Part shown: one piece after another, positions 1 to 48,428 of the stretch | How positions within the stretch are numbered: the first letter of the stretch is position 1 | How the letters are laid out: each line of letters begins with the position of its first letter | Virus record (IMG/VR): IMGVR_UViG_3300045988_145381 | Length of the DNA: 48,428 nt | Strand: one strand, 5' to 3' | Source: a virus | Taxonomy: Duplodnaviria > Heunggongvirae > Uroviricota > Caudoviricetes | Made by a program: the position numbers and the translations under genes | The notes under the pieces: model-generated | What the model saw: the letters and a program-made list of their open reading frames with translations, nothing else | Told to the model about the DNA's origin: nothing | Database searches by the model: none

Positions 1-128
1 GTTGACACCCTCGCATAACCATATTGCATACTTTCTAAACCGCGATTGTTGCTAAAAGCGGGAAAAAATATCGTTCAGACGACACAGAGGCAATTCGCAA
101 AAACCTCGGTTTACAGGAAACGGTAAAT
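1..128. repeat. 128-bp sequence identical to 48301..48428 (circular contig overlap)
   Basis: First 128 nt of the window recur exactly at the 3' end; the boundary coincides with the invertase crossover site. Confidence 0.9.
103..127. promoter_or_regulatory. DNA-invertase crossover site, left inverted repeat (gix/cix-like)
   Basis: acctcggtttacaggaaacggtaaa is the perfect reverse complement of 3155..3179; it lies about 75 bp upstream of the invertase start (wrap-around). Confidence 0.75.
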
Positions 129-1064
129 CAGGCTTCTGGCGCATTACAGAAAAACCAGAACGGCGCAGATATTCCGGGAAAAGATACCTTCACCAAAAAT
201 ATTGGGGCCTGCCGCGCATATAGCGCATGGCTGGATATTGGTGGCGATAGTCAGGTCTGGACAACCGCGCAATTTATTTCGTGGCTGGAGAGTCAGGGAG
301 CATTTAACCATCCTTACTGGATGTGCAAAGGCTCATGGGCTTATGCAAATAATAAGGTCATTACAGATACAGGTTGCGGAAATATTTGTCTTGCAGGTGC
401 TGTGGTGGAAGTTATTGGCACTCGCGGCGCAATGACCATACGCGTTACCACGCCGAGCACGTCCAGCGGTGGAGGAATTACTAACGCTCAATTCACTTAT
501 ATTAATCATGGTGATGCTTACGCTCCTGGCTGGCGACGAGACTACAACACGAAAAATCAACAACCTGCATTTGCTTTAGGGCAAACAGGAAGCACTGTCG
601 GAAATGATAAAGCTGTTGGCTGGAACTGGAATAGCGGGGTCTATAACGCAAATATTGGTGGCGCATCGACATTAATCCTCCACTTCAATATGAATACGGG
701 GAGCTGCCCTGCTGCACAGTTCCGCGTGAATTACAGAAATGGCGGAATCTTTTATCGTTCAGCGCGTGATGGTTATGGCTTTGAAGCTGACTGGTCAGAG
801 TTTTACACCACAACCCGCAAACCCTCTGCGGGAGATGTTGGTGCATATACGCAGGCAGAATGTAACTCAAGGTTTATTACAGGTATTCGCCTTGGCGGTC
901 TGTCATCTGTTCAGACATGGAATGGTCCCGGCTGGTCTGACAGGTCAGGTTATGTCGTTACGGGTTCAGTTAACGGAAACCGTGATGAATTAATTGATAC
1001 AACTCAGGCAAGGCCAATTCAGTATTGCATTAATGGAACGTGGTATAACGCGGGGAGTATTTAA
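104..1064 (+). CDS. silent alternative tail-fibre C-terminal cassette (no own start; fused to the constant part after inversion)
   Basis: Frame is open from 39 to 1064 without an upstream ATG; encodes ...LGLQETVN..., matching residues 454-461 of the expressed 792-aa fibre; C-terminal INGTWYN motif shared with the expressed fibre. Confidence 0.65.
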
Positions 1065-1066
1065 TT

Positions 1067-1600
1067 ATGATGCACTTAAAAAATATTACTGCTGGCAACC
1101 CTAAAACAAAAGAGCAATACCAGCTAACGAAACAATTTAACATCAAATGGCTTTACTCTGAGGACGGAAAAAACTGGTATGAGGAACAAAAGAATTTCCA
1201 GCCAGACACTTTGAAAATGGTCTATGACCATAACGGCGTTATTATTTGTATTGAAAAGGATGTTTCAGCAATTAATCCGGAAGGCGCAAGCGTCGTTGAA
1301 TTACCTGATATTACAGCAAATCGCCGTGCTGACATTTCGGGTAAATGGATGTTCAAAGATGGCGTAGTGGTAAAACGAACTTATACCGAGGAAGAGCAGA
1401 GGCAACAGGCGGAAAATGAAAAGCAAAGCCTGCTACAGCTCGTCAGGGATAAAACCCAGCTATGGGACTCACAGCTACGGCTGGGCATCATTTCCGACGA
1501 GAATAAACAAAAATTAACCGAGTGGATGCTCTATGCGCAGAAAGTCGAATCTACAGACACCTCCAGCCTGCCAGTAACATTTCCCGAACAACCTGAATGA
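1067..1600 (+). CDS. tail fibre assembly chaperone (Tfa), partner of the silent cassette
   Basis: 177-aa ORF directly after the alternative cassette; clear paralog of the 175-aa ORF at 1629..2156 (MMHLKNI.AGN.KT.EQY.LTK...). Confidence 0.7.
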
Positions 1601-1603
1601 GAC

Positions 1604-1630
1604 AAGGCCCGATAGCGGGCCTTAATTTTT
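1604..1630. terminator. hairpin terminator between convergent tfa genes
   Basis: aaggccc/gggcctt stem followed by a T-run, between the two convergent tfa ORFs. Confidence 0.5.
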
Positions 1631-2156
1631 ATTCAGGCTTTTGTGGCCATTCAGGATTTGCCGTATCCACACGGCTGACCAGAACACTGTAGCGTTCCCA
1701 TGACTCCAGTCGTGCGCGCTCCTCATCCGTCGCCATATTCAGCCTGACAGCGCGTTCCAGTGGCTGAATAACGCTTTCTGCTTCGGAAAGTAACGCGGCC
1801 TTTTGTGATTCGGCCTGTTGTTGCTGTTCGTCAGCCGTATAAATCCGTTTAACCACAGCTCCGTCCTTAAACATCCACTTCCCTGAATCATCGGCACGAC
1901 GATTGGCTGTTATATCGGGAACCTCAACGACGCTAAAGCCTTCAGGGTTAAGCGTAGAGGCATCCTTGGTGATAGCGACAATAATATTATTTTCATCGTA
2001 AACAATCTTTATTGTGTCTGGCTGAAAGTTTTTCACTTCCTCATACCAGTTTTTTCCGTCCTCAGAGTAAAGCCAGATAACTCCGTGTTTCTTTGTTAAT
2101 TCGTACTGCTCAAGTGTTTTAGCGTTACCCGCTTTAATGTTCTTTAAGTGCATCAT
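1629..2156 (-). CDS. tail fibre assembly chaperone (Tfa), expressed orientation
   Basis: 175-aa ORF immediately downstream of the tail fibre gene; paralog of 1067..1600. Confidence 0.75.
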
Positions 2157-2157
2157 A

Positions 2158-4536
2158 TTAAACGCTCGCTACATTATACCAGGTGCCATTTATATACTTT
2201 TGAACGGGTCTGTAATAAACGCCCGCTATATTATCGGCAGAGTTGGACCCTGTATCCTGAACATTAATACCAGACAATACATGACCTGACGGGCACTGGA
2301 AATTCCATGTTTGCCAGTTGTTCACTCCATAATATTGCTGTGAACCAAGTCGAACATCTTTCACATATCTGGAATCAAAATTGCCATAGTTGCCGGGAAT
2401 AACTTGCGCACCGCAAAGCCAGTTTCCGTTATTATCCATGTACGCCTGACCATCGGTGCCATTGGCTGTCCTTGAATTATTAATCATGTAGATGCCAAAT
2501 TGCTTGTTCCCCAGTCCACCTATCATGAACTTGCGGTCGGCGTGATTCTGGCGAAGCAACGCCTGAGCGCTATCAGTGTTAACTATATTTTTCCCAAAGA
2601 TAGCGTTGTTATCGCGCATCTGAATCCACATACCATTACTGCTGTTAATAGCAAAACGGTCTGAAAGTGTCTCCCCTGAAACATTAAGACCACGCCCCAT
2701 CGAAACAGCGCCAGTAGCGTTATTAATCCATAATGGCCTTAATCCGTTATAAGTCCCCATGTTGTCACCGGAGTTTGTCAACATGAAGTATGTATTTGAA
2801 CCATCATTACGAATAAAGAATCCGTAATTACCATAAGCAATACGTAGGCCGTTTGCTGATTTTGATATGACTTCGCCATTTACAATGGCATTGACAAGAA
2901 CATACAAAGCATCCCATTTAAGATTCATCAGGTCTTTTGTTGTGGTACTTTGTTTGCTTCTCCATTTGAAATATTCATTGCCGTTGTCGCCTGTCTCAAA
3001 CCACATGTATGAATCAGTGTCACCATCGGCATCATTTTTAAATCCAATCTTCGCCCAGTCAGTATTTCGAATCCAGGCAAGGATTGAGTCATTTTCAAAA
3101 GTAAGCCCGCCGGACAAGGTATCGCCTGTCTTTTGAACGGCGTTACCAGCCTTGTTTACCGTTTCCTGTAAACCGAGGTATTCGATAACGGCAGCAACGG
3201 TCGATTTCGCAAGAATATCCCGCCCGACTTTTGTCAGGGTTGCCAGGCTGGCGACATCATTCCCCGTAAAATACGGAAACTTGTCTGCCGCAGTAGCAAG
3301 CCCGGCCAGCGCCGTCAGGGTGGCATCTTTCGGTTGCTTACCCGCAAGCGCGTTAGTCATGGTGGTCGCAAAATTCGGGTCGTTTCCCAGAGCCGCCGCT
3401 AACTCGTTCAGCGTATTCAGTGCGTCAGGTGACGAGTCCACGAGGGCAGCGATCGCAGCCATAACGAAAGCCGTGCTTGCGATTTGGGTATTATTCGTTC
3501 CCTGTCGCGCAGTTGGCGTTGTTGGCGTTCCGGTCAACGCAGGACTGTTTAAGGGCGCTTTCTTGTTCGTTTCATCCATTACCGCCTTGACCGCTTTCGA
3601 TGTCGCGGCCAGTGTTTCAGACGTGCTGTTGGTGGAACTACTGAGCTGAGTTATTCCCCTTACAGTCAGTGAAGCTACAGGCACATTTGTTATCTGCTCC
3701 CACGAATGCGTGTGATTGGACGGAGCCTTTCCGGCCGCAAGATCATACGCTGCCTTAACAGCCTTTGGTGTTGCTGCTAGCGTTTCAGACGTGCTGTTGG
3801 TGGCACTACTGAGCTGAACAATCCCTTTTCGCGCTGTGGTAGCGTCCTGTGCGGTGTATTTGCCATTAGCCAGGTCATATGCTGCCTTAACAGCCTTAGG
3901 CGTCGCAGCAAGCGTTTCAGACGAGCTATTGGTGGCGCTGCTAAGTTGAACAAAGCCTTTTGAGGTTAAAGTTGCATCAGGATGATTACGTGATTGTTCA
4001 TGTTTCACAATGGCTTGCTTAAGCCGCTTTGCTGAAACAGCAAGGGAATCATCTGTACCGTCATCAATTTCTTGTTCATTGGCAAATCTTGCAACCCCAA
4101 CAACAGTTTCGGTTGCGGGAGGATTAATAAACTCAATATCACCAAATGTAATATTTTTAGTATCAAGAGTCTTGATTGCTATGTCACTTGATATTAAAGC
4201 AATAGTAGATGATGCTTTATTTATTATTGCTTGTTCTTGCGAGTATACAGCAAACAACGTTCCCTTATTTGTATACAATCCTATTGTATGGACAACATAC
4301 TCATCTTTACTATCATCCTTCGCCGTTACATGAATTGTATCAGGGGAAACAACTTTGCCACCTATTGTGGTAAGTCGTTTTATTTCGTTTGTTATATTTG
4401 TTTGTGAAGTTGACGTGACATAATATCTACTACCTAAACCAACAGAAACAATCTCAACTTTATTTGTTCCTGTTTTGTTGGCATTAACCAGCTCCTGACG
4501 CCCGGCGTCAGTCATCGTAAATAATAATTTACTCAC
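2158..4536 (-). CDS. tail fibre protein (constant N-terminal part plus currently expressed variable C-terminal part)
   Basis: 792-aa ORF with three tandem ~33-aa repeats (G[IF][27 protein letters not shown]) typical of phage tail-fibre repeats; crossover site inside the ORF; followed by tfa. Confidence 0.85.
3155..3179. promoter_or_regulatory. DNA-invertase crossover site, right inverted repeat (inside tail fibre ORF)
   Basis: Perfect reverse complement of 103..127; falls at codons ~453-461 of the fibre. Confidence 0.75.
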
Positions 4537-4566
4537 GCTTAATTCCTTGAATTAACAAATTGCGAA

Positions 4567-5148
4567 TTAGCACTCGCCAATTAATCGTACATAAGACACA
4601 GGCTGACAAGCACCAACAATACCGACACCACCAGAAACATTGGCTGCTTGCGAAAATGTAAATAATGTTCTTGCCGACTTTGCGCTCTTGATACTTCTTA
4701 ACGTATCTTCCAACATCTCTTTCGAAGGAACGGCACCATCAAAAGAGTTAATCGAAGCAACAATTGAGGCTGTATATGGTTCGCCAGGTGGTGATGTTTC
4801 AAACCATTCTGTTATGTTTACCTCTCCACCCAAGCTATTTACTACATCTTCAACCGCTGCCCTTGTACCCTTTATTCGCTTTGTTCGTATTATTGATTTA
4901 AAAACAGAACGCTTTAACGATACAGGCCAACTATCCCTCCATGTATCAGCATTCCATTGCCAAGCTAAATGATCGAGAACAACTGAGTCCAGGTTATCAA
5001 CAACGCTATATATTTCTGTCTTATATATTAAATTGTTAATTGCTTGTAGTTCATCATCAATAGCTTTCGACATAGCTATCACGTTGGGATCTCTAGCTAA
5101 GTTAGGAGGTAAAACATCCAACAAGCTAACATTAAAGATATCAGCCAT
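4567..5148 (-). CDS. tail/baseplate protein (P2 gpI / Mu gp48-like)
   Basis: 193-aa ORF between the baseplate J-like gene and the tail fibre, the conserved position in P2/Mu-type tail modules. Confidence 0.5.
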   Translation of the reverse strand: MADIFNVSLLDVLPPNLARDPNVIAMSKAIDDELQAINNLIYKTEIYSVVDNLDSVVLDHLAWQWNADTWRDSWPVSLKRSVFKSIIRTKRIKGTRAAVEDVVNSLGGEVNITEWFETSPPGEPYTASIVASINSFDGAVPSKEMLEDTLRSIKSAKSARTLFTFSQAANVSGGVGIVGACQPVSYVRLIGEC

Positions 5149-6265
5149 CCTCTAACCCCGCATACTGGCAATTTATATTTCTCTCTCTGGCGACCTGCGT
5201 CTCTCCAACTACAGTAAATACAGGACTTGATATTTCTAATCTTTTAGCCCCGGCATTTTTTAAACGTTGAATAATTTCATCTGGATTTATATCTCTTCCC
5301 ATAACCGAACGTTGCCATTGTTTATACTCATCAAGAGCTTTCTCAACCTCACTTTGAATTAACGTTGTTCTGTTTTTGTCCGATGAGTTAATCCAGTATT
5401 TAATTATTATATCGTATTCAATGCTCTCTGGTTTCTTAACAAGAACTTTATCTGTGAATGGTCGAATATTAGTTGCAGAGAGAACGCTATTTATCTGCTC
5501 TAATAGTTCATCAGAAGGTATATCCCCGTTCTCTAACAAAGAACGGATTTCTACAGTTCCGGGCGATGGTGTATATACATTCACATCTTTTATATTCTGA
5601 TTGGCTGTTCTTGTCCAATATTTATAAGAATCCTCCGGCCCTGCTGTAGACAGTTTTTCCGGCGACAGTTTTATTCTTTCAGCATAATTATCATCTGACT
5701 CTGTATCAGCACCAGAATTAGATGTTGTTAGATTCCTTACGCTGGAAACATACGGCAACGGAGTCACCAACTCGTTTATTTGCCCAGGTAAAAATCCATT
5801 CCCCGATAAGCCAGGTATAACAGCATATCCTGAGACTGTACCAACTGTTTTCCCAGCTGGTATTTCCAACAAAACATCTGTTTGGAAAATAACACTATTT
5901 CCAGTTGAAATTTGAGTGCCAGCAGGTATTGTATATATCCCCGATAATTTTGTTGACAGATTAAACTCAAATGTAGTCAAGGCAGATTGAGCTTCCAGCC
6001 TAGGCGTATCCGTCAGATAGCCTATATGGTCGAGATATTCACCCCCACCATATGTAAGAAGGTTTTGTTTTGCAGAAAAATCGATAGCTTTTCTTTGCTG
6101 TATAATAATCTCACACAATGACAAGATGAATAATCTACGTGGATCAGCAGGTGCTAATGTTTCACCTGTTATACTCTCAAAAGCCCTGATTGAACGAGTT
6201 GTTATATCAGTCGGGTTAGAATCTGCGAAAGTAATATCTGGCAAACCACCGCGCGGCAACGTCAT
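5141..6265 (-). CDS. baseplate protein J-like
   Basis: 374-aa ORF, translationally coupled to its neighbours, in the J position of a P2/Mu-type baseplate cluster. Confidence 0.6.
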   Translation of the reverse strand: MTLPRGGLPDITFADSNPTDITTRSIRAFESITGETLAPADPRRLFILSLCEIIIQQRKAIDFSAKQNLLTYGGGEYLDHIGYLTDTPRLEAQSALTTFEFNLSTKLSGIYTIPAGTQISTGNSVIFQTDVLLEIPAGKTVGTVSGYAVIPGLSGNGFLPGQINELVTPLPYVSSVRNLTTSNSGADTESDDNYAERIKLSPEKLSTAGPEDSYKYWTRTANQNIKDVNVYTPSPGTVEIRSLLENGDIPSDELLEQINSVLSATNIRPFTDKVLVKKPESIEYDIIIKYWINSSDKNRTTLIQSEVEKALDEYKQWQRSVMGRDINPDEIIQRLKNAGAKRLEISSPVFTVVGETQVARERNINCQYAGLEDG

Positions 6266-6582
6266 TCTCTAACTCCTATCACAAGTTTTGGCCTAATAAA
6301 ACCATCAGAAACGTCCGTTCTTTCAAAAGTAACAGAATGGATAATCGCTCTAGGCTCAAACTCACTAATTTTTTGAATTATTTCTCGTGTTGCTGTAGCA
6401 ATAAAAATTGGGCTAGGGCTATCAACAAGACTTGAATTAACTCCTAATTTTCTGGCATATGGTACAGTGCCAATCTGAGTATTAATAATAGTAGAGACAT
6501 TTTGCAAAACTTCTTCTACAACTGTTTTGGGCGACCAATCAATCGAGTAAGAAGGTGATGATATGGTAAACGTATTATTCAT
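6262..6582 (-). CDS. baseplate protein (P2 gpW / T4 gp25-like)
   Basis: 106-aa ORF; size and position upstream of J. Confidence 0.5.
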   Translation of the reverse strand: MNNTFTISSPSYSIDWSPKTVVEEVLQNVSTIINTQIGTVPYARKLGVNSSLVDSPSPIFIATATREIIQKISEFEPRAIIHSVTFERTDVSDGFIRPKLVIGVRE

Positions 6583-7046
6583 AATAATTTACCTAACGCA
6601 CTTCTAGTTTTTGACTCTATATTGCCAGCAATATCAACTAATGCTTCTTTCAGAGAGGTCTGTCCGACTTCCTGTAATTTAATGCCGACGATAATCACTC
6701 GTGGATTCCCAGTTGGACCGAAATAAGTCCATGATTCCTCTATATCTGTAATTATAAAATTACCAAAATACTGAATACCAATTACAACAGGATTTACTTC
6801 CTGAATTGATTGCATTGTCCTAAGTAATGAAAGCGCAGCCAATGGAACAATGCCAAGTGTTGTATCCAACCGCATATTAAAACTAACTTCATCCAGATCT
6901 GGACCTATATCCTCCAGAACAGGTTTAAGCCCAATAACATCATGGCGCGCTACACGACGCTTTGACGTCCTTTTAAAATTGTTGAACGTATTCACCACTA
7001 TTGATGAGGCAACAAAAGGCATTGTACCAAGCATACCCACAATCAT
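6579..7046 (-). CDS. putative baseplate-associated protein
   Basis: 155-aa ORF coupled between the V-like and W-like genes; no recognisable motif. Confidence 0.3.
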   Translation of the reverse strand: MIVGMLGTMPFVASSIVVNTFNNFKRTSKRRVARHDVIGLKPVLEDIGPDLDEVSFNMRLDTTLGIVPLAALSLLRTMQSIQEVNPVVIGIQYFGNFIITDIEESWTYFGPTGNPRVIIVGIKLQEVGQTSLKEALVDIAGNIESKTRSALGKLL

Positions 7047-7662
7047 GCCTGAGCCTCCGTTGTCGGAGCGTATTCCCCCTGAGCCGTGTGATGGTGGCCT
7101 TTAGATTTAATCCCATCAACATCTATATCACCACCAACAACCTTAACATCCCCAGAAATTGTAGCTGCAACACCTCCAGCAGAAGATCCTTTCATTCCAC
7201 CTTTGAAGGTTAGTAATCCTTCAACTGTAGCATTTCCGGTAATGATGGTTTCTGGAGCATCAATAGTTACGGTTCCTGTAGCCTTAACGGTTACATCTCC
7301 GACAGCATCAACAAGGAGTAAATTAGATTCTCTGTCTACCTCAATACGAGTTCCGTTATTAAATCTAATGACGCGTTTATTAACAGTATTAGATGGCGGC
7401 TTCTGTGTTTCATCATAAAAACTACCAAGAATAAACCTTGTTGCGGCCCTGCGGGATGAAAGATACACAAAACTTGCTCACCAATATCTGGCATCCAGTA
7501 ATCAGCATTCTTATCCGTATTTTTCACAATAACTGATAACTTTGCCGAAGTGACGTTATCCTGATCATCGAAAGTAACTCTTGCTGTAACATCGCCATCA
7601 TCAATATCAGAAACAACGCCAACTCTTATAGTCTGACGTAATAATGTTTCTAAATCATTCAT
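7043..7662 (-). pseudogene. baseplate assembly protein V-like gene split by a frameshift
   Basis: N-terminal part (ORF 7336..7662, ...IGEQVLCIF...) and C-terminal part (ORF 7043..7468, ...VKATGTVTID...VVGGDIDVDG...) are in different frames; the break maps to a ccc run at 7447..7449. Confidence 0.55.
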
Positions 7663-7664
7663 AA

Positions 7665-8666
7665 TTAATACCCATTAATTACTCTTCGGACATCAATCGA
7701 GGTGGTATAACCACTAGCCCCAATTGAATGCACAGCTTTCGATATAAGATATTTTCCAGAAAATGAACCGAATCCGTCCAGATTTATAGTTACACCAGCT
7801 ACCAATCTGGTGTCTCCAACCAATACTAAAGATCCTGTATTTTGATATCTATTTTTAAGCCGCAAAGCAGCCTTTGCCTTACGTTTTGCTTCATCTAAAT
7901 TAGCTACCAGTTTTCTTATCTTAAGATTCGACCCTTCTTCTACGGATGGATCTACCCAAGTATACGAAAGCGACTTTCTTTTTTTAGGTACGCGATATTT
8001 GCACGTGCAACTTTTATACAAATCTGTAGATTGTGTGCTAAAGCTATATCTGATTATCTCATCAATACCTAACGTAAGCGTAGCGATAGGATCTTTTTGC
8101 TCAAACATCTCTTGAGCAAATATTATTAATTGGCTATCAGTGACCTTTAACGACAACCCTTCATCCTGGCATAGTCGATGGAGAAATTTTAAATCGCTTT
8201 CCTCCATTTGATCTTCACGCGCATAATATGGATTACTATCACCATCAATAAGAAACAACAGTTCAAGGTTAGCTAATTTAGCTATAGAGGTTGCTATATC
8301 TTTAAGAGTTGTTTTTTCCCATGCATTACTTTTTAAATCACGTCTAATGCCTGATGAAACAGGAACAGAAACAGCAGTCACCTCAACAACAGAAGGTGGT
8401 CCAGAGCAAGTTATGCCATCTACCTGGAATTTCCCGCACTCAAGGACGATTTGATTTATAGGCTTAAAGCTCAAATCAATAAAATCACCCTTTTTAGGTG
8501 TCCAGTCTCCAGACCATTTCCCATCATCATTTTTTAATATAATAGAAATATCATCGACCTGACCATCTTCATTATCTGTATAAGACATTGACAAAACATC
8601 AGGTGACATATGAGCGGTAATATTTACATTCTGATATATAACATCAAAAAGCGTTTTACGTAACAC
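7665..8666 (-). CDS. tail protein D-like (late control D family)
   Basis: 333-aa ORF directly downstream of the X-like gene and tape measure, the conserved gpD position. Confidence 0.6.
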   Translation of the reverse strand: MLRKTLFDVIYQNVNITAHMSPDVLSMSYTDNEDGQVDDISIILKNDDGKWSGDWTPKKGDFIDLSFKPINQIVLECGKFQVDGITCSGPPSVVEVTAVSVPVSSGIRRDLKSNAWEKTTLKDIATSIAKLANLELLFLIDGDSNPYYAREDQMEESDLKFLHRLCQDEGLSLKVTDSQLIIFAQEMFEQKDPIATLTLGIDEIIRYSFSTQSTDLYKSCTCKYRVPKKRKSLSYTWVDPSVEEGSNLKIRKLVANLDEAKRKAKAALRLKNRYQNTGSLVLVGDTRLVAGVTINLDGFGSFSGKYLISKAVHSIGASGYTTSIDVRRVINGY

Positions 8667-8874
8667 TATTGCGTCTCCACGGAGGCAAATTGTTTACTGA
8701 TATTGGCATAACCGGAGCATCAGGAACTTTAAGAATAATTCCCGCAGAAAAAAGCACCGTAAAGCGGTGCTCAGTATTAGCATCAATAAGAAGATAAGAC
8801 AGGTACTCATTACCATACAACTTTAACGCGATACTATCCCATGAGTCCCCTTGAACCGTTCTATAATCATCCAA
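8656..8874 (-). CDS. tail protein X-like
   Basis: 72-aa ORF overlapping the end of the tape measure gene, the typical gpX position and size. Confidence 0.5.
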   Translation of the reverse strand: MDDYRTVQGDSWDSIALKLYGNEYLSYLLIDANTEHRFTVLFSAGIILKVPDAPVMPISVNNLPPWRRNSVT

Positions 8875-11659
8875 AACTTAATCTCCGTTGTTGGAACATA
8901 TGAGCACTCAATTTCTTCTCAAAATCAGAATATCCCGCATCTAATGCTCTTTTAGCTGCCGCCTCAGTTTCCTTTGGTGAACCAGCCGGAAGATTGATTA
9001 CAGGTGAATAGGTTATTCCACCAGTCACAGCATTAACGTTCTGGCGAGGTCCAGAAGTCCCGGCGGCAGATATCCCGTGAGGTGATAAATTTGATTGCCC
9101 GAACTTGGTTGCTATTGCATTCTGTAAGCTGTTATTCCTGCTAACGCCTGATGCCAGAGTAGTCATTATTGCACCACCTGACTTTGTTAGCTGTGAGAAT
9201 GGACCTTTTTTCGCGTCAGAGAACGGTAAATACTCACGTACAGAAGAAAAAACGCCTTTCACTTCATTAATTAAAGCATTTGCTTTTGATTTTATCCCAG
9301 TGATTAACGTCTCAATTATTTTTGCGCCTGACTCACTCCAGTTTATTCCAGACAAATAAGCCGTTACAGATTGGAATGCTCTTATAAAGAGTCCAACTGG
9401 TGAAAAACGCATAAAAACAGATACCAGTGTATCTATGATTTTCTTTCCTGTTTCGCTCCAGTTAATACCAGAAAGGTAATTTGTTGTAAGTTTAAATGCT
9501 TTAATTAAGAACGGAAGCGGAGACATCCATTTAAAAGCACTAATTAATGTACTGTAAATTCTTACTCCTGCCGAACTCCAGTTTATGTTGGAAAGATAAT
9601 CCCATGCTTTACCAAACATAGATATAATCCATCCATTGAGATCAAAGTTTAAGATAAATTTTTTTATAGCTTCAAACGATTTAACTGTATATTCCTTAAC
9701 AGAAGGCCAAACTCTGACAGCATAATCTCTGATCTTATCCCAGTTCTGATAGAGCAATATTCCTGCGGCAACCAGCGCAGATATAGCCATCTGAATCCAC
9801 CCGAAGGGTGTTAGCTTTGTCGCTACAGATAAAGCCAGCATAGCTACCCTACACGCTATAACCACACTTTTCATGGTTAGAAACGCACCTGCCGCCATCA
9901 CAATCTGAGACACAAAATTGGGGTTGTTAGCTACAAATTCACTAATTTTTGTAATCAGCGGAACCAAAACACTAAGCGCGGCATTCAAAGCAGGTTGCAA
10001 GGCCTGACCAAAACTTAATGATGCATTGCTAGCCTGAATACGTAATTGTTTCAATCGCTCCGCATTGTCTTTCGTTATGTTGGCAAAATCGCGGTCAATA
10101 ACAGCACTTCCAGCACCAAGAGATGTTGCTTTGATTCTCTGGTATTCCTTCCAGTTTTGAATCATCGGACGAACAAAGTTCTGAACCTGCATATCGCCAA
10201 ATAGCTCACCAAGTAACTTCTGATCTCCGTTCTTAGTCATTTTCATGACAGAATGCATTGCAGCTTCGAATGGATTCTTCCCTTTTTTCTGCGCTGTTGT
10301 GACAATTTTATATAAATCTACACCGAAATTTTTCTTTGCTTTTTTTAGTGTTTCAGGGGAAAGTATTTTCGCCAAAAAGTTGTTCATATTATTAGCAGCC
10401 TCATCCGAAGTTGCAGCACCTTTGCGAGCTATCTGCAAAGCTGCCCCCATCGTCGCGGCGGCTTCTTTACCTCCCATTTTTAATGCCTGGAACTGAGCAC
10501 CAAGCACAGGAAGATTTTTGGCCATATCTTTAAATTCAAAGTTTCCCTCTTTCCCTGCCTGAACCAGAATCCCCATTGCAGACTTCATTTGAGATGGATC
10601 AATCTTCAATGAGTCACTTAATGTAAATGATGCTTTCGAGACATCGAGGATATCAGAGCCAGTAGCTGTAGCTGTTCGCCCAATAGTTAGTAGATTCGCC
10701 TGAGCCTCTTTATAATCCTGCCCAGCAGCGACGAGAAAACCCTGAGCGGCCTGAATATCAGATGCAAACTGGTTGGTGGCCGTTCCGGTAACAAGCATCG
10801 CCTGCCCCATCGCCTGAACTTCTTCCGGCTTCATATCTGCCGTAAGACCAATCATTTTGTTTTCACGATTGAAATTTGCTGCATTGTTAGCAGCAGCAAA
10901 TGCACCAGCCGCTACAGCACCAGTTTGTAATCCTGACCTTACAAGTTGACTCTTTGCCTCACCAAGATGCTCTCGCTTCAATTCACGCTGCCTTTCCAAC
11001 GCGCGGTTTAACTCCTCCTGAGCACGTTTTACTGCAAGAACATTTTTCCGTGCTTCAGCCAACGCATTTTTATAGCTGTTAATTTTATCAATACGTTGTT
11101 TTTCTAATGCCCGGTTAAGTTCCTCCTGCTGTTTTTTCACTTGCTGAACATTTGCTCTGGCTAAAGCCAAAGCCGTTCTGTAGCGGTTAACCTGCTCAAC
11201 GCTACGGACCTGAGCCTCACGATTACGATCAATGCTGGCTTTAAGCTCTTTCTCTCTTGAGGCCAAAGCTCTGGCAGATGTATCAGCTCCCTGATAGGCA
11301 GACTTTAAAGCGGCCAGTTCTTCACGCTGAGAACGTAGTGATGCTCGTAAATTCGATGAATGTGTTTTTGCCTTCTCAAAGTCACGAAGCATCGCTCTGG
11401 TTGGATTGGCCGTGTTTTTTATTTGCTTCTGTAACTCTTCAACGCGAGCGGCAGCTTTATGATATTCGAGGGCAGTCTGTCCAACCTTTACTTTTACAGA
11501 TTGTAGCTTTTGAATTTCCCCATGTTCTTTCGTTAATCCAGCAAGCTCGGCATTTAATTTAGCAACAGCCTGATTAGCTGTAGTAAAACTTTTGGGGAGA
11601 GAGGCGGCAACTTTGCCGCCAATTTCAAAAGCCAGCTTAAAGTTCTTATTGCTGGCCAT
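8867..11659 (-). CDS. tail tape measure protein
   Basis: 930-aa ORF, long coiled-coil N-terminal half (repeated ...QEELNRALE...), hydrophobic segments and Gly-rich C-terminus; follows the chaperone pair. Confidence 0.85.
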   Translation of the reverse strand: MASNKNFKLAFEIGGKVAASLPKSFTTANQAVAKLNAELAGLTKEHGEIQKLQSVKVKVGQTALEYHKAAARVEELQKQIKNTANPTRAMLRDFEKAKTHSSNLRASLRSQREELAALKSAYQGADTSARALASREKELKASIDRNREAQVRSVEQVNRYRTALALARANVQQVKKQQEELNRALEKQRIDKINSYKNALAEARKNVLAVKRAQEELNRALERQRELKREHLGEAKSQLVRSGLQTGAVAAGAFAAANNAANFNRENKMIGLTADMKPEEVQAMGQAMLVTGTATNQFASDIQAAQGFLVAAGQDYKEAQANLLTIGRTATATGSDILDVSKASFTLSDSLKIDPSQMKSAMGILVQAGKEGNFEFKDMAKNLPVLGAQFQALKMGGKEAAATMGAALQIARKGAATSDEAANNMNNFLAKILSPETLKKAKKNFGVDLYKIVTTAQKKGKNPFEAAMHSVMKMTKNGDQKLLGELFGDMQVQNFVRPMIQNWKEYQRIKATSLGAGSAVIDRDFANITKDNAERLKQLRIQASNASLSFGQALQPALNAALSVLVPLITKISEFVANNPNFVSQIVMAAGAFLTMKSVVIACRVAMLALSVATKLTPFGWIQMAISALVAAGILLYQNWDKIRDYAVRVWPSVKEYTVKSFEAIKKFILNFDLNGWIISMFGKAWDYLSNINWSSAGVRIYSTLISAFKWMSPLPFLIKAFKLTTNYLSGINWSETGKKIIDTLVSVFMRFSPVGLFIRAFQSVTAYLSGINWSESGAKIIETLITGIKSKANALINEVKGVFSSVREYLPFSDAKKGPFSQLTKSGGAIMTTLASGVSRNNSLQNAIATKFGQSNLSPHGISAAGTSGPRQNVNAVTGGITYSPVINLPAGSPKETEAAAKRALDAGYSDFEKKLSAHMFQQRRLSFG

Positions 11660-11664
11660 TAGTA

Positions 11665-11847
11665 TTAATCCTCATTAAACACATCAATCCATGCGACGAT
11701 TCGCCTCAACCGAAGCGAAAGCCAGTAGGATATAGGTGTTGATTGAGATGATTGAGATAGAGAACTCGCGGCCCTCATTATTTGCTTATCAATAGGTTTT
11801 TGCTCATCAAAACCTACGAGAGCAAAAAATTCTGTACCTTTTGACAA
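11665..11847 (-). CDS. frameshift extension of tail assembly chaperone (E+E'-like product)
   Basis: 60-aa ORF in the -1 frame overlapping the chaperone 3' end; minus-strand T-TTT-TTG slippery sequence at 11833..11839. Confidence 0.5.
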   Translation of the reverse strand: MSKGTEFFALVGFDEQKPIDKQIMRAASSLSQSSQSTPISYWLSLRLRRIVAWIDVFNED

Positions 11848-12095
11848 ACTTTAACAAAGTCTTTCGCTGGCAATCCATTCAGATACTCTATTGGACGGCC
11901 AATACAGCGAGCAGCCAAGGCTGCATGGACTTTATTATCAAGTGATGTTTGAACTGAAACATGCCCTTGAGATTGCAGTAAGTCCGATACCTCTAAAATA
12001 TCACTGCCTTTTAGGTTGTCTAAATCAAGGTTGAGTTCAGTCACCGGCTCAAAGTCTTCAAAACGATATTCTTTACTTAATTTAACGGTTTCCAT
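11814..12095 (-). CDS. tail assembly chaperone (P2 gpE-like)
   Basis: 93-aa ORF between tube and tape measure; slippery heptamer near its 3' end. Confidence 0.6.
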   Translation of the reverse strand: METVKLSKEYRFEDFEPVTELNLDLDNLKGSDILEVSDLLQSQGHVSVQTSLDNKVHAALAARCIGRPIEYLNGLPAKDFVKVCQKVQNFLLS

Positions 12096-12104
12096 TTTGT
12101 CACC

Positions 12105-12626
12105 TTATAAACCTAAATCATCACGAACGCTTTTTAATATATCTTCACCATCAAAGATACAAATAAAGTTCAACTTATCAATTTCCAAGACTTCTTTTCC
12201 ATCAATAAATAATTTGATATAGAGAACTTCAAATTCATTCTCTGAATCAGTAGCCTTTGCCACCTGTAGCGAACCTAAATCCAGTTTTTTAGGGTTTAGC
12301 TTCATTGAAGCCCGAATAGGAACCGTTTTATATTTTCCTGTTCCTGCATCATAAACCTGCTGGCTACCGCGAAAATCTACCTGATGCGATGAGGATAGAA
12401 ATAATTTTGTACCAGCAGAGGTCAGAGTTCGCCATTTAAGAGAGACAGTCATTGGTTTGAAATGCCCCAGCGTTCCGCTCTCAAGCTCTCCAGCGATACC
12501 TGCACCACTAACAGTTTCTGTCATCATCTCAATTGATGGCAGCTTTGCGTCAGCAACACCGATAATACGGTTTCCCTCACCGTATACTGTAAAGTTAATA
12601 AGTCTCTCAGGAATTTGATTGCTCAA
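12105..12626 (-). CDS. major tail tube protein
   Basis: 173-aa ORF immediately downstream of the sheath gene. Confidence 0.75.
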   Translation of the reverse strand: MSNQIPERLINFTVYGEGNRIIGVADAKLPSIEMMTETVSGAGIAGELESGTLGHFKPMTVSLKWRTLTSAGTKLFLSSSHQVDFRGSQQVYDAGTGKYKTVPIRASMKLNPKKLDLGSLQVAKATDSENEFEVLYIKLFIDGKEVLEIDKLNFICIFDGEDILKSVRDDLGL

Positions 12627-12642
12627 AGCAACCTCCTATTAT

Positions 12643-14106
12643 TTATTCAGAAAACAAGTTCAGCAGATAATCAGGATTATATTCCATGACGAACTCTATA
12701 TCTCTGGCAGGTGAGAATGGTGTCATTTTTACATGGAATTTAACAATCCCGTCCATCAATGACGTAATCGTGTTTTCAGATTGATCAAAGGTAACAACAC
12801 CACCTGCAATATCCTGATTACCTGTGAGGCCGTTAAGCCAAATATTCGCACTTGTAACAATCGATTCAATTAATCGACGGTTTGCAGGATTGTCTATTTT
12901 TGACCAATGCGAAAGAATTAACGTATTACCCACCCAGTTAAACATACGTCGGCAAACACGAAATGCGTCTTTGGGGTCTGTAGATGTTGGATAAATAGCA
13001 TTACGGTTTCCCCATGATTTCCAACCATCAAAATTAAGGCTTGTTACAATCCCCTGTCCATTTAAGTAGTTTGCCTGGCTAATGTTAAGCCATACTTCAC
13101 TGCCATCTTTACGTACAGCACCGTCCATCTGTAGTTTTATATTTGACGGAGAACGTGATGGAATATCACCATACTGACTATCCAGCAAGCATGTTGCGGC
13201 CGCTAAATGGGTTGAGTGATGGTAAATATTGTCACCAAGTTTCACCATCGGCCAGCACACTGTCTGGTTAGCGGCCATGTGATTATTGTTCTGTTTCCAT
13301 TCAGGAACAGCCGAGTAATCACTGATAGTAGATTTATCGGTCGGTGCATCAGTTATGGCTTCTGCTTTGAACAATTCACTAATCAACGCGGCTTTAGCCG
13401 CCATTAGCTGACCAACTTCACTATCAGAACTAAATCCAGGCGCAATCACTTGTCCAGGAACCAACTTGAAGCGGGGATACACATCAGACAGTAACTCAAG
13501 CCCTGTATTGGCTTTAGTGTTGGAATCCACACCACCGATAATGTCATTTTTAGTTACGGCACCGGGATCAAGATGCGTATAACTAACCTTAAGAGTAGCG
13601 TCTTTTTCGGTAATTTTTCCTCCGCTAATAGCGGTAATGACCGTATAGCCATTATCATCCAGCGCCAGCACATAATCGGTGTCAACCGTTAATCCTGCCG
13701 AATCACCATCTGCTTTTTTCACAACAACAGATTTATATAAGACACCATCGTTAGAGAGCGTACCTTTCCCGCCAGAAAGTTTTACTACCTCATCAGTTAC
13801 GTCTTTCTTATGCTTTGCTGGATCAAGCACATTAATAAATACAACTGGCGCAACACCATATATTCCAAATGCGACTTTAATTACTTCGCTTAAAGTATAT
13901 TTCTCGAAGTTTGTGCTATATCCTATTTTAGATACGGCCTCTGCGTATGTATAAGCAATGATAGGTTTATTTACCGCTGAGGCTGGATCTTCTAACTGAT
14001 TAACAGGAGCTGTACCAAATGCGACAATCAACCCAGCACTAACTTGTACTGGAGGAGTTATAGATGTAGCCAGCTCAGATATATAAATACCGTGGCGATA
14101 TCCCAT
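12643..14106 (-). CDS. contractile tail sheath protein
   Basis: 487-aa ORF with sheath-like N-terminus (MGYRHGIYISE...), followed by the tube gene. Confidence 0.85.
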   Translation of the reverse strand: MGYRHGIYISELATSITPPVQVSAGLIVAFGTAPVNQLEDPASAVNKPIIAYTYAEAVSKIGYSTNFEKYTLSEVIKVAFGIYGVAPVVFINVLDPAKHKKDVTDEVVKLSGGKGTLSNDGVLYKSVVVKKADGDSAGLTVDTDYVLALDDNGYTVITAISGGKITEKDATLKVSYTHLDPGAVTKNDIIGGVDSNTKANTGLELLSDVYPRFKLVPGQVIAPGFSSDSEVGQLMAAKAALISELFKAEAITDAPTDKSTISDYSAVPEWKQNNNHMAANQTVCWPMVKLGDNIYHHSTHLAAATCLLDSQYGDIPSRSPSNIKLQMDGAVRKDGSEVWLNISQANYLNGQGIVTSLNFDGWKSWGNRNAIYPTSTDPKDAFRVCRRMFNWVGNTLILSHWSKIDNPANRRLIESIVTSANIWLNGLTGNQDIAGGVVTFDQSENTITSLMDGIVKFHVKMTPFSPARDIEFVMEYNPDYLLNLFSE

Positions 14107-14396
14107 TATTTAATCTCCATGATAGAAGAAGAAACTCTAGAGTACATTACATACTCGACACTGGTTTTATCAGAAAGTCTTTTTTCTGCATCTGCAAAAT
14201 CACTGGTTGCCACAAACAAACACTTTGCACCAGGAATATGTGATATTAATTTTTTACACTCTGGAGATAAACCATTCTTAAATAGTTTATGCTTCAAAAT
14301 TGAGAGTTGAGGGATTGTTGGTCCTATATATACAAATGTTTGAGCAACATCTTCCTTCTTTTCTATATCTTCTTTACTACTTTTCTTATTAGCCAT
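14106..14396 (-). CDS. hypothetical structural protein
   Basis: 96-aa ORF coupled upstream of the sheath gene. Confidence 0.35.
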   Translation of the reverse strand: MANKKSSKEDIEKKEDVAQTFVYIGPTIPQLSILKHKLFKNGLSPECKKLISHIPGAKCLFVATSDFADAEKRLSDKTSVEYVMYSRVSSSIMEIK

Positions 14397-14846
14397 TTAG
14401 ATAAACTCCTGAGACTGAATATTCTGAGGCTTTAATACTAGCCACGTTCCAGTTGCTTCCGTTATCCAATATGGATATGGTTGATCATCAAACATTCGCC
14501 ATCTGATATCACCCTGAAAGAGAAATTTCTCTTCAAGTAAAGGCTTCTCCTGAAAATGAAACATCATCCTTTCAAGAAGAGCCATTACCCATTCATATCC
14601 AGTATGGTCCTCACAAAAACCACCTAGAAGAAACTTAACCTTAACTTCATCCGTTTCAGGCTGCATTCCTCCTTCCGTGGGCCTGATAATCACATGAGGA
14701 AATTCTGGCGGTTTATCTGGAGATGGTTGTGATTTAGGAGGCAAGTACCCTTTAAATATTGTTGGAACAAACAATTTAATATCGCTGTCTGTTTCATCAT
14801 AAGGAGGCCCCTGCACTAATAAATCATGGAAAACCTCATGTTCCAA
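14397..14846 (-). CDS. putative tail completion / head-tail joining protein
   Basis: 149-aa ORF between head and tail blocks. Confidence 0.35.
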   Translation of the reverse strand: MEHEVFHDLLVQGPPYDETDSDIKLFVPTIFKGYLPPKSQPSPDKPPEFPHVIIRPTEGGMQPETDEVKVKFLLGGFCEDHTGYEWVMALLERMMFHFQEKPLLEEKFLFQGDIRWRMFDDQPYPYWITEATGTWLVLKPQNIQSQEFI

Positions 14847-14879
14847 CCGATTTTTTCATTGCATCTATCAAAAGATTAA

Positions 14880-15224
14880 TCAAATCGGCATTCCTCTGTT
14901 AGTATTAACAGTGAGAGTTATTTCCAATACACCAACATTATCTGATACTTCATCAATAATATAATTTTTACCGTTGATTTTCATTGACTGGTCTTTGACA
15001 GGGAGAACAGGAAAATCTTTTCTTGAAACAAATAATATTATTTGCCCCTGATTTATTCCCTCTGCAAACTCAGCATATGAGCGTTTATTCCGCTCATGAA
15101 TAAGGTCTGTATCAATAACGGCAAGGATATCCTTGCCGTCTATGTTATATGTATCGGCAAACTCTTTTTCATTGAGGAATATTGCAGAAATATCTTGCGC
15201 TATAACCTCTTTGAAGGAGTTCAT
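14880..15224 (-). CDS. putative head-tail connector protein
   Basis: 114-aa ORF between head and tail blocks. Confidence 0.35.
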   Translation of the reverse strand: MNSFKEVIAQDISAIFLNEKEFADTYNIDGKDILAVIDTDLIHERNKRSYAEFAEGINQGQIILFVSRKDFPVLPVKDQSMKINGKNYIIDEVSDNVGVLEITLTVNTNRGMPI

Positions 15225-15616
15225 TACTTCTTATTACCTTTTTTTTGCGTTGATTTTTTCGCATTACTGGTATCAGAAGTAGCTACAGATTCAGATGAAT
15301 CATCAGCAACCGTTTCCTCATTGCCGCCATCATCCTCAAACTCAACCTCGAATACACAGCTACCCGCCTCCGTTCGCGTAATCAACCCCGCGTCCACAGC
15401 ATCATTAACAGCAGATGCGTATCCATGCTCAAAAGCTAACTTAGCAGCATCATAGCCCCCGGCCGATGCCAAATCACCATCCTCTTCGGTGGCAATAGCA
15501 TGTCCTGACGCAATCAGTTCGGCAATTCTGGAGTTATCCATTAGCCCATTAAGCAAACGGCCCGCTTTTAGCGAGCCGTGGCTTATCGTATCAATGTTTT
15601 TAATCAGTCTGGCCAT
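15224..15616 (-). CDS. hypothetical head-associated protein (acidic C-terminus)
   Basis: 130-aa ORF directly downstream of the major capsid gene. Confidence 0.35.
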   Translation of the reverse strand: MARLIKNIDTISHGSLKAGRLLNGLMDNSRIAELIASGHAIATEEDGDLASAGGYDAAKLAFEHGYASAVNDAVDAGLITRTEAGSCVFEVEFEDDGGNEETVADDSSESVATSDTSNAKKSTQKKGNKK

Positions 15617-16660
15617 TTAAACCACCTTAGCCACCAGATAGGCATCAGCCACACCAGGATTAGGCAGTGGAGATGACTTCATGGCAACATAACGGCCAGC
15701 CGGCTTACGAGTTACCCAGGTGTCTGGAACTCGTGGTGACTCAACAATCGTTAGAGTCTTTTCGGCGTCATCTACAAGCTCTACAGCACCATACAGCATC
15801 GTTCCTCGACCAGGAGAGCCAAAGAGGATCTTATCTTCCGGTACTAATGGTTCTGGTTTTCCTGTTTTATCATTGCGAATAAGTTCGTCGTAACCATAAA
15901 AATCGACACCTTCAAGATTGCCATAATGAGTTACGCCTTCTTCTAACTCCTTAGGCTCAATATACCCAAGCTCTTTTCGGCGATTATCAAGATATTTAGT
16001 TACTGCTTCATTTTTAACGAAAGCATCAACAACTTTTGCGCCCATTACGGCAACACGAGGTGTAAAACCTGAAGTTAGTGATACCCGACGTTTCCAGTTG
16101 CGAACATTGACCAACGGATCTGATTTTGCAGCACTCCATAAATCATCACCTGTCAGTTCAAGATATGGTTTATCTCCTTCCTCTTCAGGCCAAAAATAAA
16201 CTGTGTCATCCACACCTTCACCAACAATATCAACCTGCCCCGTAAACAAGACTTGTGCACACATCCATTCTTCACGGCGGTTAACCATTTCATCAAGCTC
16301 AAGCAAATCTTTACCTAATTGCTCGGCGGCTCGTTCTGCTGGCGATTTTGCGTTGTAAATATTCTCACCCGGAAGCCTGTTTAAAAGCAGCTCTGCTGTT
16401 GTTACCAAATCAGGTGCAACAAGTGGTGGCTCCAGAGTTCTCGTTACAAAGCCGCGTCGCTCAACGGTTTTTGAGCCAAAACCTTTACCAACAAACGGAG
16501 CCATAGTACGGCCACCGCGAACAAAATCCAGATCAACTTTCTTTGTATTAAAGGTCTGAACACCAGGAAAAAAGGTACGAAGAAGAAAACGACGAGCCTT
16601 GAAATTCTGAATAACAGGCTCAAGCATTGTACGTCGTTCAAAAATATCAATATTCGGCAT
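15617..16660 (-). CDS. major capsid protein (lambda gpE-like)
   Basis: 347-aa ORF after the decoration-like gene; size and order match lambda E. Confidence 0.7.
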   Translation of the reverse strand: MPNIDIFERRTMLEPVIQNFKARRFLLRTFFPGVQTFNTKKVDLDFVRGGRTMAPFVGKGFGSKTVERRGFVTRTLEPPLVAPDLVTTAELLLNRLPGENIYNAKSPAERAAEQLGKDLLELDEMVNRREEWMCAQVLFTGQVDIVGEGVDDTVYFWPEEEGDKPYLELTGDDLWSAAKSDPLVNVRNWKRRVSLTSGFTPRVAVMGAKVVDAFVKNEAVTKYLDNRRKELGYIEPKELEEGVTHYGNLEGVDFYGYDELIRNDKTGKPEPLVPEDKILFGSPGRGTMLYGAVELVDDAEKTLTIVESPRVPDTWVTRKPAGRYVAMKSSPLPNPGVADAYLVAKVV

Positions 16661-16680
16661 AAAAATACGACCTCTTTATA

Positions 16681-17064
16681 TTATGCAGATGGATTTTGTT
16701 GTGCGGTGTTAAGGAATATCCCAACCTTCCGGCAAGCCAGATATACATCGGCAATCTTTGCTGATTCAGGAAGGATAACCGCATGTGCATTGAACATTCC
16801 GGTCAGCCATGCTGTTCCAACTTGCGCTGAATCAGTCGCATCAATACTGTGTTGAGCGATACAATACGGTTCTTTTGCCACCCCCTCACCAGAGAGATTT
16901 ATTGGTGCTACAGTGACAACATTTGTTGTCTGATCAATACTGACAAAAGCAAGCAACTCACCTCGATTTACTTTACCGCTGGCAAGTTTAATACTTGTTG
17001 TAATTGCTGGCATACCACCAGAAATAATCAGATTATCTGGTTCAAATGAAAAAGACTCTCGCAT
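16681..17064 (-). CDS. head decoration protein (lambda gpD-like)
   Basis: 127-aa ORF between the protease and capsid genes. Confidence 0.5.
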   Translation of the reverse strand: MRESFSFEPDNLIISGGMPAITTSIKLASGKVNRGELLAFVSIDQTTNVVTVAPINLSGEGVAKEPYCIAQHSIDATDSAQVGTAWLTGMFNAHAVILPESAKIADVYLACRKVGIFLNTAQQNPSA

Positions 17065-17073
17065 AAACTCACC

Positions 17074-18162
17074 TTAATTTTTATCGCGGTTTTTAAATAC
17101 TGACCCAATAACATTTTTTACTACTTCAGCTTGTTTATCTCCGTTGTTTTCTGGTTGATTAACATCAACTGAATCATTCACCTCATTTGCGTCTTCTTGC
17201 CGTTGATTAAGAAAGTTTTTGTTACGCGCTCGCTCTGCATTCATAATTTCCAAAGCAAGTTCAGCCGCAGAAACTCCCGTTTTGAATTTTGCATTCTTAA
17301 CCAGGTCGTCATGACCTGGAATCACGCTATTCTCGATTGTTTCAATGCGCTCGCGTTCTGATTTAACGCCCTCGTCTTTACCAGCATTAAAAACCTGATT
17401 GTATAATTCTGGATGTTTATTTTTTAATTCATCAAGAGTCACAACATCGTCCTCATTTTGTTCATTTAATTCAGTAGATAATTCATTTTTATTTTGTGGC
17501 AACTTTGCGAGCGAATCAGGTAATTTTGAAAACCTTGATGCTTCAAAAGTTATTCCATTGAGCGAAAGCATCCCTTCCTTTATAGAAGCGGATAAGCGCA
17601 TTGGTTTTTCAACTTCGTCAGCAAATCCAAGCTCTACAGCCTCTTCTGCATTTAGCCATGTTTCCTGATCCATTAGTTCAATTAATTTATCCTCAGAAAG
17701 CCCTGTTTTCTCCTTATATGCAGATAAAATACTATCTCGTATCTTATCCATCATCTCAGCAATATCACGTAGTTCATCCGCATCACCAGCAGCAAATGTC
17801 CACGGATTATGGATCATCATCATAGCATTAGATGGGATAACAACTTTATCACCTGCCATTGCAATAATGGTTGCAGCCGATGCAGCAATACCATCAATAT
17901 AAACAGTAATATTAGCCTTATGACGTTTTAATGAAGAAAGAATAGCTTGAGCAGTAAAAACAGAACCACCATAACTATTAATTTTTACGTTGATAGCATT
18001 TGATGATATATCCTTTAATTTATTAACTATGTCAGAAGAAGAAACCTCATCAAATTCGCCAATATATCCGTAGATTAAAAGTTCAGCCGGAGAGTCATCT
18101 TCACCCGTGCTATTTTTTATTTCCCACCAATTAGGCATCATCTGTCTCCATATTTTGTTCAT
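17074..18162 (-). CDS. prohead protease (S49/ClpP-like) with C-terminal scaffold-like region
   Basis: 362-aa ORF; protease-like core (...INSYGGSV...) and an acidic, coiled C-terminal half; overlaps the portal gene end. Confidence 0.7.
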   Translation of the reverse strand: MNKIWRQMMPNWWEIKNSTGEDDSPAELLIYGYIGEFDEVSSSDIVNKLKDISSNAINVKINSYGGSVFTAQAILSSLKRHKANITVYIDGIAASAATIIAMAGDKVVIPSNAMMMIHNPWTFAAGDADELRDIAEMMDKIRDSILSAYKEKTGLSEDKLIELMDQETWLNAEEAVELGFADEVEKPMRLSASIKEGMLSLNGITFEASRFSKLPDSLAKLPQNKNELSTELNEQNEDDVVTLDELKNKHPELYNQVFNAGKDEGVKSERERIETIENSVIPGHDDLVKNAKFKTGVSAAELALEIMNAERARNKNFLNQRQEDANEVNDSVDVNQPENNGDKQAEVVKNVIGSVFKNRDKN

Positions 18163-19705
18163 TTACCTCAGAAACAGGAGGCGTAATCAGCCCCAACTCA
18201 CGGCGAGCATTCTCTTCTCTGCCACAAATTTGTGCGGTTTCTTCCCAGTTAAGACCTGACATTTCAGCCGCTTCCTTTTCACGGGTAGAGAATGTTTCCT
18301 CAACACGCAGTTTTGCAGCTTTGACTTCTTTAAGGGGATCTAATTGGCCTTGTGATGGGCCATACCATTGAGCGCCACTCCATGCAGCGCGATATTCAGG
18401 CCCATAAAAAAAACCAGGGGCAATAACACGACCTTTAGCAACGGCTTCGGCCAACCATTCCTCATAGATCGGTTGGCAAAATGACTGAACCATCCAGTCA
18501 CGTCGCATACGGAACATTTTCCAGGCTTCAAGTAATGCGGCCCTGCTTGCGCTATAACTTGCTGTAAAATGCTTTACCAAGAGTTCGTAAGGGAGTTCTA
18601 AAGCAGCCCCAATTTGACGGCATATGGCGACAACAAAACCATCAAATGCCGTATTTGGTCGCCCGGGATTTGCTGTATCTATCGACTCACCTTCACCCAA
18701 ACTTACTATGGAGCCATTCCCCATTTCTTGGGTGTTATCATCATGGTTATCGATCTGCTCGTACTGAGGGATACCCGATTCACCGACTGGTCCATCAGGA
18801 GCGTCTGTTTTAATAAAGACAGTAAACATCCCTGACACAACCGCAGCAACCAATTCAGCATCGGTGTATCGTCCTAACTGCTTCAATGCTTCAATAACAG
18901 GAGCAAGGACAGGAACGCCACGACGTTGCCCAGGCCTTTCAAAATCCTGCATGACATGCAGAATATTTCTTCTTCCTGTTTTACTCCCATATGCGGGAAT
19001 ACGTTCCCACTTGCGGGTTACAAAACCAGAAGTCCCGGCTGGGTGATGTTTTGCAACCCAGTACGCCACAGGCTCGCTAAATTCACCAACCTCTACGCCA
19101 CCGTAAAGATTTGGTATAAAACGATCCTCTGGATTGCAAACACGATCACCTTCAATTAAATAGACGCACAAATCATATATAACACCCTTACGCTTAATAA
19201 CTGGTAGCGCAGCAAATATATCGCCAGATGTTAACGCAGATATTTGGACCAATGATTGCAATTGTCCAAAAGTACACATTCTTGATGCATCACAATTTGG
19301 AGAATCAGCCCATAATCTAAACTCACGCTCAACATGCTTTTCCCATGCTCGCGCTTCTTCCTGCGTCATCCCCAAGAAATCGGCATCAATGTTCGCATTT
19401 AGTTTTAAACCGGAACCAACAACGTTTGTCCTGATAGTTTTTATTGCGCCAACCGATAGCGGGTTTCCCATGAAGAGATCACGAGAACGCTCACGCAATT
19501 TATCTATATTTTTAACAATATCATCATCAGGAGAACCAGCTTTACTAAACCAACCCCTTAATGATTTTTTATGAGTGCTTGCACCATGACGTGAATATCC
19601 AAGGTTATTAATACCTTCAAGTGCTTCTAACCGTTTTCTTGCCAAAGCTCGATTTAATGCCCTCTGAGGTGAAAACGGCGCAATAACTCGATCAAGAATA
19701 TTCAT
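18131..19705 (-). CDS. portal protein (lambda gpB-like)
   Basis: 524-aa ORF downstream of W-like and TerL genes. Confidence 0.75.
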   Translation of the reverse strand: MNILDRVIAPFSPQRALNRALARKRLEALEGINNLGYSRHGASTHKKSLRGWFSKAGSPDDDIVKNIDKLRERSRDLFMGNPLSVGAIKTIRTNVVGSGLKLNANIDADFLGMTQEEARAWEKHVEREFRLWADSPNCDASRMCTFGQLQSLVQISALTSGDIFAALPVIKRKGVIYDLCVYLIEGDRVCNPEDRFIPNLYGGVEVGEFSEPVAYWVAKHHPAGTSGFVTRKWERIPAYGSKTGRRNILHVMQDFERPGQRRGVPVLAPVIEALKQLGRYTDAELVAAVVSGMFTVFIKTDAPDGPVGESGIPQYEQIDNHDDNTQEMGNGSIVSLGEGESIDTANPGRPNTAFDGFVVAICRQIGAALELPYELLVKHFTASYSASRAALLEAWKMFRMRRDWMVQSFCQPIYEEWLAEAVAKGRVIAPGFFYGPEYRAAWSGAQWYGPSQGQLDPLKEVKAAKLRVEETFSTREKEAAEMSGLNWEETAQICGREENARRELGLITPPVSEVNEQNMETDDA

Positions 19706-19941
19706 AAATCTCTTATCACCACTCGTTTAATTCGTGGGCCTCGGCGTATACCTGCTGATAATCTTTCTACTTCATTACGCCAGTAATCCATCTCTTTTCT
19801 GACTTCTGATAAATCCGCACGAGTTAACTGCCGCGTACCAAATTTATATGACTGACCGCCAATAGCAATAGCGCGATATGCTTCCCGCCAGACAGATAAC
19901 ATCTCTCTGGCTTCAGTCAGAGAAAATGCTTCATTGTTCAT
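19702..19941 (-). CDS. head-tail joining protein gpW-like
   Basis: 79-aa ORF between the TerL and portal genes. Confidence 0.55.
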   Translation of the reverse strand: MNNEAFSLTEAREMLSVWREAYRAIAIGGQSYKFGTRQLTRADLSEVRKEMDYWRNEVERLSAGIRRGPRIKRVVIRDL

Positions 19942-19952
19942 TTATATTTCCT

Positions 19953-21809
19953 CTATATGGTTACGCCTTTACTTATAACTCTACGGCGTCTTCTACGTAT
20001 ACCTGACGAGTTCTGCACATACACATTACCTCGCATTTCCTGTTCGGCAAGCCAGTTAAAATTAGGGTTCAGAATTTCCATCGCGGCAGTTGCATAGTTA
20101 CGGCAATCAAGAGGCTCGTTACGCTCGTAGACTTTCACCCACTTTTCTTTTGTCTGCCCATTTTTATATTCAAATATTTTCTTCTCTGATAATAATCCTT
20201 TAAAGTATTCGGTATCATATCCTCTGTCAGAATCTAATGGGAAATGCATATAACCAGGACCAGGATCATGTAGTTTAATTCTTGCCATGATGGTCCCTTT
20301 ACCATCATCAACCCCCAAATTAAACAACATAGCACCCACACGGTTATTATTACTTGGCTTTCCTATAAATGGTAAACCTACCCCACCACGCCCCCTGATA
20401 GAGTATATTCGCCTTGATTCTCTCGGCTTAGTAAAGCGATATACCTCTGTCGTAAAATGCCCACCAGAGTCAATACAAACGGAAGAAATCTGTAATTTTC
20501 GACCGTCACGGAATGACCAGCTACGGAGTAAGTATTCATCAAGTTGTTTCCAGACAACATCTTGTGCGGGATCACCTGGGAATATTTTATATTCTATCCC
20601 CCATGACTCCTTACCTTTTCCCCAACCGACCAATTCACAAACTAAATACGTGTCCTGTACGTCAACACCAGCACTTAACAATAAAACATCATCTGGTAAA
20701 AACTCTTCAAACCTTATTCTGCGTTGCAACAAGTATTCAGGATCGATATCGTCTTTAGCATCCTCTTTCCATGGCTCACCCAGCTTAAGGTTAATAAACT
20801 CCATTAATCCATTTTTATCGCGGTTTCTGGTTGCTTCCGTAAATTCTTCAACCAGCTCTGACAATGCAACCCACGGGGAGTAAAGACTGTTAATATGAAA
20901 ACCAACAATACCTTTAACTCCAGTATGTTCAGCTATCCATACCCCCTTCGCCAACCAATCAACGTCTGGTTTACCAGATCCGCGCATAATCCCGCCGCAC
21001 TCACAGCACTCATATCTGGCCGTTTCCGGTAACGCCTCACCTGAATCGCTCTTATCCCATCTGACTTGCGACCATTTCATCACCTGCATGGTGCCACAAC
21101 ATGGGCAAGGAACATGGTAGTAACGCTGATCGGAGAGCTTAAACCACTTGTGGATTTTGCTCGTTTCCTCCAAAACAGGAGTAGAAACAAAAACTTTCTT
21201 ACGATTATGAAAGTTGGTAGTACGCTGAATACCTAGTTTTAGTGGGTCGCCCTCCTGCGTCACACCGTAACGATCAATCTCATCAGCTAACAGTATTCGA
21301 ATTGGCCTGGATGCAAGACCTGCTGGGGAATTAGCACCAACAAGTGCTATATATCCACCAGCGTAATGCTTCATACGTATAGTCGTGCTGGACTTTTTGG
21401 CTGCACCGCGCCCCTCTTTCCCTTCATGCAGCTTGTGTTTCAAACCAGGGGAATATTTGAACGTCGGATCAATACGCTCTTTTGAAAAAGCCTCAGCCGC
21501 CTCTACCGTTGGATAAATCATCAACTGAGGAGATGGCTCCTGATCTGCAAAGTAACCCATAACATTTAGCTGTAATTCGGATTTACCAATTTGCGAGCTA
21601 CATTGCATCACTACTGTTTCTGTATCAGCGTCACCAATAACATCCATTGGTTCACGCAAATATGGCACTCGGCTTGTACGCCACGGCCCTGGCTCTGGAG
21701 ACGTTCCCGGCGCTACATGACGATACTTATCAGCCCATTCGGAAACAGTTAGCCGTGATTTAGGGCGAAGCGCACGGAAAAAAGCGGTGCTCCATACTGT
21801 TTCGCCCAT
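19953..21809 (-). CDS. terminase large subunit (lambda gpA-like)
   Basis: 618-aa ORF following the small-subunit gene; lambda A-like size and order. Confidence 0.8.
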   Translation of the reverse strand: MGETVWSTAFFRALRPKSRLTVSEWADKYRHVAPGTSPEPGPWRTSRVPYLREPMDVIGDADTETVVMQCSSQIGKSELQLNVMGYFADQEPSPQLMIYPTVEAAEAFSKERIDPTFKYSPGLKHKLHEGKEGRGAAKKSSTTIRMKHYAGGYIALVGANSPAGLASRPIRILLADEIDRYGVTQEGDPLKLGIQRTTNFHNRKKVFVSTPVLEETSKIHKWFKLSDQRYYHVPCPCCGTMQVMKWSQVRWDKSDSGEALPETARYECCECGGIMRGSGKPDVDWLAKGVWIAEHTGVKGIVGFHINSLYSPWVALSELVEEFTEATRNRDKNGLMEFINLKLGEPWKEDAKDDIDPEYLLQRRIRFEEFLPDDVLLLSAGVDVQDTYLVCELVGWGKGKESWGIEYKIFPGDPAQDVVWKQLDEYLLRSWSFRDGRKLQISSVCIDSGGHFTTEVYRFTKPRESRRIYSIRGRGGVGLPFIGKPSNNNRVGAMLFNLGVDDGKGTIMARIKLHDPGPGYMHFPLDSDRGYDTEYFKGLLSEKKIFEYKNGQTKEKWVKVYERNEPLDCRNYATAAMEILNPNFNWLAEQEMRGNVYVQNSSGIRRRRRRVISKGVTI

Positions 21810-21814
21810 GAGGT

Positions 21815-22375
21815 TTATTCTTCCTGCTTAATAAATCGGGATTCCTGGAGCGCCTGAAGCGCAAAATTAATCTCGTCTTCAATAATGCGTTCGATCTCCC
21901 TGGCTGTTTTGCCTTCACAACGGGGAGCTGCTCTTGGAGCAATACTAAATAAGCGGCTACGCAATTCATTAGCTGCCAGAAATGCATCATCCCTGACCGC
22001 ATCTTTAGCGATGAGAGAGCCTTCCTTTTCTTCAAATTCAAGGCGTTTCAGCTTTGCCTGATAAATTTTTTCTGCGGTCTTAGCCTTGTTGAATTGCACC
22101 GCAACACCGGAAGTACCACCAGCTAATCCGGCATCATCAGCGGGTAACTCTGGTTGTTCCGAAGATATCCCATGCCCTCTTTTTCCATTTTCAGCAGATA
22201 CCTCACGACCAACCTGTCGGCTCGCTTCATAAGCCGCACTGGCTTTATCAAAATCCAGCTTGCCGCTTTTCAGCACTGGAATGCGACCGGAACGACAGAG
22301 CTTCGTAACCATTGCCGGAGAAATACCTTTCCGGCGAGCAAACTCTGACTTACTGACGATGGCCATTACTTGCAA
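21815..22375 (-). CDS. terminase small subunit (putative)
   Basis: 186-aa ORF with N-terminal HTH-like segment (...ARRKGISPAMVTKLCRSGRIP...) directly upstream of TerL. Confidence 0.5.
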   Translation of the reverse strand: MQVMAIVSKSEFARRKGISPAMVTKLCRSGRIPVLKSGKLDFDKASAAYEASRQVGREVSAENGKRGHGISSEQPELPADDAGLAGGTSGVAVQFNKAKTAEKIYQAKLKRLEFEEKEGSLIAKDAVRDDAFLAANELRSRLFSIAPRAAPRCEGKTAREIERIIEDEINFALQALQESRFIKQEE

Positions 22376-22956
22376 CCATTAGCAAGATACTGAACAAATC
22401 CCTCATGCGTTTCATGCGCGTCGTGGTACTGACGATAAACATCCAGCAACAATGCAATTTCCATATCCGTCGCGGGAATACGTTCTTTATCAATAGCCAG
22501 GTACTTAATTTGAACAACAGGGGAAGAATTATCGTCTTCTTCCTGCGGCTGTTCATCGCTTAACATTTCGTCAAGCTCTGCATCATTAAACCCAAGCAGA
22601 TCAATATCAAAATCATCATCCATTAACTCTTTGACTTCTTCGGCCAGAAGCTGCATATCCCAGCCAGCATTTAAGGCCAGCTTGTTATCTGCAATCCTGT
22701 AAGCCTTCTTCTGTTTTTCAGAAAGGTTACTCAACCGAATCGCCGGAACTTTATCCATTTCCAGAATTTCGGCTGCTGCAAGCCGACCATGCCCCGCAAT
22801 CAGTTCATTCTTTTCATCGATCAGCACAGGATTAGTGAAACCGAACTCACGGATACTGTTCACCAACTGTTCAACCTGCTCATCTGAATGAGTCCGTGAA
22901 TTTTTGGCGTATCTGAGCAGCTTACCGACTGGTAAATATTCGATTTTTAGAGCCAT
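22366..22956 (-). CDS. ParB-like nuclease-domain protein
   Basis: 196-aa ORF with ParB N-terminal domain pattern (...NPVLIDEKNELIAGHGRLAAA...); paralog of 25623..26246; overlaps the TerS start. Confidence 0.65.
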   Translation of the reverse strand: MALKIEYLPVGKLLRYAKNSRTHSDEQVEQLVNSIREFGFTNPVLIDEKNELIAGHGRLAAAEILEMDKVPAIRLSNLSEKQKKAYRIADNKLALNAGWDMQLLAEEVKELMDDDFDIDLLGFNDAELDEMLSDEQPQEEDDNSSPVVQIKYLAIDKERIPATDMEIALLLDVYRQYHDAHETHEGFVQYLANGCK

Positions 22957-23513
22957 TTTTTAACCGCCATAACACAACAGGTTAAAGAAAACTGTTTAAC
23001 TTATTGATACTAAAAGAGAAAAATGACGATCTTTTTACTCATAAAAAATCACACAAACCAGCATAATCATCTGATTTTATTAAGTTTTTATAAGTAAAAA
23101 GGATCTTGAGATGGTGTTTTGGTTAAAAGATTGGATGTATTTGCATGATTTATAACGATTTTTATCAGAACAACATCACATTGGTTAAAGATCTGCGCGT
23201 ATCTTGATGATCTAAAAGAAAATTTTCTACTTTCTTTTTACCAGCACAAATACAGCAAAAAATCACGTTTTCCCGATATTTTTCAATGAGATGAGTAAAT
23301 TTCTTTTACCGCAACTTTTAACCTAACTTTTTTCACGTTTAGCTAGCCGAACATCGGGGTTCGAATGACCCGCATCCAACGCTTTTGGTCAGAAGGACCC
23401 AATTCTGCCGGACGATGAAACGATGCTCGTGCTCCCCCACAGACAGCCAGCGAGCGACGCTACAGAACACAGTGAATACACTATGCATAACAACACCATC
23501 AACCACACGATGA

Positions 23514-24233
23514 TTAACGAGAGAAGGTCTTAGAAAGAATGTCATCAATAGCCTTTGTGACTTCATCAGCAAACGCATCCTCACCAGCACGCAGCGCCAC
23601 GCCATGCCAATCAAGACGCTGCGAATAGTTAGGTTGCTGGATAAACGTAAGGATCAACGTAGGACGCCGCCCAACGCGCTGCCAGACGCCTGGTTGAAGC
23701 GGGTTACTTGTACCAGGTCGAACAACAAAAAACTCCGTAGGCTTGCCCTGACGGCGATTTTGATGCGCATCTCGCTGAACTCTTAGGCCAGATAAGACCT
23801 GCTGTAATTGCCCCCGCGAAATATTCCCGTATTTGTCCAGCTTTGCGCCGGGACCAGGAGCAAGCTGCCAGCCGTTAGGCAAATATCCACCAGCCCTTAG
23901 CGCCCCTTCTGAGCGTTTGTACTGTCGTTGGCCACCTTCGATTTGCGGAGTCAACGTTACAGGGGCTGGCGTTCCTCCCCATTCACGAGCATACACAATG
24001 GCTGTAGGATCACTCTTCTTTGCGGCCAAAACGTAAGTAGAGTTCTGAATCCACGGCGTGGGCCTGTCAAATACCCGATTAATTTCATTCTTAATCGCAG
24101 CCTGAGAAGCCTTTGCCGTTCTGGTTGCCGCAAGCGCCATTGCGAACGGCAATTCGCGTTCTTCAAGGCGCTGGAGTTGTCGTTGAATATCCTGAGAAGA
24201 AAAATCCATCTTTATCTCAATTCTGTCAGCCAC
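23514..24233 (-). CDS. hypothetical protein
   Basis: 239-aa ORF downstream of the ParB-methyltransferase gene; no recognisable motif. Confidence 0.45.
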   Translation of the reverse strand: MADRIEIKMDFSSQDIQRQLQRLEERELPFAMALAATRTAKASQAAIKNEINRVFDRPTPWIQNSTYVLAAKKSDPTAIVYAREWGGTPAPVTLTPQIEGGQRQYKRSEGALRAGGYLPNGWQLAPGPGAKLDKYGNISRGQLQQVLSGLRVQRDAHQNRRQGKPTEFFVVRPGTSNPLQPGVWQRVGRRPTLILTFIQQPNYSQRLDWHGVALRAGEDAFADEVTKAIDDILSKTFSR

Positions 24234-24249
24234 CAGCGCCTCCTACACA

Positions 24250-25629
24250 CTACTTAATCAACGGCCGGAAAGCCGCCAGCACATCATCAGATCGTCCGAT
24301 TGTTGAACCACCAGGCAACGGCAACTCAAACTCAAAACGAACAGCTTTCTCCAGACTCGCCCAACTAAGGGAATCATCGTTAATGACGTGCAAATACCAG
24401 CTCTTACAGTTGAATATTGACCGCTTAATCCTGAAACCATGTACACGACACAACTGCTTCACTTCATCATCAGAGTGGAACTTCTGGTAAAACCAGTGCC
24501 CCTTCCGGTACAACGCGGTAAAACCGTTATGATCAATAAAATAAAGCCGGCTTTTGGAACTCGCCGCTTGTGTTTGCTTCAGGACTGTTTCCAGCTCTCC
24601 ACGGCTACGACCAGAAAAGAATATTGACCCACCAGCTTTACACAGGCCTTTCAGAACCGTCAGAACGGACCATTCAGCCTCGACACTGTCGACCGAGTTC
24701 AAAACGCTATCGCAAATCACGTAGTCGTAACGCCCTCGCGTTTTTAAGTCATCCACCAGCGTATCAATCATCCGGTTTGTTGCAGCCCTATCCAGAGTGT
24801 TTCCTGCGCCCTTACGGCGGAAAAGCTCGAGATCATGCAGGTTATACCCCTTTGCCCTGAGCATTCGCGCGTAGTCTCCCTGCCCCGAACCAAAATCAAT
24901 TCCTCTTGGCGTCTTGGCAATGATCGGGAGGATCAACGACTCATACAGGTTTGATTTCAGGCTGCCACCATTACGCAACCGCATAAGCTGCGCATACGTC
25001 TGGATGTATGTTGTTTTCTCCAGATGAGAATACTCAAATACACCATAAGTTTTATTCAGATAACTTTGGTATTTTTCCTTCTCAACATCAGGGATCACAA
25101 ACACCGTTAGCGGTGTGCGCGTCATCTTCGCTGCTAATGCATACTGAGCACAGTGAATAACCTCACCAGACTGAGTAGCAACACAACCACCCCACGGACC
25201 ATACTTGATAACCAGTTCCGCTATGTTCTTTCGAACATATGCCATTTTCGCGCGCATATTGCCTGAGATCTGGCTTGCCGATACCTGAACAAAACCATGC
25301 TTATCTTCCAGACCGGACACCCTGCAACGCTCATCTCCGCTATCAAAATCCGTTCCGTTATGCAGTTGGTTAAACCGTACTTCGTCGTATACCGTCGTTT
25401 CACAGGGCAACACATACACCGCAGCACGCGTTATTCCCAACTTACGTAGCGCCTTCGTCCTTTGGTGTCCCGCCACCAGCAAATCGCCGCGCACTATCAA
25501 TGGCTTCACAAGCCCCAGCTCCCTGACGCTTTCCGCCAGCCTCGCAAGATCATCCTCACCGATAAAACGCGGGTTATATTCCGCGCCGCGTAGGTGCGTT
25601 ATGTCGTAATTGAGGTGAAGCATCAGCAC
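24250..25629 (-). CDS. ParB-like N-terminal domain fused to class I SAM-dependent methyltransferase
   Basis: 459-aa ORF; N-terminus ParB-like (...LIVRGDLLVAGHQRTKALRKLG...); motif I IDFGSGQGDYARML and motif II-like YDYVICDSVLN. Confidence 0.65.
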   Translation of the reverse strand: MLMLHLNYDITHLRGAEYNPRFIGEDDLARLAESVRELGLVKPLIVRGDLLVAGHQRTKALRKLGITRAAVYVLPCETTVYDEVRFNQLHNGTDFDSGDERCRVSGLEDKHGFVQVSASQISGNMRAKMAYVRKNIAELVIKYGPWGGCVATQSGEVIHCAQYALAAKMTRTPLTVFVIPDVEKEKYQSYLNKTYGVFEYSHLEKTTYIQTYAQLMRLRNGGSLKSNLYESLILPIIAKTPRGIDFGSGQGDYARMLRAKGYNLHDLELFRRKGAGNTLDRAATNRMIDTLVDDLKTRGRYDYVICDSVLNSVDSVEAEWSVLTVLKGLCKAGGSIFFSGRSRGELETVLKQTQAASSKSRLYFIDHNGFTALYRKGHWFYQKFHSDDEVKQLCRVHGFRIKRSIFNCKSWYLHVINDDSLSWASLEKAVRFEFELPLPGGSTIGRSDDVLAAFRPLIK

Positions 25630-26246
25630 ACCTCCCCAGCCAGCAATGCGGATACAAATCCGATATAGCTGCCATTATCATCAACATAACGAGACACCGC
25701 GCAGTCAAAACGATCCGCTTCCTCATCCGTTGCCGGGATTTTATGACCTCCAAATGACAGGTACTGAACTTTTACGCCTGATTTGGCCTCATCCTTCTCA
25801 AATGGGATATCCATACCCTCTGTGTCATCGTAGACCGCCGCACTCAATAAGTTATCCAGTTCGCGCTGAGTAAAACCAATTGAGTCCAGAGCAAAATCAT
25901 CGGCCGCAAGATCTGCAAGCTCCGCGCTTAACAACTCTTCATCCCAACCAGCATTCAGCGGAATACGGTTGTCGGCCAGACGATATGCCTTCTTCTGATT
26001 CTCCGTTAGCCCAGCCAGAACAATGCAGGGAACATCATCCATCCCCAACTGAGTGGCCGCAGCAATTCGACCATGACCAGCAATTACAACGTTGTTCTCG
26101 TCTATCAGGATCGGATTAGTCCATCCGTACTCCTGTATGCTGGCAACAATCTGATCTACCTGCTCCACGGAGTGTGTGCGAGCGTTCTTTTCATAACCAA
26201 TCAACACAGAAAGTGGTAAAGAAACCACATTAAGATGTTTTGTCAT
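25623..26246 (-). CDS. ParB-like nuclease-domain protein
   Basis: 207-aa ORF, paralog of 22366..22956 (...NPILIDENNVVIAGHGRIAAA...QKKAYRLADN...); coupled to the methyltransferase gene. Confidence 0.65.
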   Translation of the reverse strand: MTKHLNVVSLPLSVLIGYEKNARTHSVEQVDQIVASIQEYGWTNPILIDENNVVIAGHGRIAAATQLGMDDVPCIVLAGLTENQKKAYRLADNRIPLNAGWDEELLSAELADLAADDFALDSIGFTQRELDNLLSAAVYDDTEGMDIPFEKDEAKSGVKVQYLSFGGHKIPATDEEADRFDCAVSRYVDDNGSYIGFVSALLAGEVC

Positions 26247-26480
26247 GCCGTTTATCCGCTAAAATCCCCTCGCTTGTGCAAGCAAGTGGGCCTCGGTTTG
26301 TATCCACGGCACCCTGTGGGTATGAATGACTGTCGTCAGGTCGCAACTGACGGCAGTCGCCCACCTTCCAGTAATAAAAAAGCCACCAGCATTAACTCCA
26401 CAGCAAGCTGGAGTTAATGAGACAGCTTTGGTTTGCGCATTATCGCAGCCCCTGATAAGCACAAGAGCTGCTGTAATGCG

Positions 26481-26891
26481 TTACGCAGGGATCAAACGGA
26501 GGCAGCCGTTATTTACCTCAATACGAGAGTATTCCGGCTTACCATCAACGATTCCGGTAATGACAAGTTCGCCATCAGACGAGCATTCTTCTTTGTCGTC
26601 TTCAAGTACCGCGCCTTCTGGCAAATCAACACAGGCAAAAACAGGGCAGCCAGGATAACGATCATCTTCCATCGCAATCAGCATCGACTCACCGAACCAC
26701 TCTGTGGTAGCACGGCCATCAGCCGCCTGATAGTGAATCAGATACTGGTTTTCGCCATTTGCATACTGAGCACGGGCTTGAACTTCTCCCCATTCGTCAC
26801 TGATACGCATTGTTACCAGTTGGGATAATTCAAACTTAAACGGAACAGACTCTGCACCAATGGCAATCGGTTTATCTTCTTTCTTTTCCAT
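26481..26891 (-). CDS. hypothetical acidic protein (start trimmed to the Met with an aggtga Shine-Dalgarno)
   Basis: ORF 26481..26960 with probable start MEKKEDKPIAIG...; an upstream hairpin terminator overlaps the longer ORF. Confidence 0.4.
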   Translation of the reverse strand: MEKKEDKPIAIGAESVPFKFELSQLVTMRISDEWGEVQARAQYANGENQYLIHYQAADGRATTEWFGESMLIAMEDDRYPGCPVFACVDLPEGAVLEDDKEECSSDGELVITGIVDGKPEYSRIEVNNGCLRLIPA

Positions 26892-26940
26892 AACATCACC
26901 TGAAAATAAAAAGCCCCGCGACACCGCGAGGCTGTAAGAG

Positions 26941-27093
26941 TTACTTTCGATAGAAATCAAGGCGCATTTGCTCCCGCTTAAGCCGAAAAGCTCTCTGCGC
27001 CACTAAGATGCGCCACAGGACACCAGCAATAACCACCAGCGAGATACAAAAACACACGGCCACAACCATCAGAAAAATGCCAACACCATTCAT
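26941..27093 (-). CDS. small hydrophobic membrane peptide (50 aa, MNGVGIFLMVVAVCFCISLVVIAGVLWRIL...)
   Basis: Read directly from the sequence (below the ORF-track size cut-off); ATGA overlap with the upstream 68-aa gene; hairpin terminator follows. Confidence 0.4.
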   Translation of the reverse strand: MNGVGIFLMVVAVCFCISLVVIAGVLWRILVAQRAFRLKREQMRLDFYRK

Positions 27094-27296
27094 GAAACTA
27101 TCCATTCTTCAATGAATATCTCCAGTAATGTCAAGAGATACGCCGTCCCCAGCGCGGTTCCTACCGATATAGCTAAGACAAACCTCAAAGATAACGAGGT
27201 GTCTTTCGCTTTTCTCCAGACGTAAGCGCCAGCCAGAAATACCAACAAATCTCTTATTGGAAGCGGAAACCAGAACAAATCACTCGGCAAGTCCAC
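27090..27296 (-). CDS. small membrane protein (68 aa, two predicted TM segments)
   Basis: Hydrophobic ORF coupled to both neighbours. Confidence 0.4.
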   Translation of the reverse strand: MDLPSDLFWFPLPIRDLLVFLAGAYVWRKAKDTSLSLRFVLAISVGTALGTAYLLTLLEIFIEEWIVS

Positions 27297-27298
27297 GG

Positions 27299-27766
27299 TT
27301 ATATCCTTCCATTCATTTTTATCGGATGACCAGATAGCCTTACGCAGTTGAGCTGTAAAGCTCCGGTATCAACTAAATAATCAACTAACATGATTAGAGA
27401 TTCATATTCAGCCAGATAGCTAACCTGACGCATTCGACCGCCGTTGTTCTCCAGAATGTCGGCCACCTTTGCAGCCAACTCGCTTAGACAGGAGAACTTA
27501 TTCCCATATATCGTTTTATACTCGCGCTTCTGGCATTCTTCTGGCATTCTTCTGGCTTGCGGCTGGTTATCGAGAGCTATCAGCGACCGATAACTATCAA
27601 GGAAGTCCACAATCTCATTCAGGCACTCTTTGGCTGCCTCATCGTGACTTTTTCCGTATGCTTCATGGAGGACTTTCATCCTCATCATTGCTCCGTCACA
27701 CATAATCGAAAGCGCGTAAAGCACATCACTAATCGCCATTTCTTTTTTGGTGCTTGTCGAAGGCAT
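27299..27766 (-). CDS. hypothetical protein (first gene of a terminator-flanked moron)
   Basis: 155-aa ORF with aggaga Shine-Dalgarno; terminator upstream; contains an 11-bp tandem repeat at 27531..27560. Confidence 0.5.
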   Translation of the reverse strand: MPSTSTKKEMAISDVLYALSIMCDGAMMRMKVLHEAYGKSHDEAAKECLNEIVDFLDSYRSLIALDNQPQARRMPEECQKREYKTIYGNKFSCLSELAAKVADILENNGGRMRQVSYLAEYESLIMLVDYLVDTGALQLNCVRLSGHPIKMNGRI

Positions 27767-27773
27767 CCCATGT

Positions 27774-27800
27774 TCTCCTTTGTCTGGATGTAAAAAAGCC
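27774..27800 (-). terminator. rho-independent terminator
   Basis: gcctcggcaattgccggggc hairpin followed by tttttt on the minus strand. Confidence 0.55.
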
Positions 27801-27840
27801 CCGGCAATTGCCGAGGCTCGTTGTTCGTTATCGTTACGGT

Positions 27841-28041
27841 TTAATGCTCGCGTCGTCCGGCGACAACTTCGGATTTGTATTTCAGGTCGCCCAGCAAGAA
27901 TTGCAGTTTAAGCATCTTTGCCGCCGTGTAGTTCCCTGATTCCACAACCTCTTTCATGAGGTCATAAACGGCCGCTACATCATCAGCCAGGAACTCTTTG
28001 CGTTGCTGCTCAGTCGCACGTTTGAAGGAAATACGCATCAC
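27841..28041 (-). CDS. hypothetical protein
   Basis: 66-aa ORF coupled to 28038..28307. Confidence 0.35.
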   Translation of the reverse strand: MMRISFKRATEQQRKEFLADDVAAVYDLMKEVVESGNYTAAKMLKLQFLLGDLKYKSEVVAGRREH

Positions 28042-28307
28042 TCATCATCTCCTGCCGCACATACAACCTCACAAAAAACATCAGCGGAATGTTTCTCCTT
28101 GAACGAATGACGCTCAAAACCGCACTCAATATCAGGCGCAAAAACATCCACCACATACGGTCTTTCAGAATGTTGGTTTTCCCAACGATAAACCGTAGTG
28201 ACGTTGAAATGTTTTAACGCTTCACGGAACTCAACGCTGCCCGTCAGGTTTTTTGAGGTCAGGTATTGCAGGAGGTTTTTTACTACTTCACGGTCTTGTA
28301 CTTTCAT
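28038..28307 (-). CDS. hypothetical protein
   Basis: 89-aa ORF directly downstream of copy 1 of the conserved promoter-leader element. Confidence 0.45.
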   Translation of the reverse strand: MKVQDREVVKNLLQYLTSKNLTGSVEFREALKHFNVTTVYRWENQHSERPYVVDVFAPDIECGFERHSFKEKHSADVFCEVVCAAGDDE

Positions 28308-28314
28308 CGGGTTA

Positions 28315-28425
28315 TCTCCGGTTTAACCAGGGCGGGTATCGCTCGGTTTCGGGTATAACCTTAGGAAATTTTTTCCCACCTGTAAAGCACTTTTTATATA
28401 AATCTATAATTATATAATTCTATGA
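28315..28425 (-). promoter_or_regulatory. conserved promoter-leader element, copy 1
   Basis: Near-identical to 34827..34940 and 44347..44457; gene-direction read gives TTTACA-17bp-TAAGGT, a -10-like TATACC, a conserved leader and ggaga Shine-Dalgarno; AT-rich palindrome upstream. Confidence 0.6.
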
Positions 28426-29007
28426 CACTTGCCAGAGAGCATCATGCAACTGGATACCTCCGTTGCACTGGTTGCCCCAGCCATGCCAGCCATCAGGTAA
28501 ATCACCGCGAGCAAATAGCTCAATACGAGGAACATCACCTAACAGTCTTACCAGCTTGTCACGAACCACATCAGGCTTCCGTGAATGTTCCAGACGAGGC
28601 GATGTAAACGACTGAATGATCCCCGCATCAAGACGTGTCGGTAGTTTGCCTTTCACTGCAAACAAGCAATCTTCACTGTTTGCACGAGTCATATGCCCCA
28701 TCCCCATCACCAGCTTATCTGGTTGTCGGCTACCACATTTGTTCCATGTGAAGCCCTTCATGGTCATAAGCCTGAATCCCCATGCTTTCACCACCAGCAA
28801 CGCTTCTTCTGGCTGAGTCGGAACCCACCACATGGCCAACAAACACGATTCAGGATTAGCAAGCTGCCAGACAGGAATACGAGCAATATCCTCAGCTTTC
28901 ATCGTTGGATACTTAAAACCAGCTCCACGATTCCCATCCTTACACTTATCTTTGTATTCCCAGGGGGGATCTGCATAAATCAGATTAAACAATGCAATTG
29001 CCTCCAT
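28420..29007 (-). CDS. MT-A70-family N6-adenine DNA methyltransferase
   Basis: 195-aa ORF with the DPPW catalytic motif (...IYADPPWEY...). Confidence 0.7.
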   Translation of the reverse strand: MEAIALFNLIYADPPWEYKDKCKDGNRGAGFKYPTMKAEDIARIPVWQLANPESCLLAMWWVPTQPEEALLVVKAWGFRLMTMKGFTWNKCGSRQPDKLVMGMGHMTRANSEDCLFAVKGKLPTRLDAGIIQSFTSPRLEHSRKPDVVRDKLVRLLGDVPRIELFARGDLPDGWHGWGNQCNGGIQLHDALWQVS

Positions 29008-29315
29008 GTTAGTTGTGCCTCCGGCGCTTATCTCCGGCAGTCATAACGCTGGCCAGCTCTACAGCAGACACAACGAAAAGGGCACTAACCAGACTGATTA
29101 ATGCCCTTGCCTGTTGTGTGCCGGATATCGCCCGACAACGCTGTTTTGGTAACACGGCTACAGTTCCGTGCCGCTCCAGCTTTTACCCCTTTGCGGATAA
29201 CAGGCCCTGCCTGTAACTTAGCCCCACGTTCGCCCGAAATGCGCACCAGGCACGCATAAAGATGAGCACGAAGGAAGTAACTCCACCGCGCTTATCTTTA
29301 TGTGTGAGAGTGAAT

Positions 29316-29391
29316 TGGTGGCCCCTACCGGATTTGAACCGATGACCGTGCGATTATGAGTCGCCTGCTCTAACCACTGAGCTAAGGGGCC
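29316..29391 (-). tRNA. tRNA, anticodon CAU (Ile2-like or Met)
   Basis: 76-nt cloverleaf GGCCCCTTAGCTCAGTGGTTAGAGCAGGCGACTCATAATCGC...GGTTCAAATCCGGTAGGGGCCACCA with encoded CCA; 5' half matches E. coli ileX-type tRNA as recalled from memory. Confidence 0.85.
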
Positions 29392-29560
29392 ATATTTGAT
29401 CTGTTTGTCTGGTGTGGCGCCGCGCACGAAAATCCCAGCCAATAAATTCAGGATTTTTGGGCGCGGCGGCATATCAGACAAACATGGTTGATGCGTGCGC
29501 CCATAAGAAAAGCGCATAGAATGTTGTAACTATATATTTATATAATTATAGAAATATATA

Positions 29561-29770
29561 TTACTTTCGGCAGTTGATTTCCCATGCCCTGTTATGAGCC
29601 AGAATATCTTTCTTTGTCTGGCGGTCCATAACATCGATGTCGTGATCAGTCAGGTAGATGGGCTTTACCCAATCACAGGCGGTATCAACCACCACCGGGA
29701 CGCTTCCACGACTCCCGCAGCTCGCGATCAACATCGTCATCAGCCATATGGTTAACACTCTGCTGTACAT
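29561..29770 (-). CDS. o-spanin (Rz1-like lipoprotein)
   Basis: 69-aa ORF with lipobox-like LIASC, out of frame inside the 3' part of the i-spanin ORF. Confidence 0.55.
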   Translation of the reverse strand: MYSRVLTIWLMTMLIASCGSRGSVPVVVDTACDWVKPIYLTDHDIDVMDRQTKKDILAHNRAWEINCRK

Positions 29771-29963
29771 TCCCCACCTCTTTTGTCACTTCTATACGCC
29801 GCTCCGCAGTGGCTTTTACGGCGGCTGCATTCTCATTAATGCGCTGCTTTTCAGCTTCATATTCGGCCTTTTCTCGCCCCTTCATACGACCAAAACCAAA
29901 TGCGCCGAATGCAACTAATATAATGGTGCCGATAAATGACAAAACGGCTTTCAAACCAGTCAT
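29685..29963 (-). CDS. i-spanin (Rz-like)
   Basis: 92-aa ORF with N-terminal TM segment and charged coiled region; immediately downstream of the endolysin. Confidence 0.55.
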   Translation of the reverse strand: MTGLKAVLSFIGTIILVAFGAFGFGRMKGREKAEYEAEKQRINENAAAVKATAERRIEVTKEVGNVQQSVNHMADDDVDRELRESWKRPGGG

Positions 29964-30502
29964 ACCACCACTCGCTCTTTCATCCAGCCATAGACAAACG
30001 ACTCATTTGCTTCGCGTTTCTCCGCCAGGTCCAGATAACGGTCGCCCTGCGTACAGTTAAGGGCCGTCAGCATTACCCGTTCGCCGTCTTTTCCCCGATT
30101 CCCAAGATAAGCACGTAATGCCGCAATGGTGCGCGGGCCGATTCGCCCATCCACATCCATATCTGGATACAACTTCCCGCCACGGTTGAAAACATTCAGC
30201 CAACGTTGAAGCATCTTCGTAGCCACAGTCGGCCCCATGTTGACGCCCGTATCGCACATCTCAGCCGCAATATCAGGGGAAAATTGCGCCACCTGGTCAA
30301 AACGAGGCCCATACCAATAATCACCTTCAAGAATCATCAGAGCCTGTTCTCGCGTCAGATCTCGCATATCGCCACGGTATCCGTGAGCACGGGCAGTATT
30401 CTGAGTGATGCCCCACATTGTTGGGCCTCCCTTGTCGTCAGGGTGATCAACATAACCGCCCTCTTTTCCAAGAATGCTGTTAAAAATCTCATCTTTGGTC
30501 AT
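29960..30502 (-). CDS. endolysin, GH108-type muramidase with C-terminal peptidoglycan-binding region
   Basis: 180-aa ORF; N-terminal ...GKEGGYVDHPDDKGGPTMWGIT... motif characteristic of GH108 lysozymes. Confidence 0.8.
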   Translation of the reverse strand: MTKDEIFNSILGKEGGYVDHPDDKGGPTMWGITQNTARAHGYRGDMRDLTREQALMILEGDYWYGPRFDQVAQFSPDIAAEMCDTGVNMGPTVATKMLQRWLNVFNRGGKLYPDMDVDGRIGPRTIAALRAYLGNRGKDGERVMLTALNCTQGDRYLDLAEKREANESFVYGWMKERVVV

Positions 30503-30785
30503 GATTAAATCCTAATGCGTCAACTATCCGCGCCAGATTGCCCCTGAAATACAGAACAACGATGCAGATAATCAGATTTCCAATAACCACCAGCCAGTGG
30601 GATTCTTGATAAAGACCGAACACATAACGGAAGGGAACATTGGCGTATACAATGACGTAGATATAAGCTAGAAAGGAAACAAATGGACGATGCCTGGAGT
30701 CTTTCCGTCGATAAAGCATCAGCGCCATTACTATTACTGTGCAAAGCACCGCATTAATCAGTGCTGACGGGTCACTGCTTACCAT
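30489..30785 (-). CDS. membrane protein, possible holin or antiholin partner
   Basis: About 3 TM segments; between the holin and the endolysin; start uncertain (ORF track 30489..30821). Confidence 0.4.
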   Translation of the reverse strand: MVSSDPSALINAVLCTVIVMALMLYRRKDSRHRPFVSFLAYIYVIVYANVPFRYVFGLYQESHWLVVIGNLIICIVVLYFRGNLARIVDALGFNHDQR

Positions 30786-31167
30786 TTGAACCCCCTCCAC
30801 GTAAGCGGGAAAGCATTCCAAAGATGCTACCGAGATCCTGGCTGTTTACGAACGTGAGGATTTTAATGGTCAATGCAGCCACAATAACCGCACCAAGCGC
30901 ATCCAGAGGACGATCGTTGTAGCTGGTCCATTTGGCAAGAAATGAGCCAACTAACGGCGCTCCAATCACTCCAACAATGAACGATGTAAAGAAATAGCCA
31001 ATCAGCTTGAGACGGCTAATATTCACCGCTGTAGCAACATAGAAAACAGCGCCAGCAAATGCCCCGAATACAACGCCGTAATCAATACCAGTTGCAATAC
31101 CAAAAACGCTGGCACCCATCAGGCCACCAGCAGCAACGGCCGTACCGGAAATTGGTTCTGCTGACAT
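30772..31167 (-). CDS. holin (putative)
   Basis: 131-aa multi-TM protein at the head of the lysis cassette; gaggat Shine-Dalgarno; terminator immediately upstream. Confidence 0.55.
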   Translation of the reverse strand: MSAEPISGTAVAAGGLMGASVFGIATGIDYGVVFGAFAGAVFYVATAVNISRLKLIGYFFTSFIVGVIGAPLVGSFLAKWTSYNDRPLDALGAVIVAALTIKILTFVNSQDLGSIFGMLSRLRGGGSNGKQ

Positions 31168-31176
31168 TGAAATCCT

Positions 31177-31212
31177 CGTTAAAAAAAAAGCCCCGCCGAA
31201 AAAGGCAGGGCT
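31177..31212 (-). terminator. terminator-like hairpin upstream of the lysis cassette
   Basis: Minus-strand GC hairpin followed by a run of 9 T. Confidence 0.5.
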
Positions 31213-31553
31213 TCATAAAGCAACAAATTACGCGGTAATCGCTTAACGCAGTTTTACTACGTTAAATGAAACACTACACCCAGTTACCACCTAAAACAAG
31301 GTTTCCCCATAAAAAAACCTTCATATCGTGGTTAATCGATCAATAAAAAAGCAATGTTCAACTTTTTACCAACCGAACATCCCGACCAGGACTTCCATAA
31401 TATTCGCCGATATGCCACTGCTTAAGTTGAGTAATCTTCTCCAACTTAACTCCCATAGAGTCCAGTTTCTGCCATGTTTTCGGTTGTATGTGCTTCATTA
31501 CCCGCTCTGAATATCTGAATACTGCTCGTAAGCGCATGGCTTCTCACTACAGC

Positions 31554-32060
31554 TTATATATGTTCACGACTGGACTTCCAGAATATCCACGCCAGATCAA
31601 CATTCGGGTCCTGGTAATTCATCCCTTCGTTGGCACGAAGCAATAATGTTTCATGGTTTTTATCACCCGCATGAAACCTGACAAGTGCTTCGAACTTTTC
31701 GCGCCCATCATCCGGCACTACCGGCTCTGGTTGGATAGTGACGTTGGCAAAGGCAGCACGCAAACCGGCCTTAATTTCCTCTACTTCATCAGCGCCTAGC
31801 GATGAATCTGACAATGCGTGATGGAATGCGTAAGCCATATCGTCGTTTACTGCAACCGGCTCTGCTTCCAGTGATGCCAGTGCAATTTCATAAGCACGGC
31901 GCTCAATATTGTCTCTAACGTCCAAGCTGCCTATGCGCTCTTTGATTTCTTTAATCATTTCTTTGTCGGTAAAAGTGGTCACATCACTCTCCTTTAGTGC
32001 GCAGATAACTGTGGTTTTTCCAGCGGTTTTGCGCCGCGCTGGGCTTTTTGCAAAAACCAC
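31554..32060 (-). CDS. hypothetical protein
   Basis: 168-aa ORF; start uncertain. Confidence 0.4.
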   Translation of the reverse strand: MVFAKSPARRKTAGKTTVICALKESDVTTFTDKEMIKEIKERIGSLDVRDNIERRAYEIALASLEAEPVAVNDDMAYAFHHALSDSSLGADEVEEIKAGLRAAFANVTIQPEPVVPDDGREKFEALVRFHAGDKNHETLLLRANEGMNYQDPNVDLAWIFWKSSREHI

Positions 32061-32164
32061 AATCCATCATCCCGTAATGTTTCATTAACCCCATCCGTCG
32101 GTTGCTGAGTCTCACCCACTGCCAGACGCCAGGAGCGTTTCTACGAACTAACAGAATCTTTGCT

Positions 32165-32452
32165 TTACGGTTTTTCATCGTTTGCCCCCTGCTTTTCTGC
32201 CCTTAACACCATGCGAGAACCATCATCCAGCTCCCAATTGATTTCACCGCCTTCTGCCATGACAAGATGCCAAACGAGTTGTGCGGCCTCGTTGGTTACA
32301 TCACGACCGCGATCATTGCCTACACGGCGTTTTGTTCCGTCACCTAAATCGCGCATTTTGGCCAACACGATGGTTTTTGATAGCGGTGAAAAACCAAGCT
32401 GTAGCCGTGCGGAATTACTCACTGGTTGCCCCCTGAATACGTTTAAACTCAA
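32165..32452 (-). CDS. hypothetical protein
   Basis: 95-aa ORF; true start probably internal (MRDLGDG...). Confidence 0.3.
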   Translation of the reverse strand: MSLNVFRGQPVSNSARLQLGFSPLSKTIVLAKMRDLGDGTKRRVGNDRGRDVTNEAAQLVWHLVMAEGGEINWELDDGSRMVLRAEKQGANDEKP

Positions 32453-33020
32453 TTACCCATACCCACGGGTTAGATAGCCAGTTCTCTTGCCCGTAAATAC
32501 CGCGCCAGATATCACCAAAGCCAACGCGATAAACCGCTTCCGGCGGTGTAATCTTGTACGTCGCCGGAGATGCGCCTTCCGCTTTAGCATCTGCCTCGCT
32601 CATGTCATGCAGCCGTTCCACACGCACGTCGGTAATTTCCAGCAAAATACGCGAAGCCCAGCGCGGCATGTGAATCGACGGGGTCCAGCCCTCAGCTGGC
32701 TTGCTACTATCTGAGTAATCAGCCTTGTAATCACACAGTTCAGAAGCCAGAGAGACACCATCTTTGATTTCCTGAATGACATCGTTATCCAGCCAAAAAG
32801 CGTTGAATGTTTCACGGACCCATATGCGATCACCAACGTTACCGAACGGGCATAAACCATGTTCCGGTGCATCCATAACGTGGGTATAGACACCATTGCG
32901 TTTCTTTGTCGGTTTACGGATAACCAGGCAGTTATCGGCCCTGACATTTTTTACAGGTCGGCGAGTCTGCGTTTTCCTTCCTTCGAGGATGGCTCTGACC
33001 ATCTCATCATTAAAAATCAT
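32415..33020 (-). CDS. ASCH/PUA-like domain protein (putative)
   Basis: ORF 32415..33107 trimmed to MIFNDEMVRAILEGRKTQTRR..., an ASCH-like N-terminal signature recalled from memory. Confidence 0.45.
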   Translation of the reverse strand: MIFNDEMVRAILEGRKTQTRRPVKNVRADNCLVIRKPTKKRNGVYTHVMDAPEHGLCPFGNVGDRIWVRETFNAFWLDNDVIQEIKDGVSLASELCDYKADYSDSSKPAEGWTPSIHMPRWASRILLEITDVRVERLHDMSEADAKAEGASPATYKITPPEAVYRVGFGDIWRGIYGQENWLSNPWVWVIEFKRIQGATSE

Positions 33021-33040
33021 GCCGCGCTCTTTCACCTTGC

Positions 33041-33406
33041 TCACTTCAACTCCTCCCGACGACGTTCCTGAAGCTCTAGCATTGCGGCTCGGAAATCCTG
33101 CCACCACTCCTCATCTGCAACGGGGGTGTTCCGCTCCAGCACCTTGTCCGCATCTGCGATCAGATTTGCCAGACTCTTGTCTGAAATCTTCGTTACCGGA
33201 GTCGTTGGTTGCTCAACCTGCCCGATAGGTTTTATCGTGCTCAAAAGGAGGCGACGGCTGGAAAGTGGCGACCCACAACGGCGCCCATCTTCCTTGCGAT
33301 ATGTTTCTTTCGGACCAACACACCAAGTTGTCGGCGTTTCGCGTAACTTCACTTTTTTCTCACCATCAATGGTGATGATTATTCCGGTATGGGTTTTGAT
33401 GCTCAT
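33041..33406 (-). CDS. hypothetical protein
   Basis: 121-aa ORF coupled to the upstream gene. Confidence 0.4.
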   Translation of the reverse strand: MSIKTHTGIIITIDGEKKVKLRETPTTWCVGPKETYRKEDGRRCGSPLSSRRLLLSTIKPIGQVEQPTTPVTKISDKSLANLIADADKVLERNTPVADEEWWQDFRAAMLELQERRREELK

Positions 33407-33684
33407 GCCACAGCCCCTCTCAACGGCTTAACTTTGGCTAATAAGGTGTTAAACAACATGGAGTTAGGGTTCATGCCAAATGGCAATTCCGGTTTAGCGG
33501 AGTAGTACAGGCAACCATTTATTTTCCTGGTTGTTATCTGTCCTTCGGCAACCATGCTTCTCAGTCTGCAACGCATAGAGTTCTGCGACACACCAATGTG
33601 CTCCGCGATTACGTCCACTTTTGAACATGGGTGATCGGTCAGGAAATTAATCACATCTTGGGGGTTAATAATTTTGCGTTTCAT
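33403..33684 (-). CDS. small winged-helix-like DNA-binding protein (putative)
   Basis: ORF 33403..33705 with probable start MKRKIINPQDV...; AT-rich palindrome motif immediately upstream. Confidence 0.4.
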   Translation of the reverse strand: MKRKIINPQDVINFLTDHPCSKVDVIAEHIGVSQNSMRCRLRSMVAEGQITTRKINGCLYYSAKPELPFGMNPNSMLFNTLLAKVKPLRGAVA

Positions 33685-33761
33685 TGTCGAGGCGTCCTTA
33701 TACATTTATATAAATATATAATTCTATATACAGCGGGAGACATCCCGCCGTATGCTTACTG

Positions 33762-34829
33762 TCAGGCTTTCAATAGCGATTCTTTCAGATATCGGGCATC
33801 AGCCAGGGCGTTTGGAGTAATCTTGCGAACCCATGCATTACGGGTTGGACTCCACTTAAAGGCGCGTGATTTAAGCAGCGAACGAATGTTTGCCTCTGGT
33901 TTGCCAGGGAAATAAAACAGGATGCGGTTATCCTCTGGATCTATCTCCATAGAAAAGCCGTCGTATTCTTCGCGCTGTGCTCCTGTTACAGACTTGACCG
34001 ATTCAAGCTCCTTAATACGGCTCTGTAGTCGTTTGATTTCGGCGTTATTGTTGCTCAGTGCGTATGAAGGGAATCCGATGCGCCCACAGAAATCTCCGGC
34101 CAGTAACTCTTTGGCTTCGCTTTCTGTAAACCTGAGATCGATTAATGCAGAAAGCTGCTGTAATTGGTCTTTTTTGTATTTGCGAATGGCCTTATTTGCG
34201 GCCTTCATTTTGACGTGTGACTTCATGCAGCCTTGCAGTTTACGAAGCAACTTAAATAGCGCATCAGGATCATCAGACGAAATTCCATTACGACCAACAC
34301 CTGCGGCTTTGCTCTCGTAGTGTGATGCTTTACTTTCGCATTCAACAAACGCTTTTCTGAATAACGCATCAGCTTTAGACAAACGGCGGCGATGGCCTTT
34401 CGCGCTATAATGGTCAACTAAAATCGGCTGGCCTAACGGGATCACATCCAACAGGTCATGCGCTCGCTTATGCGCTACCGCTCCTTCTTTTCTGGCTTTT
34501 TCTGCACGAGCAATATATCGGGCAAGACGCGCGTTCTGGCGTTCCTGATAGGTGTTTACGTAATCATCTCCGCGCTGCTGCTGTTCAAGCCATGCTTTGC
34601 GCAGATCTTCTGTTACGTCCACCAGCTCCGCAGGGATACAACCAGTTTGGGCTTCATAAGAGTAACCATCCTCATAGATGCGCCCATCGTCTTCAACAAA
34701 GAAAAAGGTTTCGTGCTCATCGCTTTTGACCATACGACCATTAACATGGCGTAATAGGTAGCCAGTATCAGTGCTTAACAGGCTGTTAGGGTTGTTGATC
34801 CAGTCAGAAATAATTACTTGTTTATTCAT
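33762..34829 (-). CDS. DUF3560-like protein
   Basis: 355-aa ORF; C-terminal ...FKWSPTRNAWVRK... resembles the DUF3560 signature recalled from memory; downstream of promoter-leader copy 2. Confidence 0.5.
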   Translation of the reverse strand: MNKQVIISDWINNPNSLLSTDTGYLLRHVNGRMVKSDEHETFFFVEDDGRIYEDGYSYEAQTGCIPAELVDVTEDLRKAWLEQQQRGDDYVNTYQERQNARLARYIARAEKARKEGAVAHKRAHDLLDVIPLGQPILVDHYSAKGHRRRLSKADALFRKAFVECESKASHYESKAAGVGRNGISSDDPDALFKLLRKLQGCMKSHVKMKAANKAIRKYKKDQLQQLSALIDLRFTESEAKELLAGDFCGRIGFPSYALSNNNAEIKRLQSRIKELESVKSVTGAQREEYDGFSMEIDPEDNRILFYFPGKPEANIRSLLKSRAFKWSPTRNAWVRKITPNALADARYLKESLLKA

Positions 34830-34940
34830 CAGATTTCTCCGGTTTAACCAGGGCGGGTATCGCTCGGTTTCGGGTATAACCTTAGGAAATTTTTTCCCAC
34901 CTGTAAAGCACTTTTTATATAAATTATATAATTATATATT
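34827..34940 (-). promoter_or_regulatory. conserved promoter-leader element, copy 2
   Basis: Near-identical to copies 1 and 3; lies between the Q-like gene and the DUF3560-like gene. Confidence 0.6.
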
Positions 34941-35000
34941 ATTAGATTTTCGATGTTCCCGATGTCTACACACCTATCAAAAAGCTCAAAATTGACACTT

Positions 35001-35378
35001 TTACTCTCTTCGCTTTTTCAAATAGTCGACAACATACGCCCTGGCTTTTGCCAACTTCCGGCGATACTGTCTGAGACTAAGAGAAAGGGCGTGGGCTTTA
35101 TCAATATGCGGTGCATTTATGTCGAGGCCCCGAATCTCCCACGCCCCGTATTCAATTCGGACAACCAGCGCCGCAGTCTCATCAACTACCGTGAGGGCCG
35201 TCACCGCTCCCTCGATACTGGTTTCCAGTGAGTCATTTGGTGCGCCGCCTCCTCCGGTAAACTGGCAACGCGTAACCATCATCATTTCTAACATCGACGC
35301 GAAACCGCTACGGGCGTTGCAGCCATTGCGCACCCACAGCGCCCATAGCTCAAACAAGCTATCCAGATCGCGTCTCAC
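35001..35378 (-). CDS. antitermination protein Q-like (putative)
   Basis: 125-aa ORF; ...LFELWALWVRNG... and C-terminal basic region resemble Q21/QuuD-type antiterminators recalled from memory; sits at the end of the cro-side operon. Confidence 0.45.
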   Translation of the reverse strand: MRRDLDSLFELWALWVRNGCNARSGFASMLEMMMVTRCQFTGGGGAPNDSLETSIEGAVTALTVVDETAALVVRIEYGAWEIRGLDINAPHIDKAHALSLSLRQYRRKLAKARAYVVDYLKKRRE

Positions 35379-35381
35379 TGT

Positions 35382-35714
35382 TCAGATCTCCCGTATCGTG
35401 ACGGGATAAAGCGCCTCTACCTGCTTTTTCTTCATGATGTAGACGTCTGTTCGCACACCTTTAGTGTCGACACAATCAATCGTCCCATCGTCATAAAACA
35501 CCATGAAATCAAGTTTATAAACGACACCACCAGGCAGATGAAAAGGCACCTGCATAAGAAACGTCACAACGCGGCCAGCTTTTCTCAGTAGCTTCAGTTC
35601 GCAGTAGTAATCAGCCTCTTTTTTGCTATCAAAAGCGATATCATCGACAACCGTTTTTTTATTGCCGTATTTGCTTTTCCTTGTCGCTGGTTTGCGAAAG
35701 CCGGTATATCTCAT
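35382..35714 (-). CDS. DUF1064-family phage protein
   Basis: 110-aa ORF MRYTGFRKP...KYGNKKTVVDDIAFDSKKEADYY... typical of the family. Confidence 0.55.
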   Translation of the reverse strand: MRYTGFRKPATRKSKYGNKKTVVDDIAFDSKKEADYYCELKLLRKAGRVVTFLMQVPFHLPGGVVYKLDFMVFYDDGTIDCVDTKGVRTDVYIMKKKQVEALYPVTIREI

Positions 35715-36115
35715 TTGGTATCCCCTGGTACTTCACCAAGACTAAGATCAAACCCAATTTCGTCTTTAACTGACTGCGGCAACAGCTCCCACGTCTGCGC
35801 ACACAAAAATTCATCGGTGCCATAACGCTCAACAAAGCGAGCACAATTACTCAGGGGAGGGTGACGAACGGCAATATGCGGAGGCACGCGCCCACCACCA
35901 GGCACAACACCGCGATGATGTGGTGCGCACAACCCAAAGCTATGGAAGTGGCAATTTTCATCAACGCTGCCGTAATCAGGATCGTGATGTAGCTCCGTCC
36001 ACAGCTCTGGATTCTCAATTTCACGGCCATCAATAATGCAAGCTATGCAACCCACGTGAGTGAGCACCGCTTGTATATAAAGTTTCTCTTTCTTCGTTGG
36101 TGTACGTCCGTTCAT
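35711..36115 (-). CDS. HNH-type nuclease, Ref-like (putative)
   Basis: 134-aa ORF with Cys/His-rich HNH-like motifs (...HVGCIACIIDG...ELHHDPD...CHFHSF...). Confidence 0.45.
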   Translation of the reverse strand: MNGRTPTKKEKLYIQAVLTHVGCIACIIDGREIENPELWTELHHDPDYGSVDENCHFHSFGLCAPHHRGVVPGGGRVPPHIAVRHPPLSNCARFVERYGTDEFLCAQTWELLPQSVKDEIGFDLSLGEVPGDTK

Positions 36116-36348
36116 CAGCGCCCCTTACCATTGATAAAGAGGTTGAACTCGTTGATTAACTGGACATACATGCTTCTGGCCGCGTAGTTCTTTGCCAGCT
36201 CTTTACGGGATGAGATCCCGCAAAACTCACGCAGAATCACAGAGGCCTCAGAACTGTTTGAAACGTTCTTCCCTGTTTTACTGGTCAGAAAGCGCCAGAA
36301 TTGGGGATTCTGGCAATGCATCGCAGCACCGCGAACATAACTACTCAT
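36115..36348 (-). CDS. hypothetical protein
   Basis: 77-aa ORF coupled in the early operon. Confidence 0.35.
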   Translation of the reverse strand: MSSYVRGAAMHCQNPQFWRFLTSKTGKNVSNSSEASVILREFCGISSRKELAKNYAARSMYVQLINEFNLFINGKGR

Positions 36349-36860
36349 TGATGGCCCCCGTCATTTCTGGTGCTTTTCACCGTGCGGCTTCTTAAAAACC
36401 TGCCATCACGAACAACAGACACTTCTCGTTTACCCAACCTCATTTCACGGCGGTAACATTCAGAAAATGCCTCGTCCGGCATCATATAAATGCGACGCTT
36501 CGCCTCCGTATCCAGAAGGGAACGGCTTGGGGTTACATATAAAAACGACTCATCAATAGGGACAAAACCACGAGCAAGAATTGCTGGCAGAATGCCAGGA
36601 AGAACGCAGAAAACAGCTCCACGATGCAGCAACATCTGGTACTCCATGACCTCCGTTATCCCCGTGACGACTGTTACGGTGTCACGTCTGTTACGGCTGG
36701 CAACCAGTCGCTGCACACGTCCAATTTTCTGATCTACAGATAGATGTTTGCTATCGTTATCAATATGATCGATAACAAATCCTTTAATCGTTTGATCAAG
36801 GTAGTGCATCACCTGCGATTGAATCTGGTGATTATCACCAAAGAAGGCCAGAATCATCAT
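36345..36860 (-). CDS. hypothetical protein
   Basis: 171-aa ORF in the early operon. Confidence 0.4.
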   Translation of the reverse strand: MMILAFFGDNHQIQSQVMHYLDQTIKGFVIDHIDNDSKHLSVDQKIGRVQRLVASRNRRDTVTVVTGITEVMEYQMLLHRGAVFCVLPGILPAILARGFVPIDESFLYVTPSRSLLDTEAKRRIYMMPDEAFSECYRREMRLGKREVSVVRDGRFLRSRTVKSTRNDGGHQ

Positions 36861-37351
36861 TCCTCAAGCCTCCCAAGTGCTGAACGCCGGGCGTTGCTAA
36901 TCTCCTTATGAATCAGCTCGATATCGCTGGAATCTTTATTCTTAAGCTCCAGCACGGCAATCGCATCACGAACCTCTGAAACGGTTACGTGTGAGTGTTT
37001 CCAGCGAGCAATGAATCGCGGACCGCGTAGATTGCAACGCTCCGCAGGCATCCCCAGCTCAGAGAAAACCGCTTTCAGCCTTGATAAGCAGTTAACAGGG
37101 AGATTCCCTTTGATCTTGTTCTGCCGAACCGATGTGCCATCGCTACGCTGGCGCTGACGTTCGGCAAAATCTGCCGCCCATTGCTGGACGTTAATCCGGC
37201 CTTCCGAATACGCCACCAGCAGCGTCAGGTTATCCGCACGAGGGAATCTCTCGAAGCGATACCAGGCACCAATCAGTGATGACGTAAAGCCAAACTTTCT
37301 GGCAACACCAATTTGGCCTCCATTTTCGTCAACCCACTCCTGAAAGGTCAT
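36857..37351 (-). CDS. Cro/CII-like HTH regulator (putative)
   Basis: 164-aa ORF divergent from the CI-like gene; N-terminal HTH-like segment (...GGQIGVARKFGFTSSLIGAW...). Confidence 0.45.
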   Translation of the reverse strand: MTFQEWVDENGGQIGVARKFGFTSSLIGAWYRFERFPRADNLTLLVAYSEGRINVQQWAADFAERQRQRSDGTSVRQNKIKGNLPVNCLSRLKAVFSELGMPAERCNLRGPRFIARWKHSHVTVSEVRDAIAVLELKNKDSSDIELIHKEISNARRSALGRLEE

Positions 37352-37370
37352 TTAACGAACTCCAGTTAAA

Positions 37371-37489
37371 ACCACGATATGTGGTATTAAAACCACATAT
37401 CGTGAGTTTTTCAATGGGCGAAACAAAAAATAACCTTCTATTTGTGGTCCACCTCTCGTCTTACCATGTGAAAACCACTAAATGTGGTA
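37371..37489. promoter_or_regulatory. immunity operator region with three ACCAC-N5-GTG(G/A)(T/G) sites
   Basis: accacgatatgtggt (37371..37385), accacatatcgtgag (37392..37406), accactaaatgtggt (37475..37489) in the divergent intergenic region; tataaat -10-like element at 37493..37499. Confidence 0.6.
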
Positions 37490-37525
37490 ATGTATAAATA
37501 ACCCACCATTCACGATTGATGAGAC

Positions 37526-38188
37526 ATGAAAAGCAACGACGAGAACATCAAGAAAGAAATAGGTCTGCGCATTCAGACTCTACGGAAACAATCCGGCATG
37601 ACTGCCGGAGATCTCCAGCAAGTCACTGGAATAGGCTTAAGCACCTTGCAGAACTATGAGGCCGGATTAAGACAACCATCTATACCTGCCATCAAGAAAA
37701 TCGCGCACGCCCTGAAAGCATCAGCGCCTTACATCGCGTGCTTAACAGATAACCCGTTCCCACCCCAGAATACTAACGCTCCTGTTATTCCTGGGCTTGT
37801 AGCTATAAAAAATGACATAGCATCGCACGCCGGAGAAAAGCCAGTGCTGGCGATAGAACAGGAGATTTTACGAAGCAAGAACATCAACCCATCGTCTCTG
37901 TCAGTTCTCCAGAGCAACGATGAGCTAAAGCTAATGTCACCAACAATATCCCCTGGCTCCCAAGTCCTGATTAATACAGACGATACAGAGATTCATGAGG
38001 GGATCTATGCCCTTGAAGACAGAAATGGCCTGGTTGTTTTGAGGCACTGTAGAGTCATACCGGGTGACAATGCTGTTATGCTGTCAACCGAAAGGGATGC
38101 TGAAATGAACACTAAGCATCTGAATAACGAGGAATTTAAGCGTTATAAAGTTCTTGGCCGCGTAGTTAGTGTTGTCAACTGGTTATGA
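37526..38188 (+). CDS. CI-like repressor (HTH domain plus S24 LexA-like peptidase domain)
   Basis: 220-aa ORF; N-terminal HTH (...QSGMTAGDLQQVTGIGLSTLQNYEAG...), Ala-Gly in HAGEK, C-terminal S24-like region. Confidence 0.75.
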   Translation: MKSNDENIKKEIGLRIQTLRKQSGMTAGDLQQVTGIGLSTLQNYEAGLRQPSIPAIKKIAHALKASAPYIACLTDNPFPPQNTNAPVIPGLVAIKNDIASHAGEKPVLAIEQEILRSKNINPSSLSVLQSNDELKLMSPTISPGSQVLINTDDTEIHEGIYALEDRNGLVVLRHCRVIPGDNAVMLSTERDAEMNTKHLNNEEFKRYKVLGRVVSVVNWL

Positions 38189-38280
38189 TACACAGCACGG
38201 CGAAAGCCGTGCATTTCTACGCTCAAAAAAACCACGCTTTGTGGTTTTGACAACATGTGAAAGTATAAAAGAGGCTACGC

Positions 38281-38655
38281 ATGGAATTACATACAGCCAA
38301 TAAAAACGAAACTCTGATCACTGCTGGAATCGAAATCCAAGCGTTGAACATAGCGATTGAGTGTATGTTATGCCAAATCATTGATAATGAGAAAGATATC
38401 GACTGGATAGAATCTATCCTTCATCTGGCATCAGAACAAAAAGTCTGCCTCAAAACGGCCTTACAATACGATGTGCCAGCGGTATCGAAGCTGTGCCAGC
38501 CATTGATGGCATATAACAGGGCTATTATTTCTGTATGCCTCATGATTCTTGATGAAAACACCCCTCTTAGCGACCGCTCAGAAGCTGCTCTAACCCTCTC
38601 ACGTAAACAGCGACAGCTAGCAAATCAACTGATATCAACGATAGCTGACCTCTGA
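38281..38655 (+). CDS. hypothetical protein downstream of the repressor gene
   Basis: 124-aa ORF followed by a hairpin at 38660..38679. Confidence 0.45.
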   Translation: MELHTANKNETLITAGIEIQALNIAIECMLCQIIDNEKDIDWIESILHLASEQKVCLKTALQYDVPAVSKLCQPLMAYNRAIISVCLMILDENTPLSDRSEAALTLSRKQRQLANQLISTIADL

Positions 38656-38683
38656 CTGCAAGCGGGCTAACGCCCGCTTATAT

Positions 38684-38790
38684 GATTATAGATTTATATA
38701 ATTATATAAAACGCTTTTCATCCGCCAAAAAGTTGGTTATGCTTACCTCGTTCTATAAATATAGATTTATAGAATTATATAACCAAACAC
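38684..38790. repeat. AT-rich palindromic repeats upstream of parF-like gene (candidate centromere/operator)
   Basis: Perfect 16-bp palindrome ttatataattatataa at 38694..38709 and related tatagatttatagaattatataa at 38764..38786; a third copy at 39458..39490. Confidence 0.5.
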
Positions 38791-39459
38791 ATGGAGTCTC
38801 GACAAATGACTATCTCTGTAGGTATTTTCAACGGAAAAGGCGGCGTAACCAAATCAACAATTGCCCGTGCTTTAGCAGTTGCTTATGCAAAGGCTGGCTG
38901 GAATGTATGCCTGATCGATATGGATGTGCTTAACGGAACGGTAACGCGTTGGGTACAACGCAGAATGGCCAACAATATCGAACCAGCAATCGCGGCGCAG
39001 CCGTGCGGCACACCATCACAAGTCCAGAAAATCATCGAATCAGAAGTATACGACCTGGTTATCGTCGATGGCGGTGCCTACGCATCTGAATCAGTACCGA
39101 AGCTCTCTGAATTTCTGGATATGGTTATTTTGCCAACCAGATTCTCTACCGATGACCTGGAAACCACCGTTAACACTGCTCACGGCATCGTTAAAAAGGG
39201 TGTACCAATCAAGAAAATTTGCATGGTGTTTTCCGGCGCGGCTGAAAACGAAGCTGACTATATTGAAGCCCAAGAGTACCTGGCTAATACGCCATACTTT
39301 GTTGTTGATAAGTACATTCCCCACAAGCCAGCTCTGAGCAAAGCTCAGGATAAGGGCTTAAGCCTCATTGAGTGCTCATACGTTGCGCCACGCAAAAAGG
39401 CAGACGACGTTATTCAGGGGATTATCAACCAGCTTGAGGCTCTGACTACTGCCGCGTAA
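38791..39459 (+). CDS. ParA/ParF-type partition ATPase
   Basis: 222-aa ORF with deviant Walker A (GIFNGKGGVTKST); start may be the second Met at 38806. Confidence 0.7.
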   Translation: MESRQMTISVGIFNGKGGVTKSTIARALAVAYAKAGWNVCLIDMDVLNGTVTRWVQRRMANNIEPAIAAQPCGTPSQVQKIIESEVYDLVIVDGGAYASESVPKLSEFLDMVILPTRFSTDDLETTVNTAHGIVKKGVPIKKICMVFSGAAENEADYIEAQEYLANTPYFVVDKYIPHKPALSKAQDKGLSLIECSYVAPRKKADDVIQGIINQLEALTTAA

Positions 39460-39502
39460 TATATAATTATAGTTTTATAGATTTATATAAGAGGGGATAC
39501 AC

Positions 39503-39751
39503 ATGGCCGCACCATCAAAACCACCAAAGAAGAACAGCAAAGGCGTACCGCCATCGATCGAACAACCGCAGGTTTTCGACCCGACTGAAACGCCAACCAG
39601 AACCAAATCAGGTGGGGCACAAATGGCGTTTAACGTCGACCCTGAATTTAAACGCGAGTACAAAACGTTCGCCAGCTCAATGGATATGTCATTGAAAGAA
39701 GTGCTGACAAAATCTTTTGAGTTACTCAAGGCTCAATACAACCAGAAGTAA
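39503..39751 (+). CDS. ParG-like small ribbon-helix-helix partition protein (putative)
   Basis: 82-aa ORF immediately after the ParA-like gene; flexible basic N-terminus and C-terminal strand-helix-helix-like segment. Confidence 0.5.
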   Translation: MAAPSKPPKKNSKGVPPSIEQPQVFDPTETPTRTKSGGAQMAFNVDPEFKREYKTFASSMDMSLKEVLTKSFELLKAQYNQK

Positions 39752-39813
39752 GAGAAGGTGACGGCCTCCAGCGCCAACTGTTGGCCGTCGCGACACAACA
39801 AGGGGAATTTGTT

Positions 39814-39963
39814 ATGTCCGAGCAACAATATACACGGTTACTAAAAACTCGTCTAATAGACCTCAAACGGCTGCAAGCTGGTCGCTTATTTGCCCTGCTA
39901 TCCACCAGGCCAGAATGGGTACGTGAAGCAGTTCTGAAAGGCTTAATGCGCTCAAGCGTTTAA
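39814..39963 (+). CDS. small hypothetical protein
   Basis: ORF 39781..39963 trimmed to MSEQQYTRLL... with aagggg Shine-Dalgarno. Confidence 0.3.
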   Translation: MSEQQYTRLLKTRLIDLKRLQAGRLFALLSTRPEWVREAVLKGLMRSSV

Positions 39964-39967
39964 ATTC

Positions 39968-39990
39968 AACCATAAAAAAGGCCCCCGAAG
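39968..39990 (-). terminator. rho-independent terminator (minus-strand orientation)
   Basis: ggcccccgaaggggcc hairpin with a T-run on the minus strand. Confidence 0.5.
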
Positions 39991-40001
39991 GGGCCTAATC
40001 G

Positions 40002-40124
40002 CTACTTGCTGCTAATGTTTATCGTCACATTTAGAGCGTTATCAGTAATCTTCCAACCCTCCCCATGTGGCGTAAACAAAGCTCCAGTAACAACGATAAA
40101 AATACACATACAGTATTTTTTCAT
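40002..40124 (-). CDS. small hydrophobic peptide (40 aa, MKKYCMCIFIVVTGALFTPHGEGW...)
   Basis: Read directly from sequence; Shine-Dalgarno-like aaggg upstream; terminator 39968..39990 immediately downstream. Confidence 0.25.
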   Translation of the reverse strand: MKKYCMCIFIVVTGALFTPHGEGWKITDNALNVTINISSK

Positions 40125-40520
40125 TGTATGGCCCTTACAGGCCGTTTCACGGCATCCCCACCGACGAAAACAACGCGAGAGCAAGCACGGCTGCTTGTGC
40201 TTGCATGTACGGCAACGGAGAATCCTCCCCTAAAGTCGGTGCCCGGGTGCGAATCGGCGGGAAGGTCCACAGGTATTTTACGATTATTTTAAGATTAGTA
40301 ATAGGAAAGAAATTAAACGAAAAAACTCGTTTATTTTCACAAAATCAGTAACCTACCCACAATCTGTGAGTTTGCAGGCACAACAAGAACCACAATTTTT
40401 TGAAGCATAATAGTGGACTATTATTACCTTTTGGGTAAAATTAACTTGCTGCTTGTGCTTGCGTGGTTGTTTATACAACAACGTAATGCTGAAAGGACCG
40501 CGAATCCGATCAGCACGAAA

Positions 40521-40549
40521 GAACCGTCCTCAATAGGGCGGTTTTTTTG
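40521..40549 (+). terminator. intrinsic terminator-like hairpin in the ant leader region
   Basis: Stem-loop followed by 7 T. Confidence 0.45.
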
Positions 40550-40690
40550 TTTCTGCCTACCAATAAACCCACGCTATGTGGTTGTCTCTGTTAAAATCCC
40601 GCCGTATTGACATGAATGCGCCATTGGTGGACACTTTCCGAGCCGTAGCAAAATCTACGGTCGGGATTGGCGTCCCGATTGCACAATGGC

Positions 40691-40716
40691 GCATACCGCG
40701 TTAGCGGTTTTTTTAT
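40691..40716 (+). terminator. intrinsic terminator-like hairpin in the ant leader region
   Basis: accgc-gtta-gcggt stem-loop followed by 7 T. Confidence 0.45.
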
Positions 40717-40876
40717 GCGTAAAGCACTGCTACACCCAAATTATGGTGGGGCGTGCGGGGGCGGAGAAATCCGCGCCGGGTTTGTCATTGTGCCGGTTAC
40801 GCCAACCCTGTACGTCTCACCACCATATTGATTGGCGTCATTGGTGGTGATAGTTCCTTTAATCGGAGATATCACA

Positions 40877-41068
40877 ATGACAAACCTACCCCATGACTAT
40901 TACGTCAACCTCGTAAAGATCCTTCTCAAGAAAGCCTCATACGCCGATAAATTCCGCCTGGCTGAAATCATCGAGCGCGAAGCTATGCGCATCGCCAGCA
41001 ACGATAACGCTGTTTCTGACGCAAAAATCTCCCTCGTAACCAAAGTAGTTATGGGAGGTGCAAAATGA
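40877..41068 (+). CDS. small protein overlapping the ant start (Icd-like position)
   Basis: 63-aa ORF (MTNLPHDYYVNL...) within ORF 40832..41068; ATGA overlap with the ant-like gene. Confidence 0.35.
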   Translation: MTNLPHDYYVNLVKILLKKASYADKFRLAEIIEREAMRIASNDNAVSDAKISLVTKVVMGGAK

Positions 41069-42246
41069 AAACGCTTCCGACCGTTAACACCCTACAGCCT
41101 ATCCTGCATAACCAGCTCCCCGTTATCACTACTGAACTACTGGCGCAATTGTATGGAACCGAGCGCCAACGTCTGACAAACAATTTCAATAGAAACAAGG
41201 AACGTTTTATAGAAGGTAAACACTTTTTTAGGATAGAAGGTAAAGAGTTACGAGAGTTGAAGAACAAAAACTCTTTAAGAGTTCCTGTGAGAGTAGTTAA
41301 CGAACCATCTTTAAGAGGGTTACAAATTCCCCCGAAAGTTCGCTCCCTCATCCTCTGGACAGAACGCGGGGCTGCACGTCACGCTAAAATGCTTGAAACT
41401 AACCAAGCGTGGGATGTGTTCGAACGGCTGGAAGACTGCTATTTCAACCAGAACGCGCAAACGGCCGCGACCGTAACCGTCTCACCAAACAATGCTCGTG
41501 AGGTTGTCGATACGCTCAACGCCAAACCGATGTTTTACATTAAAGTGTGCAACAACGAGCCACTCACAACCTCAGCCGATGTTGCCCAGGCATTCAGCAC
41601 CACAAACAATTCCATCGTTATGGCCATCGATGCGTTACGCATTCCTCGCACAGCTGCGGCGCGTCATTTCTTTAAAGAGCAACGACCGTTGGAAGGAAGC
41701 GACCGCGAAATAACAATCTATCGCATGACAAAAGACGGATTTACCTTGCTCATGGAAAGTATCGACGGTCCAGGCGTGAAGGATATCAAGCTGGCCTACA
41801 TTGAAGCCTTTAACGCTATCAGCAGCGTGTTAAAAACACAGTACGAGCGCGATCTGGCTAAACGACTGTACCAGGAAAAAACGATTATCCGCGCGGCAAC
41901 AGAGCATAATCGGCTATTAACGGAACCGAACTACAGGAAGGAACTAATCAAGGAGTTTGACAAGGCAACAGGGAAAACCAAAGCGGCGCTAAGTCTGCCA
42001 GCAATGACTCAGGAAAATGTGATATCAGCCTTACTTCTTGATCTGCTCAGAAACGCCAGAGCACTTATCAGCTTTGACGAAAACCTGAATCCTCAGCTCA
42101 AGCTACTACCACCGACAGGCAAAGTAGTCGACCAGGCTGATCACAACAGCATACTCAGCGTACTGGATGCAAACCTGCCAGCCAGGACACTACAGGATCT
42201 GATAAAAACATGTGCTGATAAGCTGGCACAGAAAAGCAGACCATAA
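41065..42246 (+). CDS. ant: antirepressor (ORF6N/KilA-N-like plus Rha/Ant-like domains)
   Basis: 393-aa ORF; N-terminal ...ITTELLAQLYGTERQRLTNNFNRNKERFIEGKHFFRIEGKELREL... and central Rha/Ant-like region; hairpin terminator at 42252..42271. Confidence 0.65.
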   Translation: MKTLPTVNTLQPILHNQLPVITTELLAQLYGTERQRLTNNFNRNKERFIEGKHFFRIEGKELRELKNKNSLRVPVRVVNEPSLRGLQIPPKVRSLILWTERGAARHAKMLETNQAWDVFERLEDCYFNQNAQTAATVTVSPNNAREVVDTLNAKPMFYIKVCNNEPLTTSADVAQAFSTTNNSIVMAIDALRIPRTAAARHFFKEQRPLEGSDREITIYRMTKDGFTLLMESIDGPGVKDIKLAYIEAFNAISSVLKTQYERDLAKRLYQEKTIIRAATEHNRLLTEPNYRKELIKEFDKATGKTKAALSLPAMTQENVISALLLDLLRNARALISFDENLNPQLKLLPPTGKVVDQADHNSILSVLDANLPARTLQDLIKTCADKLAQKSRP

Positions 42247-42983
42247 CTACAAGGGGCTACGGCCCCTTACTCTTTTCTCTCTTATCAACACCAGAGACTT
42301 TCTGAAAATCCTTTCGAATAGCGTCAGCGTCACGCGCCAAGCCCATACTCGAACGTGTCGCCATATGACGAAAATGATCAACTGCCGGAAACAAAGAAAT
42401 AATGGACCCAATAGCTTGCAGCAAACTCGCTTTTCTACGCATCATAATTCCACCATAACCGATAACCACCCTTCAGACACACCCCCCCCTCCCCCCATAC
42501 AGGGTGCCCTTTACCGGAGTTCCGGCCCCTTCTCAAAAGCATCAAAAAAAGCTCGAGATCGAGTACCGGAACTCATGCCACCAGATAGCTCCACATCGTT
42601 TCCAATGCTTCGCCGCCGTGTGCGCCCTGTGGCCCACAATCATGCCATTGGTCGTCTGATATACCTTCTTCTGCTCATAGAGCACAGGCGAGTTGTCGCA
42701 CTCCTGCCTTTCTCAGACTCGACTTAGTTTAGATCGCTGTTCCTGGCTTGCGTCAGCACACTTTCCCCTTGTACGCATACCCGCGCGCCACTTCGCCCAA
42801 AAACACCGAACCCAACGAAGTGGCAAAGACAACGACGCGAGCGTGAGTCTGAAATGGGCACCAGTAAAAAAGGGGTTGCAGGCGCAAAAAGATTTGATTA
42901 TCTTTAGACGCAAGAAAGCCGCCCCAATCAAGAGGTGTCTTTTTAAATCCAGCCTACCAAGCAAGATTTAAATTTCAGACTGA

Positions 42984-43007
42984 AAACCGCCCGGCAAGGC
43001 GGTTTTT
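42984..43007 (+). terminator. rho-independent terminator
   Basis: aaccgcc-cggcaa-ggcggtt hairpin followed by tttt. Confidence 0.5.
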
Positions 43008-43055
43008 GTCTTTCTGGCGCTTACATTACACCACCATAAAACGATCCGTAAAGGA

Positions 43056-43328
43056 TCATTTGATCCCTTGTTCCAATTCTGCCGACACTTTAACCTTTTC
43101 CCATACAAGGGTTTGCAGCCTTAACAGAATCGCATCTTTATCAAGGTGTGAAAGATCCTTAACCATATCGTCAAACGACAGAACGCGAATGGCCATCTCA
43201 ATGACCCTCGGCGGCTCCCCCTTCTCATATCGCTTATATGTAGCCAACGATATCCCAAACTCTTCGGCTGCTCGCTCCTGCGTCCAGTTCATCCCACGAC
43301 GCCATAATTTCAATTCGTAACCCGTCAT
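43056..43328 (-). CDS. XRE-family HTH transcriptional regulator
   Basis: 90-aa ORF with HTH (...WTQERAAEEFGISLATYKRYEKG...). Confidence 0.6.
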   Translation of the reverse strand: MTGYELKLWRRGMNWTQERAAEEFGISLATYKRYEKGEPPRVIEMAIRVLSFDDMVKDLSHLDKDAILLRLQTLVWEKVKVSAELEQGIK

Positions 43329-43429
43329 TACATCCTCTACCTTTCCCTAGATATTCAATAAATTAGACATAGCCACTCACGACAAAATAAGATGTATTAA
43401 CAATCCAATCTTTAGGCTTTAGGTAAAAA

Positions 43430-43855
43430 ATGAGTTCATCTGCTTTTGTCACCGTGGTCACTGGTGTAAGTGTTTTTGTTCTAGGCCAACTCATCGTCAA
43501 AGGAGCTATTGAGCCTTACATTTCATTCAGGGAACAACTAGGGAAAATATCCAATCTGTTATTATGTAACCAAGCAAAAATAGTGAATCCTGGCTCGAAC
43601 TTAAAGCCAGAAATCATTCATGATCTAAAAGATTCCGCAGCACAGTTAATGGCGAAATATTCCACTTTACCTTTCTATATCAAAAAGTTACATATCGGCT
43701 TTCGTCTTGTTCCATCAGCCACCGAGATTCTTGGGGCAGCTCAAAATTTGAACTATATAGCGTCAATACATGAAGGTAAGACTGGGGAGAATCCATCTAA
43801 GCATCTCGAAGAGATTGGCCATATGCTCAAAATACCAACTACCTATTCAAGCTAA
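43430..43855 (+). CDS. membrane-anchored hypothetical protein
   Basis: 141-aa ORF with N-terminal TM helix (SAFVTVVTGVSVFVLGQLIV); locally AT-rich coding sequence; divergent from the HTH regulator. Confidence 0.45.
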   Translation: MSSSAFVTVVTGVSVFVLGQLIVKGAIEPYISFREQLGKISNLLLCNQAKIVNPGSNLKPEIIHDLKDSAAQLMAKYSTLPFYIKKLHIGFRLVPSATEILGAAQNLNYIASIHEGKTGENPSKHLEEIGHMLKIPTTYSS

Positions 43856-43923
43856 CCCAATGTAAGTTATCGGCTTGCCCCACAATAAGTTATCTATCTT
43901 CAAACGCCCCCTATATTAACACT

Positions 43924-43950
43924 CGCAAAGTGTCAAAATGACACTTTGCG
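43924..43950. terminator. perfect 12-bp-stem palindrome between convergent genes
   Basis: cgcaaagtgtca-aaa-tgacactttgcg. Confidence 0.45.
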
Positions 43951-43958
43951 CATTGTGT

Positions 43959-44339
43959 TTACTTAACGAGGAATAAAAATGGTTTATTGTTCGGCGGTGT
44001 AATCGGGGCTGGCTCGCTTTTGCTCATGCGATCAGTGTACCAGGCCAACTCCTTGTCAAAGTAAGCCTGATTAAAATAGGCCATGAATGTAGTTTCAAAT
44101 CCATAACGACCGCTAATACGCAGCATCTGATTGCCGTTCTCTGTTTCCAGATATACCTGGGCACGTTCCTGATTCTCCTTCAGCCAGGTTAAAGCCTCAT
44201 CGCATGAGGACACACGATACTCATCATCGTAGCAGTCATCGATGCGGCTTGAGGAAGAACGGCAAATCACGCCAACAGAACCAGCCAGGATAGTTTGAAT
44301 TTTAAGGAAAGCGTTTTTGCGGATTTTAATCATGCTCAT
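43959..44339 (-). CDS. hypothetical protein
   Basis: 126-aa ORF directly downstream of promoter-leader copy 3. Confidence 0.45.
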   Translation of the reverse strand: MSMIKIRKNAFLKIQTILAGSVGVICRSSSSRIDDCYDDEYRVSSCDEALTWLKENQERAQVYLETENGNQMLRISGRYGFETTFMAYFNQAYFDKELAWYTDRMSKSEPAPITPPNNKPFLFLVK

Positions 44340-44346
44340 CGGGTTA

Positions 44347-44457
44347 TCTCCGGTTTAACCAGGGCGGGTATCGCTCGGTTTCGGGTATAACCTTAGGAAT
44401 TTTTTTCCCACCTGTAAAGCACTTTTTATATAAATATATAATTATATAATTCTATGA
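44347..44457 (-). promoter_or_regulatory. conserved promoter-leader element, copy 3
   Basis: Near-identical to copies 1 and 2, including the upstream ttatataattctatga motif. Confidence 0.6.
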
Positions 44458-44502
44458 GCACAAAAAAGCCCCTTTGCAACAGGGGCTTATCATTCGTTCT
44501 GA

Positions 44503-44802
44503 TCAGATGTTAAACGCTATTCGTTTTCCTGTGGGAAGCTCAACATCCAGGCTTAATTTGCCTCCCATAGCTTCAACGTAACGCTTTAATGTCGCCAGCT
44601 TTAAATCATTTCCGCGCTGCTCCAGCTTTGTTACTGCTGGCTGGCTTATACCCATCGCCTCAGCAACCTGTTTTTGTGATAACTGGAGTTCTTCACGCAT
44701 CATCTGCAAGCCGACCTCAAGAATCATCTCATCTGCCATTTCTTTAATTCGCGCCTGGCTTTCCGGTGAACGGCTGGCAATCGCCTCATCTAATGTTCTC
44801 AT
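44503..44802 (-). CDS. higA: HigA-like HTH antitoxin
   Basis: 99-aa ORF with XRE-type HTH (...LSQKQVAEAMGISQPAVTKLEQ...), overlapping the stop of the upstream toxin-like gene. Confidence 0.65.
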   Translation of the reverse strand: MRTLDEAIASRSPESQARIKEMADEMILEVGLQMMREELQLSQKQVAEAMGISQPAVTKLEQRGNDLKLATLKRYVEAMGGKLSLDVELPTGKRIAFNI

Positions 44803-45155
44803 TACTTGCTCTCCAGTGTGTTCAGATGTGCTGCAAACTCATCCTCAGCTATACGCACCAGTTTTTCATAAAACCGCTTATCGTTACTTTTGTCTCCTGC
44901 ACAAAGAACGATGGCCCGGCGAATCGGATCGAACGCATAAAAGGCTCTTATCGGACGGCCAGAAAACTGAACGCGAAGCTCTTTCATATTTTTGTACCGA
45001 GAACCTTTTACGGTATCGGCATATGGCCTGGGTAACTCAGGTCCGTAAACCTGTAGCTTTTTCAAATCAGCCAAAACCTTTTCCTGAAGAGCGTCTTCTT
45101 GCTCATTTAGCCAGTCGTCAAATCGCTGGCTAAAAAGTACCGTCCACATGCTCAA
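44802..45155 (-). CDS. higB: HigB/RelE-family toxin-like protein
   Basis: 117-aa ORF upstream of and coupled to the HTH antitoxin (toxin-first order); two TATAAC-N6-GTTATA-type palindromes at 45159..45204. Confidence 0.6.
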   Translation of the reverse strand: MSMWTVLFSQRFDDWLNEQEDALQEKVLADLKKLQVYGPELPRPYADTVKGSRYKNMKELRVQFSGRPIRAFYAFDPIRRAIVLCAGDKSNDKRFYEKLVRIAEDEFAAHLNTLESK

Positions 45156-45393
45156 TCCTATAACCTGTAGTTTATATCACTAACTATATAACCTGTGAGT
45201 TATAATTTCAAGAAAAACGGGGCTATTTAACATAATGGACGTTATCGGCACCACCGGATCACCGTTCATTGTCGGATCTAAAAAATCCGCTCAAAAGATC
45301 ATGTTTTCCTGGGCGTTTTCCACCGTTTTTTATGTTGCTTATTTGTTAATGAAATCTCGTTTTCAGTTTCGCCTCATTTTCGACGCGAAAGCC

Positions 45394-45684
45394 CTATTTT
45401 TGTGACTTTACTCCTGGCATATGGACTTCCCAGCGACGAATCCCCATAGCTGCGCAAAAATCAGCCACATAATTCAATCCCGCCCATTCGCGGATACCAC
45501 CACGGGCTTTTTCAATGAAAACGGCAATCCCTTTTTTATTGAGAGCAAAAAGCCGCCAGCTTTTTGTCACTTCGTCCTGGGTAGCCACAACACAAGTGAA
45601 AGCTCCCATGCGATACAGGTCCAAGAACTCTTTGCGTGTTTTGCGTACAAGTTCCATAACAAACCTCATATTTGCATGTTTCAA
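45394..45684 (-). CDS. hypothetical protein
   Basis: 96-aa ORF coupled to the upstream HTH gene. Confidence 0.4.
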   Translation of the reverse strand: MKHANMRFVMELVRKTRKEFLDLYRMGAFTCVVATQDEVTKSWRLFALNKKGIAVFIEKARGGIREWAGLNYVADFCAAMGIRRWEVHMPGVKSQK

Positions 45685-45980
45685 ACATCTGTTTTGTTAT
45701 CAATGAAGATTAACCCTAACCCAGCGAAGTAACACAGCAGCGCCCAGGCTGCATACGGAATGCTGGATCTGGATGTGGACTCCTTTAACATCTGCCAGTT
45801 GCGAACATTGCGACTATCTTTTAAGCCAAGTTTTTTGGCCAACTGCGAGCCGCTCATTCCGGTCAGGCCAATGACTGCCCGAACTTCTCCACATGTAGGA
45901 GATTCCCATTCATCCGCTTTTTTTAAACAAGCCGGATTCAACATTTTTAAAACAGTATCTTTATCCATAACCATCTCCAT
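45681..45980 (-). CDS. HTH-domain protein with hydrophobic C-terminus
   Basis: 99-aa ORF; HTH-like ...GMSGSQLAKKLGLKDSRNVRNWQ... and C-terminal ...AAWALLCYFAGLGLIF... Confidence 0.45.
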   Translation of the reverse strand: MEMVMDKDTVLKMLNPACLKKADEWESPTCGEVRAVIGLTGMSGSQLAKKLGLKDSRNVRNWQMLKESTSRSSIPYAAWALLCYFAGLGLIFIDNKTDV

Positions 45981-46379
45981 TTATTATATCTACGATGGTA
46001 GGAAATCTTTTCCTATGTGGCAATAGAAATTTACTACATTGCGTATAAGACAAGTTTTCTATGTCTAATAGGAAATGATGTTTCTTACGTTTTATCGCGT
46101 TCTGATGGCTACTGTGTGCGTATTTATCGACGTTTATTGATAAGGCTCGCCCCTTCCTCCTGCAAAGCCCGGCCGTAGGCCTTATTTCGGCCTTATATAA
46201 ATTGATTTTGTATAGTTCGAAACGCGCCGTTTCGAAAAGGATGATCAGGCTGCTCCATGCCTCCGGCAAGTGCCGGAGGAGGTATATTTGAGCGTAGCGA
46301 CTCGAACCGGCGCGAGCTTTAGCTCGCTGCAAGGGCGAACATATTCACAGGCAAAGCCTGCGTAAGTTAAATAAAGAAA

Positions 46380-46611
46380 GTTTTAATAAAAGAAAGTGAT
46401 TTTGCATTTATTTGTTTAGTGCATCTATTATAAAAAACCATTTGCATATACATATCAAAACTGTGGATAACTTTATTAGCCGATGCCTGTAAAGGCGATA
46501 TTTTTGCTGTGTTCAGGTTTAGAGAAAATTAATTTAGATTGTTTTTTGAACAGATATTTTATTGCGACGTAGATAATCCTCCGGTAAAACCGGATTCATC
46601 ATTCAGGTGGG
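46380..46611. promoter_or_regulatory. candidate replication origin (AT-rich region with DnaA box) downstream of repA
   Basis: tgtggataa (reverse complement of TTATCCACA) at 46462..46470 within an AT-rich stretch about 140 bp beyond the repA stop. Confidence 0.45.
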
Positions 46612-47451
46612 TTAATGTTGGAGTGATTTCCAGGTCTTTCTTAGCCTGTTATAACGCTGCTCAACGAGGGAGCGTAAATATGCAAGGTCAGCACCAGGAT
46701 ACATGCCATCAGCAAATTCCTGGCTAACCTCTCTAGTGATTTGATGGCGAAGTTCGGCCTCTCCCTTTTCCTGAACAAGACGCGCAGCTCTCTCCGCTGC
46801 TTTCTGTTTTGCCTTTATCTCTCTGGCCGTCTTCCTCTGACGCCATACATTCTCCATCTGCTCCTGAATAACAATACGCTTATAATCAGCCTCCGTTATC
46901 GCTTTTTTAAGCCGTTCGCTATTCTTCGCATTGAAGTAATTAAGTTTCTGGCTAACCGCACGTCTCCATGCTTGTTCAGTAATACCAACTGTTTCCAGCA
47001 GTTGATCACGAATCTCGATTTTCGCTGGCCAATACTGTTTATTCACCCGATCCCAGCGACGTTCATAATCAATAAAACCTAACTCTTTCAGTTGCGACAA
47101 CGCCCTTGTACAGCGCGTTATAGACTTGTTCCCAGCTTCGGATACGGTAGACAGGCCGCAAAAATCAGCCAACGCCTCAGCACTGGCCAGAACCCGCTTA
47201 GAAATGATGTTTACATGGTGCAAAATCGCAGCAATCACAGCATTAATCGCCCGACGACGATGCTCGTTTATCCGGCGTTTCCGCTCTGACGGTTGATTAA
47301 CGTAGAACGCAACCTCACACGTAAGATCACGACCATTAATGCGCTGTAAAGCATCAGATAACACCAGCGGCAGCTTGTGCGTATGGTGCTTTGGAGGCTG
47401 GAACTCCGGCGACAAATTACAAACGTAAGCTGAACGTAGAGACGGCATTGG
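46612..47451 (-). CDS. repA: IncFII-type replication initiator RepA
   Basis: ORF 46612..47604 trimmed to MDRPMPSLRS...; strong resemblance to R100/R1 RepA1 as recalled (...KSITRCTRALSQLKELGFIDYE...). Confidence 0.75.
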   Translation of the reverse strand, partial: PMPSLRSAYVCNLSPEFQPPKHHTHKLPLVLSDALQRINGRDLTCEVAFYVNQPSERKRRINEHRRRAINAVIAAILHHVNIISKRVLASAEALADFCGLSTVSEAGNKSITRCTRALSQLKELGFIDYERRWDRVNKQYWPAKIEIRDQLLETVGITEQAWRRAVSQKLNYFNAKNSERLKKAITEADYKRIVIQEQMENVWRQRKTAREIKAKQKAAERAARLVQEKGEAELRHQITREVSQEFADGMYPGADLAYLRSLVEQRYNRLRKTWKSLQH

Positions 47452-47494
47452 TCTATCCATATGTTCGCTCTTGCGTCCACGGAAAACCAACGTA

Positions 47495-47576
47495 TAATGG
47501 GAGTTGTCGAGGCGCCCATGGTTAGTTGTTGGTTTTCCTTTCCGTGGATGTCGCAAGAAGCCCGCAGATTTATCTG
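47495..47576 (+). ncRNA. candidate antisense RNA to the repA leader (CopA-like)
   Basis: Plus-strand TTGCGT-16bp-TATAAT promoter at 47461..47488, long imperfect stem, terminator hairpin gcccgcagatttatctgcgggc plus ttttt at 47548..47576. Confidence 0.45.
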
Positions 47577-47775
47577 CGGGCTTTTTGTTTCCATATCTGG
47601 TCACTTTTCAACCAGACACCCACAATCATAACCACGTTACGTGGTTTTAAGAGAACTCTACCACAACACTTTCGGTCATGCACGAAGTCTCTCACTGATC
47701 GAACGATAATCCACCAGTAAAAGGATCTAAATTGGATCTCGTTTTGCGAGCATCATACTACTGGCCTAACTCCAG

Positions 47776-48330
47776 TCAATGATTCCCAGCCGGAAACCTG
47801 CGGTAAAGCGTGGATAAGGTAACATCGAAGATAATCGCTATCCGCTTACGTGAAACACCATTCGCAATAAGCCTTCCGATCTGTTCCCATTGCTCTGGTG
47901 CCAATTTTGAGCGGCGTCCTCCTATCCTGCCGTTAGCCCTTGCCACCGCCAATCCTGCACGCGTTCTTTCAATCATATTTTCCCGCTCCATCTCTGCGAC
48001 TGCACTCAGCATCGTGTAGGCAAAGCGGCCAATTGAAGTGCTAATTTTTATCCCTTCCGTAATCGAAATAAACTCAATGTTGTTTGATAAAAAATAGTTT
48101 AGTAAATCAACAAGATGAATCAGAGAACGCCCCATTCGGTCCAGCTTCCAGACAATAACCGTATCGCCCGGCCGTAACACCTTCAGTAGCTTATCAAGTC
48201 CTGGTCGTTTTGATTTAGCACCGGATATTTTATCTTCAAAAATCCGGTCACATCCTGAACTCCTGAGCGCCTCCAATTGTAATTCCAAATTCTGGTCAAA
48301 AGTTGACACCCTCGCATAACCATATTGCAT
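47776..48330 (-). CDS. serine DNA invertase (Hin/Gin/Cin/Pin family)
   Basis: 184-aa ORF MQYGYARVSTFDQNLELQLEAL...DRMGRS... with catalytic Ser motif and C-terminal HTH; start wraps to window position 30; crossover site upstream. Confidence 0.9.
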   Translation of the reverse strand: MQYGYARVSTFDQNLELQLEALRSSGCDRIFEDKISGAKSKRPGLDKLLKVLRPGDTVIVWKLDRMGRSLIHLVDLLNYFLSNNIEFISITEGIKISTSIGRFAYTMLSAVAEMERENMIERTRAGLAVARANGRIGGRRSKLAPEQWEQIGRLIANGVSRKRIAIIFDVTLSTLYRRFPAGNH

Positions 48331-48428
48331 ACTTTCTAAACCGCGATTGTTGCTAAAAGCGGGAAAAAATATCGTTCAGACGACACAGAGGCAATTCGCA
48401 AAAACCTCGGTTTACAGGAAACGGTAAA

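Follow-up and report, generated by a model that had tools for sequence, protein, structure and literature searches.

The stretch at 107..3175 of the window (the whole 48,428-nucleotide piece of viral DNA analysed here) is very probably an active invertible segment of the Gin/Cin type, carried on a circular phage-plasmid of about 48 kb with a P2/Mu-like contractile tail. Inversion of G and C segments is textbook knowledge dating back to the 1970s-80s, and the switch found here, which is of the Mu G type, is real, almost certainly active and already well known. Here we show its anatomy and homology, the in-frame fusion of the fibre gene to the alternative cassette, and inversion in near-identical elements, with the crossover located within 10 bp. 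The features are listed in Table 1.

Table 1. Features of the invertible segment and the adjacent invertase locus (coordinates are those of the window)
Feature	Coordinates	Strand	Remarks
Invertible segment, 3,069 bp, Mu G homologue	107..3175		Collinear with Mu G(+) reference orientation
Left crossover site, gix-like, 26 bp	94..119	-	Adjoins invertase; TTCCTGTAAACC-GA-GGTTTTTGCGAA; predicted exchange dinucleotide 106-107
Left arm of perfect 25-nt inverted repeat	103..127		Overlaps gix site; remaining 8 nt conserved coding sequence (..ETVN)
Silent fibre C-terminal cassette Sv'	128..1064	+	311 codons past shared peptide; Pfam gp37_C
Silent-cassette chaperone U' (tail-fibre assembly)	1067..1600	+	Caudo_TAP, E 3.5e-37
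GC-rich hairpin with T-run, terminator-like	1604..1623	+	Between convergent U' and U; pattern match alone
Expressed-cassette chaperone U (tail-fibre assembly)	1629..2156	-	Caudo_TAP, E 1.5e-37
Expressed fibre C-terminal cassette Sv	2158..3175	-	Fibre residues 454-792; variable from residue 462; Pfam Gp34_trimer
Right arm of perfect 25-nt inverted repeat	3155..3179		Fibre codons 453-461
Right crossover site, gix-like, 26 bp	3163..3188	+	Within fibre ORF; TTCCTGTAAACC-GA-GGTATTCGATAA; predicted exchange dinucleotide 3175-3176, codon 454
Constant N-terminal fibre part Sc	3176..4536	-	Three Phage_fiber_2 repeats; not homologous to Mu Sc
DNA invertase, small serine recombinase, 184 aa	47776..48330	-	Resolvase, E 3e-44; HTH_7, E 3e-13
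Candidate recombinational enhancer	48246..48309	-	Two Fis-like G-N13-C 15-mers, 48295..48309 and 48246..48260
Terminal overlap of circular contig, 127 nt	1..127 = 48302..48428		Ends at last base common to both orientations

Anatomy of the segment and its crossover sites

Between 100 and 3188, the outer edges of both gix sites, at which homology to Mu begins and ends, the window shares 93-95% nucleotide identity with the Mu and D108 G segment and ~91% with the C segment of P1. The likeness to Mu G and P1 C asserted in the original prediction is that of the same module, with 91-96% nucleotide identity, gix-type sites and a Gin-fold invertase nearby; at the sequence level, the identity of the segment is settled by this DNA-level identity to Mu and P1 together with the solved Gin structures. 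The description of two divergent cassettes has to be amended: there are two cassettes, each consisting of a fibre C-terminus and a Tfa chaperone, but they diverge in sequence alone, and their transcription is convergent. A promoter and terminator pattern scan of 1..4700 gave matches no more numerous than in shuffles.

The perfect 25-nt inverted repeat reported previously was confirmed, its left arm (ACCTCGGTTTACAGGAAACGGTAAA) being the exact reverse complement of the right one; with mismatches allowed, the arms extend to 52 nt at 79%. Such a perfect pair is expected by chance ~1e-6 times in 48.3 kb, and the 17-nt core is confined to these sites (chance expectation 0.13 at up to 3 mismatches). 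The two crossover sites are inverted relative to each other, as is usual in Gin/Cin/Pin/Hin-type systems, in which each 26-bp site pairs two 12-bp half-sites as an imperfect palindrome about a shared central dinucleotide; here they have TTCCTGTAAACC-GA in common. The left site differs from Mu gix at 3 positions and the right site at 2; a second copy of the left site lies at 48395..48420, within the terminal overlap. Half-site symmetry is 7-8/12 in both, as in Mu, and the outer half-sites are unlike each other and unlike Mu gix. By homology, strand exchange is predicted to occur at the central dinucleotide (106-107 and 3175-3176), not at the inner end of the repeat at 127. Comparison of every 26-mer on both strands of the whole window yielded no third gix-like site at 8 or fewer mismatches; a multi-inversion system like Min of p15B was ruled out, given just two sites in the window at this threshold.

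Fibre cassettes, chaperones and the invertase

The 792-aa fibre ORF (2158..4536, minus strand) contains the peptide YLGLQETVN at residues 453-461, the codons to which the right repeat had been assigned, and the silent cassette carries the shared peptide (...LGLQETVN...) in frame 3 of the plus strand, again as originally proposed. Over residues 1-469, the fibre shares 96.8% amino acid identity with that of Yersinia phage vB_YpM_39. The original prediction had also suggested comparing both fibre tips with known S variants. In this comparison, Sv' is 98% identical to Mu S' at the amino acid level and 96% at the nucleotide level, and Sv is 87% identical to the C-terminus of Mu S at the amino acid level; its nucleotide identity to Mu is 94% over 2345..3154, and the distal tip (2158..2344) is poorly conserved. 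Each cassette has its own Tfa chaperone, as claimed, both of them matching Caudo_TAP with E about 1e-37: U is 93% identical to Mu U and 59% to U' at the amino acid level, and U' is 97.7% identical to Mu U'.

The reading frame of the silent cassette is open from nt 66 to 1064 and has no in-frame start codon before 321. When the segment is flipped in silico, this cassette joins the constant 461 residues in frame, and the outcome is an uninterrupted fibre of 772 aa versus the 792 aa observed; 331 C-terminal residues are exchanged for 311, in line with the swap of ~330 residues anticipated earlier. Mu S and S' confer established alternative host ranges. Judging from the identity of Sv' and Sv to these proteins, and by analogy with Mu G(+)/G(-), the two orientations probably correspond to two receptor specificities.

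The invertase gene is transcribed away from the segment; 75 bp separate its start codon from the left repeat arm, or 64 bp if the edge of the 26-bp gix site is taken as the boundary. DNA invertases of the Gin/Cin/Pin/Hin type typically comprise about 185-195 aa, with the nucleophilic Ser9/10 in an N-terminal resolvase catalytic domain and an HTH at the C-terminus; the 184-aa protein encoded here has the Resolvase and HTH_7 domains. Residues 2-181 of the protein match the Gin crystal structures 3uj3/4m6f (E about 1e-61), with Ser9 and the 'RVST' motif aligned; Ser9 is the catalytic residue in Gin (PMC3575834). The invertase is 99.5% identical to 'hin' of Yersinia phages vB_YpM_39/44, and 54% and 55% identical to Gin and Cin, respectively, which are 75% identical to each other. 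By these identities, its lineage is outside the classical Gin/Cin cluster, yet it appears to serve a G segment 93-96% identical to that of Mu. In NCBIfam, no equivalog model was found for the invertase, the fibre or the chaperones, all matches being under the cut-off.

At the level of motifs, the 5' end of the invertase gene contains a candidate enhancer; in such systems, the enhancer acts in cis and has two Fis sites about 48 bp apart, usually at this place. A degenerate motif scan detected two Fis-like 15-mers at invertase nt 22-36 and 71-85, with centres 49 bp apart; their distances to the left-site centre are 105 and 154 bp, and their positions are homologous to those in Mu gin. Nucleotide identity to cin/gin is 60-64% over invertase nt 19-90, slightly above the 55% for the remainder of the gene; in the P1 record, nt 19-90 of cin are marked as the Cin enhancer. 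For Hin, site and enhancer are about 100 bp apart (PMC3798978). By membership in this family, inversion would be expected to depend on Fis and to proceed through a supercoiling-dependent invertasome (PMC3798978, PMC3575834).

In the mechanism we propose, invertase dimers would bind the two inverted 26-bp gix-like sites, at codon 454 of the fibre ORF and in the interval that separates the silent cassette from the invertase gene, and, together with an enhancer that host Fis would occupy within the 5' part of the latter gene, would form a synaptic tetramer. If the chemistry is that of the family, the tetramer would cut both sites at the central GA via Ser9, rotate by 180 degrees and religate the ends. 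The fibre gene would keep its promoter and constant 5' part in place, and the cassette facing them would be expressed, Sv and U giving the 792-aa fibre and Sv' and U' the 772-aa one; the opposite cassette lacks a start codon and would be silent. The progeny would be mixed, with particles of either receptor specificity, which would amount to bet-hedging on host range.

Inversion among relatives and competing explanations

The E. coli plasmid pAPSLC-48K is about 99-100% identical to the window and collinear with it, except that 103..3182 is on the opposite strand. Two independent assemblies of the 48,488-bp plasmid of strain ATCC 25922, which are at least 99.97% identical, differ by an inverted block of 3,071 bp, and a dimer-like ATCC 25922 record of 94 kb contains one copy of the segment in each orientation; the invertase of this plasmid is identical to that of the window at 182 of 184 positions. 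A T/C polymorphism at position 7 of the inner half-site travels with the segment in ATCC 25922 and the outer half-sites stay at the flank, confining the crossover in these assemblies to 10 bp around the central GA (AAACCGAGGT, AAACC-GA-GGT). In flipped relatives, the left outer half-site likewise remains beside the invertase flank. In a census of 5,426 complete E. coli genomes, 358 contain the junction Sc-Sv and 106 its flipped counterpart Sc-Sv'; the invertase gene adjoins Sv' in 12 genomes and Sv in 9. These observations show that inversion of the segment is real in near-identical elements, with breakpoints within the repeat. From the 99%-identical relatives and the position of the contig break, we infer that it also takes place in this very element.

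The contig break bears on the sequenced sample itself. The terminal overlap, which had been said to end exactly at the crossover site, does end at the last base of the perfect repeat, but the exchange point is at 106-107. The next base, 128, is T in the observed orientation and C in the flipped form. In a k=127 graph, a repeat of 25 nt is too short to create a branch on its own, so the placement of the break implies reads with an alternative continuation. Read in this way from the end of the overlap, the assembly graph suggests, but does not prove, that the sample held both orientations. The branch at 127/128 could instead reflect two co-resident, related phage-plasmids with different cassettes near the invertase and no flipping. 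We regard this as improbable: cassettes do vary in the family, the vB_YpM_39 fibre diverging past residue 469 and the ATCC 25922 cassettes matching those of the window in part only, but the break falls exactly at the end of the perfect repeat, where the flipped form diverges, and a single clean circular contig was obtained. An assembly artefact or coincidence, with the repeat or the cassette order mis-joined or the overlap a signature of circularisation that carries no information on orientation, is much harder to sustain. Although a de Bruijn assembler run at k=127 leaves a 127-nt overlap on any circular contig, a random break would fall at one of the two inner repeat ends with a probability of about 4e-5 (2 in 48,301), and a 25-nt repeat, far below k, creates no branch by itself. 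Dozens of finished plasmids, as well as Mu, D108 and P1, have the same architecture; therefore, the structure is no mis-join.

That the module is Mu-like but frozen, with inversion abolished because the invertase is inactive, the enhancer has been lost or the outer half-sites have degenerated, and with the silent cassette a fossil, is very improbable as well, if marginally less so than an artefact. The outer half-sites are indeed 2-3 bases off Mu gix, the invertase is distant from Gin and Cin, and the enhancer is a candidate. Against this, the invertase ORF is intact and retains Ser9, neither the silent cassette nor its chaperone is disrupted, their identity to Mu S'/U' being 98%, and both orientations occur among elements whose sites are identical and whose invertases are 99% identical, even in one strain and in one record. 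Least credible of all is inversion by RecA-dependent homologous recombination between the repeats in place of a site-specific invertase. The arms do share 25 perfect and about 52 imperfect bases, but a length of 25 bp does not exceed the minimum that efficient RecA recombination requires, a dedicated Gin-fold invertase is encoded 75 bp away, the match to gix spans the whole 26 bp, including bases beyond the perfect repeat, and in the ATCC 25922 plasmid the exchange maps to the 10 bp that surround the middle of the gix core.

Known systems, relatives and possible module exchange

The active Gin/Cin-type segment favoured here resembles the G segment of Mu and D108 in its order, Sc-[gix Sv U / U' Sv' gix]-invertase, in the transcription of the invertase gene away from the segment, in its length of about 3 kb and in the identical core of the crossover site. 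It differs from Mu in the unrelated constant part of the fibre (461 aa versus about 170 aa), in the invertase, which is just 54% identical to Gin, in the outer half-sites, and in the distal tip of Sv and U, which are less conserved (at most 86% nucleotide identity). Furthermore, the replicon here is a RepA/ParA phage-plasmid, whereas Mu is a transposing phage. With the C segments of P1/P7 (and D6), it shares a plasmid-prophage carrier and homologous cassettes that are about 91-93% identical over the shared part; in P1, the enhancer annotated inside the 5' end of cin corresponds in position to the Fis-like motifs in the window. However, the C segment of P1 is 4.2 kb long and has long inverted repeats, and cin points towards the segment, with cixL overlapping its 3' end. 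Hin/hix of Salmonella, Pin/P of e14 and Min of p15B are similar by description, each being a small serine DNA invertase acting on 26-bp sites with a central 2-bp exchange; in systems of this type, the enhancer bound by Fis lies about 100 bp away from one of the sites (PMC3798978). Unlike Hin, which inverts a promoter, the system described here inverts a coding cassette, and it has two sites compared with the six of Min.

The closest relatives are the 48.5-kb plasmid of ATCC 25922, pAPSLC-48K and Yersinia phages vB_YpM_39/41/44, which share the backbone (about 99% in the case of pAPSLC-48K), the invertase and the crossover sites, and among which both orientations are represented; the ATCC 25922 plasmid and vB_YpM_39 differ in having partly different C-terminal cassettes. 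Affiliation with the pSLy3 phage-plasmid group was rejected, since the literature places that group in the SSU5 supergroup, to which this element does not belong. The 'pseudolysogenic' vB_YpM_HQ103 is a different phage of 32 kb and has no bearing on the element.

With near-identical copies of the element already in public databases, the scientific addition made by the window is small. Nevertheless, a phage-plasmid family of ~48 kb that includes a plasmid of ATCC 25922, a widely used reference strain, and several phages plating on Yersinia pestis almost certainly bears an active host-range switch that is unannotated: in these records, the segment is labelled 'tail fiber protein', 'recombinase' or 'hypothetical' and not an invertible element, and the silent cassette is, as a rule, wrongly annotated as a truncated pseudogene. 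Between public assemblies of one strain, the flip is the only difference. For phage-host prediction and phage therapy, two fibres, not one, are encoded per genome of this kind.

Whole fibre-cassette modules might also be swapped among unrelated phages (Mu, P1/D6, P2-like prophages and this phage-plasmid family) through invertase-mediated intermolecular exchange at gix sites, a scenario that we consider unlikely. If it were true, the 'hybrid' sites, in which a Mu-type inner half is joined to an outer half of their own, would be scars of capture, and the system would be a cassette-exchange device in addition to a switch.

Organization of the invertible segment

The original prediction of an invertible tail-fibre segment is confirmed in all details of what was observed in the window. 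The inverted repeat is perfect over 25 nt (3155..3179 is the exact reverse complement of 103..127), and the number of such pairs expected by chance at the window's length and base composition is about 1e-6; the arms of the repeat lengthen to 52 nt, at 79%, if mismatches are allowed. A 17-nt core, TTCCTGTAAACCGAGGT, is confined to the two arms even with up to three mismatches (chance expectation, 0.13). As claimed, the right arm falls within the 792-aa fibre ORF at codons 453-461 (YLGLQETVN), and the silent cassette includes the same peptide (..NLGLQETVN..) in a forward frame (frame 3) that lacks an in-frame start codon until 321. The terminal overlap, which measures 127 nt (1..127 = 48302..48428), is also present and makes the window circular.

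The crossover sites were defined by alignment with those of phage Mu and a scan of all 26-mers, which detected no further sites in the window. Compared with the 26-bp Mu site, gix (TTCCTGTAAACC-GA-GGTTTTGGATAA), the right site has two differences and the left site three, every one of which falls in the outer half-site. Homology places the predicted point of strand exchange at the central GA (106-107 and 3175-3176), so that the invertible segment would span 107..3175, or 3,069 bp. The perfect repeat runs 8 nt inward beyond the crossover site because the ..ETVN peptide is common to both cassettes.

Each cassette, expressed (Sv) or silent (Sv'), has its own Tfa chaperone (U or U', respectively), as originally proposed: both small ORFs encode Caudo_TAP proteins, which are 59% identical to each other. 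In-silico inversion of 107..3175 yields an uninterrupted 772-aa fibre, in which the constant part (Sc) is joined to Sv', followed by U', in line with the claimed swap of the C-terminus and chaperone. P2/Mu-type baseplate genes, Tail_P2_I and Baseplate_J, are located downstream of the fibre gene.

Features of the window
Feature	Coordinates	Strand	Description
Left gix-type site	94..119	-	TTCCTGTAAACC-GA-GGTTTTTGCGAA
Right gix-type site	3163..3188	+	TTCCTGTAAACC-GA-GGTATTCGATAA
Silent ORF	66..1064	+	fibre C-terminus, gp37_C-type
Chaperone U'	1067..1600	+	fibre assembly
Hairpin	1604..1623		GC-rich with T-run, between convergent chaperone genes
Chaperone U	1629..2156	-	fibre assembly
Tail fibre	2158..4536	-	792 aa; three Phage_fiber_2 repeats; Gp34_trimer in variable part; weak tail-collar N-terminus
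Fibre repeats	3569..3961	-	three tandem-like copies of ~93 nt
Direct repeats	28303..28428, 34825..34938, 44336..44461		~115 nt
tRNA gene	29316..29391	-	CAT anticodon
Partition ATPase	38791..39459	+	ParA-like
Rfam RNAs and antirepressor-like region	40642..40714 (+), 40739..40827 (+), 41065..42246 (+), 39974..40270 (-)		
Toxin-antitoxin pair	44503..45155	-	RelE/ParE
RepA	46612..47604	-	IncFII-type
Serine recombinase	47776..48330	-	184 aa; Resolvase and HTH_7 domains

The recombinase ORF starts 75 bp from the left repeat, measured across the contig junction. Its residues 2-181 match the crystal structures of the Mu invertase Gin (3uj3 and 4m6f; E ~1e-61), with the nucleophilic serine of the 'RVST' motif, Ser9 (PMC3575834), aligned in this match. 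As expected from membership in the DNA-invertase family, invertase dimers would occupy the two sites and assemble with two Fis dimers on an enhancer into an invertasome; all four strands would then be cut via phosphoserine links, one half would turn by 180 degrees, and the strands would be rejoined, following the reaction described for this family (PMC3798978, PMC3575834). The 5' end of the invertase gene contains a plausible candidate enhancer: two 15-mers, at gene nt 22-36 (window 48295..48309) and nt 71-85 (window 48246..48260), match the degenerate Fis-like motif G-N13-C. Their distances to the middle of the left site are 105 and 154 bp, compared with a spacing of about 100 bp between site and enhancer in the Hin system (PMC3798978). 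Similar motifs are found at homologous positions of Mu gin, and the enhancer of Cin, the P1 invertase, is annotated at cin nt 19-90 in the P1 record. The conservation of this putative enhancer stretch is just slightly higher than that of the rest of the gene.

Both orientations of the segment

The strongest evidence for inversion comes from the 48,488-bp plasmid of E. coli ATCC 25922, whose invertase is identical to that of the window at 182 of the 184 positions. Two independent assemblies of this plasmid (NZ_CP009073.1 and NZ_CP158444.1) share at least 99.97% identity, and inversion of a 3,071-bp block is the sole difference between them, with annotated fibres of 795 and 816 aa and a swapped order of the chaperones. 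One of the inner half-sites has C for T at position 7, and this base travels with the segment, whereas the outer half-sites remain with their flanks when the segment is inverted. Therefore, exchange occurs within AAACC-GA-GGT, the 10 bp centred on the predicted dinucleotide. A third record from this strain, NZ_CP032086.1 (94,204 bp, two tandem copies), holds one copy in each orientation. Given that this plasmid is recorded in both orientations, natural inversion at these sites by an invertase of this lineage is documented within one strain. NZ_CP032086.1, entered as the 'linear plasmid' pL25922_3, amounts to the 48.5-kb phage-plasmid repeated about twice in tandem, has numerous frameshifts towards its ends, and is probably a long-read concatemer or an assembly artefact that by chance captured both states.

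The flipped form is also represented by E. coli plasmid pAPSLC-48K (NZ_JCDPND010000006.1; 48,524 bp), which matches the flipped junctions at 100% and, in a whole-replicon comparison, runs collinear with the window at 99-100% identity apart from 103..3182, which aligns on the opposite strand. The only other unaligned places are small indels or replacements at 26510..26597, 32675..33040 and 41144..41303. Across 5,426 complete E. coli genomes, counting matches with at least 80% coverage, the Sc-Sv junction of the observed form was detected in 358 genomes and the Sc-Sv' junction of the flipped form in 106; for the invertase-side junctions, the counts were 12 (invertase-Sv', observed) and 9 (invertase-Sv, flipped).

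The contig ends bear on the sampled population itself. A 127-nt overlap is typical of a de Bruijn assembler with k=127, and the overlap ends at the repeat, as claimed: the two orientations agree up to base 127 and diverge at base 128, which is T in the window and would be C if flipped. A 25-nt repeat cannot branch the graph because it is far shorter than k, and the chance of an arbitrary break on this vertex is about 4e-5. We infer that the contig starts on this vertex most probably because some reads continue in a second way, through the presence of both orientations in the sample; a second continuation contributed by a co-resident variant cassette, rather than by the flipped form, is the less likely source.

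Relationship to the Mu and P1 segments

The segment had been likened to the Mu G and P1 C segments, and megablast comparison with phage genomes bears this out: for window 100..3188, identity is 95.0% with the D108 G segment, 93.4% with the Mu G segment, and ~91-92% with the C segments of P1, D6 and P7. Mu has the same order, Sc-[Sv U / U' Sv']-invertase, and the window is collinear with the G(+) form. At the protein level, identity to Mu is 98% for Sv', 98% for U', 93% for U and 87% for Sv; the distal Sv tip (from 2158 to 2344) and U are the least conserved at the nucleotide level. This near-identity to Mu S/U and S'/U' suggests two receptor specificities, one per orientation; the Mu precedent predicts different LPS-core receptors for the two forms.

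Nucleotide similarity to Mu and D108 is bounded by the outer edges of both crossover sites (window 100 and 3188); neither the constant region of the fibre nor the invertase gene is Mu-like. The invertase shares 54% identity with Gin and 55% with Cin, compared with 75% between the latter two. Thus, with similarity ending at the site edges and unrelated or distant flanks, the G segment behaves like a self-contained mosaic module. That these boundaries arose through invertase-mediated exchange of cassettes among unrelated phages appears unlikely.

Of the defining features of the Gin/Cin/Pin/Hin family, the invertase class and the paired 26-bp sites are present, and both orientations are seen among sister elements; also present is the in-frame exchange of cassettes with cognate chaperones characteristic of the Mu G and P1 C host-range switches. 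Unlike Mu, the window has a long, unrelated constant fibre part, a divergent invertase, its own outer half-sites, and a plasmid-prophage host. Inversion of G and C segments is a textbook mechanism, and the module shares more than 93% identity with its Mu counterpart. The same element is present in public databases without annotation as invertible, and a literature search turned up no description of the switch for this phage-plasmid family.

Relatives that plate on Yersinia pestis have the silent Sv'/U' cassette, the invertase and the fibre constant part (96.8% over residues 1-469) in common with the window. Their expressed C-terminal cassette differs, with only 46% identity over the last 80 residues when the fibre of Yersinia phage vB_YpM_39 (4660..7014) is compared with that of the window (2158..4536). 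These differing expressed cassettes point to cassette replacement within the phage-plasmid family, which may explain plating on Y. pestis.

The phage-plasmid and its other features

Because an IncFII-type RepA is encoded beside phage genes, the replicon is a phage-plasmid. It also carries the partition and toxin-antitoxin genes listed in the table, along with a full myovirus structural module (terminase, portal, capsid, sheath, tube, tape measure and P2/Mu-like baseplate). Close relatives include ~48-50-kb circular plasmids of many E. coli strains, among them ATCC 25922, and Yersinia phages vB_YpM_39/41/44. Assignment of the replicon to the pSLy3 group is wrong according to the literature, which puts pSLy3 in the SSU5 supergroup, a different kind of element. 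The published 'pseudolysogenic' vB_YpM_HQ103 is likewise a different phage, of 32 kb.

The ~93-nt copies in the fibre constant part, which are 72-83% identical and spaced by 168 and 132 nt, are the nucleotide counterparts of the three Phage_fiber_2 repeats, and comparable repeated elements are annotated in P1 Sc. Rfam matches at the gathering level comprise isrK, the C4 antisense RNA (P1/P7 immI-type immunity RNA) and ryfA. An ORF6N/antirepressor-like gene closely follows the C4 RNA, an arrangement that suggests a P1-like c4-ant immunity circuit. NCBIfam gave only hits below cut-off for the invertase, fibre and chaperones, and a pattern scan of 1..4700 for promoters and terminators matched no more often than in shuffled sequence.

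The three near-identical ~115-nt direct repeats have a mean column identity of 87% and a long invariant core, and yield no Rfam match. Each runs up to the ribosome-binding site and start codon of one (-) ORF, and the three probably serve as a promoter/leader common to three operons. The single tRNA gene is called tRNA-Met by ARAGORN, whereas its counterpart in relatives carries the RefSeq annotation tRNA-Ile, meaning the lysidine-modified Ile2 type.

Follow-up and report, generated by a model that had tools for sequence, protein, structure and literature searches.

The window (the whole 48,428-nt stretch analyzed here) begins and ends with the same sequence: positions 1 to 127 are identical to positions 48302-48428, leaving a unique circle of 48,301 bp. 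A sequence-only reading had proposed a circle of about 48.3 kb with 128-bp identical ends. The circle stands, with the 48301/1 junction contiguous in the closed circular relatives L003 and L001, but the overlap is 127 bp long. Replication and maintenance functions are encoded by the following features:

47630-47779, minus strand: repA control region, with a promoter-like TTGACT-16-TATGAT (47779-47752) and an operator palindrome, AACCACGTAACGTGGT (47631-47646)
47501-47592, plus strand: predicted countertranscript of ~85-90 nt, antisense to the repA leader, with TATAAT at 47493-47498
46612-47460, minus strand: repA, with a start ATG at 47460 (282 aa) and a mechanical open reading frame that reaches a GTG at 47604
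46360-46611, minus strand: candidate replication origin downstream of repA, with DnaA box TTATCCACA (46462-46470) and an AT-rich stretch
45225-45252, minus strand: dif/psi-like XerC-XerD site, GGTGCCGATAA-CGTCCA-TTATGTTAAAT, with a ~150-bp flank on the XerC side
44503-45155, minus strand: HigBA-type type II toxin-antitoxin, in which the toxin (Gp49/RelE-ParE superfamily) precedes the HTH antitoxin
39974-40552, unstranded: timPR-type type I toxin-antitoxin (Rfam ryfA, an ORF, and an sRNA with terminator)
38230-39751, plus strand: partition operon, with operator (38230-38246), orf124 (38281-38655), parA (38806-39459), and an 82-aa partner (39503-39751)

RepA matched Pfam IncFII_repA (151 bits) and NCBIfam RepA_IncFII_LM (233; cutoff, 70), while its score against TIGR03474 incFII_RepA was 82, below the cutoff of 447, and its identity to classical IncFII is ~32%. 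By its sequence, the protein belongs to the IncFII/IncL-M superfamily and not to classical IncFII, so the earlier label "IncFII-type" holds at the superfamily level only. The antisense RNA expected in the repA leader was found as a candidate, with a predicted layout of 5′ tail, stem-loop I, and terminator hairpin. Across RepA variants (80 to 100% identity), this region shows an invariant block that includes the antisense −10 and two compensatory changes, and the fold is the same in all three variants. No Rfam match to CopA was obtained. The DnaA box noted earlier is a single perfect copy located 142 bp downstream of repA and adjoining the AT-rich stretch. RepA would start replication at this origin, and the countertranscript may set dosage.

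Pfam CbiA, MipZ, and related P-loop models identify the parA product as a small ParA-type ATPase, which also matched the ParF structure 4dzz (E = 3e-4). For the 82-aa partner, no Pfam, PDB, NCBIfam, or fold match was found, and its AF2 model consists of a disordered tail and two helices. Thus, of the proposed ParF/ParG pair, the ATPase is borne out, but ParG is unproven. AT-rich, 8-bp-phased repeats lie at 38678-38790, and further repeats at 39459-39498. The two proteins would form a type Ib-like pair that segregates copies, for which the AT-rich repeats preceding parA are the putative centromere.

The Xer site has two mismatches to the search pattern (no matches in 100 shuffles); its XerD arm is perfect, and the spacer is 6 bp long. 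Of the 14 loci compared, 9 carry an identical site, whose arms and position are also kept in L010, a relative with an 85% identical RepA. This conserved site may fill the otherwise missing dimer-resolution role: We propose that the element lacks its own resolvase and integrase because host XerC/D would resolve dimers at this predicted cer/psi-like site.

HigBA, also seen in the earlier reading, was recovered through Pfam Gp49 (81 bits) for the toxin, annotated by PGAP in relatives as a RelE/ParE family toxin, and HTH_3/HTH_37 for the antitoxin. The second module comprises a timP/ryfA mRNA (39974-40270, minus strand; Rfam ryfA, 143.5 bits; gathering score, 80) with a 40-aa ORF (40002-40124) and a TimR-like sRNA (~40425-40552, plus strand) with an intrinsic terminator. 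A 15-nt stretch of the sRNA (40448-40462) is exactly complementary to timP (40190-40204), and the layout is that described in PMC7667032. Loss of the element would be penalized by both modules.

The phage side opens with the immunity genes:

37352-37525, unstranded: immunity switch region, with AACCAC-N5-GTGGT operators at 37370-37386 and 37473-37489 and a degenerate copy at 37391-37406
37526-38188, plus strand: CI-like repressor (220 aa)
40567-42246, plus strand: P1 immI-like antirepressor module, with operator (40567-40583) and −35 TTGACA (~40608), followed by the RNAs and genes below
40642-40714, plus strand: IsrK (Rfam isrK, 67 bits)
40739-40827, plus strand: C4 antisense RNA (Rfam C4, 72 bits)
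40877-41068, plus strand: orf63, whose stop overlaps the ant start
41065-42246, plus strand: ORF6N+Rha antirepressor-type protein
43056-43855, unstranded: divergent pair of a 90-aa HTH protein (43056-43328, minus) and a 141-aa protein without assigned function (43430-43855, plus)

The repressor has an N-terminal HTH_3 domain; CI-like PHROGs matched its C-terminal half, whereas Pfam Peptidase_S24 did not. Its structure model was of too poor quality for use. The CI half of the earlier "CI/Cro" assignment is therefore upheld, but Cro is unproven: None was identified at the canonical position, where the first gene of the divergent operon encodes a 164-aa protein without recognized function. The lytic switch, the repA leader, and the par and ant operons all carry the same operator palindrome, with 11 strand matches where 0.42 would be expected; an out-group plasmid replicon lacks it. 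The arrangement at the switch is also present in the divergent relative L010, and the position upstream of repA is kept in L010 and L011, with differing spacers. The CI-like repressor would bind these operators at the divergent early promoter region and probably also upstream of the par and ant operons and in the repA leader; the 90-aa HTH protein is an alternative candidate.

Ant, as named before, corresponds to the ORF6N+Rha protein (Pfam ORF6N and Phage_pRha), through which induction would run. The C4 loop has 14 nt of complementarity to the orf63 start region (40873-40886), with a duplex energy of −49.6 compared to a shuffle mean of −33.3. By pairing there, C4 may hold down the antirepressor through the upstream, translationally coupled orf63.

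The remaining phage genes occupy most of the circle:

31554-37351, minus strand: early operon, divergent from the repressor gene, mostly of unassigned function (Pfam, PHROGs), including a Ref nuclease (35711-36115), DUF1064 (35382-35714), and DUF3560 (33762-34829) (Pfam)
29685-31167, minus strand: lysis cassette, with two holins (30772-31167 and 30489-30821), GH108 endolysin (29960-30502), and a small ORF (29685-29963)
29316-29391, minus strand: tRNA (anticodon CAT), called Met by ARAGORN and, in a relative, Ile by PGAP
22366-29007, minus strand: late and accessory block (Pfam; PADLOC MTase_II), with three ParB/Srx-N-domain proteins (22366-22956, 25623-26246, and a methyltransferase fusion at 24250-25629) and an MT-A70 methyltransferase (28420-29007) (Pfam)
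14880-22375, minus strand: head and packaging module, with small terminase (21815-22375), gpA large terminase (19953-21809), adaptor (19702-19941), lambda-family portal (18131-19705), ClpP-type protease (17074-18162), decoration protein (16681-17064), and gpE capsid (15617-16660) (Pfam, PHROGs)
14397-14882, minus strand: virion structural protein gene (phrog_2581), in which one inserted nucleotide (G, ~14857) shifts the frame at codon ~9
4567-14396, minus strand: contractile tail and baseplate module (gpI, gpJ, gpW-like, tail protein, gpV, and gpD hub onward)
7043-7662, minus strand: baseplate assembly protein V (gpV) gene, in which loss of one nucleotide (T4 to T3, ~7435) shifts the frame
2158-4536, minus strand: tail fiber (792 aa) in the currently expressed orientation (Pfam Phage_fiber_2 and Gp34_trimer)
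100-3182, unstranded: ~3-kb invertible tail-fiber segment between gix-like inverted repeats (arms 100-151 and 3131-3182)
47776-48330, minus strand: Gin/Cin/Hin-type serine DNA invertase (184 aa; Pfam Resolvase, 151 bits, and HTH_7)

From gene content and sites established by sequence and homology, we infer mechanisms on both the plasmid and the phage side. The early operon contains no initiator or helicase recognizable with Pfam or PHROGs. A partial match of the DUF3560 protein to a PHROG labeled "primase" points to a possible lytic replication function in this operon. Since no separate lytic replicon is recognizable, de-repression of repA would be the likeliest route to lytic replication. The lysis genes reported earlier were confirmed (Phage_holin_8, Phage_holin_3_7, and Glyco_hydro_108 with PG_binding_3), as were the lambda-like head genes, from gpA terminase to gpE capsid, whose products would package the DNA. 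The contractile tail is likewise present, with sheath, FII tube, tape measure, chaperone, gpD hub, and baseplate J; genes were named partly by PGAP in relatives and partly by Pfam (Baseplate_J, Phage_GPD, PhageMin_Tail, and Phage_tube) and PHROG matches (tail sheath, 323 bits, and baseplate wedge).

The invertible segment carries 321-1064 and 1067-1600 on the plus strand and 1629-2156 and the 3′ part of 2158-4536 on the minus strand, that is, alternative fiber C-termini and assembly chaperones. Its inverted repeat I3 includes TTCCTGTAAACCGAGG, and the 127-bp terminal overlap stops exactly at its left gix-like site. The segment lies in one orientation in the window and L003 and in the opposite one in L004 and L002, which are otherwise 97 to 100% identical. 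The P2/Mu-like tail with its Gin/Cin-switched fiber would set host range.

Relatives 97 to 99.9% identical were found in 72 of 5,426 complete E. coli genomes (~1.3%). Carriers of a near-identical copy include the reference strain ATCC 25922, for which there are several separate assemblies of the element (48,403-48,488 bp). In GenBank, Yersinia phages vB_YpM_39/41/44 (host Y. pestis EV76-CN) share ~97% identity with the maintenance region, and their records hold the same genome type. Since the RepA/Par/HigBA genes are also the same, this lineage appears to produce particles; for isolation as virions, the basis is the type of GenBank record and its host field. The window is very likely one complete copy of a widespread ~48-kb Escherichia phage-plasmid, a temperate myovirus that, as a prophage, takes the form of a circular low-copy plasmid. 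The plasmid state of this particular copy would follow from that of its relatives.

The 184-aa invertase is the only recombinase, as had been claimed, and neither profile searches of the scanned ORFs nor the annotation by PGAP of four near-identical relatives revealed an integrase. An integrative element caught as an excised circle, or one that enters chromosomal dif through its XerC/D site in the manner of IMEX elements such as CTXphi, would account for the dif-like site with its perfect XerD arm and 6-bp spacer and for the single, partial hit of the structural genes to a chromosome among complete E. coli genomes. However, the other 86 of 87 places with the structural region are on plasmid-annotated replicons, as are all 116 places with the Xer/higB maintenance region (none chromosomal). 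The replicons in the 70 of 72 records listed are all <100 kb, mostly 46 to 52 kb. The element also has a full replication, partition, and addiction set, and the Xer core lies within a ~200-bp module common to small plasmids. We therefore regard an integrative element as very unlikely. Still more improbable is that the circle is an artifact, with a linear or terminally redundant phage genome or a plasmid-prophage chimera closed by a repeated k-mer. At 127 bp, the overlap does match a k-mer size in common use by assemblers, and it stops at a recombination site, a place where assembly graphs fork, but the gene order over the junction is common to dozens of independently finished circular plasmids, among them long-read assemblies and those of ATCC 25922.

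All expected virion genes are there, but the set called "complete" includes two frameshifted in this copy only. The lesion in gpV, the baseplate spike, leaves 108- and 141-aa ORFs instead of a 206-aa protein (DNA alignment with L001 and L003; tblastn split over two frames), and the gene is intact in L004. The phrog_2581 protein was recovered by tblastn from residues 10-161 only, with the lesion confirmed by DNA alignment, and is intact in L001, L003, and L004. If the frameshifts are real, this copy could still be maintained as a plasmid but probably makes no infectious particles. It would then be a decayed phage-plasmid that replicates, partitions, and addicts its host, on the path to a plain plasmid, a reading to which we give slightly less than an even chance. 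In its favor, the two private 1-nt indels stand in a background ~99.9% identical to intact relatives, and the 127-bp overlap suggests short-read k-mer assembly. Indel errors are rare in such assemblies. Relatives bear other lesions: an IS interrupts the tail fiber or terminase, ant is split, or the element is truncated to 31-39 kb. Conversion of P1-like phage-plasmids to defective plasmids is documented (PMC10879196). On the other hand, the gpV indel falls in a T4 homopolymer, an in-frame TTG at 14846 could permit re-initiation past the codon ~9 lesion, and all other compared CDSs, including the antirepressor, are intact. The two frameshifts could be sequencing errors.

Overall, the extrachromosomal prophage without integrase proposed by the sequence-only reading is supported. 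That interpretation is right, yet not new: Near-identical copies are already in public databases, and we found no paper naming the element's group. The labels IncFII, ParF/ParG, Cro, and "complete" virion set are looser than first stated. New details are the XerC/D site, timPR, the P1-like IsrK-C4-orf63-ant module, and the recurrent operator palindrome. The invertase gene is 89.8% identical in DNA to pin of phage SJ46, and the invertible segment is 87 to 95% identical to tail-fiber regions of ~90-kb E. coli and Salmonella plasmids. The Xer core and flank are shared at 83 to 88% with unrelated 24-35-kb plasmids, like cer/psi resolution sites, and the C4 control of ant proposed here would operate as in P1 immI.

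The first 127 bases of the window are identical to its last 127, so its unique sequence amounts to 48,301 bp, with a G+C content of 44.5%. The sequence-only reading had recognized these identical ends, an exact match of prefix and suffix, but had put their length at 128 bp. When positions 1-24000 were compared with plasmid NZ_AP025749.1, the two aligned in one piece at 99.9% identity, and the invertase and repA coordinates of the plasmid agreed with those of the window on both sides of position 1. CP099184.1 is collinear with the window across 45.5 of 48.3 kb. Judging from the alignments, the 127-bp overlap is no artefact, since finished circular plasmids cross the junction in the same gene order.

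Nearly all of the gene calls made by eye were borne out by profile searches. The virion, packaging, and lysis gene set is full, with terminase, portal, protease, capsid, sheath, tube, tape measure, baseplate, fibre, holins, and endolysin genes. As proposed, the head is lambda-like (gpA terminase and also a small terminase, lambda-family portal, ClpP-type protease, decoration protein, and gpE capsid), the tail is contractile (sheath, FII tube, tape measure, gpD hub, baseplate J, and tail fibre), and lysis genes are present (two holins and a GH108 endolysin). The same molecule carries plasmid functions: RepA, ParA, a Xer site, and two toxin-antitoxin (TA) systems. The only recombinase is indeed small, a 184-aa serine invertase. 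The absence of an integrase also withstood the closer profile search: no tyrosine or large serine recombinase was found among the scanned window ORFs, i.e., all those of at least 150 aa outside the structural block and most of the smaller ones, searched against Pfam and/or PHROGs. No integrase-type recombinase is present in the annotations of four near-identical relatives either.

The virion gene set, previously described as complete, is so in content but not in integrity, for two genes are frameshifted in the window copy. Compared to three near-identical relatives (L001, L003, and L004), baseplate gene V lacks 1 nt (T4 to T3) at about 7435 (7433-7436), and a gene for a virion structural protein has gained 1 nt at about 14857 (codon ~9). 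Both indels are private to the window; neither site is disrupted in the close relatives checked, and the remaining L001 CDSs with a counterpart in the window are intact. The two indels are either sequencing errors or signs that the element is truly degenerating into an ordinary plasmid. Two overlapping ORFs that separate the tube gene from the tape-measure gene (11814-12095 and 11665-11847) look like the usual tail-chaperone pair expressed by programmed frameshifting.

Next to the invertase gene, a 3-kb tail-fibre segment is enclosed by gix-like inverted repeats at 100-151 and 3131-3182. The segment has one orientation in L003 and the window and the opposite one in L004 and L002, a further relative. 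The tail-fibre switch is active, since near-identical relatives hold both orientations. The left crossover site (100-151) lies at the exact end of the 127-bp overlap (1-127); this suggests that the assembly graph branched at the gix-like site and that both orientations were present in the sample.

Maintenance as an extrachromosomal prophage was supported by the location of the relatives; it was on these, and not on the source sample, that the test for a chromosomal location was run. A 10-kb structural-region query matched in 72 of the 5,426 complete E. coli genomes, at 87 places, 86 of them on plasmids and 1 on a chromosome. Among the matches listed, most plasmids carrying this region are 46 to 52 kb long. 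With a 700-bp query from the Xer/higB region, all 116 places in complete E. coli genomes were on plasmids; the lone chromosomal match therefore has no maintenance region. It spans roughly 53 to 98% of the 10-kb query, without the Xer/higB region, and by this comparison is a partial element and not a whole integrated copy. NZ_OZ282456.1, considered as a mislabelled replicon behind the chromosomal match, is a plasmid and was ruled out. Overall, gene content and the plasmid location of relatives support the phage-plasmid interpretation.

The lineage occurs in 1.3% of complete E. coli genomes and includes E. coli "plasmids" of ~48 kb such as NZ_AP025749.1, NZ_CP023368.1 (p48), and NZ_CP009073.1, the last being carried by E. 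coli ATCC 25922 (48,488 bp). Yersinia phages vB_YpM_39/41/44 (OR545053-55; host Y. pestis EV76-CN) have the same genome type, with RepA, ParA, and HigBA. These plasmids and phages share 97 to 99.9% nucleotide identity and gene order with the window, and RepA, ParA, HigBA, the Xer site, the operators, and the head and tail genes are common to all; the window differs in short variable blocks at roughly 31.5-33.0 kb and 41.2-41.3 kb and at the tail-fibre tips. Since three GenBank phage records, with their host field, share the genome type, the lineage appears to make particles; no paper behind these records was found in the literature searched. The capsid is at least 99% identical in only five phage records (the next best match is below 47%); the matches listed at this level are vB_YpM_39/41/44 and vB_EcoM-613R2. 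The latter (ON470591.1, 26.6 kb, from E. coli) is a lineage fragment whose capsid is 100% identical; the authors of that record held that ParB alone is no sign of a plasmid prophage stage and did not take the phage for a plasmid prophage. Another relative, L009 (IMGVR_UViG_3300029841_000009), lies on a 68.5-kb contig, 20 kb longer than the element, where a 934-aa tail fibre gene and one chaperone gene directly abut repA, without an invertase or an invertible segment.

The RepA protein had been called IncFII-type, which holds at the level of the IncFII/L-M superfamily but not for classical IncFII. It scored 151 bits against Pfam IncFII_repA and passed NF040977 (RepA_IncFII_LM, NCBIfam) with 233 bits against a cutoff of 70, but failed the strict equivalog TIGR03474 (incFII_RepA; 81.9 bits versus a cutoff of 446.9), and it is about 32% identical, across 45% of its length, to RepA proteins annotated as incFII. 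Just 4 of the best-scoring 5,000 plasmid records fall between 60 and 90% RepA identity. Among the matches listed, the nearest out-group RepA is 36% identical; its replicon was considered as another phage-plasmid, but it is an ordinary conjugative KPC plasmid and was therefore used only as a negative control. A scan of GTDB species representatives with RepA gave no matches, and MOB-suite gave no replicon type for two PLSDB relatives.

Both the DnaA box and the candidate antisense RNA proposed earlier were recovered. A single perfect DnaA box is located 142 bp 3′ of repA and adjoins an AT-rich stretch. On the antisense strand of the repA leader, a long hairpin precedes a strong intrinsic terminator; this predicted countertranscript is supported by conservation. 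To assess the latter, the window was aligned with two more divergent IMG/VR relatives, L010 and L011, whose RepA proteins are 85 and 80% identical to that of the window. In these three sequences, the block containing an antisense-strand TATAAT is invariant, while the RepA N terminus diverges. One compensatory change lies in the terminator stem and another at the base of the long stem, and the predicted countertranscripts, 81 to 90 nt in length, fold alike: a 5′ tail, a stem-loop I of variable sequence, and the terminator. Rfam CopA (RF00042) gave no match at the gathering score or at E≤10. No copB-like ORF was found upstream of repA, where the invertase gene directly borders the promoter region of repA. 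The frame of an upstream ATG relative to repA differs between the window and L010/L011. A second repA promoter overlapping the operator (TATGAT, 47630-47625) is not claimed; it has a poor −35 element and is not conserved in L010/L011.

Of the CI/Cro pair assigned by the sequence-only reading, the CI-like repressor stood (an HTH_3 protein of 220 aa), whereas no Cro heads the divergent operon. Peptidase_S24 was not detected in the repressor with Pfam, and the AF2 single-sequence model of its C-terminal half was unusable (pLDDT about 25). A search for LexA boxes returned one chance-level CTGT-N8-ACAG in a structural region, and no SOS link was shown. The palindrome AACCAC-N5-GTGGT, the putative operator, gave 11 strand matches at five loci, versus 0.42 expected:

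Copies of the operator palindrome in the window
37370-37489: repressor/early-operon intergenic region (lytic switch), two or three copies
38230-38246: between the repressor gene and orf124-parA
40567-40583: upstream of the isrK-C4-ant promoter
47631-47646: repA leader

The palindrome upstream of repA is also found in L010 and L011 (RepA 80 to 85% identical), and L010 has it at the switch and the par junction as well. In these divergent relatives, the half-sites are kept and the spacers differ. The palindrome is absent from the replicon of the out-group plasmid, the negative control. From these positions, the regulatory wiring appears to place replication and partition under the phage repressor.

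The Ant call was upheld: the gene at 41065-42246 is one intact ORF for a 393-aa antirepressor-type protein with ORF6N and Rha domains (about 380 aa in the Yersinia phage). Just upstream of this gene and of a small ORF, orf63, IsrK (67 bits, Rfam) and a P1/P7-type C4 antisense RNA (RF01695; 72.3 bits versus a gathering score of 45) are arranged in tandem (module 40642-41068). The exposed C4 loop contains a perfect 14-nt complement covering the AUG of orf63, whose stop codon overlaps the ant start (ATGA); orf63, which matches solely a PHROG without known function, is predicted to be translationally coupled to the ORF6N-Rha gene. As read from the sequence, the order C4-orf63-ant reproduces the logic of P1 c4-icd-ant. 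The ORF6N-Rha gene is truncated or split in L001 (23328-23954), L003 (5403-6119), and L004 (5203-6345), and several plasmid relatives with the truncated or split antirepressor have an ORF6N pseudogene. The damage in plasmid relatives hints at a recurrent loss of inducibility.

For the proposed ParA/ParG pair, the small ParA-type ATPase was confirmed, while the ParF/ParG identity is unproven. ParA matched ParF (PDB 4dzz) weakly (E=3e-4, residues 10-123, about half its length) and scored 78.6 against NCBIfam ParA_partition, below the cutoff of 180. Its 82-aa partner gave no match in Pfam, PDB, or NCBIfam, and a Foldseek search returned nothing significant. A single-sequence model of the partner has a disordered tail and two confident helices, which is compatible with, though not diagnostic of, a ribbon-helix-helix protein. 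AT-rich repeats with an 8-bp phase flank parA and represent a candidate centromere.

A putative recombination site for the host XerC/XerD proteins was recognized upstream of higBA:

Xer site in the window
45225-45252: XerC/XerD dif/psi-like site, GGTGCCGATAA-CGTCCA-TTATGTTAAAT, 6-bp spacer

The pattern had no matches in 100 shuffles, and its arms and position are kept in L010. The core and about 150 bp of the XerC-side flank (~200 bp) are 83 to 88% shared with unrelated 24- to 35-kb E. coli plasmids. The cer/psi modules are typically shared among plasmids in this way. The site is predicted to supply dimer resolution, the role of Cre-lox in P1.

The HigBA assignment was sustained: a Gp49/RelE-type toxin (81 bits) is encoded upstream of an HTH antitoxin (HTH_3/HTH_37), the higA start codon overlaps the toxin stop by 1 nt, and PGAP names in the relatives agree. 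A second addiction module lies at 39974-40552. It includes a ryfA RNA (39974-40270; Rfam RF00126, 143.5 bits versus a gathering score of 80) that contains a 40-aa ORF with a hydrophobic N terminus at +147. Upstream of timP, on the opposite strand, a transcript with a strong hairpin and U-run terminator is predicted, and its TimR-like complement, 15 nt exact (17/18), pairs 40448-40465 with the timP 5′ UTR (40190-40207). Described timPR loci consist of an mRNA of the ryfA family, with a short ORF for a hydrophobic product at about +145, and a complementary sRNA with a terminator on the opposite strand (PMC7667032). Region 39974-40552 is, by its matching layout, a predicted complete timPR (ryfA/TimR-like) type I TA locus. 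It has the partition genes on one side and the antirepressor module on the other. The loci in PMC7667032 are chromosomal, and plasmid or prophage copies are not mentioned there.

Several other genes were noted along the window. Beside the terminase genes, region 22366-26246 encodes three proteins with ParB/Srx N-terminal domains; these include a methyltransferase fusion and a match to the PADLOC model for type II methyltransferases. At 28420-29007 is a gene for an MT-A70 methyltransferase, and between it and the lysis cassette is a tRNA gene with a CAT anticodon (29316-29391), assigned to Met by ARAGORN and to Ile by PGAP in L004. A 355-aa DUF3560 protein (33762-34829) gave no PDB or NCBIfam match; its C-terminal half matches a PHROG labelled "primase" (E=2e-37), and a function in lytic replication is possible. 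No initiator or helicase was recognizable in the early operon with PHROGs.

A mechanism can be proposed in which the plasmid would replicate from RepA and a downstream origin under countertranscript control and would be segregated by ParA and the 82-aa partner, with dimers resolved by host XerCD and loss penalized by HigBA and timPR. The CI-like repressor would keep the early operon silent and would also modulate the par, ant, and repA promoter regions by way of the operator they share; the operator in the repA leader would replace IncFII CopB. Induction would proceed via the antirepressor once C4 control is overcome. Because the early operon has no recognizable initiator or helicase, de-repressed repA would be the likeliest lytic replicon, in an N15-like manner, though the "primase" match of the DUF3560 protein leaves doubt. 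We put forward tentatively, at somewhat less than even odds, that one immunity repressor governs plasmid functions directly and that a single IncFII-superfamily replicon, switched by the antirepressor, serves both maintenance and lytic growth, in a group possibly unnamed in surveys (P1, D6, SSU5, and N15).

The window is already known both as a sequence and as a kind of element, and it adds no new sequence because near-identical elements have been deposited many times. In a 2025 survey, the Enterobacteriaceae phage-plasmid groups named are P1, D6, SSU5, and N15 only. The pSLy3 group was considered as a match and dropped, since pSLy3 belongs to the ~100-kb SSU5 supergroup (PMC7969092). The lineage seems under-described, since no paper describing or naming it was found in the literature searched by accession, phage name, and keyword. 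Overall, these results suggest a common and under-described lineage with a predicted compact and unusual maintenance kit: host-Xer resolution, type I and type II addiction, and a replicon of the IncFII superfamily that has a countertranscript of its own. Phage-plasmids spread genes in either guise, virus or plasmid, and are frequently misannotated as cryptic plasmids in genome surveys. What remains of value here is the regulatory wiring and the carriage of the element by a standard reference strain; since the quality-control strain ATCC 25922 carries it, the predictions are easily testable.

Among known replicons, the window resembles IncFII plasmids R1/R100 and their IncL/M, IncB, and IncI-alpha relatives in RepA family, in the leader countertranscript, and in having a DnaA-box origin downstream of repA. 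It differs in the lack of copB, in place of which a phage-type operator is found in the repA leader, in an antisense RNA that is analogous in architecture but is not Rfam CopA, and in the leader-peptide frame (the tap position), which is unconserved in the window lineage. The partition region is reminiscent of ParF/ParG of TP228 (type Ib) in that a small Walker ATPase of ~217 aa is followed by a ~80-aa protein and repeats lie upstream of the ATPase gene, and the window partner, as modelled, likewise has a flexible N-terminal tail and a helix-turn-helix pair. In contrast to these likenesses, the ParA-ParF match is weak, and the partner has neither sequence nor fold match to ParG.

P1 is a myovirus with a circular low-copy plasmid prophage, an immI region of C4, a small ORF, and an antirepressor, Cin-type inversion, dispersed operators, an addiction module, and the Ref nuclease. 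The window, too, is a myovirus with a circular low-copy plasmid prophage and has C4, a small ORF, and an antirepressor in series, Cin/Gin-type tail-fibre inversion, dispersed operators, an addiction module, and a Ref nuclease. E. coli plasmids of ~90 kb with tail-fibre DNA similar to that of the window are presumably P1-like. Unlike P1, the window is half the size, has a lambda-type gpA terminase, portal, and gpE capsid instead of the P1 head, an IncFII/L-M superfamily RepA with a countertranscript where P1 has an iteron RepA, a small ParA in place of type Ia ParAB, and a host Xer site instead of Cre-lox, and no separate lytic replicon is recognizable in it. In N15, a linear siphovirus that encodes a protelomerase and a primase-helicase RepA, a single repressor-controlled replicon serves the plasmid and lytic phases, with induction by an antirepressor. 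The window would share with N15 one replicon for both phases, control by the immunity repressor, and induction by the antirepressor, but differs from it in being a circular myovirus and in its RepA, which is of the IncFII superfamily.

What the first reader, a model, noticed from the sequence alone, without database searches (positions are those of the whole stretch)
7043..7662. Baseplate gpV-like gene interrupted by a frameshift in a short G/C run
The N-terminal part (...IGEQVLCIF...) and C-terminal part (...AATRFILGSFYDE...VVGGDIDVDG...) of a gpV-like protein lie in different frames with the break at a ccc run (7447..7449); one extra base would restore a single ~205-aa ORF. This could be a sequencing error, an inactivating mutation making the virion defective, or a slippage-prone switch.
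Basis: seen in the sequence. Interest (0 to 1): 0.45.

Follow-up and report, generated by a model that had tools for sequence, protein, structure and literature searches.

The report
One-base deletion splitting phage gpV gene
A tail-spike (gpV) gene of a common ~48-kb E. coli phage-plasmid is broken by one missing T that no other public copy lacks; this is most likely a sequencing/assembly error, otherwise a very recent knockout, and not a regulatory device.

Summary
The frameshift is in the sequence. The minus-strand gpV gene (7043-7662) is split into a 108-aa N-part and a C-part in the -1 frame. The break is not in the G/C run at 7447-7449. It is a T4->T3 deletion on the coding strand at 7433-7435.

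The window is a ~48-kb IncFII-RepA myovirus phage-plasmid of Escherichia. All other copies examined have T4 and an intact 206-aa gene: 59 PLSDB plasmids, 60 listed of 71 E. coli plasmids, 5 phage records, 7 IMG/VR contigs and 12 metagenome contigs.

A near-identical contig (JARDZB010000034.1) has the same start and orientation and has the gene intact. Window-private changes across the whole window are 5 single-base indels, 1 substitution and 1 dinucleotide swap. One of these indels is a second frameshift, at 14857. Six relatives show 282 private substitutions and no 1-bp indels in the virion module.

There is no slippery heptamer and no long homopolymer at the break, and the break is not conserved. 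A real programmed -1 site (T_TTT_TTG, 11823-11829) lies in the same window for contrast.

Verdict: an ordinary, non-programmed private indel. Consensus error ~0.6; recent null mutation ~0.35; switch, recoding or functional split under 0.05 together. Low interest.

The parts
7043..7662 (-). gpV-type baseplate central spike gene (OB-fold domain plus trimeric beta-helical spike), 620 nt here against 621 nt / 206 aa in all relatives
7433..7435 (-). Actual frameshift site: coding-strand T3 where every relative has T4 (+ strand AAA vs AAAA). It falls at codon 77 of 206, in the last strand of the OB domain.
7336..7662 (-). N-terminal fragment ORF: 76 native residues plus a 32-residue out-of-frame tail (LFLVVFMMKHRSRHLILLINASLDLITELVLR). 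It still scores as Phage_base_V (26 bits).
7043..7468 (-). C-terminal fragment ORF (-1 frame) carrying the Phage_spike trimer domain and the His-rich apex (GHHHT). Its only start is a fortuitous GTG at 7468, out of frame in the intact gene, with a GGTGAG 8 nt upstream.
7447..7449 (-). It has the same length in all relatives and is not the site.
7594..7594 (-). The only window-private base substitution in the whole window (G vs A on + strand; synonymous GGT->GGC). It lies in the same gene, 159 nt from the deletion.

Best explanation
The gpV gene carries a private, non-programmed one-base deletion (T4->T3, window 7433-7435). It separates the OB-fold N-domain (residues 1-76) from the rest of the spike protein. 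It is not an evolved feature of this phage-plasmid. The most likely origin is an error in the consensus sequence of this particular record (sequencing or assembly indel). The real molecule would then encode the normal 206-aa gpV and nothing unusual happens biologically.

Shown: the site of the deletion; that it is unique to this sequence; that the restored protein is identical to the relatives' protein; that recoding signals are absent.

Inferred: that the deletion is an artefact rather than a real mutation. This rests on the indel-dominated spectrum of window-private differences.
For: (a) All other copies have T4 and an intact 206-aa ORF: 59/59 PLSDB plasmids span 122 nt for the 121-nt query. 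The same holds for 60/60 listed of 71 E. coli RefSeq plasmids, all annotated 'phage baseplate assembly protein V'. It also holds for 5 phage records, 7 IMG/VR contigs, 12 metagenome contigs and 29/29 fetched loci.

(b) Contig JARDZB010000034.1 (48,423 bp; same start coordinate and orientation as the window) encodes the identical tape-measure allele and has gpV intact. Over 14.8 kb it differs from the window at 3 positions only, and 2 of these are the window's frameshifting indels.

(c) Whole-window census of window-private changes: -A 7435, +C 14857, +T 34925, +T 34975, +T 34993, TA->AT 34941-2 and one substitution at 7594. That is 5 single-base indels to 1 substitution to 1 swap. Six relatives together show 282 private substitutions and no private 1-bp indels in the 22.7-kb virion module (Fisher p=0.002). 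The probability of at least 5 indels among 7 events at a natural indel share of 10% is 2e-4.

(d) Two of the four insertions are not duplications of a neighbouring base (C between T6 and A at 14857; T between C and A at 34975). That is atypical for replication slippage.

(e) All other virion proteins are 100% identical to those of the closest annotated relative L005, except the tape measure at 99.9%. There is therefore no sign of relaxed selection on the module.

(f) Adding one T restores a protein identical to the one encoded by the relatives, annotated WP_000998645.1.
Against: No reads are available, so an artefact cannot be proven. The window shares its start and orientation with a draft-assembly contig. 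I inferred from that (without checking the sequencing platform of either record) that both may be short-read assemblies, for which five indel errors in 48 kb would be unusually many. If the three T insertions plus the swap within 70 bp are counted as one complex event, the excess of indels is only suggestive (P~0.05 at a 10% indel share). JARDZB itself has a private 1-bp deletion in another gene (31656), so private frameshifts, real or not, occur in other records of this plasmid. Phage-plasmids are known to decay into defective elements (PMC12977533).
Confidence: 0.6

Rival explanations
1. The deletion is real: a very recent spontaneous loss-of-function mutation. The cell would make a 108-aa OB-domain fragment and no spike. 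By analogy with P2, where gene V is needed for baseplate and tail assembly, this copy of the phage-plasmid could replicate as a plasmid but could not build infectious virions. That would be an early step of phage-plasmid domestication or decay. The second frameshift, in the virion structural gene at 14857, would fit such decay.
For: The sequence as given contains the deletion. A second virion gene is also frameshifted. Another record of the same plasmid has its own private 1-bp deletion. Defective phage-plasmids that arise by loss-of-function mutations are described (PMC12977533). A T4->T3 loss is a plausible slippage product.
Against: The private spectrum of 5 indels to 1 substitution is far from natural mutation spectra and from what the relatives show (282:0). 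Every other virion protein is unchanged. None of about 130 other copies carries any gpV frameshift, so such alleles do not persist. Two of the private insertions are non-templated.
Confidence: 0.35
2. The break is a programmed recoding site or a phase-variable switch. Ribosomes (-1 frameshift) or polymerases slip at the short run to make full-length gpV at a regulated level, or the run length toggles in the population.
For: The C-part lies in the -1 frame, the direction used by most phage programmed frameshifts. An A-site-only T_TTA context exists at the break. A -1 event exactly there would give the native sequence QQG-FILG.
Against: There is no canonical X_XXY_YYZ heptamer anywhere in the 139-nt overlap zone. 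The run is 3 nt, far below lengths that support transcriptional slippage or phase variation (established knowledge, not tested here). No homologous copy has the split arrangement and no length polymorphism exists among about 130 copies. The same window has a textbook programmed -1 site in the tail-chaperone gene: T_TTT_TTG in phase, with a 143-aa product matching tail assembly chaperone phrog_3140. This shows what a real one looks like in this genome.
Confidence: 0.02
3. The split is real and tolerated. The OB-domain fragment and a separately translated beta-helix fragment (from GTG 7468, with GGTGAG 8 nt upstream) assemble non-covalently into a working two-piece spike.
For: An SD-like GGTGAG lies 8 nt upstream of GTG 7468. 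Isolated C-terminal spike fragments of P2 gpV and Mu gp45 appear in the PDB as separate chains (3qr7, 3aqj, 3vto).
Against: The GTG and its SD-like sequence are present but out of frame in all intact relatives, so they are not evolved signals. The break removes the last strand of the OB domain and adds 32 foreign residues. No natural two-gene version was seen in any relative.
Confidence: 0.01

Closest known systems
Bacteriophage P2 gpV baseplate central spike (PDB 3qr8; TIGR01644 phage_P2_V)
   Same: The restored 206-aa protein aligns over residues 3-196 with P2 gpV (E=7e-13). It has the same N-terminal OB domain (Phage_base_V), the same C-terminal trimeric spike (Phage_spike) and a His-rich apex. 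It sits in a P2/Mu-like baseplate gene row: gpD-like, V, GpU-like, W, J, I, tail fibre.
   Different: In this window the gene is one base short and read in two frames. Sequence identity to P2 gpV is low, so it is the same family but not an orthologue at high identity.
WP_000998645.1 'phage baseplate assembly protein V' of ~48-kb Escherichia phage-plasmids (e.g. NZ_AP025749.1, NZ_CP023368.1, ATCC 25922 48.5-kb plasmid) and of Yersinia phages vB_YpM_39/41/44 and Escherichia phage vB_EcoM-613R2
   Same: The DNA is 99-99.7% identical. After adding one T the protein is 100% identical. Gene order and neighbours are the same.
   Different: Only the T4->T3 deletion and one private synonymous change (7594).
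Programmed -1 frameshift of tail assembly chaperones (P2 E/E', lambda G/GT type)
   Same: Two overlapping frames with the downstream part in -1.
   Different: The chaperone site has a conserved, phased slippery heptamer and is present in this very window (T_TTT_TTG at 11823-11829). The gpV break has no heptamer and is not conserved in any relative.
Homopolymer-tract phase variation (contingency loci)
   Same: A change in the length of a mononucleotide run shifts the reading frame.
   Different: Contingency tracts are typically 7 nt or more and are polymorphic between isolates (established knowledge). This run is 4 nt and invariant in about 130 copies.

Membership tests
P2-type baseplate assembly protein V / central spike (TIGR01644; Pfam PF04717 + PF18715) | Whole-protein match to the family model above the curated cutoff | tested here: met
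   For the restored sequence (identical to the relatives' protein): TIGR01644 106.6 bits vs cutoff 46.75, model positions 2-191 of 192.
P2-type baseplate assembly protein V / central spike (TIGR01644; Pfam PF04717 + PF18715) | N-terminal OB-fold domain followed by a C-terminal trimeric beta-helical spike domain in one polypeptide | tested here: not met
   Both domains are present: PF04717 31.1 bits (GA 23.8) at residues 14-83 and PF18715 30.3 bits (GA 28.2) at 123-165 of the restored protein. In the window as given they lie in two frames. With one T added they form a single chain.
P2-type baseplate assembly protein V / central spike (TIGR01644; Pfam PF04717 + PF18715) | Sequence similarity to a solved gpV spike structure over its full length | tested here: met
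   3qr8_A (P2 gpV) E=7.4e-13, query 3-196 vs chain 9-201. Weaker hits to 4s37, 3aqj and Mu gp45 (9ki1_V, 3vto).
P2-type baseplate assembly protein V / central spike (TIGR01644; Pfam PF04717 + PF18715) | Position in a contractile-tail baseplate gene cluster | tested here: met
   Flanked by a gpD/late-control-D-like gene (7665-8666) and a Phage_P2_GpU-domain gene (6579-7046), then gpW, gpJ and gpI.
Programmed -1 ribosomal frameshift site | Slippery heptamer X_XXY_YYZ in phase within the frame-overlap zone | tested here: not met
   No canonical heptamer in 7339-7477; only A-site-only contexts.
Programmed -1 ribosomal frameshift site | Two-frame arrangement conserved in homologues | tested here: not met
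   All homologous copies examined have a single uninterrupted 206-aa ORF.
Phase-variable homopolymer switch | Long mononucleotide tract whose length varies among isolates | tested here: not met
   The tract is T4 in every other copy and T3 here only. The longest runs in the gene are 5 nt.
Sequencing/assembly indel artefact | Reads disagree with the consensus at the site | not testable with these tools
   No reads are available. The indirect test was met: the private-difference spectrum is 5 indels: 1 substitution: 1 swap, against 0: 282 in the relatives.

The most novel reading that the evidence does not exclude
The deletion is real and this is a naturally caught, very recent step in which a circulating E. 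coli phage-plasmid loses virion production (gpV and a second structural gene knocked out) while it persists as a plasmid. More exotically, enough full-length gpV might still be made by low-level -1 slippage at GGT_TTA, which would regenerate the native QQG-FILG sequence.
Probability: 0.3. Interest if true: 0.2.

Novelty: already known. Interest (0 to 1): 0.06.

Why it matters
It matters little biologically. In practice the gene should be annotated as a frameshifted gpV (probable sequence error) and not as two hypothetical proteins, a novel split spike or a recoding site. Any statement that this phage-plasmid copy is defective should wait for read-level confirmation. The case also shows that a break in a two-frame overlap cannot be placed by eye. 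Comparison with relatives moved it 12-14 nt and changed its nature from a G/C run to a T run.

Tried and rejected
- An exact-product look-up of the 108-aa N fragment found nothing on record, so the source record or any sister carrying the same allele is not in that collection.
- A genome contigs pattern scan gave 0 hits for either allele. This is uninformative, because the collection holds one genome per species and evidently none carrying this plasmid.
- Look-ups with ParB_N, ParA and the 155-aa protein returned only more distant relatives, because these proteins are too widespread. The tape measure, the 393-aa ORF6N/Rha protein and the 92-aa protein retrieved the near-identical contigs.
- A first position-keyed scan for private indels missed those in runs, because BLAST places the gaps differently. 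It was replaced by anchor-based allele polling and an explicit alignment.
- The 12 'private' substitutions of the 7-genome panel shrank to one once closer relatives were added.
- I considered that the window might be JARDZB010000034.1 with noise added. This is neither supported nor excluded. Both share start and orientation, but JARDZB has private changes of its own (22429, 31656).
- The literature search found no study of this gene or of a frameshift in this phage-plasmid group.
- Structure prediction was not run, because sequence evidence for family and domain layout was already decisive.

Full report
**1. What is in the sequence**

- The genes of this region lie on the minus strand.
- ORF 7336..7662 (108 aa, ATG) begins MNDLETLL...IGEQVLCIFHPAGPQQG and then runs into 32 residues of out-of-frame sequence.
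- ORF 7043..7468 contains ...FILGSFYDETQKPP...VVGGDIDVDGIKSKGHHHTAQGEYAPTTEAQA in the -1 frame relative to the first.
- The two frames overlap without stop codons for 139 nt (7339..7477). The sequence alone therefore does not say where the frame changes.

**2. Where the break really is**

- The window is a member of a common group of ~48-kb Escherichia elements.
  - Plasmid functions: IncFII-type RepA, ParA, a RelE/HTH toxin-antitoxin pair and an XRE repressor.
  - Phage functions: a complete myovirus virion module, holins with a GH108 lysin, and a tail-fibre invertase.
- The same element is recorded both as plasmids and as phage genome records: Yersinia phages vB_YpM_39/41/44 and Escherichia phages vB_EcoM-613R2/473R2.
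- In all of these the gene is a single 621-nt CDS of 206 aa, annotated 'phage baseplate assembly protein V'.
- The nucleotide alignment shows exactly one indel: coding-strand CAAGGTTTTATT in relatives against CAAGG-TTTATT in the window. This is a T4->T3 deletion at window 7433..7435.
- Adding one T at 7433-7435 gives a protein identical to the relatives' protein.

**3. What the gene is**

- The restored protein scores 106.6 bits on TIGR01644 phage_P2_V (cutoff 46.75).
- It has Pfam Phage_base_V (OB domain, residues 14-83) and Phage_spike (123-165), both above the gathering scores.
- It aligns over nearly its full length with the P2 gpV crystal structure 3qr8, E=7e-13. PHROGs calls it a baseplate assembly protein/spike.
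- It sits between a gpD-like gene and a GpU-domain gene, followed by W, J, I and the tail fibre.
- The break falls at codon 77, in the last strand of the OB domain, upstream of the whole beta-helical spike.
- From established knowledge of P2 (not tested here), V is required for baseplate and tail assembly. A real truncation would therefore abolish infectious particles.

**4. Is it an evolved feature (switch or recoding)? No.**

- The T3 allele is unique to this window. Every one of these copies has T4:
  - 59 of 59 PLSDB plasmids;
  - all 60 listed of 71 complete E. coli plasmids (all 40 listed are 621 nt);
  - 7 IMG/VR contigs;
  - 12 metagenome contigs;
  - 29 of 29 fetched loci.
- All 24 loci that hold the whole gene give a 206-aa ORF.
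- There is no canonical X_XXY_YYZ heptamer in the overlap zone and no run longer than 5 nt in the gene.
- For contrast, the same window holds a textbook programmed -1 site in the tail-assembly-chaperone gene.
  - The site is ...AAT TTT TTG..., with T_TTT_TTG in phase at 11829..11823.
  - Its 143-aa frameshift product ends six bases before the tape-measure ATG and matches tail assembly chaperone phrog_3140 across the junction.

**5. Error or real mutation?**

Reads are not available, so I looked at the company the deletion keeps.

(a) Broken genes
- tblastn of all 68 proteins of the closest annotated relative (L005) shows every virion protein at 100% identity (tape measure 99.9%), except two broken genes.
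- One is gpV. The other is a 161-aa virion structural protein (phrog_2581), which has a single G inserted just before an A6 run at codon 9. On the + strand this is a C at 14857.
- That insertion is also absent from all 59 plasmid records.

(b) Relatives as controls
- In a 7-genome alignment of the 22.7-kb virion module, the six relatives have 282 private substitutions and no private 1-bp indels.
- The window has two private 1-bp indels (Fisher p=0.002).

(c) The near-identical contig
- The window's exact tape-measure allele led to contig JARDZB010000034.1 (GCA_029075465.1). It is 48,423 bp long and has the same start and orientation as the 48,428-bp window.
- Over 2868-17660 the two differ at three positions only: -A 7435, A/G 7594 and +C 14857.
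- Over 19685-39967 they differ at seven positions.
- A second near-identical contig (L031) covers 31062-48428 and 1-3946.

(d) Allele polling
- Polling each differing site across all fetched loci gives these window-private changes:
  - -A at 7435;
  - +C at 14857;
  - +T at 34925, +T at 34975 and +T at 34993;
  - a TA->AT swap at 34941-2;
  - a single substitution at 7594, synonymous and also inside gpV.
- The spectrum is 5 single-base indels : 1 substitution : 1 swap.
- At a natural indel share of about 10% (a figure from general knowledge, not measured here), the probability of at least 5 indels among 7 events is 2e-4. If the 70-bp intergenic cluster is counted as one event, it is about 0.05.
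- Two of the insertions are not duplications of a neighbouring base, which is unusual for replication slippage.

Together this looks like residual consensus error in this one record rather than natural divergence.

Against that:
- The shared contig start with a draft assembly led me to infer a short-read assembly, but I did not verify the platform of either record. For short reads, so many indel errors would be unusual.
- JARDZB has a private 1-bp deletion of its own at 31656, which shortens a 142-aa gene to 120 aa.
- Phage-plasmids do decay into defective elements (PMC12977533).

I therefore put about 0.6 on an artefact, about 0.35 on a genuine very recent null mutation, and at most 0.03 together on a switch, recoding or a functional split.

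**6. Functional split?**

- A GTG at 7468 with GGTGAG 8 nt upstream could in principle start the C fragment. Isolated C-terminal spike fragments of P2 gpV and Mu gp45 exist as separate PDB chains.
- These 'signals' are also present, out of frame, in every intact relative. The OB domain would lose its last strand and gain 32 foreign residues. No relative has a two-gene arrangement. I reject this reading.

**7. Comparison with what is known, and novelty**

- The gene is an ordinary member of the P2 gpV/TIGR01644 family, in a well-sampled phage-plasmid group.
- That group is not one of the ten curated phage-plasmid types of PMC12977533, which are P1-, SSU5- or N15-like and others.
- The frameshift is either a sequence error or a banal pseudogenising mutation. 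Nothing here is new in kind.
- Interest is low. The useful outputs are the corrected break position, the demonstration that the allele is private, the second frameshift, and the indel-rich private spectrum that casts doubt on the consensus quality of this record.

Noticed in passing
window 14857 (gene ~14397..14882, minus strand): A second private frameshift. A single base (C on + strand; G just 5' of an A6 run on the coding strand) is inserted at codon 9 of a 161-aa virion structural protein (phrog_2581), which is intact in all 59 plasmid records and all fetched loci. The remaining ORF starts only at a TTG 12 codons in.
   Followed up: yes
window 34925-34993 (intergenic, between the DUF3560 gene start at 34829 and the gene ending at 35004): A cluster of window-private changes within 70 bp of an AT-rich spacer that is otherwise almost invariant in 19-22 relatives: three single-T insertions (34925, 34975, 34993) and a TA->AT swap (34941-2). 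The insertion at 34993 creates a TTGACA on the + strand. Either a low-quality consensus stretch or one complex event; the cause is unexplained.
   Followed up: partly
window 11823-11829 (minus strand), gene 11817..12095 and extension to ~11665: A canonical programmed -1 frameshift site T_TTT_TTG in phase at the end of the 93-aa tail assembly chaperone gene. The 143-aa -1 product ends just before the tape-measure ATG (11659) and matches tail assembly chaperone phrog_3140 through the junction (P2 E/E'-type).
   Followed up: yes
L048 (JARDZB010000034.1), corresponding to window 31656: The near-identical contig has its own private 1-bp deletion (CATGGTTTTT -> CATGTTTTT). It shortens a 142-aa gene to 120 aa, while the window and 10 other loci have the intact allele. 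Private frameshifts are thus not unique to the window's record.
   Followed up: partly
window 41065-42246 (+ strand): A 393-aa ORF6N + Phage_pRha (antirepressor-like) gene is intact in the window and in L030/L031. In the annotated relatives L004, L005 and L015 it is shortened to a ~210-240-aa Rha protein, and L004 and L015 additionally carry an ORF6N pseudogene fragment.
   Followed up: no
window 405-2156 and 47779-48330: Tail-fibre host-range switch architecture: a recombinase (Hin/Cin-like, 184 aa) next to two oppositely oriented tail-fibre-assembly genes (1067-1597 +, 1632-2156 -) and a detached tail-fibre C-terminal segment (405-1061 +). Relatives show alternative orientations and alleles.
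   Followed up: no
window 42470-42495: A poly-C tract (C8 followed by TCCCCCC) upstream of a 62-aa gene varies among relatives (C8, A+C7, C7). It is the only tract in the window with real length polymorphism among copies.
   Followed up: partly
window 29316-29391 (minus strand): A single tRNA gene with anticodon CAT (ARAGORN: tRNA-Met). The homologous gene is annotated tRNA-Ile in RefSeq relatives (consistent with a lysidine-modified CAT) and tRNA-Met in the Yersinia phage record.
   Followed up: partly
window 27542-27553: A 12-bp in-frame tandem duplication (CATTCTTCTGG...) in a 155-aa gene relative to L004-L006. It is shared with other relatives (e.g. L021, L033-L035), so it is natural variation.
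   Followed up: partly

Follow-up and report, generated by a model that had tools for sequence, protein, structure and literature searches.

The window, by which we mean the whole 48,428-nucleotide stretch analysed here, is well supported as an E. coli phage-plasmid of ~48 kb with a contractile tail, a lambda-type head, a gpA terminase, RepA and a ParA locus of its own. The ORF listing bears out the four minus-strand ORFs (207, 459, 239 and 196 aa) reported by the first-pass annotation, the AT-rich gap of ~560 bp among them, and the overlap of TerS with the stop of the 196-aa ORF. The features of the locus are as follows.

19953–21809, minus strand: TerL, lambda gpA-type large terminase subunit with its own nuclease domain (phrog_15 at 1e-258)
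21815–22375, minus strand: TerS, terminase small subunit with an N-terminal HTH (phrog_57 at 7e-42; HTH-like match at residues 5–39)
22366–22956, minus strand: ParB196, 196 aa, first gene after cos (ORF; Pfam ParB_N; phrog_620)
22957–23513, no strand assigned: putative cos region (the AT-rich gap), comprising cosN and a repeat-bearing cosB-like segment (record termini, conserved block, repeat clustering)
22959–23323, no strand assigned: five TTTAACC copies between cosN and the first gene (22959+, 22980-, 23121-, 23183-, 23317+)
23359–23370, minus strand: inferred 12-nt cohesive end GGTCATTCGAAC (record breaks), within the conserved block GGGTCATTCGAACCCCG (23355–23371)
23514–24233, minus strand: p239, 239 aa, last gene before cos (phrog_1924; HK97 gp10-like fold)
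24250–25629, minus strand: tri-domain ParB-methyltransferase fusion (Pfam, PHROG, 44-sequence alignment, AlphaFold2 model)
~24253–24957, minus strand: domain D3 of the fusion, class I SAM methyltransferase with a C-terminal extension (motif I DFGSGQG, E268; CDSVLNSVD replaces DPPY)
~25030–25320, minus strand: domain D2, a degenerate second ParB fold (invariant Tyr163 in place of the Box II Arg)
~25336–25629, minus strand: domain D1, ParB fold (invariant YNPR, GHQRTKA, FNQLHNGTD)
25623–26246, minus strand: ParB207, 207 aa, first gene of the cassette (ORF; Pfam ParB_N; phrog_620)
28420–29007, minus strand: stand-alone MT-A70 methyltransferase, 195 aa (Pfam MT-A70 3.4e-23; phrog_359; PADLOC MTase_II)

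The flagged stretch had been taken for a single cluster. Its ORFs and domains stand, but the one arrangement does not: there is good support for two adjoining units with cos between them. The first is an accessory cassette of two genes, ParB207 and the fusion. The second, equally well supported, is the start of the packaging module, in which p239 is followed by cosN with its 12-nt cohesive end, the TTTAACC repeats, ParB196, TerS and TerL. The two units are evolutionarily separable. ParB207 and the fusion are missing from 16 sister loci in which p239, cos, ParB196, TerS and TerL persist with conserved flanks; the cassette is optional and widespread, and in relatives ParB196 is a fixture of the packaging module. 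The 239-aa protein, previously listed as unknown, is not wholly so: it is a basic protein with a phrog_1924 match (2.5e-97), and its fold resembles that of HK97 gp10 (a neck or tail component), with an insertion. It is a member of the packaging/morphogenesis module and not of the ParB/methyltransferase cassette.

The AT-rich gap appears to be the cos site, the 12-nt end being read from the ends of database records. This 12-mer, which occurs once in the window, is where three Yersinia phage records break, 12 nt apart. The breaks fall at 23371|23370 in vB_YpM_41 and at 23359|23358 in vB_YpM_44, each contiguous across the break; therefore, the 12-mer was assigned to opposite ends. In the comparison with two related loci (L018 and L021), the surrounding block is the best-conserved intergenic stretch, the rest being divergent. 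Of the 14 TTTAACC copies in the 48.4-kb window, five cluster in a 365-bp segment (about 0.1 expected), and the homologous region of L021 carries more GTTAACC copies. Probably it is TerS, a protein with an N-terminal HTH, that binds these repeats. The TerS start is more likely ATG 22366 (183 aa, as in RefSeq), where a TAATG overlap couples ParB196 translationally to TerS. In related loci, the TerL genes are annotated with the Pfam domains GpA_ATPase and GpA_nuclease. Lambda-type cos packaging (cosN, cosB, Nu1, gpA) shares with this module the gpA-type TerL, the HTH-bearing TerS, the 12-nt offset between reported genome ends, the conserved cosN block and the repeats between cosN and the first gene. 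It differs in that here TerS is separated from cos by a ParB-fold gene, and the gene directly before cos is HK97 gp10-like.

Pfam ParB_N matches all three ParB-like proteins of the window. ParB196 passes the gathering cut-off (26.3 bits), and the 207-aa and 459-aa proteins score just under it, at 23.9 and 24.3 bits. The label "nuclease domain" used in the first-pass annotation is an old Pfam name; the fold is now read as an NTP-binding switch, and the present analysis brought out no nuclease function. ParB207 and ParB196 are paralogues (48% identity over the full length, E 5e-62), and both match phrog_620 at about 1e-74 to 1e-75 (4e-74 for ParB207 in the PHROG search). Both are acidic, with a pI of 4.3 and a net charge of -20 for ParB207 and a pI of 4.5 for ParB196. 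ParB207 has an N-terminal domain of the NTP-binding type (Box II IAGHGR), followed by a C-terminal module of ~50 aa that is conserved; Pfam found no HTH domain in it, and the ParA-interaction motif [LFI]G[KR]G[LFI] was not found.

These features bear on whether the ParB-fold proteins serve plasmid partition in the prophage-plasmid state, which we consider highly improbable. The ParB_N fold is present, some database records say "partitioning protein", and the element is a low-copy phage-plasmid. The N-terminal fold, with equivalents of Boxes I, II and III, is indeed shared with canonical ParABS ParBs. The proteins nevertheless lack the HTH, the ParB-type C-terminal dimerisation domain and the ParA motif, carry GHxR where canonical ParBs have GERR, and have no adjacent parA. 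TIGR00180 scores are 16–40 bits, below the cut-off of 58.45. A separate pair of ParA and an 82-aa gene lies 13 kb away on the other strand (38806–39751), so that the proteins stand outside the element's partition locus, and their homologues are found beside terminases, for the most part in integrated prophages and lytic-type contigs. The absence of the HTH and the ParA motif, together with the ParA locus elsewhere, led us to reject a partition-ParB identity for all three proteins.

The closest relatives of the small ParBs point in another direction. ParB196 and ParB207 match the N-terminal ~150 aa of phage and prophage ParB–N6_N4 DNA methyltransferases (phrog_498; PADLOC MTase_II PDLC03229; the B. 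cereus ATCC 10987 ParB–MTase) at E 1e-50 and 43–59% identity, and the more distant relatives of ParB196 (43–53% identity) are ParB_N + N6_N4_Mtase proteins in 10 of 10 cases. Such enzymes share the slot directly upstream of TerS and TerL and are likewise probably expressed late. In L115, L118 and L119, the loci in which TerS or TerL was found as well, the ParB_N + N6_N4_Mtase gene lies directly upstream of the terminase gene. ParB196 is thus well supported as a methyltransferase-less version of the ParB domain found in enzymes that occupy the same slot elsewhere. The small ParBs differ from these enzymes in carrying the ~50-aa C-terminal module instead of a methyltransferase domain; the window's fusion differs in having a methyltransferase of another class, devoid of DPPY, and an only distantly related ParB domain.

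The same position could mean that the ParB-fold proteins, ParB196 especially, are packaging accessories, i.e., NTP-dependent nickases or adaptors that aid terminase at cos like the HNH proteins of HK97-like phages. ParB196 is the first gene after cos, is coupled to TerS and is kept in every relative of the packaging module; ParB-fold genes adjoin terminase genes or genome ends in many phages; and a B. cereus prophage ParB–methyltransferase encoded beside TerS nicks non-specifically (PMC3592412). In our opinion this role is nevertheless unlikely. The pair of ParB207 and the fusion stands ahead of four unrelated terminase families, of both cos and headful types, and is dispensable in sister elements with the same packaging genes. 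Moreover, a gpA-type TerL already includes a nuclease, the small ParBs are strongly acidic and devoid of a DNA-binding domain, and the full DNA methyltransferases that fill the same slot in other phages suggest modification and not cleavage. The terminase lies no more than 5 kb downstream of the cassette. It is of the GpA type in 14 loci; among 21 of the remaining loci, Pfam gave some hits, to Terminase_6 (up to 9 ORFs), Terminase_3 (2) and TerL_ATPase/TerL_nuclease (1).

The fusion is 459 aa long if started at GTG 25629, but ATG 25623 is the likelier start (457 aa, as in RefSeq), being preceded by a GGAGG Shine-Dalgarno sequence and overlapping the ParB207 stop as TGATG. Domain searches of the 459-aa protein returned ParB_N and Methyltransf_23 (Pfam) and a full-length match to phrog_5475 (1.6e-265). 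In the AlphaFold2 model (pLDDT 94, pTM 0.90), D1 and D2 repeat the same secondary-structure topology, and D1 is predicted to pack tightly against D3; D2 also aligns in register with the small-ParB profile (hhalign probability 83%, E 9e-6). The fusion's own ParB domain is 24% identical to the small ParBs. Motif I is kept across 44 homologues, and the acidic residue E268 is invariant in the family. Judged by the model and these residues, the SAM-binding fold is intact. No DNA-binding domain was detected in ParB207 or the fusion.

The element does carry two distinct methyltransferases, as had been proposed, namely the fusion (Methyltransf_23) and the MT-A70 protein. The latter has a DPPW catalytic motif at residue 13 and is the only canonical DNA adenine-N6 methyltransferase of the element. 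To call the fusion a DNA methyltransferase is an assumption, because a catalytic motif of DNA amino-methyltransferases, [DNS]PP[YFWH] (DPPY), or a PC motif was found in none of its 86 homologues. Among the nearest solved folds of its methyltransferase (Foldseek, PDB sequence matches), there is no DNA methyltransferase; these are small-molecule, tRNA and protein methyltransferases at 10–16% identity, including Trm9, UbiG, glycine N-methyltransferase, CcbJ, METTL9-like and uncharacterised class I enzymes. The domain forms a well-separated family of its own, almost confined to the ParB-fused architecture.

It is therefore possible, if somewhat doubtful, that the fusion methylates a target other than DNA: RNA or tRNA, a protein (perhaps its partner ParB or one of the host's factors), or else some nucleotide or small molecule lodged in the ATP-binding ParB pocket or close to it. 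The cassette would then be an anti-defence or host-manipulation module and not an anti-restriction DNA methyltransferase. Besides the fold neighbours, the missing motifs and the separate family, the tight packing of D1 with D3, the presence of MT-A70 and the accessory distribution of the cassette fit this reading, as does a third conserved gene, Cys-rich and ~145 aa long, which lies beside the ParB/fusion pair in 20 of 46 loci and hints at a more elaborate pathway. On the other hand, the closest relatives of the partner ParB are domains of true DNA methyltransferases that occupy this very slot, phage DNA methyltransferases are typically encoded immediately upstream of terminases, and the established functions of ParB folds are mostly DNA-centred. 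The fusion has a pI of 9.2, and its methyltransferase domain D3 is strongly basic (+10), which fits nucleic acid, RNA included.

Among the functions initially suggested (modification, anti-restriction or packaging), DNA modification or anti-restriction is the most plausible. Our best guess, unproven and with about an even chance of being right, is a late, ATP-gated nucleic-acid methylation module for anti-restriction. The cassette would be expressed late, from the strand that also bears the lysis and packaging genes; D1 would bind ATP, D2 would act as an in-cis partner mimicking the ParB N-domain dimer, and ParB207 may be the cognate activator or regulator of the fusion. The basic methyltransferase domain would methylate nucleic acid, the likeliest target being phage DNA that has replicated and awaits packaging, which would shield the progeny from restriction in the next host. 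Ordinary N6-adenine, N4-cytosine or C5-cytosine methylation would not be the chemistry, as the fusion lacks the corresponding catalytic motifs.

The fusion is not unprecedented. ParB-CTPase–Methyltransf_23 (PF13489; PHROG 5475) has already been catalogued as a phage-enriched fusion and is found in hundreds of sequence clusters; the available part of Kaljevic et al. 2025 (PMC12704722) describes the same Pfam pair in phage and prophage contexts and deals with the fusion and its nucleotide binding only. According to that text, a tested "Mtase23" fusion binds ATP, and its Box II, GHQRTKA, is identical to the invariant motif of our family; ATP binding by D1 is carried over from this homologue, recognised by motifs alone, and is thus presumptive. 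Relative to the same text, the present analysis adds the degenerate second ParB fold, the pre-terminase position and the near-obligate partner: in 44 of 46 non-redundant viral loci, the fusion has a small ParB upstream, with identities as low as 33%.

The activator role suggested for ParB207 is modelled on the ParBs associated with 5mYOX, the phage thymidine dioxygenases (PMC13229309). Those proteins, which have an NTP-binding and a C-terminal domain and no DNA-binding domain, activate a neighbouring DNA-modifying enzyme. ParB207 is likened to them by layout, being similarly small and similarly placed. There the ParB is required for enzyme activity and specific to its cognate enzyme, and activation here would be by analogy; the 5mYOX partner is an Fe/2OG dioxygenase, whereas that of ParB207 is a SAM methyltransferase itself carrying ParB folds. 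The charges of the two cassette proteins are opposite (-20 for the small ParB, +12.6 for the fusion). It should be noted that the acidic ParB207 might just as well inhibit the enzyme or serve as a substrate, and that, with MT-A70 already a canonical DNA methyltransferase, a second is not obviously needed.

Gene order suggests late expression of the cassette. In a published study, M.EcoGII and other prophage methyltransferases are silent in the lysogen, and its authors infer that lytic development turns them on (PMC5778455). Promoter and terminator scans were uninformative. The late-strand block that holds the cassette also includes the MT-A70 gene, located 2.2 kb upstream.

The minus-strand stretch 22366-26246, which the first-pass annotation had presented as a single arrangement, resolves into two units. 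One is a cassette made of a small ParB-fold gene (ParB207) and a gene fusing ParB and methyltransferase domains (the fusion); the other, from which the cassette is separable, is a packaging module of p239, a candidate cohesive-end site (cos), a second small ParB-fold gene (ParB196) and the terminase subunits TerS and TerL. The individual ORFs and domains reported earlier are real: minus-strand ORFs were found at these coordinates, and Pfam and PHROG matches agree with the domain calls.

Genes and gap of the two units
19953-21809, minus strand: TerL, gpA type
21815-22375, minus strand: TerS
22366-22956, minus strand: ParB196, 196 aa
22957-23513: AT-rich gap, 557 bp
23514-24233, minus strand: p239, 239 aa
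24250-25629, minus strand: the fusion, 459 aa
25623-26246, minus strand: ParB207, 207 aa

By Pfam, each of the three ParB-like proteins has a ParB_N domain, the 459-aa one also has Methyltransf_23, and the protein encoded at 28420-29007 is an MT-A70. PHROG matches of ParB207 and of ParB196 (phrog_620, about 1e-74 for each) are far stronger than those of Pfam, and the two are full-length paralogues (48% identity, E 5e-62). Junction sequences favour ATG 25623 as the start of the fusion (TGATG overlap with GGAGG ahead) and ATG 22366 as the start of TerS (TAATG overlap); RefSeq annotation agrees in both cases. ParB207 and the fusion are translationally coupled. A promoter and terminator scan of 22300-29600 returned fewer promoter-like sites than shuffled sequence did, and none in the gap.

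The separability of the cassette is seen in a sister clade, fetched by its ParB196 (76-86% identical), in which 16 loci contain p239, the gap, ParB196, TerS and TerL and lack both ParB207 and the fusion. In one further locus, all that stays of the fusion is a remnant of 62 aa, located upstream of p239 (L094:3519-3707), which suggests that the cassette was lost by deletion and not that it was never acquired. The upstream boundary of the cassette is the stem-loop CAGCAGCTCTTGTGCTTATCAGGGGCTGCG (26444-26473, minus strand; -19.8 kcal/mol for a 42-nt segment), which directly follows an acidic 137/159-aa ORF and is kept in the cassette-less locus L098; as it has no T-run, it is not a classic terminator. 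The downstream flank, the GGAGG-N5-GTG start of p239, is conserved as well. Given these flanks and the 16 cassette-less loci, ParB207 and the fusion are optional, and ParB196 is part of the packaging module. The acidic ORF itself (26481-26960, minus strand; pI 4.3, charge -16; phrog_1935, unknown function) is also kept in relatives without the cassette. Also upstream of the cassette, two GC-rich hairpins with T-runs at 26912-26933 and 27796-27819 (both minus strand) resemble intrinsic terminators on the coding strand; because the first lies inside the longest, 159-aa reading of the acidic ORF, the shorter RefSeq start at about 26891 is favoured.

A function of the gap is suggested by the GenBank record ends of independently assembled Yersinia phages, whose records are flagged circular. 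The vB_YpM_41 record ends at window position 23371 and begins at 23370, and that of vB_YpM_44 ends at 23359 and begins at 23358, the sequence being continuous over the break in both. Exactly 12 nt separate the two breaks, and the 12-mer GGTCATTCGAAC falls on opposite ends of the two records, the pattern that a 12-nt cohesive end gives. In relatives whose fusion has diverged to 90% and 69% identity, the intergenic region is for the most part poorly conserved, and its most conserved block is GGGTCATTCGAACCCCG with the flanking sequence. The TerL of the window is of gpA type. From the record ends and the conserved block we infer that the gap is the cos site, with the candidate cosN at 23355-23371 containing the putative cohesive end. 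Between it and the ParB196 start, 5 of the window's 14 copies of TTTAACC are gathered within 365 bp (22959-23323); the homologous region of another locus (L021) has even more copies of GTTAACC. TerS, which has an N-terminal HTH, is the likely binder of these repeats.

p239 occupies a fixed position, no other gene coming between it and cos. Its PHROG match is phrog_1924 ("minor tail protein"), its named BFVD matches are "tail component" or "HK97 gp10 family", and the gp10 fold is recovered. In phages without ParB or Methyltransf_23 genes, homologues of about 30-40% identity immediately precede TerS and gpA-type TerL. Judged by fold and neighbourhood, p239 probably has a structural or morphogenetic role in the packaging and head-tail module and no connection with the cassette. 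An enzyme or nuclease was considered for p239 and dropped, as neither Pfam nor NCBIfam gave a match, no motif looks catalytic and the fold search indicates a structural protein.

The ancestry of ParB196 is suggested by its relatives. A tblastn search reached 513 phage records, in which the domain stands alone or is fused to adenine methyltransferases, frequently at one end of the record. All 10 of the longer distant relatives tested (43-53% identity, ~150 aa) are ParB_N plus N6_N4_Mtase proteins; wherever TerS or TerL was detected, they lie directly upstream of it, and at L115 such a protein comes immediately after a p239 homologue. The N-domains of ParB196 and ParB207 match phrog_498 at about 1e-50. 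Unlike the phage ParB–N6_N4 DNA methyltransferase fusions whose N-domain they share, neither small ParB has the N6_N4_Mtase domain, nor any methyltransferase domain by Pfam. By architecture and slot, ParB196 thus belongs to the lineage of phage ParB–DNA-methyltransferases, as a member that has no methyltransferase, and sits in that lineage's usual place. In a distant phage (L008:3925-7153), a C5 DNA methylase and two N6_N4 methyltransferase ORFs stand just upstream of the p239 homologue, so that the pre-cos region looks like a place where DNA-modification genes in general are parked.

The first-pass annotation had asked whether these might be ordinary chromosome-partition ParB proteins. They are not. 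Scores of the three proteins against TIGR00180 are 40.1, 29.8 and 16.4 bits, with the N-domain alone aligned and a cut-off of 58.45 bits; Pfam reports no HTH family in any of them, and the ParA-interaction motif (L/F/I)G(K/R)G(L/F/I) is absent from ParB207, the fusion and ParB196. What they retain is the ParB/Srx (ParB-CTPase) fold, with equivalents of Boxes I, II and III and GHxR in place of GERR. Aligned with Thermus thermophilus Spo0J, IAGHGR of ParB207 pairs with VAGERR and LADN with LVEN, and ParB, Noc and Spo0J structures are among the hmmsearch matches. Moreover, the sole ParA of the window is encoded elsewhere with its own partner, as located through a RefSeq plasmid 98-99.6% identical to the window.

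Plasmid-maintenance genes located through the RefSeq plasmid
38806-39459, plus strand: ParA
39503-39751, plus strand: 82-aa partner of ParA
44802-45149: RelE/ParE-type toxin
46612-47594: RepA

In the RefSeq twin, too, the ParA gene is followed by a small ORF, and the 82-aa partner is a probable small centromere-binding protein. With this pair 13 kb away on the opposite strand, the element is already equipped with a partition locus, and a role of the three ParB-fold proteins in plasmid partition is effectively excluded. The twin also encodes contractile-tail, lambda-type head and lysis genes, RepA and a toxin-antitoxin pair. The element is common: 121 PLSDB plasmids match 18000-30000, among them E. 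coli plasmids of about 48 kb at roughly 99% identity, and 62 plasmid records match the cassette and 62 the ParB196-TerS segment, almost always with an identity of at least 95%. Yersinia phages vB_YpM_39, 41 and 44 and Escherichia phage vB_EcoM-613R2 share region 22000-26500 at 99% identity.

Among 46 viral loci with fusion relatives (77 fetched, de-replicated at 85% identity), a small ParB gene lies upstream of the fusion in 44, mostly overlapping its start, and the pairing persists at fusion identities down to 33%. A terminase follows within about 5 kb, of gpA type in 14 loci; among 21 of the remaining loci, Pfam identifies Terminase_6 (up to 9 ORFs), Terminase_3 (2) and TerL_ATPase/TerL_nuclease (1), plus portal genes. 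As the terminase types vary, the conserved unit is a small ParB followed by the fusion, placed before whichever packaging system a phage has. A ParB–methyltransferase next to TerS in a B. cereus prophage nicks DNA non-specifically (PMC3592412). For the cassette, which lies ahead of the terminase and is dispensable in relatives, a packaging-accessory role is unlikely; for ParB196, a part of the module, it is less so, and such a role is conceivable. Directly 3′ of the fusion, 20 of the 46 non-redundant loci carry a third gene of about 145 aa (L026:1610-2041, L027:2595-3044, L006:2210-2644, L004:9419-9883 and 16 other loci), which overlaps the fusion end in L026 and L006. Its product has the motifs FDxxxHCA(R/K)CL (HCxxC) and TCRNFQFG, is matched by neither Pfam nor PHROG, and has no counterpart among the ORFs of the window; the ancestral module may thus comprise three genes. 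In two Bradyrhizobium chromosomes (L004 and L005, ~11054-17196), the prophage cassette is near GGACT/AIG2-like, Amidoligase_2 and MTS/N6_Mtase-like methyltransferase genes, a set reminiscent of base-hypermodification or peptide-tagging systems.

The fusion combines PF02195 and PF13489 in one polypeptide and belongs to the ParB-CTPase–Methyltransf_23 family (PHROG 5475; "unknown function"; 1.6e-265 over residues 3-459), the full architecture of which is shared by 716 homologues or more, each about 460 aa long. In its AlphaFold2 model (pLDDT 94, pTM 0.90), residues 1-98 (D1) form a ParB fold with invariant YNPR, GHQR(TKA) and FNQLHNGTD, and the predicted strand-helix order of D1 is repeated in residues ~104-200 (D2). 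With 86 sequences, D2 aligns in register to a profile of small ParBs (hhalign probability 83%, E 9e-6), the methyltransferase domain serving as control at 0.7%. The direct comparison of D2 with D1 is weak with 86 sequences (E 0.016) and not significant by hhalign with a 44-sequence alignment (E 0.92 global, 0.1 local). Taken together, profile, register and predicted topology support a ParB duplication, short of proof, and D2 would be a degenerate second ParB fold, in which an invariant Tyr replaces the Box II arginine. In structural terms, D2 could take the place of the partner subunit in a ParB N-domain dimer.

Residues ~225-459 (D3) form a class I methyltransferase. Its SAM-binding fold, called earlier from motif I, is intact in this model: DFGSGQG and the acidic E268 of strand 2 are invariant, and many class I methyltransferases are Foldseek matches at probability 1.0 (UbiG by sequence profile, 8e-7). 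In the fusion, the SAM site is intact, as is the nucleotide pocket of the ParB domain. Unlike N6-adenine and N4-cytosine amino-methyltransferases and C5-cytosine methyltransferases, the fusion lacks catalytic motif IV and Pro-Cys: no (D/N/S)PP(Y/F/W) or Pro-Cys motif occurs in the window's fusion or in 86 homologues; the MT-A70 protein, by contrast, has DPPW at residue 13. The nearest Foldseek and profile matches are small-molecule, tRNA and protein methyltransferases at 10-16% identity, never a DNA methyltransferase. An exhaustive search with the methyltransferase domain gave 391 clusters (50% identity), nearly all of them residues ~200-460 of a ~460-aa protein; no stand-alone relatives appeared, so this search offers no substrate hint.

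Since the fusion has the catalytic motif of no known DNA methyltransferase class, action on a non-DNA substrate is a serious, if somewhat unlikely, rival to DNA modification. The fusion is basic (pI 9.2, with +10 on the methyltransferase domain) and both small ParBs are strongly acidic (pI 4.3-4.5, net charge about -20), so that the charges of ParB207 and the fusion are complementary. The reading that we prefer is that the cassette would be expressed late, D1 would bind ATP, D2 and/or ParB207 would gate the enzyme, and the basic domain would modify nucleic acid, most probably phage DNA before packaging, guarding it against restriction.

Published work bears on parts of this scheme. In Kaljevic et al. 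(2025; PMC12704722), Methyltransf_23 is one of the most strongly enriched domains in ParB-CTPase fusions of phages, and an anti-defence role is suggested; Fig. S6 of that paper reports, by DRaCALA, ATP binding by a "Mtase23" fusion with the Box II sequence GHQRTKA. The same heptad is invariant or nearly so in the fusion family, to which the tested protein would belong on its motifs. In a 2026 study, phage ParBs consisting of an NTP-binding and a C-terminal domain, and devoid of a DNA-binding domain, were shown to activate the cognate thymidine dioxygenases encoded beside them (PMC13229309). Like these 5mYOX-associated ParBs, ParB207 has an NTP-binding domain and a conserved C-terminal module, has no DNA-binding domain, and is encoded beside its enzyme (44 of 46 loci) with overlapping genes. 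Our literature search on the ParB–Methyltransf_23 family found no paper giving a substrate or phenotype. PADLOC matched only the ParB part of its MTase_II model and detected no defence system. M.EcoGII, a non-specific prophage methyltransferase, was considered as an analogue and dropped because the paper on it shows that it has no ParB domain (PMC5778455).

A bolder and, in our opinion, quite unlikely proposal is that the small ParB and the ParB–ParB′–methyltransferase constitute a new ATP-gated enzyme for modifications outside N6-adenine, N4-cytosine and C5-cytosine, with the acidic ParB as obligatory activator; it might act on a different atom of phage DNA, on RNA or tRNA, or on a nucleotide. 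If true, ParB folds would be general switches for phage modification enzymes. A non-canonical modification, or a small ParB acting as general activator, would extend ParB-fold regulation of DNA-modifying enzymes; just another anti-restriction methyltransferase would be an ordinary result. ParB-fold genes near terminases are among the commonest unexplained features of phage genomes, and the locus splits two roles that commonly go under the one name "ParB-like nuclease", one copy lying in the packaging module and one linked to a dedicated methyltransferase. The element is common and the domain fusion already catalogued; added here are the two-unit split, the cos assignment, the proposed degenerate second ParB fold, the near-universal small ParB partner, the position independent of terminase type and the derivation of ParB196 from ParB–DNA-methyltransferases. 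An E. coli/Yersinia phage-plasmid with phage isolates, 62 near-identical plasmids and a naturally cassette-less sister clade is a tractable system, in which one could ask what this widespread, presumably ATP-binding ParB–methyltransferase family does.

The MT-A70 gene of the window (28420-29007, minus strand, 195 aa) is stand-alone, and other phages fuse MT-A70 with ParB (phrog_21315); members of phrog_359 are longer by ~120 aa at the N-terminus. We considered a pairing of ParB with MT-A70 as split halves of the phrog_21315 kind and dropped it, the small ParBs matching that family weakly (1e-5 to 1e-4). Between the MT-A70 gene and the lysis genes lies a tRNA-Met gene with a CAT anticodon (29316-29391, minus strand).

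Follow-up and report, generated by a model that had tools for sequence, protein, structure and literature searches.

A predicted lambda-type cos site with a long AT-rich repeat array next to the terminase genes of an E. coli phage-plasmid

The intergenic gap that precedes the ParB-like and terminase genes of this virus very probably holds a lambda-type cos site on the minus strand, with the layout cosQ-cosN-I2-cosB. We put the probability of this prediction, made by sequence comparison, at about 0.85. The window (the whole stretch of 48,428 nucleotides analyzed) belongs to a temperate myovirus maintained as an IncFII-type plasmid, i.e., a 48-kb E. coli phage-plasmid. A cos site is an ordinary kind of element, previously unmapped for this phage-plasmid family, unannotated in the records examined and with no mention in the searchable literature. 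The AT-rich repeat array that belongs to it is unusually long for a cos. An earlier note had suggested a packaging recognition site here from the position of the gap and its GATC motifs. The packaging site has strong support from comparative evidence for cosQ, cosN and cosB inside the gap, but the predicted cut falls in a GC-richer segment (23359-23370), outside the AT-rich GATC cluster. The features are collected in Table 1.

Table 1. Predicted features of the gap and the genes that follow it (^ marks a nick in the text)
Feature	Position	Strand	Remarks
Lineage-specific GC-rich spacer	23401..23513	-	Stop codon of 239-aa gene to cosQ
cosQ-like heptamer GGGTCCT	23394..23400	-	First base 30 nt upstream of first nick
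Left flank of cosN, AGCGTTGGATGCG	23371..23383	-	Conserved across lineages ~65% identical overall
cosN, predicted 12-nt cohesive end 5'-GGTCATTCGAAC-3'	23359..23370	-	From ends of related phage records
I2-like conserved block CCCGATGTTCGGCTAGCTAAACG	23336..23358	-	Directly after second nick
R site +36, GGTTAAAAG	23315..23323	-	Forward; at +36 to +39 in every lineage
R site +49, GGTAAAAG	23303..23310	-	Forward
R site +117, GGTAAAAAG	23234..23242	-	Forward; L011 has GGTTAACAA at +117/118
R site +169, GGTTAAAG	23183..23190	+	Inverted; abuts GATC 23190-23193
R site +231, GGTTAAAAG	23121..23129	+	Inverted; conserved at +230 to +232
Weaker R site +259, AGTAAAAAG	23093..23101	+	Inverted; abuts GATC 23102-23105
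Weaker R site +320, AGTAAAAAG	23031..23039	-	Forward; overlaps GATC 23028-23031
Imperfect 31-nt inverted repeat, GATCCTTTTTAC ... GTAAAAAGATC	23031..23101		77% complementary, 9-nt spacer
IHF consensus WATCAANNNNTTR, perfect match TATCAATAAGTTA	22997..23009	-	Perfect matches in window: 5 in total
R site +372, GGTTAAAG	22980..22987	+	Inverted
R-like site +394, GGTTAAAA	22958..22965	-	Directly before ParB-like ATG
ParB/Srx-like gene, 196 aa, first gene after cos	22366..22956	-	Pfam ParB_N E=3.8e-8; phrog_620 E=4.6e-75
TerS, 183 aa from ATG at 22366	21815..22366	-	phrog_57 terminase small subunit E=7.4e-42
TerL, lambda gpA family	19953..21809	-	Pfam GpA_ATPase E=7e-76; GpA_nuclease E=1e-84

The gap was described in the earlier note as AT-rich, poor in ORFs and ca. 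560 bp long, and this holds. Within the 48-kb window it occupies exactly 22957-23513 (557 bp), from the end of the 239-aa gene at 23514 to the start of the 196-aa ParB-like gene at 22956, both genes being on the minus strand. Its GC content is 36.3% (window, 44.5%) and unevenly distributed: the core at 22957-23330 has 28.6%, the lowest of any 374-bp stretch in the whole 48 kb, and 23331-23513 has 51.9%. No supported ORF was found in it, only mechanical ones of 33-42 aa and one of 91 aa that shares sequence with the 239-aa gene in another frame, and the RefSeq relatives carry no annotation in its equivalent. The GC-rich spacer is not conserved in other lineages and gave neither a terminator-like site nor an Rfam match. 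On the other side, the start of TerS overlaps the stop codon of the ParB-like gene (TAATG), and a large terminase of the gpA family is encoded just downstream of the cos site. The ParB/Srx-like gene has an equal position and gene order in the Vibrio phages X29 and XM1.

The nicks are predicted at 23371^23370 and 23359^23358 from the ends of related phage records. Three Yersinia phage records match the region at 98.7-99.6% identity. Two of them, vB_YpM_39 and vB_YpM_41, begin GGTCATTCGAAC^CCCGATG and end ...GGATGCG, while the third, vB_YpM_44, begins CCCGATG, right after the 12-mer, and has the 12-mer at its end (...GGATGCGGGTCATTCGAAC), which puts exactly 12 nt between the two breakpoints. A "distant" BLAST search with the cos core returned only the same four records, and no closer phage relatives by DNA. 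At the protein level, a search with TerS gave homologues of 35-42% identity, encoded at the left end of linear records of phages that share the gene order. XM1, R20L and PVP-XSN start GGTGCTCGCGAC^CCCGCG, and the XM1 record also ends with that 12-mer; the record of X29, whose ends were defined by read coverage, ends with the 12-mer GGTGCTCGCGAC and starts just after it. The register of X29 matches that of the site in the window, as does that of Acinetobacter phage HFM1 (GCG^GGACCGAGGAC^CCCA). A 12-nt stagger at a fixed site is indicated, indirectly, both by the alternative record ends of 99%-identical phages and by the 12-mer at both ends of XM1. Since the R19R record starts 10, not 12, nt into the site, the predicted overhang length of 12 nt should be read as accurate to 1-2 nt. 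The overhang is presumably 5', by analogy with lambda; the annotation of HFM1 speaks of a "5' cohesive sequence ... identified by PhageTerm."

Record starts may also reflect an annotation convention or an assembly artefact in phages that package by headful. The records of the Yersinia phages carry the label "circular," and we found no paper on how their ends were chosen; nor do the XM1 and vB_EcoM-613R2 papers mention termini, and a literature search for the 12-mers gave no relevant paper. However, the distance from record start to first gene in the Yersinia phages is 414 or 402 nt, i.e., the starts are at no gene boundary, and they come as two alternatives 12 nt apart. Separately deposited records (Yersinia phages, X29, XM1, R20L/R19R, PVP-XSN and HFM1) share one register, with read coverage behind X29 and PhageTerm behind HFM1. 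Besides, terminases of the gpA family are cos enzymes. An artefact of this kind appears extremely unlikely.

The cos reading also draws on the flanks of the nicks. The heptamer GGGTCCT, the 7-bp element of lambda that we take to be the cosQ of Wieczorek & Feiss (2001), occurs once on the minus strand of the window. Its offset from the first nick is -30 in lambda (NC_001416), the window and Vibrio phage XM1, and -29 in X29 and in lineage L011, and it was kept in all lineages examined. cosQ has been described as a highly conserved element of 7 bp (PMC4669245). In an alignment of eight sequences that included lambda, CG^GG at the first nick was invariant. The right flank, AC^CC in the window, is CT^CG in lambda; thus, of the CG dinucleotide conserved at both nick positions in lambda-like phages (PMC4669245), only the left copy is present in the window. 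The block after the second nick has counterparts in XM1 (CCCGCGTTTCGTCTAGCTA), L059 (CCCGCCGTTTCGCTAGCC) and lambda (CGCGGGTTTTCGCTATTTA), with TTTCG-CTA shared between the window and lambda. In lambda, I2, the segment between cosN and cosB, is required for the termination of packaging (PMC4669245). The earlier note had proposed a comparison with the cos regions of phages with gpA-like terminases, and its outcome is homology to lambda in cosQ, the nick and the I2-like block.

These elements can be condensed into the signature GGGTCCT-N19/20-GCG^GGT-N7-AC^CCC, which matches at least 122 viral loci. Of these, 95 had flanks long enough for a test; 88 encode a gpA-like TerL downstream on the same strand, and none encodes one on the other strand. 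Outside the clade of the window, 68 of 74 loci had such a TerL, with 21-56% identity to that of the window. The alignment to lambda was made by record ends and, independently, with MAFFT, and both gave GGGTCCT at -30 and CG^GG. In phages with gpA terminases, the lambda cosQ heptamer and nick flanks keep their spacing even at these TerL identities of 21-56%, and the signature is a simple means of finding cos sites in prophages or metagenomic contigs when no virions have been sequenced.

The likeness to lambda extends to the order and orientation of the elements, the 30 nt from GGGTCCT to the first nick, the 12-nt stagger, the gpA-family TerL and the portal, which is also of the lambda family. 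The first repeats lie ca. 36-50 nt from the nick, where lambda has R3, and both forward and inverted repeats are found. On the other hand, the cohesive end GGTCATTCGAAC matches GGGCGGCGACCT of lambda at 3 of 12 positions, i.e., it lacks the identity that marks the lambda-like cohesive-end group (lambda, 434, phi80, 21, N15 and gifsy-1). The cosB-like region is ca. 400 nt with nine sites, against ca. 120 bp with three in lambda, and a ParB-like gene lies between cosB and terS. Searches did not place the TerS in the Nu1 family: against lambda Nu1, BLASTP gave no match, there was no Pfam Phage_Nu1 match, and a PDB sequence search returned nothing meaningful. Alignment by hhalign of TerS residues 4-35 with the helix-turn-helix of Nu1 (residues 3-33) was weak (E 0.0023, probability 12.7%).

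Nine repeats of the type GGTWAAAAG, spread over ca. 400 nt and reaching the ParB-like gene, are likely to form a cosB-like array. With the pattern GGTWAAAR, which was defined after looking at the region, there are seven copies in 402 bp against 0.17 expected, and none of 1,000 dinucleotide shuffles reached seven; the other ten copies in the window are scattered singles and form no clusters. Their offsets are conserved in lineages that are only ca. 65% identical, and the length from nick to ATG is fixed at 400-402 nt across the lineages of the clade. This is well represented by the case of L011, in which all the repeats have switched together to GGTTAACAA at the same offsets and orientations, including the site at +169/170, inverted in all lineages. 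The position at +36 to +39 is filled in L011 and in the Vibrio phages by the own motif of each, and other lineages have their own repeats, also starting near +36. At the sequence level, repeated candidate TerS-binding sites thus begin at a short fixed distance from cosN, on the terS side. The +394 site may alternatively be part of the translation-initiation region.

Alternatively, it could be the flanking ParB/Srx-like proteins, and not TerS, that use the repeats, as a centromere-like or loading site. Three genes with ParB_N domains flank the gap, and a ParB-like gene comes first in most lineages whose motif is of the GGTT-A-A class. However, in L053, which lacks a ParB-like gene and where TerS follows cos immediately, the corresponding offsets are occupied by GTTGACA repeats, and repeats are likewise seen between +30 and +60 in other lineages devoid of that gene. 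In Pfam, the 196-aa protein matches the N-terminal domain of ParB alone, with no helix-turn-helix domain detected. There is a separate ParA partition gene at 38791-39459, 16 kb from the repeats, which are not palindromic, unlike parS. We regard a ParB site as improbable and take TerS to be the more likely ligand of the repeats.

The length of the array is a different matter. From the nick to the first gene there are 40-160 nt in most relatives, with a median of 70 nt in the wider family. Because the region takes up ca. 400 nt, against this median and the ca. 120 bp of lambda, much of it may have a function other than that of cosB. One candidate is that the distal AT-rich part (ca. 22957-23260) is mainly regulatory and serves the ParB-like gene, terS and terL as an operator or as a promoter, late or activator-dependent, with the repeats as operator sites; this could coexist with cos at the upstream end. 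The extra ca. 250 nt of this clade do need a reason, and they contain a conserved 31-nt inverted repeat bounded by GATC sites, an IHF consensus 40-50 nt before the ATG and the lowest-GC stretch of the window, typical of promoters or H-NS-bound DNA. Against it, the late promoter that the earlier note had offered as its other option was not recovered, with no sigma-70-like promoter on the coding (minus) strand in two scans, one with a tool and a looser one of our own. The motif is also the same as that of the cosN-proximal +36 and +49 sites, conserved family-wide, and it is clustered nowhere else in the window, unlike the sites of a general transcription factor. The upstream genes are co-oriented, with no terminator between and none in the gap. 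As the flanking genes are all co-oriented, transcription could plausibly continue across cos, as it does in lambda. We consider a mainly regulatory role of the distal part possible, if somewhat unlikely.

It should be noted that the IHF match may be coincidental, since it overlaps R-like GTTAAA. This perfect consensus lies at +350 to +362; L010 shares it without a mismatch, and L011 with one. No IHF consensus was found between +117 and +169, between the first and second groups of sites; lambda-type cos sites have an IHF site, I1, between oppositely oriented R sites near cosN, and the window may differ from lambda in this. The phasing of A-tracts was significant against mononucleotide shuffles and had a P of ca. 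0.08 against a control keeping the number of tracts.

The GATC motifs that drew the attention of the earlier note are four, at 23028, 23102, 23190 and 23209, three of them quoted there. Their clustering is real, with four in 186 bp found in only 0.18% of windows of that size (and at three other places), but it is modest: at least four per 557 bp occur in 7.8% of windows, which is unremarkable, and they do not define the site. Three of the four adjoin GGTWAAAAG sites as ...AAAGATC, and the cluster is mostly a by-product of the repeats, as tails of their sites. The 31-nt inverted repeat, which is bounded by the R sites at +259 and +320, has a GATC at both outer ends. The GATC at +254/255 and that at +327 to +329 are each conserved in four of five lineages, and GATC sites are absent in some (L006 and L011). 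Given the weak enrichment per gap and the fact that three of four are tails of repeat sites, GATC was discarded as the key signal. By comparison, the clustering of GGTWAAAR, absent from the earlier note, is a much stronger non-random feature.

Cleavage at the pac site of P1 depends on adenine methylation of GATC-containing hexamers. The window resembles it in having GATC inside a packaging site, but P1 packages by headful with PacA/PacB and has TGATCA/G hexamers clustered around the cut. In the window, GATC is found at 147-331 nt from the nick, in AGATC contexts and not TGATCA/G, as tails of repeats, and the terminase is of the gpA type; a P1-type Dam-controlled pac site was rejected on these grounds.

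Low GC, nine short repeats in both orientations, four GATC in 186 bp and the IHF consensus are also what a replication origin could offer, e.g., a lytic one with an AT-rich unwinding element, iterons and Dam/SeqA control through GATC. However, the gap shows no enrichment of DnaA boxes, and the sole perfect one in the window (TTATCCACA, 46462-46470) adjoins the IncFII repA 23 kb away (box and repA at 46.4-47.6 kb). There is no adjacent initiator gene and no inflection of the GC skew. The repeats keep a fixed register with cosN, and other members of the family have only 40-160 nt here. An origin seems very improbable.

Under the cos reading, the gpA-family TerL would make two nicks 12 nt apart at cosN, leaving cohesive ends GGTCATTCGAAC. 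TerS, through its N-terminal helix-turn-helix, would most likely bind the GGTWAAAAG sites and anchor TerL at cosN, on an array that would run from the nick as forward sites at +36, +49 and +117 followed by inverted and mixed sites up to +394. Packaging would proceed toward decreasing window coordinates, i.e., through the ParB-like gene, TerS, TerL, the portal and onward, and would stop at the arrival of the next cosQ-cosN on the concatemer. For the distal 250-300 nt, missing from most relatives, we likewise infer a role. The distal array (ca. +160 to +400) may not be needed for basic cos function, for which relatives use 40-160 nt; its length is fixed within 2 nt, and it has inverted sites and conserved GATC fused to the two facing sites GATCCTTTTTAC...GTAAAAAGATC. 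A speculative and rather unlikely idea is that it is a regulatory add-on that makes the initiation of packaging, or the expression of the terminase operon, sensitive to the state of the DNA. This might act by Dam methylation of the GATC-tailed sites, with the logic of P1 pac placed on a lambda-type cos, or by loading of the adjacent ParB/Srx-like protein. If so, a plasmid-borne prophage could keep its single cos uncut during plasmid replication.

Among known systems, the Vibrio phages X29, phi 2 and vB_VpaM_XM1 share the order cos, ParB-like, TerS and gpA TerL, a cosQ at -29 or -30, a 12-mer of the form GGT-N7-AC, a CCCG...TCGTCTAGCTA block and repeats from +38. They differ in the ca. 140 nt from nick to ParB-like gene, with five direct GTTAACA repeats, and their TerS is 42% identical to that of the window; in the consulted portions of their records and papers, we noticed no module for plasmid replication or partition. 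N15, set beside the window by description, likewise combines a phage-plasmid nature with a gpA terminase and lambda-type cosQ and cosN (PMC4669245). However, its cohesive ends are lambda-like (10 of 12 identical), its cosB is short ("simple") with R3 and rR2, its TerS is of the Nu1 type, and it is a linear plasmid with telomeres.

Of 5,426 complete E. coli genomes, 72 carry a member of this phage-plasmid family, which has Yersinia pestis as a further host. An exact cos with its specificity repeats would fix the map of the virion genome and predict which DNAs the terminase can package, namely satellites, cosmid-like constructs and co-resident relatives, which helps to explain how such elements could mobilise genes. 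Two apparent cases were discarded. L023 looked like a natural swap of TerS, and its TerS is merely frameshifted. L031 looked like a cos-carrying satellite and is a deletion derivative, with a truncated ParB-like gene joined to tail genes. We also dismissed a tRNA or attP fragment: GGGGTTCGAATGACCC (plus strand) resembles a tRNA T-arm, with no tRNA by ARAGORN and no Rfam match at E<=1, and the likeness is one of the cohesive end itself.

The gap between the 239-aa gene and the ParB-like/TerS genes holds a cos site of the lambda type, with a predicted 12-nt cohesive end. A packaging recognition site had been proposed here in an earlier note, and this turns out to be right, as indicated by the record ends of relatives, the homology to lambda, a specific sequence signature and a repeat array. 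The note had also described an AT-rich, ORF-poor gap, whose limits are exact (557 bp): there is no supported ORF in it, no feature is annotated there in RefSeq relatives, and its AT-rich core has the lowest GC content of its size anywhere in the window. The window is a phage-plasmid of ~48 kb: alongside a complete late region of the myovirus kind, it has genes for an IncFII-type RepA, a ParA ATPase, a CI-like repressor and an invertase. In the 1.1 kb surrounding the gap, it matches 72 E. coli records at ≥95% identity, nearly all of them plasmids of 47-51 kb, and reaches 98.7-99.6% identity with Escherichia phage vB_EcoM-613R2 and with Yersinia phages vB_YpM_39, 41 and 44. The cos is of a well-known type, not mapped before in this phage-plasmid.

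Features of the gap and its surroundings (offsets are counted from the nick in gene direction, minus strand)
Feature	Position	Strand	Remark
ParB-like gene, 207 aa	25623-26246	-	first in reading order near the gap
ParB_N-methyltransferase gene, 459 aa	24250-25629	-	second in reading order
239-aa protein gene		-	last before the gap; phrog_1924, named 'minor tail protein'
Gap	22957-23513		
GC-richer part of gap	23331-23513		52% GC
cosQ, GGGTCCT	23394-23400		
cosN, predicted cohesive end	23359-23370		
I2-like block	23336-23358		
AT-rich core	22957-23330		28.6% GC
Repeat sites, forward	+36, +49, +117, +320, +394		
Repeat sites, inverted	+169, +231, +259, +372		
GATC sites	23028, 23102, 23190, 23209		
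Perfect IHF consensus	22997-23009		overlaps an R-like sequence (R, GGTWAAAAG repeat)
ParB/Srx-like gene, 196 aa	22366-22956	-	first after the gap
ParB-like stop/TerS start	22364-22368		TAATG
TerS gene		-	after the 196-aa gene; phrog_57
TerL gene, lambda gpA family		-	after TerS
Portal gene, lambda-family		-	after TerL
tRNA (ARAGORN)	29316-29391	-	anticodon CAT, called tRNA-Met
DnaA box TTATCCACA	46462-46470		sole perfect box of the window
IncFII-type repA	46612-47604		
Serine invertase (Resolvase + HTH_7)	47776-48330	-	
Tail-fibre gene, gp37_C domain	321-1064	+	

On the window's minus strand (^, nick or record boundary), the vB_YpM_39 and vB_YpM_41 GenBank entries start GGTCATTCGAAC^CCCGATG... 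and finish ...GGATGCG, and the vB_YpM_44 entry starts CCCGATG... and finishes ...GGATGCGGGTCATTCGAAC. The two possible breakpoints are separated by exactly 12 nt. Such a spacing of one overhang length is what the assembly of cos phages produces, the filled-in overhang being added to either of the two ends. A search with the TerS protein, which is independent of the DNA site, matched Vibrio phages X29, phi 2, XM1, R20L, R19R and PVP-XSN (~42% identity) and Acinetobacter phage HFM1 (35%). TerS lies at the left end of the linear record in all of them, preceded in the Vibrio phages by a ParB-like gene. The records of XM1, R20L and PVP-XSN begin GGTGCTCGCGAC^CCCGCG; XM1 also finishes with that 12-mer, X29, whose ends were defined from read coverage, finishes with it and begins after it, and R19R begins 10 nt into it. 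The HFM1 record carries an annotated 5' cohesive end, identified by PhageTerm, and reads ...TTGCG^GGACCGAGGAC^CCCA.... All these ends share the register of the Yersinia phages, GCG^GG-N-AC^CCC. Packaging would proceed toward decreasing window coordinates.

Lined up with the window by record ends, lambda (NC_001416) reads ...TTTAC GGGTCCT TTCCGGTGATCCGACAGGTTACG^GGGCGGCGACCT^CGCGGGTTTTCGCTA... and the window ...GAATT GGGTCCT TCTGACCAAAAGCGTTGGATGCG^GGTCATTCGAAC^CCCGATGTTCGGCTAGCTA.... MAFFT independently gave the same register, with CG^GG at the nick invariant in 8/8 sequences. We take GGGTCCT at that position to be lambda cosQ, for which this sequence was reportedly given by Wieczorek & Feiss in 2001. 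Its first base precedes the first nick by 30 nt in lambda, XM1 and the window, and by 29 nt in X29 and the divergent lineage L011. The comparison with cos regions of gpA-like terminase phages, suggested as a check, has yielded a GGGTCCT/nick register common to lambda and the window. The order of a cos is cosQ-cosN-cosB, in which cosQ is a highly conserved 7-bp element required for termination and I2, the segment linking cosN to cosB, also plays a part in termination (PMC4669245). The lambda I2 segment has its equivalent in the block following the second nick, which reads TTCGGCTAGCTA in the window, TTTCGTCTAGCTA in XM1 and TTTTCGCTATTTA in lambda itself. No membership of the Nu1 family was detected for the window's TerS, with only a weak profile match covering the Nu1 helix-turn-helix, and the distal two-thirds of the array are without counterpart in lambda. 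The variant features of this cos are its extended multi-site cosB and the ParB-like gene that separates cosB from terS.

The 18-mer at the nick is present in 27 IMG/VR contigs. Most of them have only ~65% identity with the window across 768 nt, but have in common a conserved island of ~120 bp that reaches from cosQ as far as the first repeats. A degenerate pattern, GGGTCCT-N19/20-GCG^GGT-N7-AC^CCC, had at least 122 matching loci, and the matches listed comprise 33 different 12-mers. A gpA-like TerL was found on the same strand in 88 of the 95 listed loci with ≥1.5 kb of downstream sequence, and on the other strand in none; outside the window's clade it was present at 68/74 listed loci, 21-56% identical and starting ~700 nt away. 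This co-occurrence indicates that the pattern is a general marker of cos sites for gpA-type terminases.

GGTWAAAR occurs in 7 copies within the 402 nt from the second nick to the ParB-like ATG (dinucleotide shuffles, mean 0.17; 0/1000 reach 7), the remaining 10 copies in 48 kb being scattered singles; two weaker GTAAAAAG sites bring the array to nine. Lineages only ~65% identical keep the repeat offsets and orientations, and the nick-to-ATG distance is held at 400-402 nt. In L011, the most divergent (TerS 53%, ParB-like 61% identical), the motif is GGTTAACAA at +36, +50 and +117 forward and +169, +230 and +302 inverted, so that at least six sites have changed in concert. The Vibrio phages have five GTTAACA sites, the first at +38, and other lineages their own repeats from near +36 (e.g., GTTGACA, CTAAAGAG, CTTAAC, CTGTGCA, CTTTCGC). 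Conserved cosQ and cosN with lineage-specific repeats is, judged by sequence, the pattern of a cosB. Repeats of this kind determine the packaging specificity of lambda and phage 21 via the TerS recognition helix (PMC4669245). The putative helix differs in each motif class (SPAMVTK, SRAAITK, SHVWVKK), consistent with a TerS-repeat model, three lineages being too few for proof. One locus (L053) with GTTGACA repeats has TerS directly after cos and no ParB-like gene, which makes TerS a better candidate than the ParB-like protein for binding the repeats. Most of the wider family has 40-160 nt from nick to first gene (median 70 nt), and the length-constrained 400-nt array is restricted to the window's clade. 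The 113-nt stretch from the 239-aa gene to cosQ is lineage-specific and GC-rich.

The clustered GATC sites pointed out previously are unusual at the 186-bp scale (density reached by only 0.18% of windows) but unremarkable at 557 bp, where 7.8% of windows have at least four. All four are AGATC on the minus strand and three directly adjoin a repeat (GGTTAAAGATC, GTAAAAAGGATC, GTAAAAAGATC), so the cluster is largely a by-product of the array. Those at +254 and +328, which bound a 31-nt imperfect inverted repeat, are kept in 4/5 lineages and both absent in L006; Dam methylation may play a role here. Elsewhere in the window, ≥4 GATC in 186 bp are reached only at ~42800-43200 and ~47600-47800, the latter at the repA 5' end or just upstream, where it may reflect Dam/SeqA-sensitive replication control. 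The alternative suggestion of a late promoter is unsupported, no sigma-70 promoter being found on the coding strand of the gap, although an activator-dependent promoter may be present. Neither a terminator nor an Rfam family was found in the gap, DnaA boxes were not enriched there, and A-tract phasing was not significant under a fair control. The perfect DnaA box lies ~140 nt downstream of repA, and the plasmid origin is probably near it. XM1 (L036, 190-230) has what looks like a terminator before cos, a hairpin with a T-run behind it (GGCCTAATGGTCGGGGCTTTTTTT) that lies ~100-170 nt upstream of cosQ; the window has no equivalent.

The cos is bracketed by three genes with ParB N-terminal (Srx-like) domains, two of them small paralogues (~48% identical) and the third a fusion to a SAM-methyltransferase domain (Methyltransf_23); all genes near the gap are on the minus strand. 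A ParB-like gene is also first after cos in Vibrio phages X29 and XM1, and at three loci (L059, L111, L121) this position is taken by a larger ParB-like protein of roughly 420-470 aa. The ParB-like stop codon overlaps the TerS start codon, which probably implies co-transcription and translational coupling, and the TTG start at 22375 in the mechanical listing of TerS is probably wrong. Among relatives, L031 (IMGVR_UViG_2824588292_000004, 4414-6018) retains cosQ, cosN and the repeat array, with a truncated ParB-like gene joined straight to tail genes; its TerS, TerL, portal and capsid genes have been deleted. Though defective, this element could still be packaged in trans. In the otherwise intact L023 (IMGVR_UViG_2880350357_000007, 3665-4213), frameshifts and stop codons break the TerS frame, either a pseudogene or a sequencing error. 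The near-identical plasmid p48 has a RefSeq tRNA-Ile in the part of the late region corresponding to the CAT-anticodon tRNA which, if the same gene, would function as a tRNA-Ile once modified with lysidine. The invertase adjoins the tail-fibre gene, and the pair looks like a Gin/Cin-type host-range switch that, in a circular element, would run across the ends of the window.
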